64,000 nucleotides of DNA, from assembly GCF_004010195.1 (NCBI RefSeq), contig NC_057718.1, forward strand, positions 40,809,748 through 40,873,747. The letters run 5' to 3'. The notes below the pieces were generated by a model. The model did no database searches. It was not told where the DNA came from and saw nothing but the letters and a program-made list of their open reading frames with translations. The stretch's first letter is position 1; each line of letters starts with the position of its first letter. The DNA comes from Chiloscyllium plagiosum. Lineage: Eukaryota. Shown here one piece after another: positions 1-64,000 of the stretch. The position numbers were made by a program, and so were the translations under genes.

Positions 1-289
1 GGGCATTGGTTTAGGATGAGAGGGGAAAGATATAAAAGAGACCTAAGGGGCAACTTTTTCACACAGAGGGTGGTACGTGTATGGAATGAGCTGCCAGAGG
101 ATGTGGTGGAGGCTGGTACAAATGCAATATTTAAGAGGCATTTGGATGGGTATATGAATAGGAAGGGTTTGGAGGGATATGGGCTGGGTGCTGGCAGATG
201 GGACTAGATGGGTTGGGATATCTGGTCGACGTGGACAGGTTGGACCGAAGGATCTGTTTCCATACTGTACATCTCTATGACTCTATGAC
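1..289 (+). mobile_element. CR1/HER1-type LINE 3' end (truncated by window start)
   Basis: ORF2 C-terminus RGNFFTQRVVRVWNELPEDVVEAGT..FKRHLDGYM, then 3' UTR GGACCGAAGG.TCTGTTTCC and a (CTCTATGA)n tail. Confidence 0.92.
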
Positions 290-1444
290 ATTGGGAGCTT
301 TGATACAGCTGGGTCTTATCAGATGCAGCATCAACTCCTCTGTCAAGTCCAGGCGATGAAAGTTGTCCACATTGCACTTTTATTTCTTCTCATGTTTAGT
401 AACTAATAAACACAGTCTTTTTGATAATTTAAGATAGTCTGGTTACTTTGGTAACTTTTAAGCATGAGTTAATTTCAGTCTGGGAGAAAGGTACTCACAA
501 GAGTAACAGTTCATCTATCCTCATCTGGGAACTTCATGGTTTGAGATATTCCACCTGGAACAGTACAAAAGATGAAACATTTCCCAGGTTCTAACAATGG
601 ATGACTGGTCAAGAGGAATCCAAGGACAAGATTTGCTTTCAGGCTTCAGCCTTCTTATCACACTTTTTAAAAAATATGTTCAGCTTAAATACCATAATAG
701 ATAGCATTCAGGAATATACCACCACTCATCTTACCTTACTGAAAATCTGTACCATAAACTCTACTGCCAAATGCTAGTCAGTCTACTCTATATACTTCTC
801 TGCATGTATTTCTAGCATGCCCACATGGCAAGATTTCAGGCTTCAGCTTAGCTTTCTGTGTGTTTCTCTCTCCCCTTGTAAGATTGCTCATGCTGTGCTA
901 TTTATGCTGAAGGAAGAGCAGCTCCACGATATCATTACAAGGTTGCTCCAGGGTCCTAGACAATATGCCCAAGGCTGCCATCTTTGGAAATTATGTGAGG
1001 CTGAGGTGAAGCATTTGATAGCCAGACCTGAGTCCTGATTGCTAATGGGTGAATGATGGATGCATTGAACAATCTGAATAACTGGTTGTATGGTGGGTAA
1101 GAGATGTCTTTTTAAGGTGCATTCATAAGCTTTGATCACCTACGTAAGATTGAATGATTGAAGTTGGATGAGGGGGATACCATAAGGACTGGGGAGGGAG
1201 TTAATGATGCACGTGTGGCAACATGTGGGAAACAAACTCACTGGGCTTGGTGAAGAGAAGCCCTCCGTGAACCACAATGAAATTGACATTTTACCAAAAA
1301 ATATGTAAGATTCTGCCCTTAGTCTTCTTTCCATTGAATTTCAGTTTCTCTTCCCATCTGACAATAACGTATAACTAACCTAAGTTCTGTGGGCATACTC
1401 TTCACCAAAATGGCTCTAACTTGCAGAACCTGGTCAACTCCATA

Positions 1445-1760
1445 GTGGCACAGTGACTCAGTGGTTAGCACTGCTGCCTCACAGTGGCAGGGACCTGAGT
1501 TTGATTCTAGCCACAGTTGAATGTCTGTGTAGAGTTTGCTCATTGTCCTTGTGTCTGTGTGGGTTTGTTCTGATTCCCTCCCACAATTCAAAGATGTGCA
1601 AGTTAAGTGGATTGGCCATGTTAAATTGTCCAGGGACTTGCAGGCTAGGTGGATTAGCCATGGAGAATGCACGGTTTTAGGGATGGGATGCTCTTTGGAG
1701 GGTCAGTGTGGACTCATTGGCGGAATGGCCTGCTTTCACACTGAAGGGATTCTCTTTATG
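1445..1760 (+). mobile_element. HE1-type tRNA-derived V-SINE, decayed
   Basis: A-box-like GTGACTCAGTGGTTAGC, B-box-like GTTTGATTC, V-SINE core GAGTTTGC..TGTCTGTGTGGGTTT, CR1-like tail. Confidence 0.8.
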
Positions 1761-3859
1761 AGTAGTGGATCGTTTGATATTGCAATTTTGTCATCAAGTT
1801 CTGGAAACAGTTGCATCAACTGCATATTTGCCTATTTCCAGTTCTTGGAGCTCACCTTCATCTCTCTTAGTCTGCCTATACTGCATCACTGGGATCATCA
1901 TCTGATTACTGATACCTCTTAATAACTTTTCATATGGTTTCAAGTTTCAGTCTCTCCAGAAGTTTTGGTTTCCAATCGAAATTTCAGTCTTAATTTCCTT
2001 AAAGCCTGGAAGGGCATCAGTTTCTCTTTCCAATTAGTGCTTGTCTCAAAAAAAATACAAGCTTTAAAACCACAGATTTAATCATACACTTTTCTCAGAC
2101 TTTATGCAGACAAATACACAACTGACTAGTACTTTAACAAGAGAAATTATTTGATTGTAAAAGAGGATTGCTCCTTTTCCACTTTCTGATGACTGATCTT
2201 AGGGTTCTGGAAATGACTAGTTCAATATTCTGTCAAAAATATGTGAATTGTGAGGTTTGCTGGAGGATCAATTGCAAATTAATACTTGTTTTTCTCATCT
2301 ATTAGAATCCAAGGAAACAACAACAGCTCTGGACAATATCATTGTTAAGTGCATGGCCTCAACTCAGCACCTCTCATAGTCACAAGGTTAAGATTGGGAA
2401 TGTAATAGCCGAAGGAAGTCATGTGTCTCAGCCTTCATAGGACTGCATGATGCTGTTTCAACATATTACCATACAACTGTAATCTTCACTTGTGGGGATG
2501 GGGAGGTTGGAGTTACTCAAAGCATTATCAAATACAGATAAATGCTTTTGGCTCTCCCTCTTCCTTTCAACGAACTAGAAAGAGTGGAGAGCTTGCAGGT
2601 TAAAAGTCAAAATTTGAGCTCTACACATGTGTAGCAGTGAAAAACAACAGAAAGAAAAGCATTGGGTTGCATTATCCTCTATTTTATCTACTATATTCAT
2701 ACAAGTCAGTTTAAGCTGCTGGGAATCCTCAACATTTTGCATTTCAGCTTAGAAAGAAAACAATTTGAGTCGCCTCCCAGTATTGGAATTTGCTCTCAAA
2801 TTGACCCAAATTCACAGTCCAAATGTTGGTCAAAACAACTGAGCATTGCATGACTCTGGGTGTGCCATAAAAAAATGTTTTTTTGCTGAAAATGTGAGTA
2901 GGCAAGGTCTGGGAAGTTGGCTGAAGTCCAACGTTTGTATTTGATATGGGCTCTGCTTTTCTCCGTGGCATTGATTCCACTGGCAGGCCCTTCCTCTAGC
3001 TTTGATGAAGTTACGACTATTTGGTTCACATATTTGGCAGGAAGATTTTGAGAGGTTTGTTCAGTAAGTTGTCCCACTTCATGTCGCACAACGTTCTGTG
3101 GTTAACTGACAAATATCACAAACAGGCAAACATTTGGTTAAGAGTTCAGTAATTAAAGCCAAATGCTATGATGTTATAATCAGCTGATAATGATTTAACA
3201 TAAAGTGCAGCAGCAGTAGGCTGGGTAAATGGTATTGGCAAACCTCACTGCTTAGGCAGCAACTTTCAGATGTTCCTTTTTAAAATCTTTTGTTTGCTTA
3301 ACTTAATTTGCATTTTTGCATTATTTTGGCATGTTTCTCATGGAGCTCTTGATAACACAAACACTGCTTGTAAAGTGAACATGATGGCTGTGAAACAAGA
3401 GAAAAAATCTAAACACGACTTATTTTTAAAATATATACAGATTAGTTAACTATTCCAACATTCCCAATGAATTATTTCTTGTTTTTCCAATAACTTATGC
3501 ACTTGGATGTGATACAAACAGTAACAGACTGATGACAAAAAAATTTGTGAGAATAGGAAAAGTGAAATAAATACAGATACATGTTTTCAAAACCAGATGT
3601 TTTAGAATGTGTCTTGCATCATTTATTTTAATCTTATTCAATGGAAATGAACTTACCTGGTCAATTCAATTCAGAACTATATGGTGCTGGATTTGTATCT
3701 GTTTTGTTGCTTGCACACTGTTCTATTCCCATGCGTTTTGTATTCCACCCATCCCAGATTGGTCTTGAACAACCCAGGATAAGACATACAAGGCCATGGC
3801 ACATTAGGGTCAGGGCCAAATTGTAACAGAATAGATAATTTTTTATTAGGGGTGGACAA

Positions 3860-4078
3860 AGAAAACTGCAGAGCTGGAATCCAAAGTAGATAAACAGGAG
3901 GCTGGAAGAATATAGCGAGCCAGGCAGCATCAGGAGGTGGAGAAGTCAACATTTCAGATATAACTCCCCTTGAAGAAGGGTTATACCTGAAATGTTGACC
4001 TCTCCACCTCCACCTCCACCTCCACCTCCACCTCCTGATGTTGCTTGACTTGCTGTGTACTTCCAGGTGGTTGTTTGT
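3860..4078. mobile_element. Palindromic Penelope-derived mini-element with central hammerhead-like motif
   Basis: 3890-3969 is the imperfect reverse complement of 3976-4078; core TTGAAGA-A-GGGT-TAT-ACCT-GAAATGTT at 3970-3996; (CCACCT)n expansion in the right arm. Confidence 0.7.
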
Positions 4079-4689
4079 GACTGTGCAGACTTCATGAGCA
4101 GAAGTGCCTTGCTCTGTGCAGCAGACCTCTATGATTCTATGACCTAAAGTGCCTGGGCCGAAATCCATCAATATAAATAAAATCCAACGAAGCTTCGGTT
4201 CTGGATTGCCGGTTTTGAGATGGTGTACCAGAAGATTGTTAATCAGATCAGTTAGCGTCTAAGGAAAATCAAAGCTGCAAGTGCCCTTGTGAAGGGCCAG
4301 TCCATAGCTTTAAACTATCTTTTTGTGCTACTTTGCTAGATTACACACTGGTAAAAAAGTAATCTACCTCATTGGCAAAGTAAACATATGTTAAACTGCA
4401 AAAGAAACTGATGCTCTAATATTGTGTAAATCAATTTTGGAGGAGAAAAAACTCAGAGTCAATTGGATGATGAAGGGTTGAGTGGGGCTTTTCGTAAGGC
4501 TTGCAATCACATTGAAATAAAGTTTCCAAAGGCAACCTCCCCCTTGTGAACAGTGGAAAATCGGTGGAAAGTCCAAGAAAACAGCATTAGTAACTATCTA
4601 TACCATTTGATGCATACCCCACATCCTTCTCCAAGCTGGGCTTGCGGGAAGGGGAAGGATAGCATGTGAGTGAGAGGGAAGCTACAAGG

Positions 4690-6170
4690 TATGTCCTCCC
4701 AACTCCTATACTCAATGCTCTGACCAATAAAGGAAAGCATACTAAACACCTCTTACCTACATGCGATTCTCTTTCAAGGAGCAATGAACCTGCACTCCAA
4801 GGTCTCTTGTTCTGCAGCACTCCCTAGGACCTTACCATTAAGTGTACAAGTCCTGCTTTGATTTGCTTTTCCTAAATGCAGCACCTCGCATTTATCTAAA
4901 TTAAACTCCATCTGCCACTCTTCAGCCCATTGGCCCATCTGATCAAACTCCTGTTGTAATCTGAGGTAACTTTCTTGGCTGTCCACTACACCTCCAATTT
5001 TGGTGTCAGCTACTAACTTACTATCTATACCTCCTATGTTCACATCCAAATCATTTATATAAATGATTCACCCTTTGTGTGAAAAACTTGCTTTGCACAT
5101 CTCTTTTAAACTTCTTCCTTCGCACGTTGAACCTGTGTTTCCTAGTAATTGACACTCCACCTGGGAAAAAGCCTCATGCTTTCCACTCTGTCCATGACAT
5201 TCACAATCTTATAAATTTCCATTATGTGGCACCTCAACCTCCTGCATTCCAGTGAGAACAAACCTAGTCTAGCTAACCTTTCTTCATCGCTAAAACCCAT
5301 CATACCAGCCAACATCCTGGTAAACCTTTTCTGTACCCTCTCCAAAGCATCTGCATCCTTCAGGTAATGTGGTGATCAGAACTATAAGCAATATTCCAAG
5401 TATGGCCTAACTAAAGTTCTATAAAGCTACAGCATAATTTGTCTTTCCTTATACTCGATGCTTCTTCCAATGAACATAGAATGTTATAGTGCAGTATAGG
5501 TCCTTTGGCCCTCGATTAAGGCAAGCAGGCCATAAGTCTGTTTTACTACCTTATCTACCTTCACTGTCACCTTCAGTGGTCTATGGAGCTGCACACCCAG
5601 ATTCCTCTGAATATCAATACTCCTGAGGGTTCTGCAATTCACTGTATAAATTCCATCCATACTTGACCTTCCAAAATGCGCCATCTCACATTTGTCGGCA
5701 TTAACTCTATCTGCCATTTTTCTCCCCAGTCCTCCAACTTAACTATATCTTGCTGTATCCTCTGATGATCCTCCTCACTTTCTGCAAATCCAATAATCTT
5801 TGTATCATCTGCAAAGTTACTAACTAGACCGGCAATGTTTTCCTCCAAATCATTTATATCGATCACAAACTGATCACTGTGGAGCACCATTAGTCACAAT
5901 CCTCTACTCCATTAAGCATCCTGCCACTGCTACCCTCTGTCTGCTATGACTAAACCAGTTCTGTAACCATCTTGCCAGCTCATACCTGATACCATGTGAC
6001 TTCATCTTTTGTACCAGTTTGCTTTGAGGGACTTTGTCAAAGGCTATACTGAAGTCCATGTAGACCATGTCAACCACTTTCCCCTCATCAAAAATCTTTG
6101 TCACCTCCACAAAAAATGTAATCAAGTTAGTGAAGGATGACATCCCCTGCACAAACCATGCTGTTGCATT
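4690..6170 (-). mobile_element. Composite of decayed CR1 ORF2 (reverse transcriptase) fragments
   Basis: ORF pieces YMDFSIAFDKVP, NFADDTKI, WQMEFNLDKCEVLH, ERVQKRFTRML; many stops and frameshifts. Confidence 0.9.
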
Positions 6171-6288
6171 TCTATCAAGAAAGCAAAGCATTCACAACAA
6201 TTAAAAAGTAAATCAATGTAACCTGTTGTTAGCAAGTTCTGTTGGATAAAGTAGTCCACGTTACAAAGTTAATTTTTTTATATACCAA

Positions 6289-7125
6289 GTGGCACTTCTG
6301 AGCGTGGGGCTCCTTCATTCTGTCCACTATTATTTTCGTTTCTTTTCTCTCTTACCTTGTTTTTTTCTCTTCTGTTTTATTTTACACATCTTTTGGTGAA
6401 GAGCTCAATCACGATGGTAGTGAGTGGGCCCAGCAATGTGGACTTGAGTGGGACTAGCAATGTGGACCCGAGTGGGCCCAGCAATGTGGACTCAAGTGGG
6501 CCCAGCAACGTAGACCCAAGTGATCCCAGTAACGTGGATTAGAGTGGGCCCAGCTACATGAACTCGAGTGGGCCCAATAACGTGAACTCAAGTGGACCCA
6601 ACAATGTGGACTTGAGTGGGCCCAGCAACGTGGGCTCGAGTGGGCCCAACAATGTGGACTCGAGTGGGCCCAGCAATGTGGACTCGAGTAGGCTCAGCAG
6701 CGTAGACTCAAGTGGGCCCAGCAACGTCGACTCAAGTAGGCCCATCAATGTGGACACAAGTGGGCCCAGCAACGTGGACTCGAATAGACCCAGCAACATT
6801 GACTTGAGTGGGCCCAGCAACGTGGACTCGAGTAGGCCCAGCAGTGTGGACCTGTGCACAGGTGTCGGAAGCGAGTTTGAGTTTCCGGTGGCATCTGCTT
6901 CCAGCATAGATTCATGGAAGTGAGTTTGGGTCCAGTATGAGACCCGGTGACATCAGCAACAGCTGCATTGGCGAGGTGGGCCTGAAGGGGAATCATCATG
7001 GCAGTGGAGCAGAGTTGGATTGGTTCAGTGGCTGGCAGCATTGGTGGTGTCAGAGAATGGTGACACTATACAACACTTTTTACTGTATTTTGTAACAAGA
7101 TCCAAGTGACAGGAAATCAAATCAA
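6289..7125 (+). mobile_element. Putative non-autonomous retroelement with Rex1/Babar-like 3' tail hosting the minisatellite
   Basis: Ends ACTTTTTACTGTA...GTGACAGGAAATCAAATCAA, resembling the Rex1 tail at 17189-17230 (GTGACAACAATAAATCAAATCAA on minus). Confidence 0.5.
6422..6853. repeat. Minisatellite, 18 x 24-bp unit (consensus GAGTGGGCCCAGCAACGTGGACTC)
   Basis: Unit starts every 24 bp from 6422 to 6830 without indels; variation is largely CpG decay. Confidence 0.95.
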
Positions 7126-7589
7126 GGCTTGGTTTGTACTTTATTCGATGTGAATGTGTAATTATTCAGAAGCAGTAGAATCCTGATGATTTGTTACTGA
7201 GAGATAAAATGAGCATTACAAAACACAGCCAGGAGCTTTTGAATTGTAGAGAAGTATAAATTTTGTTTGAAAAGCTCAGAAGAGACAGGTTAATAGTCCA
7301 GTGAGAATCGATTGTGTTGATTTAAAACTCAGTTGGAAAGGATTACTTTAGTTCTTGGATTTGCAACTGTCACTATTTTGTCTACTAGAGGAATTAGATA
7401 ATGATATTCTACAGTAACAATATGTAACAATATTACATCACTGCAAGATTATCCACTTTTTGTTCATCGATTCAATTCACTATTTTACATTCCAAATGTG
7501 ACACAATATAACATTATGCTTTCAAAACAAAACAAGGTGAAATGGAAACATATCACATGAATGCAACATAAAACATTCTGGAAAGCGCA

Positions 7590-8345
7590 GATCATTTGCC
7601 CCTTTTAAGAATACTCCACCATTCAATAAGAACAGGGCCGGTTTGATTGTTGCTTTCACTCCACTTTCCTGTCTGTCTCCCATAACTCCCTATTGAACAA
7701 ACGTCTGTAAAACCCAGTCTTGAATATTCAATGATTCAGCCTCCATTGCCTTCCATGACAGCAAATCACAAAATTGAATAACCCTCTAAGAGAACAAATT
7801 CCTACTGATCCCCAAATTAAATGGGCTGACCCTTTAATCTGAACTCCCTGGGAGGAGTCATTTACCCTGTCAACTTCCCTCAGAATCTGAAATGTTCCTC
7901 TTCCTCTAACTCCAATCACTAGAAGTCCATCCTTCTCAACCTTCCTCATAAAACAACTGTTTCATTCCAGGCATCAATCTAGGGAATACCCTCTGAACTA
8001 CCTCCAATATAAGTATATCCTTCCTTAAATAAAGGGACCCAAGTTCTGTAAAGAAATCTGGGCCTGGGCTCATCAATGCCCTCTAAAGTGTCAGTAAAAC
8101 TTCCCTACTTCTATACTCTGTGACTAACTGACATATGTTCAGGTAACTGGTCTACATATTCCTGTTGTCTGTTTCCCTTCTTTCTTGAAAGGAAGAGTTA
8201 TGTTAGCCATTTTCCAATTCACTGGCACCTTTCCAGTATCTAGGGAATTTTGAAAAATTACATTGATTGCATCCACTGTCTCTGCTGCCACTTCTTTTTT
8301 AGATCTTAGGATGTAGACAACAAGGTCCAGGGGACATGTTAACCT
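7590..8345 (-). mobile_element. Old CR1 LINE fragments
   Basis: Degenerate CR1 3' end and RT-upstream motifs (reverse complement of GGACCT..TCTACATCCTAAGATCTAAAAAGAAGTGGCAGCAGAG, ~PGP..HPRILKEVAAE). Confidence 0.6.
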
Positions 8346-8596
8346 TTCTCATATACATACTTTCAAAAGTATGTAAGATGGGACTCCCCCAAATTACAAC
8401 AGACAAAATAATCTAGAATACGATGTTTGAAAACCGTCCCACAGCATAGCTTACTCTCTTTCTTTATTGAAGTTTTTGAAAGTGGCCACTTCATGCCTGT
8501 GTGTACGCATGTGCATGTGTGTGTACACCTCATGGTAGAAATCATATGACTACAGCAAGCCATTTGTACGAGGTTGGCATTTCAATCCAAACACTG

Positions 8597-10018
8597 GTGC
8601 CACTGTGAAAGAAGGGTGGTAAGGACAAGCCAGGGTACTATAGACCAGCGAGCCTGACGGTGGTGGGCAAGTTGTTGGAGGGAATCCCGAGGGAGAGGAT
8701 GTACATGTATTTGGAAAGGCAAGGACTGATTAGGGATAGTCAACATGGCTTTGAGCCTTGGAAATCATGTCTCACAAACTTGATTGAGTTTTTGAAGAAG
8801 TAACAAAGAGGATTGATGAGGGCAGAGTGGTAGATGTGATCTATATGGACTTCAGTAAGGCGTTCGACTAGGTTCCCCATGGGAGACTGGTTAGCAAGGT
8901 TAGGTCTCACGGAATAAAGGGAGAACTAGCCATTTGGATACATAACTGGCTTAAAGGTAGAGGCCAGACAGTGGTGATGGAGGGTTGTTTTTCAGACTGG
9001 AAGACTGTGACCAGTGGAGTGCCACAAGGATCTGTGCTGGGTCCTCTACTTTTTGTCATTTACATAAATGATTTGGATGCGAGCATAAGAGGTACTGTTA
9101 GTAAGTTTGCAGATGACACCAAAATTGGAGGTGTAGTGGACAGGGAACAGAGTTATCTCAGATTACATCAGGATCTTGACCAGATGGGCCAATGGGCTGA
9201 GAAGTGACAGATGGAGGTTAACTCAGATAAATGCGAGGTGCTGCATTTTGGGAAAGCAAATCTTAGCAGGACTTATACACTTAATAGTAAGGTCCTAGAG
9301 AGTGTTGCTGAACAAAAAGACCTTGAAGTGCAGGTTCATAGCTTCTTAAAAGTGGAGTTGCAGGATAGTGAAGGTGGCATTTGGTATGTTTTCCTTTATT
9401 GGTCAGAGTATTGTGTACAGGAGTTGGGAGGTCATGTTGTGGCTGTACAGGACATTGGTTAGGCCACTGTTGGAATATTGCATGCAATTCTGGTCTCCTT
9501 TCTATTGGAAAAATGTTGTGAAACTTGAAAGCGTTCAGAAAAGATTTACAAGGATGTTGCCATGGTTGGAGGATTTGAGCTATTGGGAGAGGCTGAACAG
9601 GCTGGGGCTGTTTTCCCTGGACTGTCGGAGGCTGAGGGTTGACCTTATAAAAGTTTACAAAATTATGAGGGGAATGAATAGGATAAATAGGCAAAATCTT
9701 TTCCCTAGGGTCAGGGAGTCCACAACTGGAGGGCATAGGTTTAGGGTGAGAGGGGAAAGATATAAAAGTGACCTAACGGGCTAAGTTTTCATGCAGAGGG
9801 TGGTATGGGTATGGAGCAAGCTGCCAGAGGAAGTGGTGGAGGCTAGTACAATTGCAACATTTAAAAGGCACCTGGATGGGTATATGAATAGGAAAGGTTT
9901 GGAGGGATATGGGCCAGGTGCTGGCAGGTGGGACTAGATTGGGTTGGGATATCTGGTCGGCATGGACGAGTTGGATCGAAGGGTCTGTTTCCATGCTGTA
10001 CATCTCTATGACTCTATG
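8597..10018 (+). mobile_element. 5'-truncated HER1/CR1 LINE (RT domain to 3' tail), pseudogenised
   Basis: SGVPQGSVLGPLLFVIYINDL, KFADDTKIGG, LYRTLVRPLLEYC, CTCTATGACTCTATG tail; frameshifts and stops. Confidence 0.95.
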
Positions 10019-10482
10019 TAAACTCTCCCTAAACTCCCACATCTGACAAGAAGAGCATATCACTTTACTAAGAGCCATTTTTGCTTCTTCCAATCTGCAA
10101 ACCCAGAAAATAGCACTGTCTTATTCCTCTACAAAACACTGCTCCAGGCTAACTTAATACTTATGGCTTATATTTTAAGCTTAATCAAGAGATATATCTC
10201 AATAAAGTAAAGAAAGAACCCACTCTACTCACTATTGTAGATTTACTGAAGGCTATACTTAAAACTATTTACTTATCTGTTTCTGTGCTATAACCTCTCC
10301 CAAATTGTTCCCTCTCAGATCAGTTGTGAATTTCACTGTTTGTTAAGTTTTCCTAGACACACTCTGATGTCCAGCAATACATGAATTCAAACAGCAAAGG
10401 CAATAACTGCGCAGATTCACTGCTGTGTCAGTTAGCAGTGTGGGTTTCTCTCTCTCTCTCTCTCCCCCCTCCTCCTCTCCCT

Positions 10483-10514
<32 letters not shown>

Positions 10515-10745
10515 CCTGCACTGACCTGACTATGTGCTGCCTATATTCTGTCTCTTTCCCTTTTAAAAGTGACGTTGTTTTGAATTTTTTTCTCTAAAGT
10601 TCCAAAGCAATGCAACAGCATAAAAAAAAAATTCTGCTCTTGGAATTCAAGGAAATCACCTCCAACACCAAAATACCTCAAAAAAGGAGCAGCCTGTTAC
10701 AGCCAGAAATTTTTCCCATCCTCCATCTTGGATTACCCAGCATCC
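10019..10745 (-). mobile_element. 5' UTR and ORF1 start of a CR1-type LINE
   Basis: KMALSKVICSSCQMWEFRESL resembles the N-terminal CxxC motif of vertebrate CR1 ORF1; the upstream region includes a (GA)n tract. Confidence 0.6.
10447..10515. repeat. (CT)n-rich microsatellite
   Basis: Direct observation. Confidence 0.9.
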
Positions 10746-11108
10746 CTAGTTCACAGAAGTCTTAAGTATTGAAGTCAGATTGTGAAAATTGAATATTTAT
10801 AGCTTATTTCACAATCAGAATAAGTTACAAGCATGCATTCTGAAGATTTTCCATGCAGCAATCTCACATTAGAAGGAGTGGATATGGGATCCTAGTGTGG
10901 AGGGTGTGGCCAAATGATTTGATTTATTTTGGATACTTTTGAGCGTCTTCAGTGTTGTTGCAACAGTGGCCATCCAGGTGAATAGTGGATATTCCACTAC
11001 ACTCTTCATTGAACTTTGAATAAAAACGTTGCATGAGGTAGAAGCTTCTGCTTGTTCTTATTGCCACTTTGTTCACAGCTGGTTCAGTCAAGGTTCTGGT
11101 CAATGATG

Positions 11109-11306
11109 GAGAAAACTACTGCAGATAGGAAGGTGTACCGAAAGCAAAAAGTCTAGAAACCAAAGTAGGTCTGTCAGCATCTGTGGAGAGAGAACAAGCT
11201 AACATTTCGAGTCTCGATGACTCTTCATCAGATTCTGTCTGTTAGCTTGCTATCTCTCTGTGGGTGCTGCCTGACCCACTGTGATTGCCAGCAATTTTTG
11301 TTTTCA
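11109..11306 (-). mobile_element. 198-bp palindromic Penelope-derived insertion with 16-bp TSD
   Basis: GTTCTGGTCAATGATG at 11093-11108 and 11307-11322; inverted arms around a hammerhead-like core. Confidence 0.8.
11200..11231 (-). ncRNA. Minimal hammerhead ribozyme-like motif
   Basis: Minus strand CTGATGA-A-GAGTC-ATCGA-GACTC-GAAA-TGTT. Confidence 0.65.
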
Positions 11307-12049
11307 GTTCTGGTCAATGATGACTCTTTCAGACAATGCTTCACAAACAATTTCACAATATGACCCCATATTGAAATTGTAATCCCTTGGTAAACGTTTT
11401 GAGCTGAGTGCAGGGGCCTATGCGCTGAGAGAGCAGGGTTATGACCCGTCTTGCAGTCCCATCCCCTACATTGGGAAAGTCTGTCTAAGAATTTAGTAGA
11501 GGTTTAAATGTTAGCGGTGGTGTTGCTGGAGGTCAGTGGGAGATGGTTAGACTTTGTCTTGTTCAAGATGACAATTGTGCGAAATTTACATTGTGTGAAA
11601 GTTAGCAACAACTCGTCAGCATGAACCTTGATTGTTTTCACATGGTGTTGTGCACGAGCATGAATTAGCTAATTATCAATCCAATATACATTCTGTCCGT
11701 ACTAAGACTACTGAGGCCAAAAAGGCAACATTTTTGTCACAGATGTTCCAAGTTAAGAAGTCTCAAAGATATTATTCAGGTAGGGTCTGGTAAGGAACAT
11801 TACAGAAGTTCCCATGCATTTACTTACATGTAATACACAGGATATATGGTGATGAATTGTGCGGTTGAATTTATAATCCATGAAAGGGTTGATCTGGTCA
11901 GAGCAAAATCATGATTGACTCATGACTACACAATTGGCAAGTTATTAATTTTGATGCAGCACAATATTTATTGTAAATTGTGAATTTCATATAATAGATT
12001 ACACATACCAGATTGTAAACATATACAAACAAAAGCAAAGTTCTGCAGA

Positions 12050-12247
12050 TTAGACTAGATTAGACTAAATTCCCTACAGTGTGGAAACAGGCCCTTCGGC
12101 CCAACCAGTCCACACTGACCCTCCAAAGAGTAACCCACCCAGACCCATTTCCCTCTGACTAATGCACCTAAAACTACGGGCAATTTAGCATGGCCAATTC
12201 ACCTGACGTGCACATCTTTGGACTGTGGAAGGAAACCGGAGCACCCA
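12050..12247 (-). mobile_element. 5'-truncated HE1 SINE nested in a Penelope-derived mini-element
   Basis: Minus strand GGGTGCTCCGGTTTCC...GGGCCGAAGGGCCTGTTTCCACACTGTAG and a (TCTAR)n tail. Confidence 0.85.
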
Positions 12248-14911
12248 ATGGTAGAGATCAGGAATAAAAATAAAAATAAAATAGAAGGTTTTGGGGAAAC
12301 TTGGCAGTTCTGGCAGCATTTGTGAAAAAAGAAACAGAATTAACATTTCGTGTCCTATAACACTTCTTACAAAGAGTTTTGTTCTGACTCATTTGAAAAA
12401 AAAAAGTTGCCGTGTAAGGAGGAATACAGTTCTGAATTTTGAGCAGAAACATGTTGATAGGCTGTGGCTTTTCTTTGCATCTAACCATGTTTGACTTCAT
12501 CTGCTACTGACGCTGAATTTCCCCAAACAAGGTAATATGCCTCCCTCTAGCAAACAATATTCATCCTTTTAATGAATGCAAATACTGTTTAGTGCATCAG
12601 ATATTTTTCTGCATGGTAATGTTTGTCCAGACTTGTGAGTAATCTTCACAAAACAGGTGCAACATCTAATGCAGTATGCTGGGATGTGTAATATAAAGAT
12701 TGTCAAAGTATGATCATTCCGGAGTATAAATGTGGGTATATTGTGGCAGAGAGCAAACTATTTCAAAACATACAAGCACAGACAGTGAAGACAAGTTCTT
12801 AGCTAGGAACATGATGAATTGTTAGCTGCTTGTGTTTCCTAGTTGATAAAAGCTTCAAAAATTTTAGTCTCAACACAACTGAGTTTATCATATTACTTGG
12901 GTCGAATAAATATAAAACTAAAGATTAAATTAATTTTCTCAGAATGAGGGGATTAAAAACCACCTATCACTAAATAGGGCAGCAGACAGTAATCTTGGTG
13001 AACATTTATGATAACCTGCATCAAAACTAAGACGGTATAGTTGAGATAACTCTACAATCACATCATTACCAATTATGATTATGCCATGTAAGCTTAAATA
13101 TAGACTGCTAAATTAGTTTTGTGTCACTTAATAGCCCTAACTCTTTTCGCAACAACAATTTTTTATTGAACTACCCTTCAATCACATTAGTTGAAATTTA
13201 GTTGAAGGTGAAAATGAAATGTTGGCCCAAAGCAGATGGAAAACTTTCAAACACGAAGGAATAAGAACAGGAAAGGAAAACTGACGCCCTGAAAATACTG
13301 CAGCTTATTACTTTTACATATTGAAGACATTTGCATAAGCATTTTTTTTGTGCTCCAGAAAGACATACTATTGGTTGCTGAATTGCTATTTTTGTTGCAG
13401 TGACAGAGCTGGACCTAATGAATTGCATTTTTGTCATTTACTTCAAGTAGGAATAAACTACATTAACCTTGATATTCTTTTATGTGGAGAATATATTTTC
13501 TGGGGTTGAAATAACATATTTAAATGGTTTGAACATAAATTTGTGTTACTCTGCTAAATTCTGTTTATAACACATTCATTAGGTTCACAGGTACCGGAGT
13601 AGGTAATCCAGTCACTGAAGCCTACATGACCACTCAATGAGATCTTGACTGATTGGTATCATATCTCCATTCATTCAACCTGGTTCTGTAATATTTTGTT
13701 TAACAAAAATCTATTAATCTCAAACCAACATTTGTCAATTGCTCCAGCCTTAACAGCCTTCTGAGGAAAACATTTCAGCTTTTCTCTGTTAAACATCAGA
13801 AGAGGTTCTTCCTGCTGTCACCCCTGGACAGCCTCATCTAAAAATAGTGTTTTGTTGCAAACTGAGTAAAAATGCTTCATCTTTGCTTGAGGATATTTCT
13901 ATGTGACATCCACACCATGGAACAACTCCCCAGGAATAGTCCCTGACCACATTTTGCCGAAATGGTTTTTGTTCTAAAATTCTGACTTTTTTTTGTCAGA
14001 GGAAAGAGTGAATGTTGCTGCTTATCAAAGTAAGGGATGTCACTGTTGTGGAAAATAGCATTTTTATAGTTTTGGCAGGCGTTTTCAGCATCAAACATTG
14101 CTGGAGCGAGATATATTGCAGGCTTGCTGTAAAGTAAAGGTCCCTCTATTCTGTGCCAACAATAAACTGTGATTTAACCCCAAACTCAGCACAGCACCTC
14201 TGACTGGCTGCAATGTGATGTTTCTATTTCCCAGAGCAGCCACCCCATGGCCTCTTTTTGAGTGACAATTGCCAATTTCATGGAAATCATCAGTAATTAT
14301 TGGCTGTGACCTGACACCCAGCAAGGACTCGACTGAGAATGCCCAGACTAATTTCCCCTGAGCTCCTTCCCACTAAAGGACACTTTTATCCTAAAGGTCT
14401 GAGCTGGAATAAATCCTAATGCTATATGTAAAAAGAATGTTCCCTTATGCTGTGGCACCAATTCCGAATGCAGCCAAGGGTTCAGTCAGAGTTGTCCTGT
14501 CTGCTTTTTGTTTCCACAGGTTTTGAGTACTGGTGTGAGAATTGAAACAAAAATCCACATATATTTACTGACAGTCCTATTCAGCTCCTTGAATAGCTGT
14601 AAGTTTGGCATCAACCAATAGCCCCAATTAGATCGAATTTCGGGCGACTGTGTTAATATCCTCATTGTGTTTGCACCAAAAGTACAGGCCAATGCTGCCA
14701 GTTAGAGTTTAGCAAGATTAGCTTGACAAATAGTGACATTAAATCCTGATTGGTCACGGTAAATTCCAGTCACTGCCACTAAGCAACACTTAGACTCAAA
14801 GAGTGTGTCAAACAGCATCATTCTTTTTAAATACTCATGGAGAACCTTTACCTAATATAGGAGATTTTTCTTTTACTTTCTGCTTTTGTGGCCTTTATCA
14901 TGTTGTTTTCA

Positions 14912-15235
14912 GCAGCACAGTGCCTCAATGGTTGGCACTGCTGCCTCACAGGGCTAGGGACCCAGGTTCAATTCCAGCCTTGGGTGATGCGTGGGTTCTC
15001 TCCATGCCTGTGTGGGTTTCAGTCCAAAATCCAAAGATACGCAGGTGAGGGGGATTGGCCACGCTGAAATTGTCTGTAGTGTTCAGGGGTGTGTAGGCTA
15101 GGTAGATTTGCAATGGTAAATGTGGCGTTATGGAGATGTGGTAAGAGTCTGGGTTGGGATGCTCTTTGTTGTGTTGGTGCAGTCACGATGGACCAAATGG
15201 TCTCCTTCTGCACTGTAGGGGTTTTATGATTCTAT
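14912..15235 (+). mobile_element. HE1-type V-SINE, decayed
   Basis: GCAGCACAGTGCCTCAATGGTTGGCACTGCTGCCTCACAG, GGTTCAATTCC B-box, CR1-like tail. Confidence 0.8.
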
Positions 15236-15829
15236 TAATACAGTAGGTACAACTGTTTAAGAGAATTCTGGGAATGCCAATCTTTTCCTTCCTTCCTTTC
15301 TCAGTTGAATTGTTATTCTTTTACTTTAACACCTGTTATTATTCTGTCACTCTCCTTTATTCAGAATTCCTGCTTTTTATCTTGTGATATGCAATGTTCC
15401 ATTTGTTGAATACCATTCTTTTATTTAAGGGTGATCTCTGGCATTGTTAATGAACGATTTTTCAAGTTTCATGCCGTTTCCAACATGAATCTTTGTTAAA
15501 GATGTTAACTGCCATGCCTGATGTACCTGAACAATGCTTTGGATACTATACCACTGCAGTAAGCGCATTGTTAGCCTTATGTTTTCTCAGAGAACAAGCA
15601 GTGGCATCCAGACTCCAGAGAAATCTCACACTACACCATGAACACTCACGCTAGTTCCTGATCAACTGGCAATAATTGTAAAGGACAGAGCCATGTATTT
15701 CTCCAGTCTAATGGGTCATCACCAGGGAACACTCACAGAGAATGGTGGGAGTAGGATGTCCCCTGCCTGAAAATACATTGCAGAGGTCAGTGTGATTGCA
15801 CAGAGACCCTCGAGTTAAATCCAACAAAG

Positions 15830-16800
15830 AACCATGAGCCACAGGAACAGGCCCCTCAGCCCTCCAAGACTGTGTTGATACATAATGCCTTTCTAAATAA
15901 AAACCTTTCAACTCCATATGGTCCATATCCCTCCATTCCCTGTCTATTCATATATCTATCAAGATCCCTCTTCAACATTGCTATTGTATTCACCTCCAGT
16001 GGGAGCACATTCCAAGCACTTAACACCCTCTATGCAAAAAATTGCCTCTAATATTTCCTTTAAACTTACCCCCTTTTACTTTAAACCTATCTCCGCTAGA
16101 GGACATTGACTATCAATTCTATGTGTGCCTCTCATAATTTTGTTAACTTCTATAAGGTCGCATTCTCCCGCACCCCACCCCCCACCCCACCGCAGCCAGA
16201 TCCTTCAACATACAAGTGAAAACAAACCAAATTTGTCCAATCTCTCCTCACAGCTAATACCCTCTAAACCAGCCACCACCTTGGTATTTCTCTACCCTCT
16301 CCAAAGCCTCCACATTCTTCAGGTTGTGTGGGGACCAGAACTGTATACAATAGTCTAAATGTGGCCCAAGAAAAGTTCCATACAGATGCAACATGACTTG
16401 CCAGTTTTTAACTCTATGCCCTAGCTGATGACGGCAAGCATGCCACGCGCTTTCTTGACCACCTTATCCTCTGGTGTTGCCATTTTCAGGGAAAATGTGG
16501 ACCTCTACATCTAGATGCCTCTGCATGTTGATGCTACTAAGGACTCTGCCAATTACTGCATACTTCTATCCTGCATTAGATCATCCGAAACGCATCACCT
16601 CGCATTTGTCTGAATATAAACTCCATCTGCCAAAGTCTCCAACCGATCCATATCTTACTGTATCCTCTGGCAATCCTCCTTTAAATCTGCAGACCTCCCA
16701 ATCTCTGTGTCATTTTCAAATTTACTAATCAAGCCACCTACACCACTGGTCATAGATCTCCAGTCAGAAAAACACCGTTCCACCTCTACTCTCTGTCTTC
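15830..16800 (-). mobile_element. Decayed CR1 LINE 3' portion
   Basis: CR1 3' tail at the left end; RT C-terminal motifs (DKCEVMRFG; LDYCIQFWSP) on minus. Confidence 0.8.
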
Positions 16801-16802
16801 TT

Positions 16803-16935
16803 AGATGATGTGGAGGTGCCAGTGTTGGACTTGGGTGGACAAAGTTAAAAATCCCACAACACCAGGTGATAGTCCAACAGGTTTATTTGGAAGTACAAGC
16901 TTCCGAAGCATCGCTCCGTCGTCAGGTAGCTCGTG
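16803..16935 (-). mobile_element. Penelope-type terminal-repeat fragment with hammerhead-like motif (second family)
   Basis: Minus TAC-CTGACGA-C-GGAGC-GAT-GCTTC-GGAAGCTT-GTA then AATAAACCTGTTGGACTAT.ACCTGGTGTTGTG; same family as 41876-41967. Confidence 0.65.
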
Positions 16936-17188
16936 AAGACTTCTTCGAACTGAGGGTACTGAAATATTTGCAATGTGTTCTCAAAATGGTAGAAGGGTTG
17001 AAAACCTTAGAGGTCTCTAAACCAAATGCATCAAACTTTGTTTTAACCAGCACCTTATGAATTGCCTGTCTTGATAAACCAGCCAAAGTTACATACCTGC
17101 AATACTAGAAGTTTACTGTATTATTGCAATCTCTGCAATGTCCGAGCAGTTATTAAGGGTGCAAAAGGGAAGGCTATCTGCTGGTAAG

Positions 17189-18153
17189 TTTATTTGATTT
17201 GATTTATTGTTGTCACATATATCTAAGTATTGTTTCGTGTGCAGTGTAGGCAGATCATAACATACAAGGGCATAGGGTGATTCGAACAGAATAAGGCATA
17301 CAAGGTTGTGGTTGCTCAGGAGGTATACAAAAACAAGATCGACATTAAATTTGACATTAGAGAAGTCCATTCAGCAGTCTAACAACAGCAGGGAAGAAAC
17401 TGCTCTTGAACCTGTTGGTGCGTGTGTTGAGCTGCCTGACAGGAGAGGTTGGAAGAGATTATAACTGTGATGGAAGGAGTCTTTGATGTGGTTGGCTGTT
17501 TATCTGCGGCAACAAGAAGTGTAGATGGAGTCAATGGATGGAAGGTTGACTTGCATGATGGACTGGGCTGTGTTCACAACTTTTCATAGTTTCTTGTGGT
17601 CCTGGGCAGAACAGTTGCCATACCAATCCATGATGCACCCAGATAGAATGCTTTCTATGGTGCATCTGTAAACATTGGTGAGGGTCCTTATAGACATACT
17701 GAATTTTCTTAGCCTCCTGAGGAAGAAGAGGCATTGTTGTGCCTTCTTGACCATCTCATTGACATGGGAAGTCCAAGATAGATCATTGGTGATCATCACT
17801 CCCAGGAATTTGATGCTCTCAACCCTCTCCATCTCAGCTCCATTTTTGCAGATAGGGGTGTGTCCTCCTCCTTTATTCCTAAAGTCAATGATCAGCTCTT
17901 TAATTTTGCTGACATTGAAGGAGAGATTGTTATCTTTGCACCATAACACCAAGCATTCTATCCTCTTTTTGTATACTGTCTCATCATTCTTTGATATCCG
18001 GCCTACAACGGTGTCATAATCAGTGAACTTGTAGATGCTGTTTGGATGAAATTTGGCCATCAGTCATGAGGATACAGGGAGTACAGTAGGGGGCTGAGTA
18101 CACTTCCTTGCAGGGCACTGGTGTTGAGGATTATTGTGGAGGATGTGTTGTTT
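17189..18153 (-). mobile_element. Rex1/Babar-type LINE, 5'-truncated
   Basis: QGSVLSPLLYSLY.HD, ORF 17584-18060 KFTDYDTVVGRI..WCKDNNLSFNVSKIKELIIDFR..YRCTIESILSGCI..WYGNC; tail AATAAATCAAATCAAA. Confidence 0.88.
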
Positions 18154-18444
18154 AAAGCAAAGTTGCATTATTATTTAAGAGATTTGTGCTGTAAGTAAAG
18201 TATGACAGTGACGTGTATATCCTCACATTATGTTTCGATTACTTGTATGGTTTTACATTGATTATGTGGACCTCTTTATCAACCGGAATATTTGATCAAC
18301 TCACACGTTAATATAAAGTTTGCTGTACTTTCATCTCAGACAGAGTACCTCAATTTCTGACATCCATAATGTTTTGCGCCATAAAGGACTTGAAAGAGAA
18401 ATGTTTTAAAACGGAATTTGAGCACTTGTCAAATTCCTATCAGT

Positions 18445-18780
18445 GGGCAGCACGGTGGCACGGTGGTTAGCACTGCTGACTCACAGTGCCAGAGACCCGG
18501 GTTCAATTCCCGCCTCAGGCGACTGACTGTGTGGAGTTTGCACGTTCTCCCCGTGTCTGCGTGGGTTTCCTCCGGGTGCTCCAGTTTCCTCCCACCATCC
18601 AAAAAAAATGTGCAGGGTTAGGTGAATTGGCCATACTAAATTGCCCGTAGTGTTAAGTAAGGAGTAAATTGTAGGAGTATGGGTGGGTTTCGCCCCGACC
18701 GAGTCGGTGTGGACTTGTTGGGCCGAAGGGCCTGTTTCCACACTGTAATCTAATCTAATCTAATCTAATCTAATCTAATC
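18445..18780 (+). mobile_element. Full-length young HE1 V-SINE
   Basis: Intact A/B boxes, V-domain GTGTGGAGTTTGCACGTTCTCCCCGTGTCTGCGTGGGTTTCCTCCGGGTGCTCC, CR1-shared tail, (TAATC)n; CpGs retained. Confidence 0.93.
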
Positions 18781-18963
18781 ACTACATGGCAGTGTGGCCC
18801 AATGCTCTGTTACTCTTGTTATGTGAACTGCTGGAGAAGTCAAATGTTTCTGATTCAGCTTGAAGAAATAATACAGTTAAACAAAAGAGAGAAATGTTCA
18901 TGTCCTCCCACTGTCAGATCAGGTAAAGCCCGGAGAAATTATTCATAACTTACATAAAGCTCC

Positions 18964-18977
18964 CCACTAGAGGGCGG
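18964..18977 (+). promoter_or_regulatory. Candidate CTCF binding site
   Basis: CCACTAGAGGGCGG matches the CTCF core CCACYAGRKGGCRS in non-repeat, AT-rich DNA. Confidence 0.5.
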
Positions 18978-21900
18978 TATCCTTGATGTCATGAAGATCT
19001 GACCGCATTGTTCCTCGGGTCCCTTTAGAAGAGAAGGGTCACTCTGTTATTGTGCAGTCAGGTCCCTTGTTGATCCCTTCACTATCCTCAAGATGATCTC
19101 AAGGTCCACAATCATGATAGTCATCATTTCTACTCATGATAGTGCTGTCACACAGGTACATAAACAACTATAACCCAGCCCCGAATGATTAGTACGGTAC
19201 TTCTATATTGAAAAACATATAAATATAAAACAGAGTCTGAATGGAGACACACTACTTGCATATAAAATATTATCAGCTTACTTGTTTGATTTTCATTATT
19301 GATTAGACAACTGTTAATTTAACATTGAGAACAGTTATTATAACCAAAGAAAAAGACATGCTTAGTTGGAGCTGGAGAATTATTGTGCCCTATATGTAAG
19401 CCCTTTATAAAAATGTGTGCTAACTGGACATTTTACAATATCTGTGAGTTTTCAAACTCTAGCATAATTATTCCTCAGTGGTAGAAAACTTGTACTAAAG
19501 CAGCATTTTTCAAGACTCCACACTTCCAAAATAGTACCGTTGGTTGTGTTGTTTCATCAAAGAAGCTGTGTTCCCCTTGCAATAATTAATGTGAGATGAG
19601 TTGCTCATTCAAAGAATGTCTCTATCTTCTTGTAGTTGTCAAAGTGGCAGCACAGAAACATTTGCATATTTATTTATATTTTCCAAACTTATTTTAGTAT
19701 TTTGTATTACTATTCTTTCCTCATCTGATGCATCTATCTCACTTTTCCTGCTATGACTTTTCCTAATGTTATTAAAATGATGTTTTATATTTATGATGAG
19801 GTAGTTTTTGGTGTTCAATGATACTTCTATAAATTAAAAATATTGCAGTTATGAGGTTTACATGATTACTATGTTTGGGACTGTGAGCAGGATTTTTTAG
19901 TCCGAGAGGTGGTGAGAAGAACGGCAAGTGGATCACATTCTCACCCTTGAGTTAAATTTTAATAATTCTGGTCTTCCACCCCCCTCAGCTGGTACATTAA
20001 CTTGCTCACAAGCTTCATTGTAGATGCATATTAACATCTCACTAGCAGCACAATTCATTGGAATTGACTTCACTTCCTCAACTATTATCTGCCCAATCCC
20101 CAATCATTGCATCAGAAACCTGACGATAAACAGTAGGCATATCCACGGTGATTGTCATTTCTTTGTCAACTTTGCAGTAATTTTACAGTACAGTGTTTTT
20201 CTGTTAATGATACAGTTGTAAATGATGCTGGCAGTCAAGTATAGGCAATAGGTCTGAGTGGAGCAAAATTGCCTGTCTCTCTGGAGGGGTCATCTCCAAA
20301 CACAACTGGCACATGGCAAACAGAGGAGGCAGATTCGGTTGGAAGTCAGACTTCCATACACAGCAAAGGGGTGTTGCTGGCTGAAGGGTGTGGAATTGAG
20401 AGAGCAGTAAACAGGGAGTGGCAGTGTCTGCCTTGTAAAGAACTAGGGGAGTGGTACTAGAGAGGGTGACTGTGGCTGAAGGGCATGGATCCAGGAAAGT
20501 AGTGAAGGGAAGGAGGAATAATTTAGGCAAGGGTGTGCTCCAGTCAGCGCAGGGGGTCTTCGCCTGCAGTTACTCCAGAAGTGGTGAAGGGCAGTATCCA
20601 GGCTGAGGCCAATTAATATCTGTGGATCAGTCGGGGTATCTTGTGAAAGGGTGAGAACAGTCATAGGAATGAGGGACATTTGGATGAGGTAGGATTGAAA
20701 TTGAAGGCTAATGGTCAGGGAGTGTATGGTCTTGTAGTGGGGATTATTGAGGAATGTAAGGGTACAGTTTTCTTAAATCAGCAGAGGGGTGAATCTCAAC
20801 GGGGGCAGCGGGACCTTGATTGTGAGGGGCACCAACAGAGGATTGTGGACCTTGATTGTTACAATGACGGGCACCATAGAATGGGATGTATGAGGTGCTG
20901 GAGAAAGATGCAGTGAGGTTCATAAGGCCAACAAGGATCATAAACCAGTGAGAATGGAAGGCAATGTGGAGAGAGGGAGAATGGTGGGTGACAGAGCAGT
21001 GTTGATCCAACTCACTGACTGAATCTCACCAAAACAGCCAAATGAAAGATCATTCAATCTGGCTCAAAGTTGCTCAGAGCCTGAAATCCTTCTGTATGAA
21101 AAGTACCTTGAACTTCTGTCTGCATCAAGACTGACAGCTGTGCATGAACACACACTAGAATGTTCAGGTTCCGTGATGTGAAGCTTGAAAATGGCTTTCT
21201 TGCCCTGCTTAGCCAATAATATGCTCCTCCTAAAGGTTAACCAGGGATTAATTGGAAGTCAGTAGGTTCCTAATTCCTTCTTCACCCCTCCACACCATCC
21301 TCACCTTGAAGATTACAGCGCCACCCAGAGGCACCAGGATACTGACAAACCATTTGAAGTACAGTGCTACATTCCAGGCATGGTAACTTTTGTTTCAGTT
21401 CCTAATGACCATACAAAACACTGGTCATGGTTTCGAGCAGGAGTCACTGGAGAATAACCAGAATGGAAATCCTGGCTGATTTGTCCCCTTCCTAGGTCAT
21501 GGAAACCAGGGTCAACTGAAGGCACCCATCTTCAGCTGAGCTAGAAGTGGGAAATGTCAACTAAGGCAAGACTGATTAAGGATGATATCTGTATTTTTTT
21601 CTAAGTTACATGGCTTTAAACAATACTGGGTAACATAGAATAGTTTAGAATAGAAATTTATTGTCATGTGTAATTTAACATGAAAAATGCAATGAAAAGT
21701 TTTATAAGTCGCCCCATCACGGCTCCTACATCAGTGACAGAAGTCATACATAATAATTAAAAAAAAAATTGAGACAAAGTTCATCACAACTCAGTTAATG
21801 GCTCCTGGGCTCGGGGCAAGCCGATTAAGGAAAGATGGAATACGCTGAAGATGTAGCCGGGATAAGACCATCATGCCAGGCTGCTGGAATAGTGGGCCAG

Positions 21901-23117
21901 AAGCCTCTGCCAAAGAAGATTTCCATTCTGGGCTGAGACCACAACTCCTGGATGAGACCACCATGCTGGGCTGCTGGAATATAGTATTTCACTAAATATC
22001 ATTTCATTAAATTTGAAAGAATTAGAAGTAAGAAATGGTTCCAGGCTTTTTGTGACTTAGGAATCCTTAGGTTGAACTTGGATTTTAAACTGTAAGTATA
22101 CACATTCATATTGTTTCAAAAATGATAATTATGGATTATCAAATTTTAACTTCCATCATTTGATTGTTATAACTAAGACCTTTCAAGGATTAAAGTGGTT
22201 TTTACAAAGAAATAAATATTGACCTAAAATGGCTGCAGTATACACTTCATAATAGACCGAGGTAGGTCTTGTGAAATCCTTGAGGAATAAACTAAATGAC
22301 CAGCACTGAAATTCTCATTTTTGTCTTCAGACATCTAAGCCAAGCAACTGAGTCAGCATCAAAAAAATTGCATCTCCAGTTTAATTCACGTGTCTATGAT
22401 TAAAAACTCACTTGCTAGTTAAACAGTTTGGAAAGAAAATGGAGCCATACTTCAGAGTACATGTTGAGCTATATTGCAACAGCTGCATTTGCACAGTACA
22501 GGAGAGAGAAGGAAAAATGAATTGGTAACAAGAGCTGGAACCCTTTCTCTCCCTGGACAATACATTTGCTGAATGAAAATTTGCAGATATACTAGCCCTT
22601 TTTATCAATTATCCAATGACAGCTTCAACATTAATGAAGTGGAGTTTGCGCTTATTTAGGCAGTGCTTAACTCCTCACTATTCAAGTATGTCCAAGCTGT
22701 AAGTGACTTCATCATCTTCTATGGGTCCTCTAATGAATGATGCAATATTCCCCAGGATGTCCACTGAAGTGGCTGCTCACATTGTCATTGTTGGTGCTTG
22801 GGGGAGCTTCTGCAGCAGCATGCTTCCTCTGGGAATTTGGCAGTTAAATAAACCACCATAGCAAACAACAATGAATTTGAGATGGTTGCATAAACAGGGA
22901 ATGAGAAAATGTCAACCATACAGATTAAGCTCTGCAAGGCAACATAAGGAGATTCAGCAGTTAGCAAAAAATATAAGATTTAATGCAAAAAGTCACACTG
23001 CAGGTTTTAGTTCATCTAAATATAACTTGTGAATTATTAGAACTGATGGAAGTGACTAATATGGCAAACAATACAAAAAGCAATTTAGTAGAGATCTGAT
23101 CTTTATAAATATTTTTA

Positions 23118-24032
23118 AGTGAAAGTGAAGACTGCAGATGCGGGAGATCAGAGTTGAAAATGTGTTGCTGGAAAAGCGCAGCAGGTCAGGCAGCATCCAA
23201 GGAGCAGGAGAGTCGAAGTTTCAGGCATGAGCCCTTCTTCAGGAATGAGAAAAGTGTGCCAAGCAGGCTAAGATAAAAGATAGGGAGGAGGGACTTGGGG
23301 GAAGGGCGTTGGAAATGAGATTGGTGGAAGGAGGTTAAGGTGAGGGTGATAAGGTGAGGGTGACAGGACGGAGTGGGGGTGGGGGTGGAGAGGTCAGGAA
23401 GAAGATTGCAGGTTAGGAAGGTGGTGCTGAGTTCGAAGNNNNNNNNNNNNNNNNNNNNNNNNNNNNNNNNNNNNNNNNNNNNNNNNNNNNNNNNNNNNNN
23501 NNNNNNNNNNNNNNNNNNNNNNNNNNNNNNNNNNNNNNNNNNNNNNNNNNNNNNNNNNNNNNNNNNNNNNNNNNNNNNNNNNNNNNNNNNNNNNNNNNNN
23601 NNNNNNNNNNNNNNNNNNNNNNNNNNNNNNNNNNNNNNNNNNNNNNNNNNNNNNNNNNNNNNNNNNNNNNNNNNNNNNNNNNNNNNNNNNNNNNNNNNNN
23701 NNNNNNNNNNNNNNNNNNNNNNNNNNNNNNNNNNNNNNNNNNGAGGGAAATATATCCCTGGTGGTGGGGTCCGTTTGGAGGTGGCTGAAATGACGACGGA
23801 TGATATGATGTATATGGAGGTTGGTGGAGTGGTAGGTGAGGACCAGTGGGGTTCTGTCCTGGTGGCGATTGGAGGGGTGGGGCTCAATGGCGGAGGAGTG
23901 GTAAGTGGAGGAGATGCGGTGGAGAGCATCGTCGACCACGTCTGGGGGGAAATTGGGGGGAAATTGCGGTCTTTGAAGAAAGAGGCCATCTGGGTTGTTC
24001 AGTATTGGAACTGGTCCTCTTGGGAGCAGACA
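23118..24032 (-). mobile_element. Penelope-like element, 3' part, interrupted by an assembly gap
   Basis: Homologous to 53370-54435 (MASFFKDRNFP, DRTPLVLTYH..N, TDPTTRDIFP); terminal repeat with CTGAAGA-A-GGGC-TCAT-GCCT-GAAACTTC at 23215-23242. Confidence 0.9.
23439..23742. other. Assembly gap (304 N)
   Basis: Run of N. Confidence 1.
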
Positions 24033-26982
24033 GCCTGATTTAAAAAGACACTTTCAATGCCTGAAGAATATAATTTGCATAAAAAATGACAACACAGTAA
24101 CGCTTAATTTCATGAATGTAAGATTGCAAATAACACACAGTACTGTACTTGGAGATAAATAAATACATTTGCTCCTGATTAACTTAGTTTGTATGCAAAC
24201 AGTATCCATTGTAAGCAAATATAAGAAGGAAATATCAGTACATGTAACAATATGCTTCATCATTAAACAATAAGGTTAAATAATAGGTGTCAAAAATGCT
24301 TGCAATCTAGTAGTGACACAAGTGCATATTTTATTTATTAATAGTTTGCCAGATATTGCAATGGAACAAAAATCTGACAGTAAGACTGATGAAATTACCT
24401 CATATTGCACCGTATTGTGATTACTATAACTTATTTGAATGCTGTAAAGTTAAAAATACACTGAGTAGTGGAAATTTGAAGTATTTACTTGTGGAGATGG
24501 AGGGGGTTAGAATATGGGGGAAATTGGACCTTTAATTTAACACCCGAGGTCAGGCCTTAAGCATCTGTAGGAATTCTTCCTGGAAACTAATGATCATTGG
24601 AAACTGGCAGTCAAAACTAATTTATATTGCTCTTCCAGAGTGAAATTCCTTCCATCTTAGGAGTGCATTTCAAGAGATTATCACTTTGCAGAACCAACAT
24701 CAGTGTGACACAAAAACAAAGAATATTACTATATTTAAACACGTTAAACAGTGTTTACATATTACATTGTTTAAAACTTCTGTCAACACTTGCTCATAAT
24801 CAACACATACACAGAGACACAGAGATACATACGTGCATACGCACACATACATGGAGTATTAACAATATTTTGAGTCATCTTTCTGGTACAGTGCCATCCA
24901 TTATGTGCTGGAGTTTTTACAAGGAAGGTAATACTTTTAAGAGTGGAAACAGAAAACAGTTCAGTTTCCAATTGTGAGCTAATGCCTAGGTCACCATCAA
25001 AAGCTGAAAAGGGAGTTGATCCAAAATAAACAATGGCTGCACTTTTTTTTATATAAAAAAAGCTCTCTTTGATGGCTTCCAGTTATGTGCAAAAGAATGT
25101 AATGGTATTGACCTAAATGCTTAACAAAGAACTTACTACCCGAACATTACTCCTTCAAATGATGATAATTCCCATATCGCATTCGGCCTTGGTAATTCGT
25201 ACATTTTACATGAGAGTAGGGAAGCTGTCTGTACAGCAAGTTAACTAAATAGAAAGACACAAAATACATAAAACCTTAGAATTAAACCAAACCTTTTAAT
25301 CTTTCAATTTAATGTTAACATAATAAAAATGCACATCTCATAATTTTTTCCACTAAAATACTGAGTAGCCTAATGGTTCAAATCAAGCAACAAAAGCAAC
25401 ACAGTTGTGTGGAAATGTATTAAAACCTTTGAATCATCTGAAGATTTAAGAATACAAGCAGTCTAAACGGTAGAGATTATAATTTTATCACTTAATCAGT
25501 CATCAGTATTCCTGTGTGATGAACAATTTCTTCTGTCATGTTAAATTATATCAATTCAGACTGAGTTCAATCTCTTTGCACCTTTACACCTAAAGCAGAA
25601 ATCAGAAATGTAAAGAGAACAGGAGTAGTGTTGTAGATGTACAGAAATACATGCAGTTTACAATCCTGAGTTTACATTGTTATAAGTAAAACTGGATGAA
25701 TGGACCATTGCTCTCATTCCACTATCCCACAGGTCACAGGATAAAATAAATGTAATGTTTCCAGTTATCATAATGGTCAACTAAACACCTTTTCTATATT
25801 AGGTTTTAAATTTTTAAAAAGTCTGACAAAGAGGTTTCTTTATAAACACTAGTATTTGTTCATTATCAAAAGAAAACGTATTCAATTAAGATACAATAAT
25901 GGATTAACACTCATGGTTAGTAATAAAGAAGCATAAATACTTATCCCTCTAAATATTTCCAAAACACATACACACACACACACTTCAGCAAAGATTGAAA
26001 ACAATCAGATTCCTCTGCAAAGATTGGCTTTTTGGAAAAAAACTTTGATGATCAGCTATTCTTGAAGGTAAAAGCATAGAATGTTCTTAAATCTGTTGTT
26101 CTGGAGTTTTTTGTTCACGTGGCAAAGTTCTGGTTGTATCTGCAGTCTTCATGCACAGCTTGCTACAGGAAATGCAATATTGAAATGTTTTCTCAATCAT
26201 TCTTTCAGAAGAACACATAGGATCCATCATGAAACGAGAGAGTTACTTTTATGAATAGGAGAGATTGGCTGGGCAGCTCTTCCTTCCAGGCTTTTTGTTT
26301 CCCAGCTGAGACCAGATAAATACAAGAAACTCTCCAAGTCAGTCATTGGTCAAATATCCCCAATCAGGGTCTTTAGCAAAGCAAGCAGTGATTTTTCCTT
26401 AAACTTGTCTAAAAAAATCTCCAGTGTCCACAGTGACCTTTCAATCACTGCTTTCAAAGAACACACTCCAAATAATTCAACAATACTTAAATGAATCAAT
26501 TTTACGCATTCATTCAAAAATTAAGTGCTACAAAAATATTAGATATGAAGCATGTTTGTAAAACCTCTAAACTTGGAAATGTTAAACATCATTTTTAAAT
26601 TCAAAACGGTTTTCGACTTATCAAAGGATGCCTCCCGTTCCCTGATCACAGGTTTGATCAGATCTCCCTCAGCAATCCACATTGAGTGAAAAACCGGGTT
26701 AACCTCTCAACCACCATTTTAGCAGGAATTGTTCTCAAGATCATGGCAGCTGTGAATATAAAGATATAGTGGTGTTTTGCTTTTGGTTAAGGGCCCACTA
26801 AATCTACCAATATCGTACTAAATGATCCCTCAAAAAAGAATTAAAGGTGCTTGCATCTTGTGAAGTATCTTTCGAAGGCCTGACCAGTAAATCTGTTGAC
26901 CGCTATGTTTTAGATTGTCTGAATTCCCACATACCCTGGTATACAGTTTTCATGGGCCATCCTGAATATTTCTTGATGTACA

Positions 26983-27260
26983 GGTGGCATGGTGGCTCAG
27001 TGGTTAGCACTACTGCCTCACGTCAGGGTTCCAGGTTTGATTCCAGCCTTCGGCAACTGTCTGTGTGGAGTTTGCACATTCTCCCTGTACTCCGGTTTCC
27101 TCCCACATTCCAAAGATGTGCAGGTGAATTGGCTATGCTAAATTGTCCATAATGTTAGGTGCATTAGTCAGAGGGGGGATGGGTTACTCTTTGGAGGGTC
27201 GGTGTGGACTTGTTGGGCTGAAGGGCCTGTTTCCACACTGTAGGAAATCTAGTCTAACCA
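26983..27260 (+). mobile_element. HE1-type V-SINE with internal deletions
   Basis: GGTGGCATGGTGGCTCAGTGGTTAGCAC..., GTGTGGAGTTTGCACATTCTCCC, GGGCTGAAGGGCCTGTTTCCACACTGTAG. Confidence 0.88.
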
Positions 27261-27389
27261 ATTTGGGTGTTACCACCATCCAAAGAAGCGGCTTTCACAG
27301 GTCTGTGAGGAGGTCTCCACTTCTGCACTATCTTCCCACATTTCACATTGTAACATTCCCAACTCCCTTGGCTTCAACTTCAGTTTGAG

Positions 27390-28455
27390 TCAATTGGGCT
27401 ATTTAACCCTGGGTTGACTTTCTGGGCCTTCTTGAATGCTTCCTTCAGAATATCTAAATCACCAAATAATGTTTTAGATAACCATCTGGCCACGGCACCA
27501 GTTTGACATTCAATTATGGACTTTATTTAACCAGTCACTTGGTCACTACACATAAAGGAAATATTCTTGGAAGCTTCTCTACTGCTTGACCTCACTGACT
27601 TTTCTGTGATGAGTGGAGAATCTAGTACCTTCTCAACTACCAAATCCTTCCCTTGGAGTAGGTGCACTCTGTCTTTGAGTAAACAATGGACAACCCCTAC
27701 AGTTACTATTTAAAATAGATCACAGTTTAGGTCTATAGATATCAAGGTACAGGTAGATACTACTCACTAACATGGTTTGATAAAATCTTGGCATTGATGT
27801 CACTCTCTAGGGGAAAGCTATGGCTTTTCCCAACAAAAGAACTTGAGAGGCTCCTGTATCTTTAAGTATGACAACAGCTTTACTTGCCTCAGTGAAACAT
27901 TAATGAATTCCTTTTCCTTTTTGACAAGTATTCCCTGTAAATCTCAAATATCTTGTTTACTTCCCCTGTGTTTACAGCACTGTTTAGACTTGATCAGCTG
28001 CCATTAGAGTAACAAACCAGTCTGTTGCACTTCAGTCAGGGCTCCTTTCATTACATTGATCCTGTGCAACATGATAGCCCACAACTTCCAGCAATCTGCA
28101 CGAAGACATCCAACCCTGTGATAATGGAAACGATTAGGCCTGCCAACATTAATTCCACCTTCAGCAAATTCTGAAGGTTGTGGGGCAATCCCAGCTGTTC
28201 CTTCTCATCTTAGGCAAGTTGCTTTTCTTTCAACTTCCAACCTTATGACCTAACTGGATTCATGGGTCTGTGAAAAGAAAACATGTGGATTGTGGACTAG
28301 CTCATAATTATCAAGCATTTCTAATGCTTGTCTTGCAGTTGCAACGTTTTGGTTTTCTATATGAGTTCTTAGTAATGTAGGGAGCGAATTTTTAAATTCT
28401 TCCAAGAGAATTGTTACCCTAAGTGCACCACACATAGCTTCTATTTTTAATGTAC
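27390..28455 (-). mobile_element. Gypsy-type LTR retrotransposon gag-protease relic (SCAN-like gag)
   Basis: LRVTILLEEFKNSLP..LRTHIENQ...ARQALEMLDNYEL (SCAN/capsid-like), degenerate knuckle RFHYHRVGCLRADCWK (~28085-28135), protease LKDTGASQ (~27842-27866). Confidence 0.75.
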
Positions 28456-28459
28456 ATAG

Positions 28460-28740
28460 CATATGTTCCCATTCATCCCTCCATTAAGATCAATGGAGAA
28501 CTCTTTCCCACCATGGACCATTTCCCCTGCCTGGGAAGCTACCTCTCATCTAAGGCTGACATCATTGTGGAAATTCAAAATCATATCCAGAACTTTTCAG
28601 TAATGTGCGAGATCCACTGGGCAGCACTTCCTCATTGACTTCTTGTTCCCCAACTGAAAGACCAGATAAAAGCAATGTCCAGGGCTGTGCTGTTCAAACA
28701 GCCTTAACAGATGCACAGCAAAACGAACAGTCATCACCAA
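28460..28740 (+). mobile_element. RTE-clade LINE fragment
   Basis: PSIKINGELFPTMDHFPCLGSYLSSKADIIVEIQNHI resembles RTE RT C-terminal I.G..L..VD.F.YLGS.LS....ID.EI..RI. Confidence 0.65.
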
Positions 28741-29175
28741 TAATGTGATTTCTAGGAAGACTTGTTAAAAAAGATTTCCAATATCCAAAATGACCTTCCA
28801 ACTTTCTCTCTTAAAGGAGGTCCTTTACTCCAGGTACTTCTACACATCTTAAAAGAAACTGATTTTGTCACAATCCTTCAAAGTTTAAGGACTCCAAGTA
28901 ATGTTAAATATAAAGCATCTGTATAAGAGCAACAGAACTGATTTTGAACAAATATCTGAAGAAGGAACCTTATTCTGAAGGATAACATTGCAGTAAATAA
29001 AAATTATACCACTTACAAATAAAAATGGAGAGCCATTATTACGTAGGGGTTACAGAATCAAGTAATAATCGTAGGATAATGATAGTCTAGATGGTCAGAG
29101 GCATTATCACTTTCATTAAGTTATTCAGCTGAGGGGCAACTTGTGCTCTGAGCAGAACCAAGTGTGATAACTCAA

Positions 29176-29556
29176 CAGCATGGAAACAGACCTTTTGGTC
29201 CAACTTGTCCATGCCAACCAGATGTCCCAACTCAATCTAGTCCCACCTGCCAACACCTGGCCCATATCGCTCCAAACCTTTCCTATTCATAAACCCATTC
29301 AGATGCTTTTTAAATGTTGCAATTGTACTAGCCTCCACCACTTCCTCTGGCAGCCAATTCCACACATGCACCACCCTCCGCGTGAAAGAATTGTCCCTTA
29401 GGTCTCTTTTATCTCTTCCCCTCTGACTCTAAATCTATGTTCTCTAGTTCTGGACTCCCCCACCCCAGGTCAAAGACCTTGTCTACTTACCCTAGCCATG
29501 TCCCTCATGATTTTATAAACCTCTATAAGGTCACCCCTCAGCCTCCGATGCTCCAG
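29176..29556 (-). mobile_element. HER1/CR1 LINE 3' end
   Basis: Reverse complement of the sequence family at 9620-10000. Confidence 0.92.
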
Positions 29557-30394
29557 GTCTTGAGAAATGCCAGGGGCTGCTGTTCCATAGAGGTTCCTTC
29601 ACATCTTTACAGTAGAGTAAGTTGTTGAAATGGAGGAAATAGAGGTAAAATATAGTGTCCATCTCATTCATGTAAATGGAAAATGTTTGCGGAATTCCCA
29701 AGCCACCCTAAGGACTCTGATACTCAATATTACTTCTCCAACACATTGTTTGATGGAACAACCACTTCTACTCATCTGATATCAAATCTCTTATGAAACA
29801 AGTAGTTAAAGTCATTATTTTCAGAGCCCTGCATAAAAATAACTGTTCTTCTAATTACTTGAAACCTGTGACATCTTGCTTGGTAAATGCACTATGCAAG
29901 TTGTTTTAATTGATTTTTATTTTCTATTTATCTGTTTGTTTTTAATGTGATTTAATTCTCTGTGAAGGGTATGATGTAATTATAAAAACAGCCATTTACT
30001 ACACTAGCTGGCGAATGTCCCTGATACTCAGCAGAATACTGGAAACTGTTACCTTTACTTTTAAATAAAGTGCGAGTGAGGCAAACAAGTGAAAATTGTA
30101 ATGCCCAATGTTTCAATTTGAAATTATTTGTTCCATGATAACAAAAAAATTGCAACACCAGGCACGCTGGATTTCTATTGTGATAGTTTTCATAGAATTA
30201 TTGATTTACAGCTTGCTGTTTTCTTCATTTGCCCTCCGTTTTTCAATACTGTTGTGGTAGAAGCTGCTTTTGTTGAGAATCTCGCACAAACACCTATGCA
30301 GAGGTCTCACTGATCATTTAGAGTAGTGCATTACATCATTTTGGCTAGCAGCCTGTCAGTGAGGCATTGCCAGCACTCTGGGCCTGTGCAAAAG

Positions 30395-30420
<26 letters not shown>
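30395..30420. repeat. (GT)n microsatellite
   Basis: Direct observation. Confidence 0.95.
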
Positions 30421-30425
<5 letters not shown>

Positions 30426-31439
30426 CATTATGTAAACCAGTACTAAGAGGAAGCTGTAGCAAATGTAACTTTAGTGAAAACTGCACAGAGCCTGTTAGCC
30501 TTATACATGTGCATGTTATAGAAGCATCTTTCTGTCACCAGTGCTTTAAAAATACTTAAGAAGTCAGGTTTATTGTAACAACAGTGTCTATTTATTTCTG
30601 TTGGAACTTTGAATGTTTTTGTTTGAACTATGAGAGCTGAATACATCATTGGAAATTGACTGAGAGAAGATGTTGAACTCCAATGCATTAGGAACTTGAA
30701 TCAATAGACAATGCTTAAGTTGCAGAAATGCCAGAAGATAATGATTACGTTGTATCTCCCATAGATTTTAATACATCTATTAAGATCAGTAACTCCACCT
30801 AACCAGTTTTAAATGAAGTAATCAGATATCAAAGTCTGCTTTGTTTCTTTTCATAAGTAATAGTGGATCTCCTATGGCTTTGATTACAGGTTGTCTGGCA
30901 TCTGGAGCACAGATGTGTTGTTTGGCTATTAACCTGATCTGTACCTTTAAGATCATTGCTTAGGCATTTTGTCGGGATGTCTGATAAACGCACCTCAACA
31001 TCTATCAGAATTTAACCATTGTCTGGAGAGAGAGAGATTACAGGTTGTCAGGTGCTTACAAGTGTCCAACTCAAGGTCAGAATTAATGTATATTTCTTTT
31101 TAAAATACACTTTTCAGGTTTTGAAACGTGATGGTTGAAATGCCATGCTTGGAACATGACAGGCATTCATTCACAAAGAGTATATCTGTTGATCTCTCAG
31201 GATGTTGCACGTGGAGAATCAAGATCTAGATAGTGTTGAAACATTTTATATCAATATTCTAAAATAAAATGATGAGAGAACATGATAGAACAAAAGAGTA
31301 CTGAAACCTGTAACAGCATGGATCTTTTTTATAAATGGAGAGATAAGACAAAAGATGTGTTTTAATTCTTGACACAACATAACTGTAGTAAGAATAATCA
31401 GTTAGGTACTTGCTGTGTTTTAGCTAATTGCACACTTGC

Positions 31440-31650
31440 ACTTAAAATAGTAAATCTAAGTCAGATTCTCAGTGGTACTTATAGGATCTGTTTCTCAAAG
31501 AGATGTCGCTCTCTCAGGTAGTTGTAAACTATCCCATTTCTATTTCAAAGAAGAATAAGAAGCCCTCATCGTTAGTATGATGCACACAATCATGGAATTG
31601 GATGTGTTCAAGTCATGAAAGGTGCTATATGGATGCAAGTCTGTCCTTTC
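31440..31650 (+). mobile_element. Decayed DeuSINE-like (SacSINE1-type) SINE
   Basis: CTCTCAGGTAGTTGTAAACTATCCCAT..CTATTTCAAAGAAGA resembles the Deu domain; tail GAAAGGTGCTATATGGATGCAAGTCT. Confidence 0.5.
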
Positions 31651-31835
31651 AGCTCTGAAATAACAGCAGAAATGACATGCATCTTAACTCACACAATTAA
31701 TCACAATAAATATTGAAGTACAATTAAAAAGGGGCCAATGATCAACTCCAGAACTATCTAAGCTCCGGGCCAAGGTGTTCCAGAACAGCTGGAACATCTG
31801 CAAATTGGTCAGCTATGTCCTATGCGTACAAAATA

Positions 31836-33075
31836 GAACATTGCATCAACAAACATTTCACGTCTGACCTTGTGATGGAAGGAAGTTTATTGACGAAGCA
31901 GTTAAAGATAGTTTCTCAGGGAACTACCCTGAGAAACTCCTACAGTGACATAGAAGGCTGTCCTCTGACGACCACAATCATCTACATGCTGGGTTTGGCT
32001 CTAACTTCCAGAGCGCTTTTCCTGATGTTTGTTGACTACAATTTTTCTAGGACTCTTTGATGGTACATTTAGTCAAATCTGGCTTTGATACCAAGGACAG
32101 TCACTCTCCCTTCACCTCTGGGAGTCAGCTGTTTTGTTCCCTGCTTGGACTAAGGCTGTAAGTGATGACAAGTGAACCTGGCAGAAACCAGGCAGAGTAT
32201 CAGTGAGAAGATTATTGCTGTGCAAATGCCACTTCATAGCAGTACTGAATGACTCTCTTCATCACTTTACTGATGATGAAATGTAGACTGACAGGACAAT
32301 AATTGGCCATGTTGGATTTGTCCTGACGTTTTGTGTACAGGGCTAACGTGAGCAATTTTACATTGTCGGGTTGACGCCAGTGTTGTAGCTGTATAGGAAC
32401 AGCTTGGCCAGATGCACAGATGGCCCAGAAGCACAGGATTTCAGTAGTATTGCCAGTAGTAGTACTACCTGCATTATTAGGCATTTCAGAACCATTCATA
32501 ACTCCACAGATACTGAAGCAGTTATGTCCATTCGCAGCAAGTTCGAGGCAACATCCAGGTTTAGCTCAATAATGGCATTTAACACTGATGCCCCACAAAT
32601 GCCAGGCAATGATCATCTCCGACAAGAATCCAACCATCTCCCCATGATGTTCAATAACATTAGCAGCACTGAAGCCTGACTATTAACGTCCTATGGATCA
32701 CCATTGACCAGAAACTTACCTGGACCAGCTAAATGCAAAAGCAGGTCAAAAACTGTGAACTCTGCAGTGGGTAACCCACCTCTTGGCTCCCTTAAGCCTG
32801 TCAACCAGCCACAAGGCACAAGTCTGGAGTATGTTGGAATACTAGCCTGGATGAGTTTAATCTAACAAAACTCATGATTTGGAAATATATTGTGGTTCCT
32901 TCACTGTCATTATGTAAAATAAAACCTGGGACTCCGTTCCCCACAACGGGTGGATCTACAAGAGATTGAACGCAGCAGTTCAAAAAAGAGGCTTTCTATA
33001 ACCTTTCCAAGAGCAATTACAGTTAGGGAACAATTGTTGACCATTCCGGTGATGCTCACATCCCAGAAAATAATA
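31836..33075. mobile_element. CR1/L2-group LINE with inverted 5' segment (minus 31836-32456, plus 32485-33075)
   Basis: Minus: QDKSNMANYCPVSL..ISKVM through GV(S)QGS to MFVD..MF; plus: FRTIHNSTDTEAV...KAQVWSMLEY, then 3' UTR. Confidence 0.8.
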
Positions 33076-35347
33076 TTTTGAAAAAATAAGCTAATACAAT
33101 TAATAACAACAAATTCAGAAGTGACATACCTTTTAGATCAATAAATTATTAAGCAGCAGGTGTGATTGAACTAACAGCAGAGGGAACAGCAACAAATCTA
33201 TCAACTAATAGAGCTACAGGAACAATTGATGAGTACATTCAAAAGCCAGTGGGCATGGCAATATATCAATTGATAATGAATATGATAATAGATAATGTAG
33301 CTTGTAGCTCCATTAATAGATAATGATTACCAGTGAATTATTAAACTCAAGAGAGCATTAGACAAATACAAATCAATACATTAATGTATAGGGGTACCTG
33401 GAACAGTAAACATTGGCAAATTCATAAATCAGCTCAGAATAAGAGATCGGTCAAATAAAATTTCTCCCTTCAAAGCATTGTAAGTCTTTAGAATTTCAAC
33501 CCCAGGGAAACCCCAATGACTCTCAGTCATTGATGAAATGCACAACAGACACAGATGGATACTGAGAGAATCAAATGAAATGAGGACAAGATAGGAAAGT
33601 GAAATTGAGATAGATTCGTCACATTTGCATTGAATGGCAGAGTAATTTTGAAGGGTTGAAGGGCTGAACGACTTACATCAGACTCGGATGCATTTGTAAT
33701 GCATTTTAATTCACTTTGAAAAGCAATGCAATGATTAAAACTTTAAAAAAATATATTTTATTGCACCTTTTGTTGAGGATTACTATTGATTTCTTTCCTT
33801 TAATTTGCAGTCAAAGAAAATCTCCAGGAGTTTTTCCCCTTTTCAGCTTTGACTTATTCTGAATATCAGTCCATACTCACAGGCTGTTTAATGAAAAATA
33901 CATTTACCATTGACTCAACTTCAGATGCAAGTCTGGCTATATCACTCAATTTCAAAGGAGCTACAAGCTACATAAGACCCAAAGCTGACATGGTCTCTTA
34001 GCTGCTTCATTCAACGATTCTCATCTATAGGCTATGTGCTAACTAAGTCACAGAGTTAAATGCAACAATAAATAATCTCATCAGACTCCACTCATTTCTC
34101 TGGCACTGTGACGCTCGTGGCTTGTTCCCAGGTAGAAAAACAAATTAACTATCTTTTTATTTCTAAAGCTTTCTTTAATTTTGGAGAACTACACAAATAA
34201 TTTATCATATACTAGAATAACTGCAAATTTCATATCTTCTATTCTTTAGCGAAGTAAGCTCACCTGCTGTTTCATGATCTTACTTTTCAAGCTGGTAAAC
34301 TCTCAAGTCAACACAAACCCAAATGGTTAAGTGTACAAAACTCCAACCTTGTCTGAATTACATTTCCTTCCACATTTCTTGATAGGATTTTCCATTAATA
34401 TTACATTAGATACTTTAACATCCAAACTAAAAGTTCTATGCCTAAATAGCACAGTTAAATTCTGATACACATGAATCAATGAAATTGATATTAGTAAAAA
34501 TATTGTGTCATATTTCAGGTTCTTTTCATTGTTTTTCCACAATAAGGTGTAATGAACTTATTTTTTACTTTTGTGACTTTAATAAACTGTGGACTGTAAA
34601 GCGAAATAACTTTTTTCCCCCAGAAAACAGGGATTTACTATGATGGCTACATAACTTCACAGCAAGGAATTTGATACCTAATGTGAACTTTTCTTTGTAG
34701 CTATGGGCTGCTGCAATTTGCAACAATCAGGAGCTGAGAAGTTGTTTACAGGTGAAGCTGATTGGTTCTCACCTAACTGAGCAATTTGGAACTGGAAACA
34801 AGTTATAAAGGCACAGACACATAACAGCGAATAGGACACAGAAGAATGTGCTGTTGTTCTCCCAAAGAAAAGTTGCCTGATTTCTACAGTAAAAAAATTC
34901 TCAGTTTAAACTTGGAAAATTTAACTTGGAAAAAAATATCCTTATCTTTCTTGTAGAATTCGTTGTGAGGTGTGTTTTTTGAATTGATAAACCAGAAACA
35001 TTTTTTCAAGTGACTGAGTTGCTCTTCTCTTCTTATAAACCAATGGAACTTTCCAGAAGAAAGGCATCTGAACACCCAAGGGCTTTGCTAGCCGAAGTAG
35101 TATCATGTCAATATTGCTACTGGGAAGCACAGATCACTGAACTGCACCAATAATCTTTTATCCCCATTTATAGTCTGCATGTATGCAATAGGGAGTTTAT
35201 AAATCAATTAGAATTTTAGTCAGTGGTGTTATATTCCAATGGTTTATCTCTGTTTCCCTTGTTTAGTAAAGAAACTTTATTTATGCTTTTTATCAACCTT
35301 GTTCTGAAAGTCGGGTACATTGGGATATTGTGTGTATCTTAAAAAAG

Positions 35348-35480
35348 TTTTTCCTGAAGAAGGGCTTATGCCCGAAACGTCGATTCTCCTGTTCCCTGGA
35401 TGCTGCCTGACCTGCTGCGCTTTTCCAGCAACACATTTCCAGCTCTGATCTCCAGCATCTGCAGACATCACTTTCTCCTC
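35348..35480 (+). mobile_element. 133-bp Penelope terminal-repeat-only insertion with 15-bp TSD
   Basis: TGTATCTTAAAAAAG at 35333-35347 and 35481-35495; body matches the 3' ends of the Penelope copies at 23118-23245, 39611-39742 and 54340-54435. Confidence 0.9.
35354..35381 (+). ncRNA. Minimal hammerhead ribozyme, best-preserved copy
   Basis: CTGAAGA-A-GGGC-TTAT-GCCC-GAAACGTC: complete catalytic core, perfect stem II, ACGT palindrome replacing helix III, GUC cleavage triplet; helix I only ~2 bp. Confidence 0.75.
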
Positions 35481-35779
35481 TGTATCTTAAAAAAGCCTTA
35501 ACATTTGGTACGACTCCAGGAATAGCAGATCTCAACTTACAGAGGTGCTTTCCCAGTGGATTGTAACAAAGGATTAGTAGAAAAGTGACTTTTAAGGCAG
35601 AGTTTATTGCTGCAACTCAAAAAGACATCTGAGGAAGTAAAGTTTGTAATGATAATGAGTTAGACTTACTGTTATTGCTTCATAGGTTGTAAATTACAAT
35701 TGGTTCAGCAGCTTGTATTTGCAACTGAGAAATACCCACCTCCATGGTCCCTTCATTCTTTATACTTTACTATGAGTAT

Positions 35780-36080
35780 AGGCATAAGAACAAGGAGCAG
35801 GAGTAGACAATTCACCCCTCGAGCCTATTTTGCCATTTGATACAATGATGAGTAATCTCATCTCCACCTCATCTGCACTTTCCTGCCCACTTTCCATAAA
35901 TCTTCATACTATTGCTGATTAAAAATCAATTTATCATCTCCTTGAATAAACTAGCATCCACTACACTCCAGCATAACGAATTCCGCAGATTCATGACTCT
36001 TTGAGGGACATAATTTCTCCTCATTTCTGTTTCAAAATCTGCTACTTCTTATTCTAAAACTATGACCTTGTATTCTAAAG
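35780..36080 (-). mobile_element. Old CR1 3' end
   Basis: CATAAGAACAAGGAGCAGGAGTAG tail; minus strand encodes MRRNY..QRVMNLRNSL. Confidence 0.7.
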
Positions 36081-36571
36081 GCATAGAGTACAAATGTCAG
36101 TCATCGAACAAAAGTCTACTTTTTGCAAGAATGTCAGTTGAGGTAAATCGGTCCCAAGAGAAAAGGCCTCAAAAGTCATGGTGCCACAAAATTGATCAGC
36201 TTGTGTGAGGAGAGATGATCCACAGATAGTTAGCACCTTTATTACTTTTCTGTTTATAAAAGAGGGTTACAATACATTTCTCCCAAGGTGTTCACAGGAA
36301 GAGTGGGGACAGGGGAAGGCCCAAAATAACCAAAGATTTCCAAAGTGTTTGGTTAATCATATGATTAAAAACATTAACAGGGTTTTTTTAACATTAATAA
36401 TCCCATTTTGTGAATCAAAATTACTTAATTTCTGTAATTTTATGATTATTTGTCATTAAATTCTCAACTAATGAAGAAAGAAATGAATAATAGAACCATT
36501 TTAAAGATAAACTTGTATCATGTGATTGTTCCATTTATAATAGTTGGTACATGGAAATATTTTGTAAAATT

Positions 36572-37130
36572 ACATTGGTGAGGCCACTTTTGGAGTACTG
36601 TGTACAGTTCTGGTCACCCTGCTACAGTAAGAATAGTATTAAATTGGAGAGGCTCAGATTAGATTTATCAGGATGTTGCCGGGACTGGAGGGTTTGAGTT
36701 ATAAGGAGAGGCTGGATAGGCTGGGACTTCTTTCACTGGATCATAGGATGTTGATGTAAACCTTTTAGGGGTTTACAAAATCATGAGAGGCATAAATAAG
36801 GCAAATAACAAAGGTCTTTTCCCTAAGGTGGAGGAATTCAAACTGGGGGCATATTTTTAAGGTCAGAGGAGAAAGATTTATAAGGGACCTGAGGGACAAC
36901 TTTTCCACATAGCGTGTGGTTCGTATGTGTAATGAACTGGCCGAAGAACTGATAGATATCAGTACAGCTACAAAATTTAAAATACATTTGAATAGGTATG
37001 TGAATAGGAAATGTTTAGAGGGATATGGTCCCAACCAAGGCAAGCTGACGAGTTTAGTTTGGAAAACTTGGTTGGCATGGACTGAGTTGTCCCATGGGTC
37101 TGTTTACTCTATGCTGTATTACTCTATGAT
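36572..37130 (+). mobile_element. CR1/HER1 LINE 3' portion
   Basis: LVRPLLEYCVQFWSP, LSYKERLDRLGL, RDNFF..VVRMCNEL, CTCTATGA tail. Confidence 0.9.
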
Positions 37131-37485
37131 TTACTTGCTTAATTTCTTTTCATGTTTGTTAATTCAATTGTGTCCATTTTAAATTATTAACATGATAATT
37201 ATCCTTTTGGAATAAAAGATTTGGGAAAATCTACACTGTCTTTAAAGACGTAAAGTATGATTCAGAGAATTGTCAACAGAATGAAGAGCTTTCATATACT
37301 AAGTTGTAGTGGTGTGTGGTGACTGCCTGACCATTTCTGTCACCTGTCTTTGTCTACCTTTACGCATTCTGTCTTCATGAACTCAAAAGCTAAATCTGTT
37401 TGTTCATCTCTCATTCTTACTTTAAGTTTAATCTTTAAACCTATCTCTTCAATGAAGCTTTTAATCACCTGACTTAATATTTCTT

Positions 37486-37588
37486 GATTTCTGAGGAAGG
37501 ATCACTTGACCCAAAACATTAACTCTGATTTCATTCCACAGATGTTGCCAGACCTGCTGAGCTTTTCCAGCAATTTCTATTTTTGTCT
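37486..37588 (+). mobile_element. ~100-bp Penelope-derived mini-element with degenerate hammerhead motif
   Basis: CTGAGGA-A-GGATCA-CT-TGACCC-AAAACATT at 37491-37520; imperfect TSD TTAATAT(T/C)TC(T/C)T at 37474-37485 and 37589-37600. Confidence 0.65.
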
Positions 37589-38202
37589 TTAATATCTCCT
37601 TCTTTGGCTTAGAATCAATTTTGTCAGTGATCCCCGTGAATCATCTTTAACCTCCTCTCTTAAATATTGTTAGGATCCTCTACCATGGACTTTGGTCTTC
37701 CATGTAGGTTTCCCATCTGAAATAACTTCTACTTCTATAATGCTCATAAACAGTGAGATGTTTTACAGGGCTGTGGTAAAGAGTGTGTATCACATAGAAA
37801 GGATTAAGGGAAAATGCTTGTGGTGGAAATATTTGAGGCATTGAGTAAAAACATAATCAAGGAGAAGATTCCTTGGGAGGTTTTTGAAAGCAGGTGATGG
37901 AGAAAATTACAATGAGTAGGGTCTTAGTGGCTGAAGCAACAACTGGTAAAAAGTAAACTAATCTTAGAAGAATGAAGAATGAACACATATGGCTGAATAA
38001 GATCATCAGAGTAATGGAGTGATTTAAAGGTGCAGGGAAAAAAATCTTTAAGTCAAGACTCTGAGGCTCAGGGAGCCACTGGATTTTGCATGAAATTTGG
38101 CTGGGGATAAAGGTAGATACAATTCTTCCAGCATAGAAACAATTTATTCTGAAAATGCTTGCGGGGCAAAATTTGCAAAATAAATATTATAATTATGACA
38201 TG

Positions 38203-38417
38203 TTGGTTTTATCATTGTGTACTTCTTAAATGAATATGATGAAATGTTTTAAAATGTATATCATCATATTAATGCAGCTTCATTAAATCCCCCTACTATC
38301 CTTGACTGGACCTATTCCTACCCTAGTCATTTTGGTTTTATCATTGTGTACTTCTTAAATGAATATGATGAAATGTTTTAAAATGTATATCATCATATTA
38401 ATGCAGCTTCATTAAAT
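38203..38417. repeat. Perfect 86-bp direct duplication flanking a 43-bp spacer
   Basis: 38203-38288 identical to 38332-38417. Confidence 0.97.
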
Positions 38418-39180
38418 TGAAACACAATTTTTCATATGTTTTTCTTAGTTGGTAGAGCATACCCTAAAAACTTAAACTTGCTAACCGACCTCCACAGTAC
38501 AGTAGTTATCAGCTTTCATCATGCTCAATTGACTGTTACAGCAAGTTTTGAAAAGATTTCAGGTTTTCTTTTTTTTTATTTTCAAGTGTTTAGTCTTACA
38601 CATCAGTGCTGGTGAAAATACTTATTGAATTTCAGAAGCCAATTATTTCACAGACTTTCTGGTGTGTTTTGAAGTGTCCTCAAGTAAAAATGCACTGTGG
38701 TGCACCACATTCATTCTCTGCAAGCAGTAGCTACAGCAATAAAAAAAAGCTTACACAATAGCAGCACTGTTAAAATACATCTGGGTCACTTGTAATGGCA
38801 GGGTGCATAAAAACTAAAATACATCAAGATAACAGGAATATTGATCAGTAATCATAATAATGTTGGAAGGTCTCATTCTAAAGGCCTTTACATCATCTTT
38901 GCACAGCATGTTAGAATCTACAGCAATATTTTACTGTAATGTTTTATACAGGTTTTCTACTAGCAAAACAATTATTAAAAACAATTGCATTATGTAATAG
39001 TTCACAATGTTCCAGAAAGCCATTTCAAGATTGTGGGTTTTGATTGACTTCTACTAAGGTCTAATTTTCATAGGATCCCTACTGTTTGGAAGCAGGCCAT
39101 TTGGTCCGTCAAGTCTCAAATCATAGAATCTGAAGAGTAACCCACCCAGACCCATTTTCCTACCCTATTATCCTACTGAA

Positions 39181-39742
39181 GTAGTTGGCCACAGGGTGGT
39201 GGGGTTGTTTGTCCGTTTGAGGGAACATCTTTGGGACATAAGCACCAAACAGCCCCACTGCCCTGTGGCTGAGCACTTCAATTCCTCCTCCCACTCCATC
39301 AAGGACATGCAAGTCCTGGGCCTCCTCTACCACCAAATCCAAGTCACCCAACACCTGGAGGATGAATGCCTCATCTTCTGCCATGGGACCCTCCAACCAC
39401 ATGGCCTCAACTTCACTGGTTTCCAAATCTCCCCTCCCACCACCTCATCCCAGATCCAACCCTCCAAATCCACTTGAACTGTCCCACCTATCCGCTCCAT
39501 CCTCCCTTCTGACCTATCACCATCTGCATTTACCTATCGCCTTCCCAGTTACCTTCCCTGCAGCCCACCTCCCCCGCCTAGTTAACTTGCAGCCCCCTTC
39601 CCCACCCCCACATTCCTGATGAAGGGCTTATGCCTGAAATTTCGACTCTCCTGCTTCTCAGATGCTGCCTGACCTGCTGTGCTTTTCCAGTGCCACACTT
39701 TTCAACTCTGATCTCCAACATCTGCAGTCCTCACTTTCTCCC
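39181..39742 (+). mobile_element. Penelope-like element 3' part (GIY-YIG C-terminus plus terminal repeat)
   Basis: RLREHLWD...PVAEHFNSSSHSIKDMQVLGL...LIFCHGTLQPHGLN; CTGATGA-A-GGGC-TTAT-GCCT-GAAATTTC at 39616-39643. Confidence 0.9.
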
Positions 39743-40619
39743 AGGAGAAGAATTGTTGCTTATGTGCTTCCTGTTCCACTATATAATACTGTCTGTACCT
39801 CCTAGTGAGATGTTGGGAGAGTGGATGTTAAATGCTGCCTGCAACATTCGAAAGACATCATAGAACAAAACACTGTTCATATTATCACTTGCATCTCTAA
39901 AAATATTTTCATAAGCTGTTGTAAAAATTAACACATCTGCATAAAATACTACTCAAAAAAAACTTATGCTATAGCATGTTTCACATCAGCAAATGTTAAA
40001 GTGTGAACTTTTCAGATAAGTAATTTCAAAAAATAATTACAAAGTGGATCTCAAATTTAATCAAAGTGGTAGATTTTAATAACGGCCAAAGAGAAGAGAG
40101 TGATTTTGGTGGAGAATTGAAGAGCTTAGCACTTGAACAAATAAACATATGCAGGAGAAAAGGACTGGAAAAGATTCATTTGACTGAATCGTAGGATGAA
40201 CGGGCTATCTTATAAGGAATGGTTGGGCCTACAGCCAATGGTGTTTAGAAGAACGAGAGGTGATCTTTTTCATCTTTACGGTAATGGTCTAATGATCAAT
40301 TGCTCATCAAATATTGATTAAGTCCATGGGTTAGCTCATTTAATACAGTAAACCATACTACGAGTTGGTAAACATGTAACATCCTCTTCCTTTCCGAGAC
40401 AAAGTTTAATTATTTACAATAACAAGCGGCCCATGAGTCTCTATAATACTGAGGGAAATTGTTGATACTCCCATGTCCAGTGGTAGTGATACTGTCTGAC
40501 ATTCTTGTTTGTGTTTGGGATTTTTTACACAACAGTCTGGGAGGCAGTTTAAAAACTGGAACAGACCTGATTTGTGCTCAGTTTTGTCTCACAGTTGGCC
40601 GTCTTGTGGATGAACAATC

Positions 40620-41050
40620 TAAACTCTCGGTTCTGATGGTATTCTAGCCACTTCAACTGGTTGCCATGTTGCTTCTGTGAGATCCTGGATGCAGACTTGT
40701 TATCCCACTTGTAACTCTGGAAGGTTTTAACATGCATGTTGATCTTCTCTTGCAGAATTACAAACTGTTGTCAAGTTTAATAATTAATCTTTTGGTTATG
40801 AATCAAAATGTTCATGATTCATGGTGATTGAATAACTGCAGAGTGACTCTTGGTGGTGGACATTGAAAGCCTCCACCTACAGTACAAACTGTGTCCTTGC
40901 CACCCTTAGTGCTCCCTCCAAGTATTGTTCAATAAGGAGTAGAACTGATACTGGGGTTGGAGTTGGGGGCAAGTTTTGCGGTAATCAGCAGAAGGCTTCC
41001 TTGCCTGTCTTTGACCTGGTACCATGAGACTTCATGGCATCCAAATTTAA
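40620..41050 (-). mobile_element. LINE APE-endonuclease fragments (CR1/L2 group)
   Basis: Minus SVLLLIEQYLEGALRVARTQFVL*VEAFNVHHQE (GDFN motif region). Confidence 0.6.
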
Positions 41051-41584
41051 TATCGACGTGTCCAGAGCAACTCCCTCCTAAAAAGGGAGCAACTCCCTCC
41101 TATTTTTGCTGTTGTTGGTTCTGTTTCCTAGGTCAATACCAAATGTTCTGTTGGGTTTCATTTATGTTTTGAGAATGTCTGAAGATTGTTACAAGTAAGT
41201 GGTTTGCCAAACCATTTCAGAGAGCAGTTAAGAATCAATCACATTGCTATGGGTTTGAAGTCACATGCACCAAATAAGGATGACAATTGCTTTCCCGAAA
41301 GGACACTAGTGAACCAGATGGGTTTTTTTGGTTTCATCGTCATCATTACACTTGTAATTCCAGATTTTGTGAAATTGAATTCAGATTCCATAATCCGCCA
41401 AGGTGGATTCACCTTCCACATGTCTTGCAACGTATGCGTGTTCTAGTGGTTGCATTAACCATTAGGATTGTACTGATGACCTGTAAGCTTCATCAACCTG
41501 TGAGAATCACTTCAATCTTAAATGTATGGAAAAACCTACAGGCCCTAGATATCTAAAATAAAAACAGGAAGTGCTAGAGACTGC

Positions 41585-41967
41585 CATGTTGGCCCAGATA
41601 ATGCATTGAAGGTGTGAGGTGCCCTGTGTGAGGTTGTCTGTCTGTGCCACAATGTTCAGACTGATTCTAATCTAAAAAAGGGATTTCGTTAAAGTTCACT
41701 TGAGAATGTAACTTTAAGAAAGTTCTGAGATTTACATATGAAAGAATTGAAATCAACATGCCCATTCTAAAAGATGAGGGACTTAACAAATAATCTGGGT
41801 CTTTTTCAATATATAATTTCAGTTACATCTCATTGTAAATTTTTGTTATAATCCTATGATCTTGTACTCGACAACCACATTATGAAGGAGCAGTGCTCCG
41901 AAAGTCAGTGCTTTCAAATAAACCTGTTGGACTATAACCTGGTGTTGTGTGATTTTTAACTTTGTAC
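41585..41967 (+). mobile_element. Penelope-type repeat (second family) ending in a hammerhead-like motif
   Basis: CAC-ATTATGA-A-GGAGC-AGT-GCTCC-GAAAGTCA-GTG at 41876-41910, followed by AATAAACCTGTTGGACTATAACCTGGTGTTGTGTG. Confidence 0.6.
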
Positions 41968-42004
41968 ACAACACATGGGGTATTTAAAAGTAAATTACCT
42001 TGAA

Positions 42005-42372
42005 GACAAGGTACACTTATCGAAACGTATAAGATTCAAGAAGGTACTTAGTATTCAAAAATGCATCTCCAATTTAAGACTGAGATAAGGAGATTTTATT
42101 TTCATTAAGAAGGTCATCAGTGTGTGGCATTCTCACCTCTAACAAGCAGCAGAGGTTGGATCTTCAAATGTATATTAAAGGCTGAGATTAATGGATATTT
42201 GATTAAATAAGGGATTCAAAAATTATGATGTTTGTGGGGGGGGGGAGGAGGGAAATGTTGGTGGTGTGTGGCACAGAAAAGTGGAATTAAGGCTGCAATA
42301 AAATCAAATTGTATGTTGGAGCAGGCTCAAGGGGCTAAATGGCTTACTGCTGCTTCACAGTCTTGTATTCTA
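42005..42372 (+). mobile_element. Old CR1 3' end
   Basis: FKTEIRRFYF..VISVWHS, GGCTCAAGGGGCTAAATGGCTTACT tail. Confidence 0.65.
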
Positions 42373-45300
42373 ATGGGGAGGAGATGCAGAAGACACTTGT
42401 GTTGGAAGAACACAGATTTCCCATTGTGCTATTGGATTGGTGGAGGATTTAGAAATAGGAGAGGATGAGGCTGTGGAAGGATTTCACAAAAGGACATGAA
42501 TCGTAAAATGGAGGCACCATAGGATCTGGACTCAATGTAGATCAGAAATCATAGGGATGAAAAGGTGAATGAAAATTGGTAAAGCTTATGTATAACTAGA
42601 TGAGGACAATTCAAACCTCTGATATCCTGAGTTCTCCTACAACTTGTTGCTACTCTTCTTCTAGAGCTTACATTTGAATTTACTTCCACTATTTTCTCAA
42701 GCTGTGCATAACAACTTATTCAGAATTGGCAGTTCAACTAATTTGCTTCTGCCTTTTTTGTCAATTATTTCGAACGTTTTTCTTCTGGTTAGTGGCCTTC
42801 CCGACAGTAGAAAAAGTGGATGAGATTTCAAAAGCAAGCCAGGTTGGGATTGGAGATGAGCAAGCTATAATTTCGTGTGGCTGGCAATTGTGTAGGTTTG
42901 GAACCACACAGTTGACCCTGAGCCATGTTTGGAGAGCACAGGTTTGGGTAGGAACAGGCACGCCCCTCAACCAATAGTTAGCTAATTACGGGAAATTAGA
43001 GTCAATGTAGGCAAGAAACCTCCATAGTAAGGCCAAACAACAATGTTGAAATCACATCAAGAAAGTGTTGTTCTTCACTATGCAAACAACATCCTGAAAC
43101 CACACTAATCACAACCACGTTGAGGTGGCCTGTCTTTCTCTACATCACAAATCAATAACTTCCACCTTGGCCAGTAGAGTTGTTGATGTGCAAGTGCTGA
43201 AGGACTTCCAATTGTCTCTCCAGTTTCTGGAGCTGTCCTCATTGGGACCACAAGCAGAGCTCTGTTATTAATTGGCCTGACCTTTCAAAAACCCAGGTAG
43301 GTGTGTCCACTATACATCAAAGCCCGAAACAGGTAATAACTCTGGGTTCCTGACCCCAGATTAAAAATGCAGCCTAACTTCTCTGTAAAAACTCTACCAA
43401 AACTGCTCATGGTTTTGCATACCTTCACTGAATTTTCTTTTAACTTTCTTCGTTCTGTGGAAAACAATTCCAGTTTCTCTAATGTGGATACAATCAAAAT
43501 AATCACAACTCTTCCGATTGAATATTATGAACCAGGATGTAAAAAAAGAGAAAGGGTGTACATATTCAAACCATGAACTGATCTGGATTATTTAACTATT
43601 TTGCTAAAATTCCCTAGAGTACATGAATCATGGACTTTTAAAAGACCAAAGACAATGAATGATTTCATGTTGTGTCTAGTTATTTGGAGCCACCTGGCAC
43701 TCGGCTGCATTCTGATTTGTACATTTGTATAAAAGAGAAGTTTACAAAAGAGTTATTTCCTTTCCAGTTCTCGTTTAACACAGAATAATGAGGTACATAC
43801 AGGTTCTCAAACCTAAAATAGTGAAGAATAATTTTGCAGATGTAAGATGAATGTTCTGTAATTTCCTGAAGCAATGCCTTACAAACTTTTTTCCATGTCA
43901 CACAAGAATGTATGCAGAGGCTGTTTAACCACATAATAGTGGATCAAGTTAATATATTTTCAAACGGATGCATGCAATTTAAGGCTTATGCTACTGTATC
44001 ATGTTTAGCTTTGTGACATGTACAGTAATTTAGTGGTCTGGTAACAAAAGAAGCAAGGATTATGGAGCATTTTGATCAGTTAATAGTGGTTAGCAGTAAT
44101 TTATGAAACCAAAGTGTTAAATACACATTGATGTGTTGTAAAAAAAATGCCTGAATGCGGTATAATTTTAGTGACATATTCTTGTTTTTATGTCTGAACC
44201 TGAAAATTAGTTTCTGTGGTTAATTTAACAGGCATGGTAGTAGACTATTTTGATTTTAAAATACATAAATGCTGCAATTATTTGTCAAGTAATTATGCAA
44301 ACCTTACCTGTAACATTGCCTCTGAGGGATGTTGTTATAAAATGTTAATAATGAAAATACCTGTACTGGATTACAGTCATAATTGTCGTGTATATTTATT
44401 TAATATCACACATGAAAGAATAATCAGAAAAGAGAGTGTATTTAAACAGAACAGTATATTTATATAACACGTGGAAAGTTAAATTACTATCATGATTATT
44501 ATGGATGTTAATAATTGGGCAGGAACGTGGAATATCAAAACAATTTTTCCCACATTTGTTTTTGTGCATTTGCAGATTTCCACATCAGCGCAGACATTGT
44601 TTAATTACTCACAGACTAGAAACTGAGCAGCTACATTTTCCAACTATCTTCGAAGTATAATTCCTTATGAAGTACATTTGCTTCTGAATCTGGAATGTAT
44701 TTAAATCCAAATATGGATTTTAACAACACTTATGGCTTACTTTATGACCAGCAGAACTAATTCCATATTTCTTCAAGGCTGCAGCATTGATATAAGACAT
44801 TTCAATCTTTAGAATTTGATTCCTGCACCATCCCCATTACAGACTGTTGGAATGTAAGTAATACTTATCATGTTCCAAAGAATACTTCAAACCCAAAAAA
44901 GTGAACTTACGTCATTAGCTGCACAGAATATCACAAAAAAATCTTAAAATGTTTGGGTCCTACCTATTTTGTAGCACATAAAAACAGCGTTAAAAACTTG
45001 CATTCTGGGTTGTTCTGGGAATGGGGTGGAACTCAGATGTGACAGTTGCCATGAGGTATAATGGGTAATTAATGAGGTGAGCTTGGTTAGAGAGGTCAAG
45101 AGAAACCATTAAACTCGTGTCAACAAACCCTCCAAAGAAACTGGATACAACTCAGACTTTGCCACAAAAAGTAAGATTTGGCCCATTGTCTTTGGTCTCT
45201 AGCACAAACTTCATTTCATCTCATGGTTTCTATCCCTGCCAACTCTCTTAAGCTGAGCAAGTTGCACCTTGATGTTGCGTTTTACCATGAGTCACAAATT

Positions 45301-46859
45301 TGCTCTTTCACCAAGACAGCCTACGGCCTTCTCCACAACTGTAATGATGAGATAAGGAGGAGACACGTCTCACCTTGAATTTTTAACATCATCTTTGCCA
45401 AATGCAATAAATTTCTTCTTAATATTTTTCAGTACATAGGTATTACACTTAAAATAAACCTAGTTAACTAGAACAAAAATGGGCAATCAATTCCAAAGTT
45501 TTTTGAGTTTAAAAAGTCCCATTTTAATACCTACCACTACCAAAAGTAATATAATGTGACAGCAAATGGACATACACACAAAAAATAGCTAACAAAGAGA
45601 AGGGGGTGAGGTGGCCAGCAAGGTAAGGCATGTGCAATTACAAATCTTAAGAGACTCTTAGACTGGATAATGAAAAAAATAAATCCCACTCTTGAGTTAT
45701 TATTCTATTGTCTTAGCAATGGCACGTTTCGCAGAACATGAGTTCTCATTGAACAATGGTTTTTCCAAGTTGATTTTCAAAGATGCAGGTTTCTCCAAAT
45801 GAGACTGAGACTGGCAGAAAGAGAGGAGCTTCTAGTATTCTTTCTGTTTTCAGTCCATGTTGCCTTTCATACCCTTTTCAATCAAAGACTGCTGTTGATA
45901 TATGGTTAATTTGCAGATTCTGTTGTCTGTGTCATTATTTCATTTCATGCCGCACAGTTGCAGGCAACCTTTCATTTTTCAATATGTGCATTTATTATGC
46001 AAGTGTGAGTAAAACAAAATACGTGAATTTCTTAACCCCCCACTGAGTTTCATTGATTCTTGATTAAAATTGCAGTTTGGAGCTCATATTGATCTAACAT
46101 TGCAGTGCTGCTACCTGGCTGTTTTGTGCATACAGACAGGCACCTATCTCATGAATCAGAATTGCATGCATCACAAGGGGGTCTTACTTTGTTCTCTTAA
46201 CACTCACGCACTTTGCACCCTTTGTGAATGCTCACAGCAATTCTGCCTTGCCTCCTCATTAACAACTTACAGACTTACAGCACTTCTATGTTGTCAAGCT
46301 TTCTGGTGCAGACATAGAGCCAAGCAGCCAGTCACATGTGCCAGTGATGAAAAGTCAAGTAGATGGACATATTGCTACATGGCACCATGCAATGTTAACG
46401 TCACACCTATATCATGTACCAGCAAACAGACTGAATGTGCTTCAATAAAGTCATCTTATTTCACAGTCTAAGGGAAGTAATCCTCAATCCTGCAATAGGG
46501 AAGTGGAGAAGTCAGTTTTGAGAATTGGAGGTGATATTTTAAAATGCAGAGGCGACAATAATTGGGAATGCAGCAATTCAATGTATAAGGCTGAGAGACA
46601 ACATAGCATTAGTTACTGTGGATGGGATGGGGTCATCGATGGTCACAACCACTATGGTCTTGACACAGATAGCATTAACTGTGACTTCTTCGTGTGGATG
46701 CTCTTCAGCAGCTGTTGGAGGTTGATGCAGATCCAGGGTGTGCTGGCACATTTGTTCCTCTTCAGTTTTGCTGAGGGGAAGGTGCTGTTTCTCCAGCTCA
46801 ATGTCCTCACCTTCCTCCTCGGAAGACTGCTGCTGCTCTGTCAGCTGTTTGGCATCCAT

Positions 46860-47362
46860 CACATCCTTTCCTTTCCTGCAAATCACAACATCCTAAGATA
46901 ATAAACACATTCTGTGTGGTGTGTCCTGTCAGGTCACTTCAGACTGATGCAAGAATCTTGAGATAATCTACTGTCTGCACCATCATGGCCCTGGTAGAAG
47001 AAAGGGCAGGATCGTACCTATGCTCAGCTTCAGTCAGTGAGTTAATCAGCCCCTATTGTAGAGGGTAGCCTTTTGTCTACTAGCAACCCTCCTTATCAGG
47101 ATTTCACCCCTTGAAATGAAGCAGATATATGAGAGCTATCTAGACATCTTGGCAGTTTCCAGGGCAGCTTATACAGATTTCCAAGATATGAGACCAAGGA
47201 TCACACTTACATTGAACACTGACCCTTTTCTGTTGATCAAATATCTATCGCTATGATATGCTCTTAATGTTATCTGTGCAGTCAGAAGTCCCCTGCAGCA
47301 CAAATATGTTGGCAGAGCCTACCGTCCAGATTGCAGCATTGATCTTGTCACAGGGAAATGAG
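46860..47362 (-). pseudogene. PIF/Harbinger (HARBI1-like) DDE transposase fossil
   Basis: Ordered minus-strand motifs VLQG..DCT (GAIDCTH), INRKG, CD..ILEIC..PGNCQD (PGS.HD), DKGYPL, TEAEHRY...STRAM, GCCDL; acidic tail follows (ORF 46578-46886). Confidence 0.7.
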
Positions 47363-50300
47363 ATGAAGCAGCACAAATTATGTTGGGAACAATGTTGAAA
47401 TATTTGTGGGTTGAAAATTCAGAGATACCACACAGGCCCCCAGTAGCTTGGATGGAGCTGTTACATAAAGTTTGAAGCAGTGTAACCTCTCAAAGCACAA
47501 ATATGCATTAAAAAAATCTTTTAATCTTAAAACTGGCAACCTATAAAACTGGTTTCAGTTGGCTTCAGTCTGCCCCTAGTTTTCTTCTCTTTAGTTTGGT
47601 ATTTGGGTATTTGTTATTAAATCTGATCTTTCCAATTATTTATTATCCAGCTTCGCCTAGGCTGGTTGGCATTTCGTCAATAGTGTGCCACAGTTGCTTT
47701 CTCCCTTCTTGGCCTTTTCCATGTGATTACGATTAAAATTTGAAGTAACAGTGACTTTCAATTAAGAGGCTTTTCATTGGTAAGACCCGCCATAACCTGA
47801 AAATCTGTATCTACAGATGGCCTGTGAAGAGTCTCCTTGTCAAATAGGGAGACTGTACAACATGGCTGCCACTTCCCTGCCCAATTTAATTTCCATTAAC
47901 AGCAGACAACATAACTTGTAGCACCATTGTGGCATGGATGTTTCTCACACTGGAATTTCACTTGTTAATGTTTCAAACTATATTGGTTTGACTTTATTCA
48001 TGAGTGCATCATCATTATTTCTTGACACTAGCTCAGTCAGAGAGCCAACTGTACCAGTATAACTCATGGTTGGCTTGCACTGATGGTTGCAGGGGAATTA
48101 GGGCTTTTCCTTTATTGTGGAAGAAATGTGTTATATTTTGGCATTCATTTTTTACTGAATGTTTATATTATTGTTCAATGTTGTTCTCGTCACTCTGTTG
48201 GACTTGGCCGAACTACCAGGTTCAGCTGGTCCTCCTTTGCATTCACTATAAATGACATTGCCCAAATTTACTCTCAGCAGGGGTAGTTCATATGCTGTGG
48301 ATGAACTCAAAGCCCCGTATACAGTGCCAGCCATCACTCCGAGATGGTCACACTTTTATATATAAATTATACCTTAAGCCCCTATTTTCTGACTGTTACT
48401 GCCAAACATGACTGCTGTAATACACCTAGGACACAAGACCCTCCCTTTTACCTCCAAGGTCATCCTCTGTCCTCTCCATGCCTCTTTATCGATTGTTCAT
48501 GTTCCTGATCGTACTCTCCATTGATTCTAACGTGCCAATTCCATGCAAGAGTCCATTCTCCTGCTCCACCCTCCCATTTTGTCACAGGGTTTAACAAGAT
48601 AATCCCTGGGCTTTACACACAACTGCATAAAGCCCCAGGTGCATGCTACCTTTAAACATCTGCAAACTGGGTGCCATGAGATTCTTGCACAGCACTCACT
48701 TTATCCTGAGGATAGGATTGTATTGAAAACTGTTTCAAGATGAGTAGTCATAGCTTGAAAATATATTACAAGTATGAACCCACCACAGGCTAGCACAATT
48801 GCAAACATGATTGATGCATTCCGTCTACTACCCGGAAATTAAAAGATTGCAGTCCAGCTAATGAAGTGATCCCAAGATTATATTACCCAATCTTGTTGGC
48901 TCCATAAAATACCCCTCACAGAATATTACTTACTTGAGAAGTTCCTGTTATTTTATAGACACACATTAGACTACTGTAGATTAAACTTTCTACAATATTT
49001 CCCTTTTTATATTTGTTTGTCTCTGGGGATACCTTACAGGTATTCTTTATAACTTTAATTGTCTAGCCATTAGGCAGTTAAACCATGTCTTTGTCACATC
49101 TAATGTTGATGGATCTATTAGACTTCTTTCATGGTGGTTGCTCAGTTAGACTTCTGGTTGTTTACTTATTATAATTTTGAGCCTCGGAAGGATCTCTCAG
49201 TCCTCGCTTCTCCCCCTCTCCACGCTCTTGCCCCTCTTGTTTTCCAAATCTTTCCCCAATTAATTTCCACTCTTACCATCTGCACAGCCTCCTCTGTTAC
49301 AGTAAGATTTTCCCCCTTACTCTCTTGACATTTCCCCCATCCCTTCTCACTCCTGTGGGCAAAGCCATTCAAGGATAGATTCGATAAGGAGAGTATGAGA
49401 GTTTAAGGTAGGAACTGAGATAGGTCTTTCCTTCCTAACCTTAGCATATCCGTTTCTCACATTGTTATAACAAGTTTGTTCTTAATTGCTTTTTTAATGA
49501 TGTAATGATATATTGAAGTACAAGCTTGGGGAAAATAATGTTAAATAATACTCCTTTTACTTATGTGGAACATTTTTATAACTTCTGAATTTCGGTATCT
49601 CCAATTTGATTAGATTTTATCTGAACTGAAATGTGTCTCTTTTGGCAATTCTGAGAAGGGGACTAAAATCATATTTCAAAAAGAAATCTACTGTTCAACA
49701 TGGTACCAGAAAGTTATTCACTCTGTACTTAAAAACCCCTCAAGGATGAAACATTAGGTGGAAGCTCAAAAATGTAGTAGGCAATTAAGATAATACCTGT
49801 CTGAGCTCTTGTCATTGATGTACTTAATTTCCCCCAAGATACTAATTTTAAGGCATCATTTAACATATCACTTCTTTCTATCCCACCTGTATTTAATTTA
49901 TGTCACAATAATTTCACTCATCTGGAGAGGTGTCTGGAATTGTTAAAATAAGGAACATTTGATATTTAAAACTCAAACTAATGGACTCACTGGTGAGCTG
50001 AAGACCTTATAAAAATCACTGCATTCTTCAAAGAGAACCTTGGAAAATCATTTGCTGCACAGATCTGATGACAAAGTAGGTGATCATATGCAACACAGAA
50101 GTCTAAGAATACATAGTGCTATAGTGGGTACCAAAAAATTGTTCCAGAGGATGAAAGCTGGTATGCATAAATACATGTAGGAACAAACCACAGTTTAAGA
50201 TGAAGCATTAGCTCAATCACAAAAAATATTTCAAATGCAGATCAGATATCTTAAAAATTAAACTTTGTGAAAACTATAGCAATTACTCATTTATGTGATA

Positions 50301-50764
50301 ATCTTGAGGCCAGCCTGAAATTTCGTGGTAAATGAGGGGCAATAGGTTGCTGCTTTGATGAAAGTGAATGCAATGACAAATTGGCATTAGGAATTTTTAA
50401 GTAATGATGAAAAATGATAGAGCGATATAAAAAAAATCGTAATCTAATTTGACCCGAAAGCAAATGCTAAAATCTTGTAATAGCATGACATAGAAGCAAT
50501 GTAATGTGCTTCAAACACTGAAATCATTATTGGCACTACTGTTCTGGCTCCTTGACAAAAACTATGAAGGAAACCTATTTTTTAAATGTTCACTTTTACT
50601 AAATGTTGTTCTAAATATAAAGTATAAAAAGTCATGATCACGATAAACAATCACAATCCAATAATGCAAAGTACATTTGGGCATTGTTTTAAAAGAAAGC
50701 TCAGAAAAGATTTTAATCAGTGTTTTAGAAAGGTTCAAAAAGGCCCAAAATGCAGGTCACGAAT

Positions 50765-50870
50765 AGGGGGTCTTGTGACACTATGGCAGTTCCCTACTTC
50801 AGAGCTAGTTAATCCGATTTCAAATCCACCTGCCTGGAGGTGTGTTATGTCTGAACAGGTTGATTAAAAT
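50765..50870 (+). mobile_element. Short decayed tRNA-derived SINE-like repeat
   Basis: GGGGTCTTGTGACACTATGGCAG (A-box-like) ... GATTTCAAATCCACC (B-box-like) ... GTCTGAACAGGTTGATT. Confidence 0.4.
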
Positions 50871-51899
50871 GATTACATTTCATGAACACAGGCAAAACAA
50901 TGTTACAAGAATTGTGGGTTCTTGCTTTCAATACCCCAATGACTCAAATTAACAACCAATTGTGGGACTTCAAATGTGTGGTCAATTAAATCCTAGTAAG
51001 CTAATTCTACATTGATAGTATGATCAAGTAATAATATTGTCTCCTATTAGCACATCAGGCTATTTATACAGATATGCATTCTTTTCTGTAATCAATAGTT
51101 TAAAGATTATAAAACTGATGAAGTTAACGAGACAGTCTAGGCCTGCACACGGGCTGCTGGATTATAGGCTGGAAATTCCCCATCTGAGCCATCAGGTAAT
51201 TAAACCCAAAATAAGGTGGCATATGATCTTCTGATGGAGAATTTTCCTCAAGTCTTATTAAAATAAACCAGAGTGTAAAATGGGCACTGATAAATTGAAG
51301 TCAAAGGAAACTGCTGATGTCCTACCATTGCCTACATCTTTGAAGTAGGCAGCAGGAGAGAAGATTCCATCACCTAGGGGAAAATGCTCACATAAATGTC
51401 AGTCATGGGGGCTGAGGTACAGCTGCATGCTGCAGTCAGGCCAGCCAATTCAGGAATTTGTGCTGAAGTGAGGTCTTTGAAAGGTCTACTTTAGTGCTGA
51501 GGGACTTAGCTCCAGTTAGCCCTTTAACCCTCATTCCACACATTTTCTATCCCCCAAAAATGTCACTCTATCCACTACCCCAATGGTTCCTTATACCCTC
51601 CATTCCATGCTATGATCTTTCACTCACTCCGCTGGTCCCTCAGATTTTCCATGTCAGTCTATACCACTCCACCCATTGCCGCAGTTCCTTAAAACTGCAT
51701 GCCATGTATAGCCCTCCACCCACCTCTTCACGTCGACATCATGCCCTCCATGGATCATAAGCTCACTTTGAACTAAACTTGGCTGAGAGTTCTGACATTC
51801 ACTGGAGGGTTGAAGTAGTTGAACTCCAGACAAAACATTGCTTAATGATTAGGTCTTTTTTACTCATTCACAGGAGGTGGGTTTTGCTGGAGGTATAGA

Positions 51900-52725
51900 A
51901 AACTCAAAGAGGCTGCAGAAGGACAAGTAGGATTTGCACAAGAACATAACAGATAGAATATAACATGAAATGTGAAGTTATCAACTTTATAATTAAAATT
52001 TTAATAATGTTATTTGAATCGTGTGTGATTGGGCTATCTAGATATACACAGAAAGACAAGTGATACATTAGGTTTGTTACAAAAGCATTGCTTATAACAG
52101 TAAGGAAATCTTACTACAATTGCAACAGGGCATTGGTAATTCCACTGTTATGCAGGCACTTCGTACTTGTTAACTTTTCTGAATGTGAACTTGAAGGATT
52201 GTGGAGGTGCCAGACTACTTTCTCAATGAAAAGGCACACTGAACTTCTTTATTTTAAGGCATTTTTTTGGAAACCACGTTTCCAGATAACTGTTGATCTG
52301 GGTTGCTTATTACACTAGACTGGTTTCTGGAATAAGAGAACTGTCCTATGATGAGAGATTAAATAGACTAGAGTAAAATCCCCAGAGTTTAGAAGAATGA
52401 AAAGTGATTTGATTGAAATATATGAATTTCTTAAAGTCTGCACAGGGTATATGCTGAAGAAAAAAAATTCTCCTACCTTGAGAATACAGAAGGTTCAAAA
52501 GAAGTGTTTGCCAACTGACAAGTGAGAAGAAATTCCTTTGAAGAGAGCTGTGGTTGCGAAAGGTGGATATATTTAAGAAAGAGATGGATGTTTGAGTACA
52601 AAAGGAATTAAAGGAAAAGGGCAAAGTGTGGGAAGGCAGTATTGGGTGGAAGGTCAACCAGGATCTTGCTGAATTGCAAAAGAGGTTAAAAAGGCCAAAA
52701 GGCCTACCCTGGATCCTATTTCTAA
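51900..52725 (+). mobile_element. Old CR1 RT and 3' fragments
   Basis: Degenerate EYN..KCEV, LSYDERLNRL..LEFRRMKSDLIEIY, CR1-type tail. Confidence 0.7.
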
Positions 52726-52964
52726 TGTTAAGCAATGTTATCTTTCTGATGTCTGTAGATAAACCTATTGTTCAAAGATGAGCAGGGAACTTGCATTGTA
52801 TGCTCACCAACACAACAACCAACTCACCATATAAAAAAACGAACGAATTGTTGACTTCTCTGCCATTTCTGGGAACTACGCTTTATGACTATCAACAGCA
52901 AAGCCAAGTCTGTAGATCAAATAGTTCAGGACACCTGAATGAAACAAAGCATAACAGCATTCAA

Positions 52965-54436
52965 ATTTCTTTGAATCCTCCCACTTCCTGCCACCTGCAC
53001 GGGCCCCATCTCTGCCTGTCTCTTTGTTGGCTATGTGGAATAGTCCATCTTCCACAGTTACACTGGCACCATTCCCCACCTTGTCCTCCGCTACATCGAT
53101 GACTGCATCAGCACCACCTCATGCTCCACGAGGAGGTTGAGCAGTTCATCAACTTCATCAACACATTCCACCCTGACCTTAAATTCACCTGAACCATCTC
53201 AGACACCTCCCTCCCTTTCCTGGATCTCTCCATCTCCATCAACGGTGACTAACTCAACACAGACATCTTCTACAGACTCCCACAGCTACCTGGACTACAC
53301 CCCTTCCCACCCTGCCTCCTGTAAAACTGCTATCCCTTATTGCCAATTCCTCTGCCTCTGCCATATCTGCTCCCAGGAGGATAAGTTCCAACACAGAACA
53401 CACCAAATGGCCTCCTTCTTTAAAGACCGCAATTTCCCCTCCCATGTGGTTGATGATGCCTTCCAGCGCATCTCATCCACTACCCGCACCTCCGCCCTCA
53501 AACCCCACGCCTCCAACCGCAACAAAGACAGAACACCCCTGATCCTCACCTTCCACCCCACCAATCTCTGTATACATCACATCATCCTCCGCAATTTCCG
53601 CCATCCACAAACAGACCCTACAACCAGAGATATATTTCCCTCCCCACTCCTATCCACCTTCCGTAAAGACTGTTCCCTCCGCAACTCCCTCATCAGGTCC
53701 ACACCTCCACCAACCCATCCTCCCCTCCCGGCACCTTCCCCGCCACTGCCGGAATTGCAAATCCTGTGCCAACACCTCCCCCCTCACCTCTGTCCAAGGC
53801 CCCAAAGGAGCATTCCACATCCATCAAAGTTTCACTTGCACTTCCACACATGTCCTTTACCGTATCCGTTGCTCCAGATGCGGTCTTCTCTACATTGGGG
53901 AGACAGGACGCCTACTCACAGAGCGCTTCAGAGAACATTTCTGGGGCACCCGCACGAACCAACCCCATCGCGCCATGGCTGAACACTTCAACTCCCCCTC
54001 CCACTTGGCCAAGGACATGCAGATCCTGGGCCTTCTACACCACCACTCCTTATCACCTGATGCCTGGAGGAAGAACGCGTCATCTTTCGCCTCAGGACCC
54101 TCCAACCCCATGGTATCAATGTGAATTTTACCAGTTTCCTCATTTCCCCTCCCCCAACCTTATCCCAGATCCAACCTCCCAATTTGGCACCTCCTCATGA
54201 CCTGTCTAACCTGTCCATCCTCTTTCCCACCTATCCACTCCATCCTTCCCTCTGACCCATCACCATTACCCCCACCTCCATCCACCTATCACACTCTCAG
54301 CTTCCTTCCCCCCAGCCCCACCCCCTCAGCTTACATCCTCATTCCTGATGAAGGGCTTTTGCCCGAAATGTTGATGCTCTGCTCCTTGGATGCTGTCTGG
54401 CCTGTTGTGCTTTTCCAAAACCACACTAACGACTCT
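52965..54436 (+). mobile_element. Penelope-like element (RT C-terminal half, GIY-YIG endonuclease, terminal repeat), pseudogenised
   Basis: RYIDDCI, FINTFHPDLKFT*TIS..SLPFLDL, HVLYRIRCSRCGLLYIGETGRLLTERFREH (GIY-YIG); CTGATGA-A-GGGC-TTTT-GCCC-GAAATGTT at 54345-54372. Confidence 0.93.
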
Positions 54437-55887
54437 AAAACTGAAAGGACATCACTTCCACAAGGTTATCTTGTTGTGAAAGTCAATATTTACAAACTAA
54501 AAGACTGGTAACAAGCTCAAACACTATAGAAATCTCCCAAGCTGAAAAACACAACCAACTAATTCAAATTGGTGCTTAATTATCAACAGGAATAATTGTG
54601 ATTTTGACAGATAATTCTGTGTTGGAACTGTTTCACCTATTTCGGAAAATAGCTTGTATTTGACTCGGGTAAAGTACAGGTATACAAAATTGACTCCTCC
54701 AGCAAAATCTTGAATTAACTTGAGAGTAACCTGAGAGAAAATAATGAGACACATCATAATTTAGACAATTAAAAGATAATTAAGCTGATCAGTGGCAAAC
54801 TGTTTCATACAGGGTGAGAGAAATGGGGCTGGCACAAACTTATAAAATTGGGATCAACTGATTTGAGTTTAATGTGCAAGACTGAGTTCCAACTTGCTAG
54901 GTTACAGGGACACTGAAGATTCAGGATGTATCTTGAGCAGATTTGATTAACTTACTACTGGGGACACTACATGGATTGGACTCAAAGATTGCGAGGTATC
55001 TGAATGGTCAGTGATTCATTAAAATATTTTACCAGAATAAAGGGTATGCAATAATTCCAAAAAATATTTTTAGAATACAATTTTATACTTTCACAAACTA
55101 CAGAAAACTTACAGCGCTGTTTGGTTCATTAAATATATGCTGAAATAATATGAATATTCTTGAAAAAAAATGTATATTTAGATAATAGGAGGAGGGATTC
55201 CTTTTTCTGATTCAGTAAAAGGTACTATCTCAGGTTCACATCCAAAGATTTATCAAAGCACCATCTATTGTTATACCATGTATTTCAGGTAATCAAGAAC
55301 ACGCCTGGAAAAGCTATACAGGAGCTCATTGAGGTAATTCTTTCTCAATTTTCTTCAACCAAGAATGGAGGCAGCCAACATTTTTTCAAAGTATACAGAT
55401 GCCAGACACCAAACTTGAGCACATTCAAATACGGGCAGCTCTACAGAATCACGGTTGCATTTATTCCAACTTCACTGAACGAGGGAGATGACCAGAATGG
55501 TCAACTTTAGAATCTGGTGAATTGTTTTGAGAGACCACAGGAAATAATGTGAACTAGACTTGGTTATCTTCTAAAAAGAGGGATTCCACATTTGCCTTTC
55601 TTTGCAACAGATGCTACTTAAAGTCACTGGTAAAGAAATAGTCTGGAGTTAACATGCTGAGTGTAAACAAAGATTGACAATAGCAATTTTTTTTTGAAGT
55701 AAGAGATTGCAAATCTAAACAAACAATGTATAAGAGGAATCTAGAGCATGCAAATGATTGCCATCTGTCAGTCAGCAAATAATTTTAAGAACACAGTGAT
55801 TATGGTGAACTATTTAATATAACAAAATACAAATCCATAGAACATAAGTCAACAGTGCTTCATTGGAAAAACAATACACATAAACAA

Positions 55888-55912
55888 TTTATTAATGTGA
55901 TTTTAATTTATT
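55888..55912 (-). terminator. Two AATAAA polyadenylation signals of LYPLAL1
   Basis: TTTATT on plus at 55888-55893 and 55907-55912, ~105-125 nt past the stop, followed on minus by GU-rich TGTTTATGTGTATTGTTTTT. Confidence 0.65.
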
Positions 55913-56015
55913 TTCCCCTATTTTCACCCATGATATATTGTCATTCTTGACAATATTAGCTAATATATTACAATATGTATATAAACTATGACTACTTCAT
56001 TCAGAATGAATAGCA

Positions 56016-56243
56016 TTACTGTTCAATATTAGGTAGTTTATGTAAAATCCATGACTTCAGTTGTTCTAACTCTGATTTGCAAAGTTCATGATAGAGATTA
56101 GGAAATGTCTTAAAAGTGGCTTTCACTCCTAGTGACTGTAAATGCAAACAGCTCTCTTTACCCCACTCATATAAAATGAGTTGGTCATTCTTTCCATGAC
56201 ACTGGAACAATTCAGGCATTGAGGTTTTAGAATTCTGAATTGC
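56016..56243 (-). CDS. LYPLAL1: Lysophospholipase-like 1, last coding exon
   Basis: Acceptor TTTCTAG|GCA, phase 0; AIQNSKTSMPELFQCHGKNDQLILYEWGKESCLHLQSLGVKATFKTFPNLYHELCKSELEQLKSWILHKLPNIEQ* resembles the human LYPLAL1 C-terminus (PELFQCHG.D..., FPNVYHEL...W). Confidence 0.95.
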   Translation of the reverse strand, partial: AIQNSKTSMPELFQCHGKNDQLILYEWGKESCLHLQSLGVKATFKTFPNLYHELCKSELEQLKSWILHKLPNIEQ

Positions 56244-56974
56244 CTAGAAAGAAGACATAGATTTATAGACATAGATTTGGTGCATACCATTTGCAATTTA
56301 TTTCTACTTGTTCATGTACTGAACAAAATTGGAAAAAAAAACAAGGTGCATTTATTTTCAAATTACCACTCTGTAACTTTGGCATCTAGATGTAAACAAA
56401 CATTTAAAAACTTGTGAACGGGTATAAATGATCATCCATTAACATTGTTGAACTGCTTTAAAAAAGGTAGTAGACACTTAAATTTTGAAGCAGTGCTAAG
56501 GTCAAATCTACTGGCCTATTCGTTAAACTAAACATTCATATTTAACAGAGCTAGTCCGTGGCTCCAAGCAAACATGTGTTGCAAATAAATGATTACAGAT
56601 TAATCTATTTTTAACTTCTTAATATGTTAAACCAGGCAAGTTATAAAGAAAGTGGGTTCCTGAAGAAGTGAAAGAAACGCTTAAACTTAAAGGTCAGTAC
56701 TAAATAAATTATAATAATAATGCATCAAGGTTTGAAATTATGCCATGTGATTTTATGAATGCATCCATATCTCTTCTTGCTTAGCAATGGTATTAAATGC
56801 ACGGATTAATACCTTAGTACTTAAAATTTCTCAGGAATGTACTGATGCATTATTGAAAAGATTTCAGTATTTCCAAGTTGAAGAATATTGTCCAGTAACC
56901 CCTGATTGAAATCAAAATTAAGCTAGATACTACCTAAATAAAATGCTTATTTGACAGCATTTTTAAAAATGAGA

Positions 56975-57225
56975 TGATGGTGAGTTTAAGTCCCACTTCA
57001 GAATTTTGTCTAATTTAGACAGACACTTCCATACATTATGGAATTGCTGCATTGTTAGAGAGGCTGACTTTCAAATGAAACTATAACCGGTGCTTCCGTC
57101 TGCCTGCTAAGCTGCCTATGTAAGATCCCATTGCACTTTTATCAAACAGCACAATTATTCAAGTGCAGTAAACATTGTTTCCTCAACTAGTACTATCATA
57201 GCTTGTTCATATTCACTGCTAAATT
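56975..57225 (+). mobile_element. Decayed DeuSINE-like (SacSINE1-type) SINE in the last LYPLAL1 intron
   Basis: GAGTTTAAGTCCCACT (B-box-like), TGCTGCATTGTTAGAGAGG..CTTTCAAATGAAAC.ATAACCGG..CCGTCTGCC..AAGATCCCATTGCAC (Deu-domain-like). Confidence 0.55.
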
Positions 57226-57329
57226 TAAGCCCGGGGATTAGTTACACCTCAAAAGACATTCATTGGCAATGCAGTTACTGGGATCTACTGAGGTCACAAT
57301 GCAAGTAAAAATTCCATCCTTCTGCTTAC

Positions 57330-57445
57330 CTGGTAGACAATAGAATCCTTATTCAAGAAACTGGATAAAACAAACACTCCTGCTACTTGTTGCTGAAATC
57401 TATAGGCTACGTGCATAGCCATTGTCCCTCCCATTGAAAATCCCC
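57330..57445 (-). CDS. LYPLAL1: Lysophospholipase-like 1, penultimate coding exon (116 bp)
   Basis: Acceptor TTTGCAG|GG, donor CAG|GTAAG; (G)[38 protein letters not shown] with GxSxG nucleophile elbow; splices in frame to the last exon. Confidence 0.96.
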
Positions 57446-57624
57446 CTGCAAAGTCAAATACAGATCCAAATCAACAGTTTTATAAACTACAATACAAATT
57501 GAATGCAGACTGATGTAGTCAAACTAGCTTTGAGAGTTTTATTATACAGAAAAATAAGCTTGTACCATTAGGGACAATTTAATTATTTTTATTTTAATAA
57601 TTGGAACTCAAAATATTATTTCCT

Positions 57625-58300
57625 CCAAGCCACTCCCTCGAGTTTTTAAATCAAAGATTTTACACCTTGAGTCTCTGGTTATGGACTCACTCACCAAAGA
57701 AAGTAGTTTTACCTTATCAAAACCTCTCAAACTTGAATCCCCCTCGGAGGTCTCCTCTCAACCTTCTCTATGCTAAGTAGAATCGTTCTAACCTTTTAAA
57801 CCTCTTCAGTTATTAAAGCCACTTGTTCTGGTAACATCCAAATAAATCTCTTCTGCAACCTTTGAGGCTTTATATATTTTAGTTTGGTGTCCAAAATTTC
57901 ACACAGTTTTCCTGCTAAGGCCTAATCAACAATTTTGAAAGTTTGAGGGACATTTAGTTGGTTTCATATTCTATGACTATCCATAAACCTAAGTAAACCA
58001 TTATATTTTGAATGAGCATATCAACTTTAAGGAGTTATGGATATGAATCCAAAAGCTCTCTCTGATTAGCTATACTTTCCAAAACTGTGCCTTCATTTGT
58101 AATATACTGTCTTTCTACATTCCATATTATCCATTCTTTTGAGCTCCATCTGACATGTTTCGGTTAGATTCACAACCTCGCCTGTGCCATCCTGAAGGCT
58201 GTAACCATCCTTACTGCTATATACTACATTGTGAAGTTTCATACCATCAATAAACTTTATAAAGCCACTAAAAGTCCAGATGATTTATCAAAACTGCAAG
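57625..58300 (-). mobile_element. Old CR1 fragments in LYPLAL1 intron
   Basis: Degenerate LIRP..E..VKFW.P, RLRGDLRG..IQV, L*ESITR.RCK. Confidence 0.6.
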
Positions 58301-58315
58301 TTAACATATACAAAA

Positions 58316-58738
58316 TATATATCAGCATCTCATTTTCTGCTTGGGGACCCTGCAACCCTCCTGACTCAACAGAGTTCAATAATTTTATGTCCTGAACTCT
58401 GCCATGTTTTAGATGCCAATTCCACACACTAGGTCTTGTTATCACATAATCTGTGTATTGTAAGCCACTAACAGTTTGCATTTACAGTTATTCACTCTCC
58501 TAGCTAGATCATTATCCACTCCTTTGTCTGTCCAACTGTTCTTCATTCTCTTTGGGCTCTAAGCGCATCTACTGTTTATTCCTTCCCTCTCACCCCACCC
58601 TATCTTCTGCATATAAATCAACATTTTCCGAGCTACATAAACTCTGATAAAGGGTCACTGAACCCAAAACGTTACCTCTGATTTCTCTTCACAGATGCTG
58701 CCCGACCTGCTGAGTTTTGCCAACAACTTCTGTTTTTG
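58316..58738 (+). mobile_element. Penelope 3' fragment (third family) with 9-bp TSD and degenerate hammerhead motif
   Basis: HLIFCLGTLQPS*LNRV; CTGATAA-A-GGGT-CACTGA-ACCC-AAAACGTT at 58644-58673; TATACAAAA at 58307-58315 and 58739-58747. Confidence 0.75.
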
Positions 58739-59002
58739 TATACAAAACTGATTCTTGGGGAACTCTAGTACGAAACACAGCCTAGCCTGGACACCAACAC
58801 CATTCAGCTAACTTTGTGGCGAATTCCAACTTTCCCTTTAATTTAAAAAAAATTCCATCTTCTTAATAGGCCTCCTGCATGGCACTTTCTTGAACATCTT
58901 CGAGAAGTTCATGTGAACAATGTATTATATACTAACCTGATTATCATTTTGTTACCTTGTCAACAAATTAGTTCAAGTTAGGCAAAATAATTTGCCTTCA
59001 TT

Positions 59003-59565
59003 AAGAACATTGGTGAGGCTACTTTTAGAATACTGTGTACAATTCTTGTCAGCCTTCTATGGGAAGGATGTTGTGAAACTTGAGATTTTGCAGAAAAGAT
59101 TTACAAGGATGTTGCCAGGATGACAGGATTTGAGCTATAGGGAGAGACTGAATAGGCTGGGGCGTTTTCCCCTGGAGTGTCGGAGGCCGAGGAGTGAGCT
59201 TATAGACATTTATAAAATCATGAGGGGACATGGATATGGTGAATAGCCAAAGTGTTTTTCCAAGGGTGGGAGAGTCAAAAACTAGAGGGCATAGCTTTAA
59301 GGTGAGAGGGAAAAGTTTAAAAAGGACCCAATAGGTAACTTTTTCACACAGACAGTGGTGTATGAATAGAATGAGATGCCAGAGGAAGTGGAGGAGTTCG
59401 GTACAACTACAATATTTAAAAGGCATCTGGATGGGTTTATGAATAGGAAGAATTTAGAGGGATATGCACCAAATGCTGACAAATGGGATTAGGTCAGATT
59501 GGGATGTCTGGATTGTGCAGATGGGTTGAACCGAAGGGTCTGTTTCCATGCCGTATGACTCTTAA
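59003..59565 (+). mobile_element. HER1/CR1 LINE 3' portion
   Basis: RTLVRLLLEYCVQF, QKRFTRMLPG, GNFFTQTVV, AACCGAAGGGTCTGTTTCCATG tail. Confidence 0.92.
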
Positions 59566-60589
59566 TTCTGTGCTGGCTCATGTTGATTAGTCTGTCTCTT
59601 CAAATGAAAATTTATTTTTGCCTGATAATACTTATCAATAATTCTCCTATTAATGATAGGTTGATTGGCCTGTAGTTTACTGGCTTATCCATATTCTTTT
59701 TCTTGAATAGAAGTTTAACATAAGCAAACCTAATCCTTTAACTGAAGAATGTTTTTAAAAATTGTAACCAATATCTCTGCTTTTCCACCTTTGCCACTTT
59801 TAGTAATCTAGGATACATTCCATTGACTTAGTAACTTGCAGGCAAGTTCAGTTAATCCTATTAGTACATTTATTCCACTTCTCACCATCTTGTCCATAAC
59901 CTCCTCTATACATTGGTGTAATCTATATATCATCTGGATTATTTTGAGGAGATAGATGCACAGTACTCCTTTCATACTTTCACCATATCCTACGCTTTCA
60001 GCATATAACAAAAGGAAATAGCAGAGAGACATGGATGATCATTTGGAAGAGGGATATCAAATGCAAAAAGAGTTATTATAAAAACAGATGTGTTAGCTTT
60101 CTAAACCTAGTATCTTCTTAACCTTACAGCCCTACCAAGGTTAAGCCGCTTTCATTGTCAGGAGGTACTGGAGAAAACGGAAGCTCTCTTCACAGCTAAG
60201 TTACCCAATATTATGATGATGTTTGATAAGGTAAACAGCAAAAAATATCTCAGCTGATATTTGAGTCAGTAACTTGAGGGCATAAATTTGAGATCGCCAC
60301 CAAAACAATGGAGGGAGGAGTAGGCTGAATACCCACCAGAAATAGCAGCCTAAGTGACCAGTGCTTTTGTCTTCCCAGAACTACAACGGCTGTATGGAAT
60401 TTAAAATTATTCAGACAGAAAAATGCCACTTTTTTTTAATGAAAGAGTCATATCTACTTAGGCTTAGTATCAATATGTTCTAGGCAAAGGTGGCATACAA
60501 TTATAATACAGCAAAAAATAATTGTTCCCAACTTCCAGTATATGAAGAGACAGAAAATACTGGAAATAGACAGCAGTTAAGCCTATAAG

Positions 60590-60935
60590 TCATTGGAGTG
60601 GAAATAAGGCCATTTGGCAATTGAGTCAACTCCATCATTCAATCATGGTTGATGAGCATTTCAATGCCACTTACCTGCGCTCTCCCATATCTCTTAATTC
60701 CTTGCGAGATTAAGAATTTACCAGTCCCTACCTTGAAGACATTTAACGTCCCAGCCTCCACTGTGCTCCATGGCAATGAATGCCACAGGCCCACGACTCT
60801 CTGGCTGAAGAAATGTCTCCTCGTTCCAGTTTTAATTTGACCCCCTCTAATTCTAAGGCTGTGCCCACGGGTCCTAGTATACATCTGCCTGACGGAAACA
60901 AATTCCCAGTGTCCACCCTTCCTAAGCCAAGCATT
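60590..60935 (-). mobile_element. CR1 3' end
   Basis: RTRGHSLRIRGGQIKTGTRRHFFSQRVVGLWHSLP..VEAGTLNVFK. Confidence 0.9.
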
Positions 60936-62149
60936 ATCTTGTATAAGTATCATACAGTTTGAACAGTTGGTCAGAGTGGCAAACAGAACTGCCAAAAGAC
61001 CAACATATGTGTGCTGCTAGTAAGAACGCTCTGAGAGGTACCTGTCTGGAGGAGGAATTTGCACAAAACAAATAATCGATACCGACCTGGAGAGCAAATC
61101 TACAGAGGAAGATACAAAGAGAAGATTCGACAACTGGCTGGCTTTGAAATTAGAATTTTTCTGTAAATTGTAATTGGGGGTTTTATGGGACCAGTATTGT
61201 AGAGGGGAAGGTTAAAAAAAATAGGTTTAGATAAATGGATTGTAAGTAATTCCTCAGCTAATATTCTCTGTTAGACTTAAAGAAATAAAGTTGTTTATTT
61301 TTACTTTAAATAGTGCCTTTTAGAATAGTTCTTTGGCTCTCGAATTTTCACAGATTACAGCATGGGGTAAATCTTCACAACTTTTGAGAGAACAGTTTTT
61401 CAGACACATAGCCATCATTGGAAGTTGTGAAGAACTGAAAGATAAGGAAGCATTTTAATGGAGTCAGAATAAAGTGAAAAGCTCGTCAAAAGAGTGAAAT
61501 AGGAAAATTGGATAGGTGATGAAGATGATCTTAAGGCTACACAATGAAAAAAGTTGGGAAATAAAGAGTACATGAATATCCAAGGGAATGAGAGGAAGAT
61601 AATTGAAGGTCAAATGAAAATCAAGAGAAACTGGCAAAGTAAGTGGTTGGGAGGGGGTCCAATCATTGGAAGACTTCAGAAACAGACAGCTACATCAACT
61701 ACAAATCTGACAGAGGGTCTCCACCCTAAATATAAACATACATGTTTAATATCATTAGTGAGACATTTAATGAAAAAGGTGGGATGTCAAGCCAGAAAAA
61801 AAGCTGCAGTGATTTAAAAGCCTACTGGAATGAGAATGGTAAAAAAAGACCATGTCTTTAAAAAGATTGGGAACCTTCAAAATTACGATAGGAACTAAAA
61901 GAAATTCCAAACAGGGAAGGAACTGATTCAGGGAATTCTGATTTTCTGGCTTCAGGCATAATCATTTCCAGCCTCAGGCATAATCATTTCCAGCCAAGGA
62001 CAAAGGAGATATTAATGGACGTTGGCTTTTTAATACATTTCTGGTGTCACAATTGAGAGTGTGCACATGGACAACTCAGCACTCGTCTTCAATTTTCTGC
62101 AAACATCAAATTTGTTGACTTGGTATTACAGTATATTGCTAATTTCTTA

Positions 62150-62890
62150 ATTCATTCACCAGATGTCGGAGTCATTGGCTGGGCCAGCATTTATTCTCCA
62201 TCTCTAGCTACCTCTGAGAAGGTGGCAGTGAACGGCTTTCTTGAAAGAGTGCAGCCCATTTGCTGTAGGTGAACACACAATGTGGTTGGGGGTTCCAGAA
62301 TGTTGATACTGAAAATTTGGTGACATATTTCCAAGTCTAAGCAGCAAGTAGCTTGGAAGGGAATTTGCAGTTGGTGGTGTTTTCATGAATCTGCTACCCT
62401 GGGCCTTCTAAATCATTGTGTTTGTGACTTTAGAAGGTGATGCCTGAGTATGCTTGATGAATTTCTGCACTGCATCTTTTAAGAGAGACACTGCTGTAAC
62501 AGACTATCAGTGGCGAAAGACGGATTAAATGTTTGTGGATGTGGTGCCAATCAAATTGGTGGCATTGACCTGGATGGTGTCAAGCTCTCTGACCTTTGTT
62601 GGAGCTGCATTCATCTGTATTCCATCACACTTATGACTTATGCCTTGTAGATGGAGGAGAGGTCTTGGGGAGTGAGGAGTTGAGTTACTCATTGCAAGAT
62701 CCCTAGCTTTTGACCTTCTCTTGTAGTCACAGTATTTATGTGGCTAATACAGTTCAGTTTCTGGTCAATTGTAAACTCCAGGATGATAATTGTGAGTTAT
62801 TCAGTGATGGTGAATTCACTGAGTGTTCAAGGGCAATGGCAAGATTCTCTTTTGTTGGAGATGGTCATTGCCTGGCATTTAGGTGGATTA
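62150..62890 (-). mobile_element. CR1/L2-group LINE 3' part (same family as 32485-33075)
   Basis: Minus LSIYKA*VISVMEY and shared 3' UTR (GCAGTTCAA..AAG..GC..ACC..CCTTCTC..AGGGCAATT-like). Confidence 0.75.
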
Positions 62891-64000
62891 ATATTTGCCT
62901 ATTTTCCTTCCATCCTATTTGGTTCCAATATCACATTTTTATAATTAGTTAGTTATAGCACAAATGAAATCAAACACAAAGTTTCCTCAATGCAATTTTG
63001 GTGTTGAACTTTTCTCAAAACAGGAAACCTTAAATAGGACAAGACGGGGTATACTTTGTCTACATTCGAATGTGTTTCTCGGTTAAAATTAACGCATTTA
63101 GTTTACAGAATGCTATCTTCTACTATGGAGCTGTGAATGAAGAAATTAAGAATAAATGTAATCTTCAGATAAAGTAGAATAGCAGGATATAGGAATAATT
63201 AACCAGACATGCCAAATAGGTAGTCTGGAGGCCTGAAGAAATAACCAAATGTAGGGTTACATTTAAGAGAATAGGAGAAAAAGTGAAAAACCTGATTGCA
63301 AGGACAATGCAGACAGTGATTTGATGGATTAGCACAAAACCTTCTGGGTTTATTCTTATTATAAAGGGCCATAAGAAATAAAATTGCCAGAAGTATTTTA
63401 TTACGTATGTAAACATTTATCATGAATCTCTTGTGACTTTGTTCATAGTTCGTTGGAGTACTTGTTATCATGTCCTAGTTGCTATAACATATTGAAGAAG
63501 GTTAAAGTTTACAGATTTTTAGCATTATGTCTTCTTATTAAAGTAATAGCACTATCAATAATGAATAGAATGATTTTAGCCATAAGAGCATTTTTTGTTA
63601 ACCTCAATGGACTAGATGTATAATATAACAACACATAATGCAAGAATTTTAATTTACCAAGCATCACAATTTTGATAATATCAACAGAAATGAAAGATTT
63701 TATTCATCTCTTCACACTCTAACTAGACTCACAACAAGATAGTTAATAAGTTAAAAACTAATTCAACGGTTCATTTTTTCTGCGGTATTTCTTCCTGAAA
63801 CAGAAAAATATCTGTTGAAATTCTGAAGTCTCCAAGAAACACCAGTTATAATTCTCCTGAAATAGTAACCTCCAACATAAGAATATTACAAAACTGTGCC
63901 AAAGCACAATAAACTTCATTTATAATTGCTTTTAAAACACAATGCAATTAAAGAAATCAAAGAAAAGTTCTCATGCACAGCAATTCAATGCTAGTAACAG

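Follow-up and report, generated by a model that had tools for sequence, protein, structure and literature searches.

The hammerhead motifs in a 64,000-nt stretch of the Chiloscyllium plagiosum genome (contig NC_057718.1; hereafter the window) are minimal type I hammerheads of Penelope-like elements (PLEs) with RT and GIY-YIG domains, a published class. The favoured reading, with a probability of roughly 0.7, is that these motifs are hammerhead cores in the PLE terminal repeat, and that the tiny copies carrying them arose when reverse transcription of the element mRNA ran off the end of its capped 5' leader. The short copies are likely by-products of the full element rather than separate parasites.

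All 11 motifs described in an earlier, sequence-only reading were found at the positions and strands given there. A strict descriptor (CUGANGA, 0-1 extra nt, 4-6 bp stem, GAAANNUH, no mismatches) returned five matches in the window, whereas 40 dinucleotide shuffles averaged 0.025 (maximum 1); tolerating one core mismatch gave nine against 0.6. The motifs are thus far more frequent than chance predicts. The claim of high abundance also held: 80 genome stretches sampled at round coordinates (800 kb) contained 56 strict matches, compared with 0-1 in three Markov controls. Extrapolation from 98 strict cores in 1.35 Mb gives ~258,000 genome-wide. No Rfam model matched the window motifs, even at E<=10. 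The core was intact in 5 of the 11 window motifs (11200, 23215, 35354, 39616 and 54345), of which 35354 alone also had a self-complementary tetramer; the other six motifs had core changes, as expected from the claim that most copies are damaged.

The motifs have the core boxes CUGANGA and GAAA..UH, a G10.1-C11.1 pair that closes stem II, and one additional nucleotide following A9. Among 189 clustered matches, position 10.1 was G in 183, and position 11.1 was C in 151 and U in 35. The tetramer in place of helix III, described earlier as palindromic, was self-complementary in 127 of these matches, and CpG-decay forms accounted for 50 more. Covariation of stem II was present between PLE families, as previously described for the class (PMC4209133). 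The covariation check across families, restricted to those with at least three matches each, was significant for helix I, which lies outside the descriptor: 20 of 21 pairs across seven families were Watson-Crick, compared with a mean of 7.6 after family swaps (p = 0.00025, approximate because the families are related). The first two positions of helix I were paired in 144/189 copies versus 1-11 when slid. Folding recovered only stem II reliably; the minimum-energy dimer form was not the hammerhead dimer, a result that says little. The core boxes, helix I and the ORF links described below support the assignment to minimal type I hammerheads of several PLE families.

Pfam RVT_1 and GIY-YIG domains were detected at loci L132 and L135, with the hammerhead ~160-180 nt past the stop codon. 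For the family-A ORF, RVT_1 exceeded the Pfam cut-off and GIY-YIG fell just below it. Family B was linked through GIY-YIG remnants at L179, L181, L241 and L251 (endonuclease remnants only), and family A2 through endonuclease remnants upstream, with no more of the ORF than that; ORF linkage is confined to these three families, the families at 3970, 11200 and 12342 lying outside it. Translations of families A and B contain a CX2-5CxxC zinc-finger-like linker and appear Neptune-like. A PDB sequence search with the ORF gave no match. No full-length copy with a native 5' end was found, and contiguity of the start codon with the RT frame is therefore putative. The copies display the layout of EN+ PLEs: a pLTR/tandem arrangement, an inverted 5' copy, a tail on one side and target-site duplications, the last in 26 of 39 young single copies. 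Counted from C3 of the hammerhead core, copies have two fixed 3' ends, at +85-95 (proximal) and +120-126 (distal). The elements of the window are listed in Table 1. The earlier reading had assigned their motifs to Penelope ends and tiny stand-alone elements; the former part stood, with five motifs (23215, 39616, 41876, 54345 and 58644) at 3' ends of longer truncated PLE remnants, and the latter was retained only in that the other six are short, their separate status being unsupported. The insertion at 35351..35479 shares 96% identity with the end of an ORF-linked copy and has 30 near-identical loci.

Table 1. Hammerhead-bearing elements in the window (signed positions are counted from C3 of the core)
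Element	Positions	Strand	Core and extent	Other features	tblastn E
Head-to-head short insertion, another related family	3865..4075	+	direct arm from 3970, C3 change, local 6-nt tandem expansion	inverted arm 3865-3963; right end approximate	
Head-to-head short insertion, another related family	11093..11322	-	long arm on minus; intact core 11200-11231	shorter inverted arm on plus; 16-bp target-site duplication at both ends	
Old short copy, another related family	12265..12373	-	5' core box damaged, 3' box intact (motif 12342); upstream end provisional		
Short family-B insertion	16805..16927	-	-2 to +120; A13 change in core		
5'-truncated family-A PLE	23121..24030	-	intact core 23215-23242	assembly gap 23439-23742; inverted piece 23954-24030	4e-32
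Young short family-A insertion	35351..35479	+	-3 to +125; core 35354-35381; distal end	predicted cut after 35381; likely ORF start codon at 35400; 15-bp target-site duplication at 35333-35347 and 35481-35495	
Short family-A2 insertion	37489..37586	+	-2 to +95; G12 change in core		
5'-truncated family-A PLE	39205..39741	+	intact core 39616-39643; distal end (+125)	endonuclease remnant; pLTR	1.5e-23
Family-B PLE end	41582..41969	+	-198 to +90; damaged core 41879-41907	inverted piece 41582-41686	
5'-truncated family-A PLE	53032..54429	+	intact core 54345-54372; proximal end (+85)	pLTR; RT thumb/GIY-YIG remnant 53422-54195; ORF remnants; inverted piece 53032-53441	5e-46 to 9e-47
Family-A2 PLE end	58323..58739	+	-341 to +95; damaged core 58644-58673		

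The 5' ends of the copies gather at a common edge just upstream of the core, termed here the wall. Across 188 family-A arms, the end probability per nt was 0.084 at -6..-1, compared with 0.0073 at -50..-13 and 0.012 at +26..+31. Among the first 100 listed of 4089 genome matches to family A that permitted boundaries 0 to -10 (counted by hand), 76 ended at -3..-5, one at -7 and none further, and 25 of the 39 young single copies ended within -6..+6. Family B also shows a wall, ~8 nt upstream of the core and less sharp than that of family A (4 nt); in both families it falls at an initiator-like A. The boundary analysis covered these two families, A2 being swamped by family-A cross-matches, and three reference copies were dropped, at least one of which contained foreign sequence. 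Upstream of the wall, junction contexts vary from copy to copy. A spliced upstream exon was rejected, the sequence before the wall having no common foreign segment. A T-rich start common to 30 copies proved to be an artefact of the query, since the DNA search passes over frequent words; queries made of the tail alone gave nothing.

An extra G was present at 69 of 100 listed family-A junctions at -4, and at 42 of 70 once junctions that an arm could have templated were removed (26% expected; p = 2e-9). In family B, it occurred at 29 of the 42 unambiguous junctions among the matches listed (26% expected; p = 7e-9). As controls, a G preceded 9/72 junctions at neighbouring boundaries and 6/37 around the cut site. 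Junctions were tallied by hand in the first 100 matches listed (contigs C1-C3), and arm templating was judged by eye. Full-length LINE-1 insertions carry the same cap G (PMC11702581). Judged from genomic copies, the extra G and the wall likely mark the capped start of the element RNA, although the G could alternatively come from untemplated addition, which may occur at the end of any template, or from unseen master copies that themselves begin with a G. No earlier report of a cap G or of start-site stubs in PLEs was found in the open literature, subscription papers and Repbase notes aside. In one polyA single-cell run (~2% of reads), of a library type unable to show cap or cut, reads came from both strands, depth tracked copy number, and starts and ends were unpiled.

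Among 72 inverted pairs, 69 combined a distal with a proximal arm, using each priming site once, three were proximal plus proximal, and none was distal plus distal (16.5 expected). In the mechanism proposed here, Pol II would start at the initiator A, which coincides with the first base of helix I or lies close to it (position -4 for family A and roughly -8 for family B). The PLE protein would nick the DNA and prime within its own RNA at one of two sites, comparable to the anole element in vitro. With priming ~90 or 125 nt from the 5' end of the capped mRNA, RT would run off that end and leave a 95-130 bp stub that stops at the cap, and the same priming site in a downstream tandem unit would give the long copies. 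Priming of both target strands, each from a different site, would generate head-to-head pairs. Most short copies keep the whole core, which argues for an uncut template, and the ribozyme would thus be dispensable for such insertions. Putative cleavage, which would probably require a dimer or the aid of protein, would strip the cap 18 nt upstream of the likely start codon. A broader proposal is put forward tentatively, as one that we consider rather doubtful: the hammerhead would occupy the extreme 5' end of a capped mRNA, with helix I formed from the first transcribed bases; cleavage would act as a self-decapping switch, cutting just ahead of the start codon and so withdrawing the RNA from translation; a dimeric RT would prime both DNA strands from two fixed leader sites; and several hundred thousand shark insertions would record, like fossils, where the cap and the two priming sites lie and, less distinctly, where the RNA is cut.

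The sequence-only reading had regarded the short copies as distinct ribozyme-bearing non-autonomous elements. Retrozyme- or SINE-like elements with their own master copies, mobilized in trans by PLE protein, would account for the huge copy number, the fixed length classes and the target-site duplications of young single copies, and PLE-derived retrozymes are known in vertebrates, including one chondrichthyan (bioRxiv 2026.07.22.740005). Nevertheless, this origin is unlikely, as short and long copies have common haplotypes in similar proportions: 35 of 45 short family-A arms match the diagnostic haplotype of long or ORF-linked copies, and separate non-autonomous families are therefore not demonstrated. 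Furthermore, junction contexts beyond the wall are copy-specific, the 5' edge resembles capped-start run-off, and the copies show neither the tandem arrays nor the separate lineages of non-LTR retrozymes; arrays are absent from the window, and one three-unit partial tandem was found at L291. A short stub with an internal promoter could be re-transcribed.

The wall might also reflect a structural or protein roadblock unrelated to transcription start, with RT stalling, or cDNA trimmed and joined, at the hammerhead fold and palindromes. Consistent with this, at 0..+11, inside the core, the family-A end rate has already risen to 0.028 per nt, many -3 junctions show microhomology with the inverted arm, and palindromes at inverted junctions have been published (PMC3846280). 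Roughly one family-A arm in three ends in or past the core, and 93 of the 180 arms ending at or left of +60 sit at 0 or rightward, which indicates that stalling or trimming also acts. However, a stall would be expected on the 3' side, where RT first meets the fold, rather than past it, and a roadblock does not predict an extra G at one position only in two unrelated families; as the source of the wall it is held to be improbable. An origin of 5' ends at the ribozyme cut is very improbable: +28, the first base past the cut, starts 26 of 100 junctions listed in +23..+31, but 12 of these are otherwise explained (seven helix-I microhomology joins to the inverted arm, two other arm joins and three small deletions), the remaining 14 stand against 12 junctions at +27 and 10 junctions at +29 (p = 0.04-0.22), and most short copies keep the whole core, so that their template was uncut, leaving at most a weak apparent footprint at the predicted cut site, partly due to microhomology.

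The motif class is already known; the mechanistic lead is useful. The hammerheads resemble published PLE minimal hammerheads in their core boxes, extra nucleotide after A9, G10.1-C11.1 pair, short helix I and palindromic 15.2-16.2 without helix III, as well as in opposite-strand pairs, many families per genome, and motifs that are mostly single and dispersed and are ascribed to truncated PLEs. They differ in having a helix II of 4-5 bp and a helix I of 2-4 bp. The accessible main text and supplement of the published survey name no shark and give 4,000-9,000 motifs in coelacanth and Xenopus, compared with the ~258,000 extrapolated here with a different descriptor. Non-LTR retrozymes are likewise reported to be PLE-derived and non-coding with a type I hammerhead (bioRxiv 2026.07.22.740005; PMC7229834); they form tandem arrays, whereas C. 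plagiosum copies are dispersed, single or head-to-head, and belong to subfamilies common to ORF-bearing elements. Drosophila virilis Penelope has an intron between start and hammerhead (PMC2377424, PMC4209133), so the C. plagiosum layout is not universal. What the hammerhead does in endonuclease-bearing PLEs has been called unclear (PMC8557442), and the PLE steps after priming are described as unvalidated (PMC11167929). The C. plagiosum genome predicts, to the single base, where the RNA starts and where the two priming sites lie, as well as how inverted arms pair; CAGE and the established in vitro PLE system could test all of these predictions. That system, PAc (Poseidon, Anolis carolinensis; Frangieh et al. 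2024, PMC11167929), is similar in its hammerhead at the pLTR/ORF border, internal priming at two RT start sites bounding the tail, cutting and extension of both strands, and a ribozyme dispensable for insertion; its accessible text contains neither capped-start mapping nor run-off stubs, and PAc is a Poseidon element whereas families A and B appear Neptune-like. As in EN+ PLEs, copies show 5' truncation, an inverted 5' copy, a tail of 30-40 bp on just one end, target-site duplications of 8-17 bp and first codons inside the pLTR (Arkhipova et al. 2013, PMC3846280; Craig et al. 2021, PMC8557442). In contrast to those accounts, each end is used once in 69/72 counted pairs, and an extra G marks the shared edge at which the two arms halt; this favours a sense, capped template over the antisense self-priming put forward in 2013 (PMC3846280).

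By its sequence features the recurrent motif in the window is a hammerhead motif, and all 11 examples located by the sequence-only reading were found again (table). A strict descriptor gave five matches in the window against 0.025 over 40 dinucleotide shuffles, placing the cores above chance, and 56 matches in 800 kb of other stretches, where Markov controls gave 0-1. As claimed earlier, most window copies carry core mutations (five intact, six damaged). Across 140 genome stretches (1.35 Mb excluding N, round coordinates on large contigs), 98 strict cores were identified; helix I reached 2 bp or more in 81, and 55 of these had the palindrome as well. These counts extrapolate to ~258,000, ~213,000 and ~145,000, respectively, in the 3.56-Gb genome. 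A single 29-mer from one young subfamily had 18,737 exact genome matches (control, 0). Descriptor matches (n=236) formed eight clusters of at least two and 45 singletons. Over the seven clusters of at least three, helix I, which lies outside the descriptor, was paired at 20/21 positions (family-swap mean, 7.6), its letters differing between families while pairing held. Its first two positions were paired in 144 of 189 copies (slid partners, 1-11), and 127/189 carried a self-complementary tetramer, likewise no part of the descriptor.

Judged from its sequence surroundings, the motif belongs to Penelope-like elements (PLEs). Family-A cores followed, at a distance of ~160-180 nt, ORFs that encode RVT_1 and GIY-YIG and reach 749-893 aa, and endonuclease remnants were found upstream of families B and A2 at loci outside the window. 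A protein search of the genome returned 134,804 first-look candidates. With C3 of the core as coordinate 0, a frame starting at an ATG at ~+46 was open through the whole tail, and tandem units in stretch L291 ran on beyond +125; no copy joining this ATG to the RT frame was found. A third PLE group, absent from the window's 11, had a bulged stem II (8-9 nt), no Zn linker seen, and an endonuclease frame stopping within the hammerhead itself, at +14.

Locations of hammerhead motifs and other repeats (window positions unless a stretch or contig is given; motifs by start; pLTR, PLE terminal repeat)
Feature	Location	Strand	Observation
Hammerhead motifs	3970, 11200, 12342, 16894, 37491
Hammerhead motifs	23215, 39616, 54345		RT/endonuclease remnants upstream
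Hammerhead motif	35354		only window copy keeping core and palindrome
Hammerhead motif	41876		reaches 198 nt into own pLTR
Hammerhead motif	58644		reaches 341 nt into own pLTR
Third PLE group	L142:892-1290, L197:2621-3094, L265:9120-9734 (minus)
L291 tandem	G000:C1:16162500-16166300		three partial units, ~85-105 nt past distal end into likely ORF start, then back to pLTR
Tandem array	6422-6851		24 bp, ~18 copies; both strands open for 126-132 codons
SINE-like repeat	1445-1743, 12050-12246, 14912-15217, 18447-18768, 26984-27257		~300 bp, five copies; taken to be tRNA-derived shark SINE
LINE 3' fragments	1-287, 8872-10018, 29175-29557, 36572-37115, 59004-59573		RT remnants; presumably CR1-like
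Other LINE-type element	17584-18063	minus	RT remnant

In the 140 stretches, family A accounted for 161 insertions, of which 87 were plain, 53 carried an inverted arm (one half of a head-to-head insertion) and 21 were censored by gaps or edges. Their 3' ends fell at +85-99 (proximal) or +120-126 (distal). The 5' ends clustered along the 5' edge of the core, lying in -12..+11 in 39/87 plain copies, 28/53 primary and 35/49 secondary arms, the end rate per nt being 0.084 at -6..-1 vs 0.007 upstream. Sampling young single copies by their order along the genome gave 39, of which 25 ended in -6..+6 and 26 had target-site duplications; 16/24 short inverted pairs agreed, judged by spacing, and 40/72 uncensored family-B arms ended in -9..+11. 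A pattern search permitting boundaries from 0 to -10 and excluding long copies, tallied by hand for the first 100 of 4089 matches, gave 3, 4, 8, 36, 27, 13, 8, 1, 0, 0 and 0. The 5' boundary is a wall rather than a slope.

Extra G residues, expected at 26%, preceded this wall. Among the matches listed, family A had G before -4 in 12/27 (first 100 of 4089) and, for a second subfamily, in 69/100, where removal of cases templatable by the inverted arm (27 G, 3 A/T) left 42/70 (p ~2e-9). For family B at -8, long copies differing by a point change made up 26 of 100 listed rows; once these were set aside, G was present in 60/74 (unambiguous, 29/42; p ~7e-9). Controls among the matches listed gave 9/72 at other near-wall boundaries and 6/37 near the cut. 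Position -4 in family A is the first base of helix I and coincides with the A in a match to the initiator consensus YYANWYY. The short copies are likely run-off stubs from the capped leader of the full element's mRNA. A comparable extra G in LINE-1 reflects the mRNA cap (PMC11702581), and the D. virilis Penelope pLTR is described as containing an internal promoter and initiator (PMC2377424).

The 72 inverted pairs comprised 69 distal+proximal, three proximal+proximal and no distal+distal combinations (16.5 expected), which fits two active sites, each priming one target strand at one of two sites; synthesis that folds back and stops at the proximal site may also produce such pairs. The one-sided tail has already been published (PMC3846280, PMC8557442). 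Ribozyme cleavage as the source of 5' ends would concern at most a small class of copies beginning at the predicted family-A cut, between +27 and +28. Of 926 matches, the first 100 placed 10, 3, 9, 7, 12, 26, 10, 15 and 8 boundaries at +23..+31, respectively. Among the matches listed, the 26 at +28 included seven helix-I-complementarity joins to an inverted arm, two other arm joins and three small deletions; the 14 left gave p 0.04 against an average of 8.2 and p 0.22 against 11, neighbouring positions not being cleaned alike. The recurrent junction (7/100 listed; contigs C1-C2), in which a wall-ending arm is joined through helix-I complementarity to the base after the cut, mimics a cleavage footprint. 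The suggestion that short copies form non-autonomous families was unsupported: 35/45 short arms had a loop/stem haplotype that also occurred, at comparable ratios (14:15, 8:6, 6:4, 3:2), among long or ORF-linked copies, the other 10 being singletons or one pair, and by sequence the short copies do not look like separate parasites.

Under the run-off reading, the likely mechanism, Pol II would start just upstream of the core, and the PLE protein would bind the leader, nick DNA and prime at ~+90 or ~+125. Priming near the mRNA 5' end would run off at the cap to leave a stub, often as a head-to-head pair, while priming in a downstream tandem unit would yield long 5'-truncated copies. The RNA templates of these insertions were uncut. 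The putative ribozyme might act as a palindrome-mediated dimer or with protein help and, if active, would take the cap off the mRNA or split tandem transcripts into single units. RNA reads from one polyA single-cell run weighed neither for nor against this.

The main worth of these copies is as a fossil map of RNA start, cap and priming sites; no prior published map of these for PLEs was found in a search of openly accessible literature. The ribozyme-bearing class itself is already known, and the present copies are a very abundant addition to it. In the portions consulted, Cervera and De la Pena (PMC4209133) describe PLE hammerheads with the same helix I and palindrome features, mostly as single, probably truncated, copies. 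The pLTRs of other PLEs hold the first codons (PMC3846280, in part), matched here by the ATG ~+46 frame and the L291 tandem units. For the anole element, the consulted text of PMC11167929 reports two internal RT start sites demonstrated in vitro, matching the two 3' end classes, and its protein's two-strand extension and predicted dimer are consistent with two active sites.
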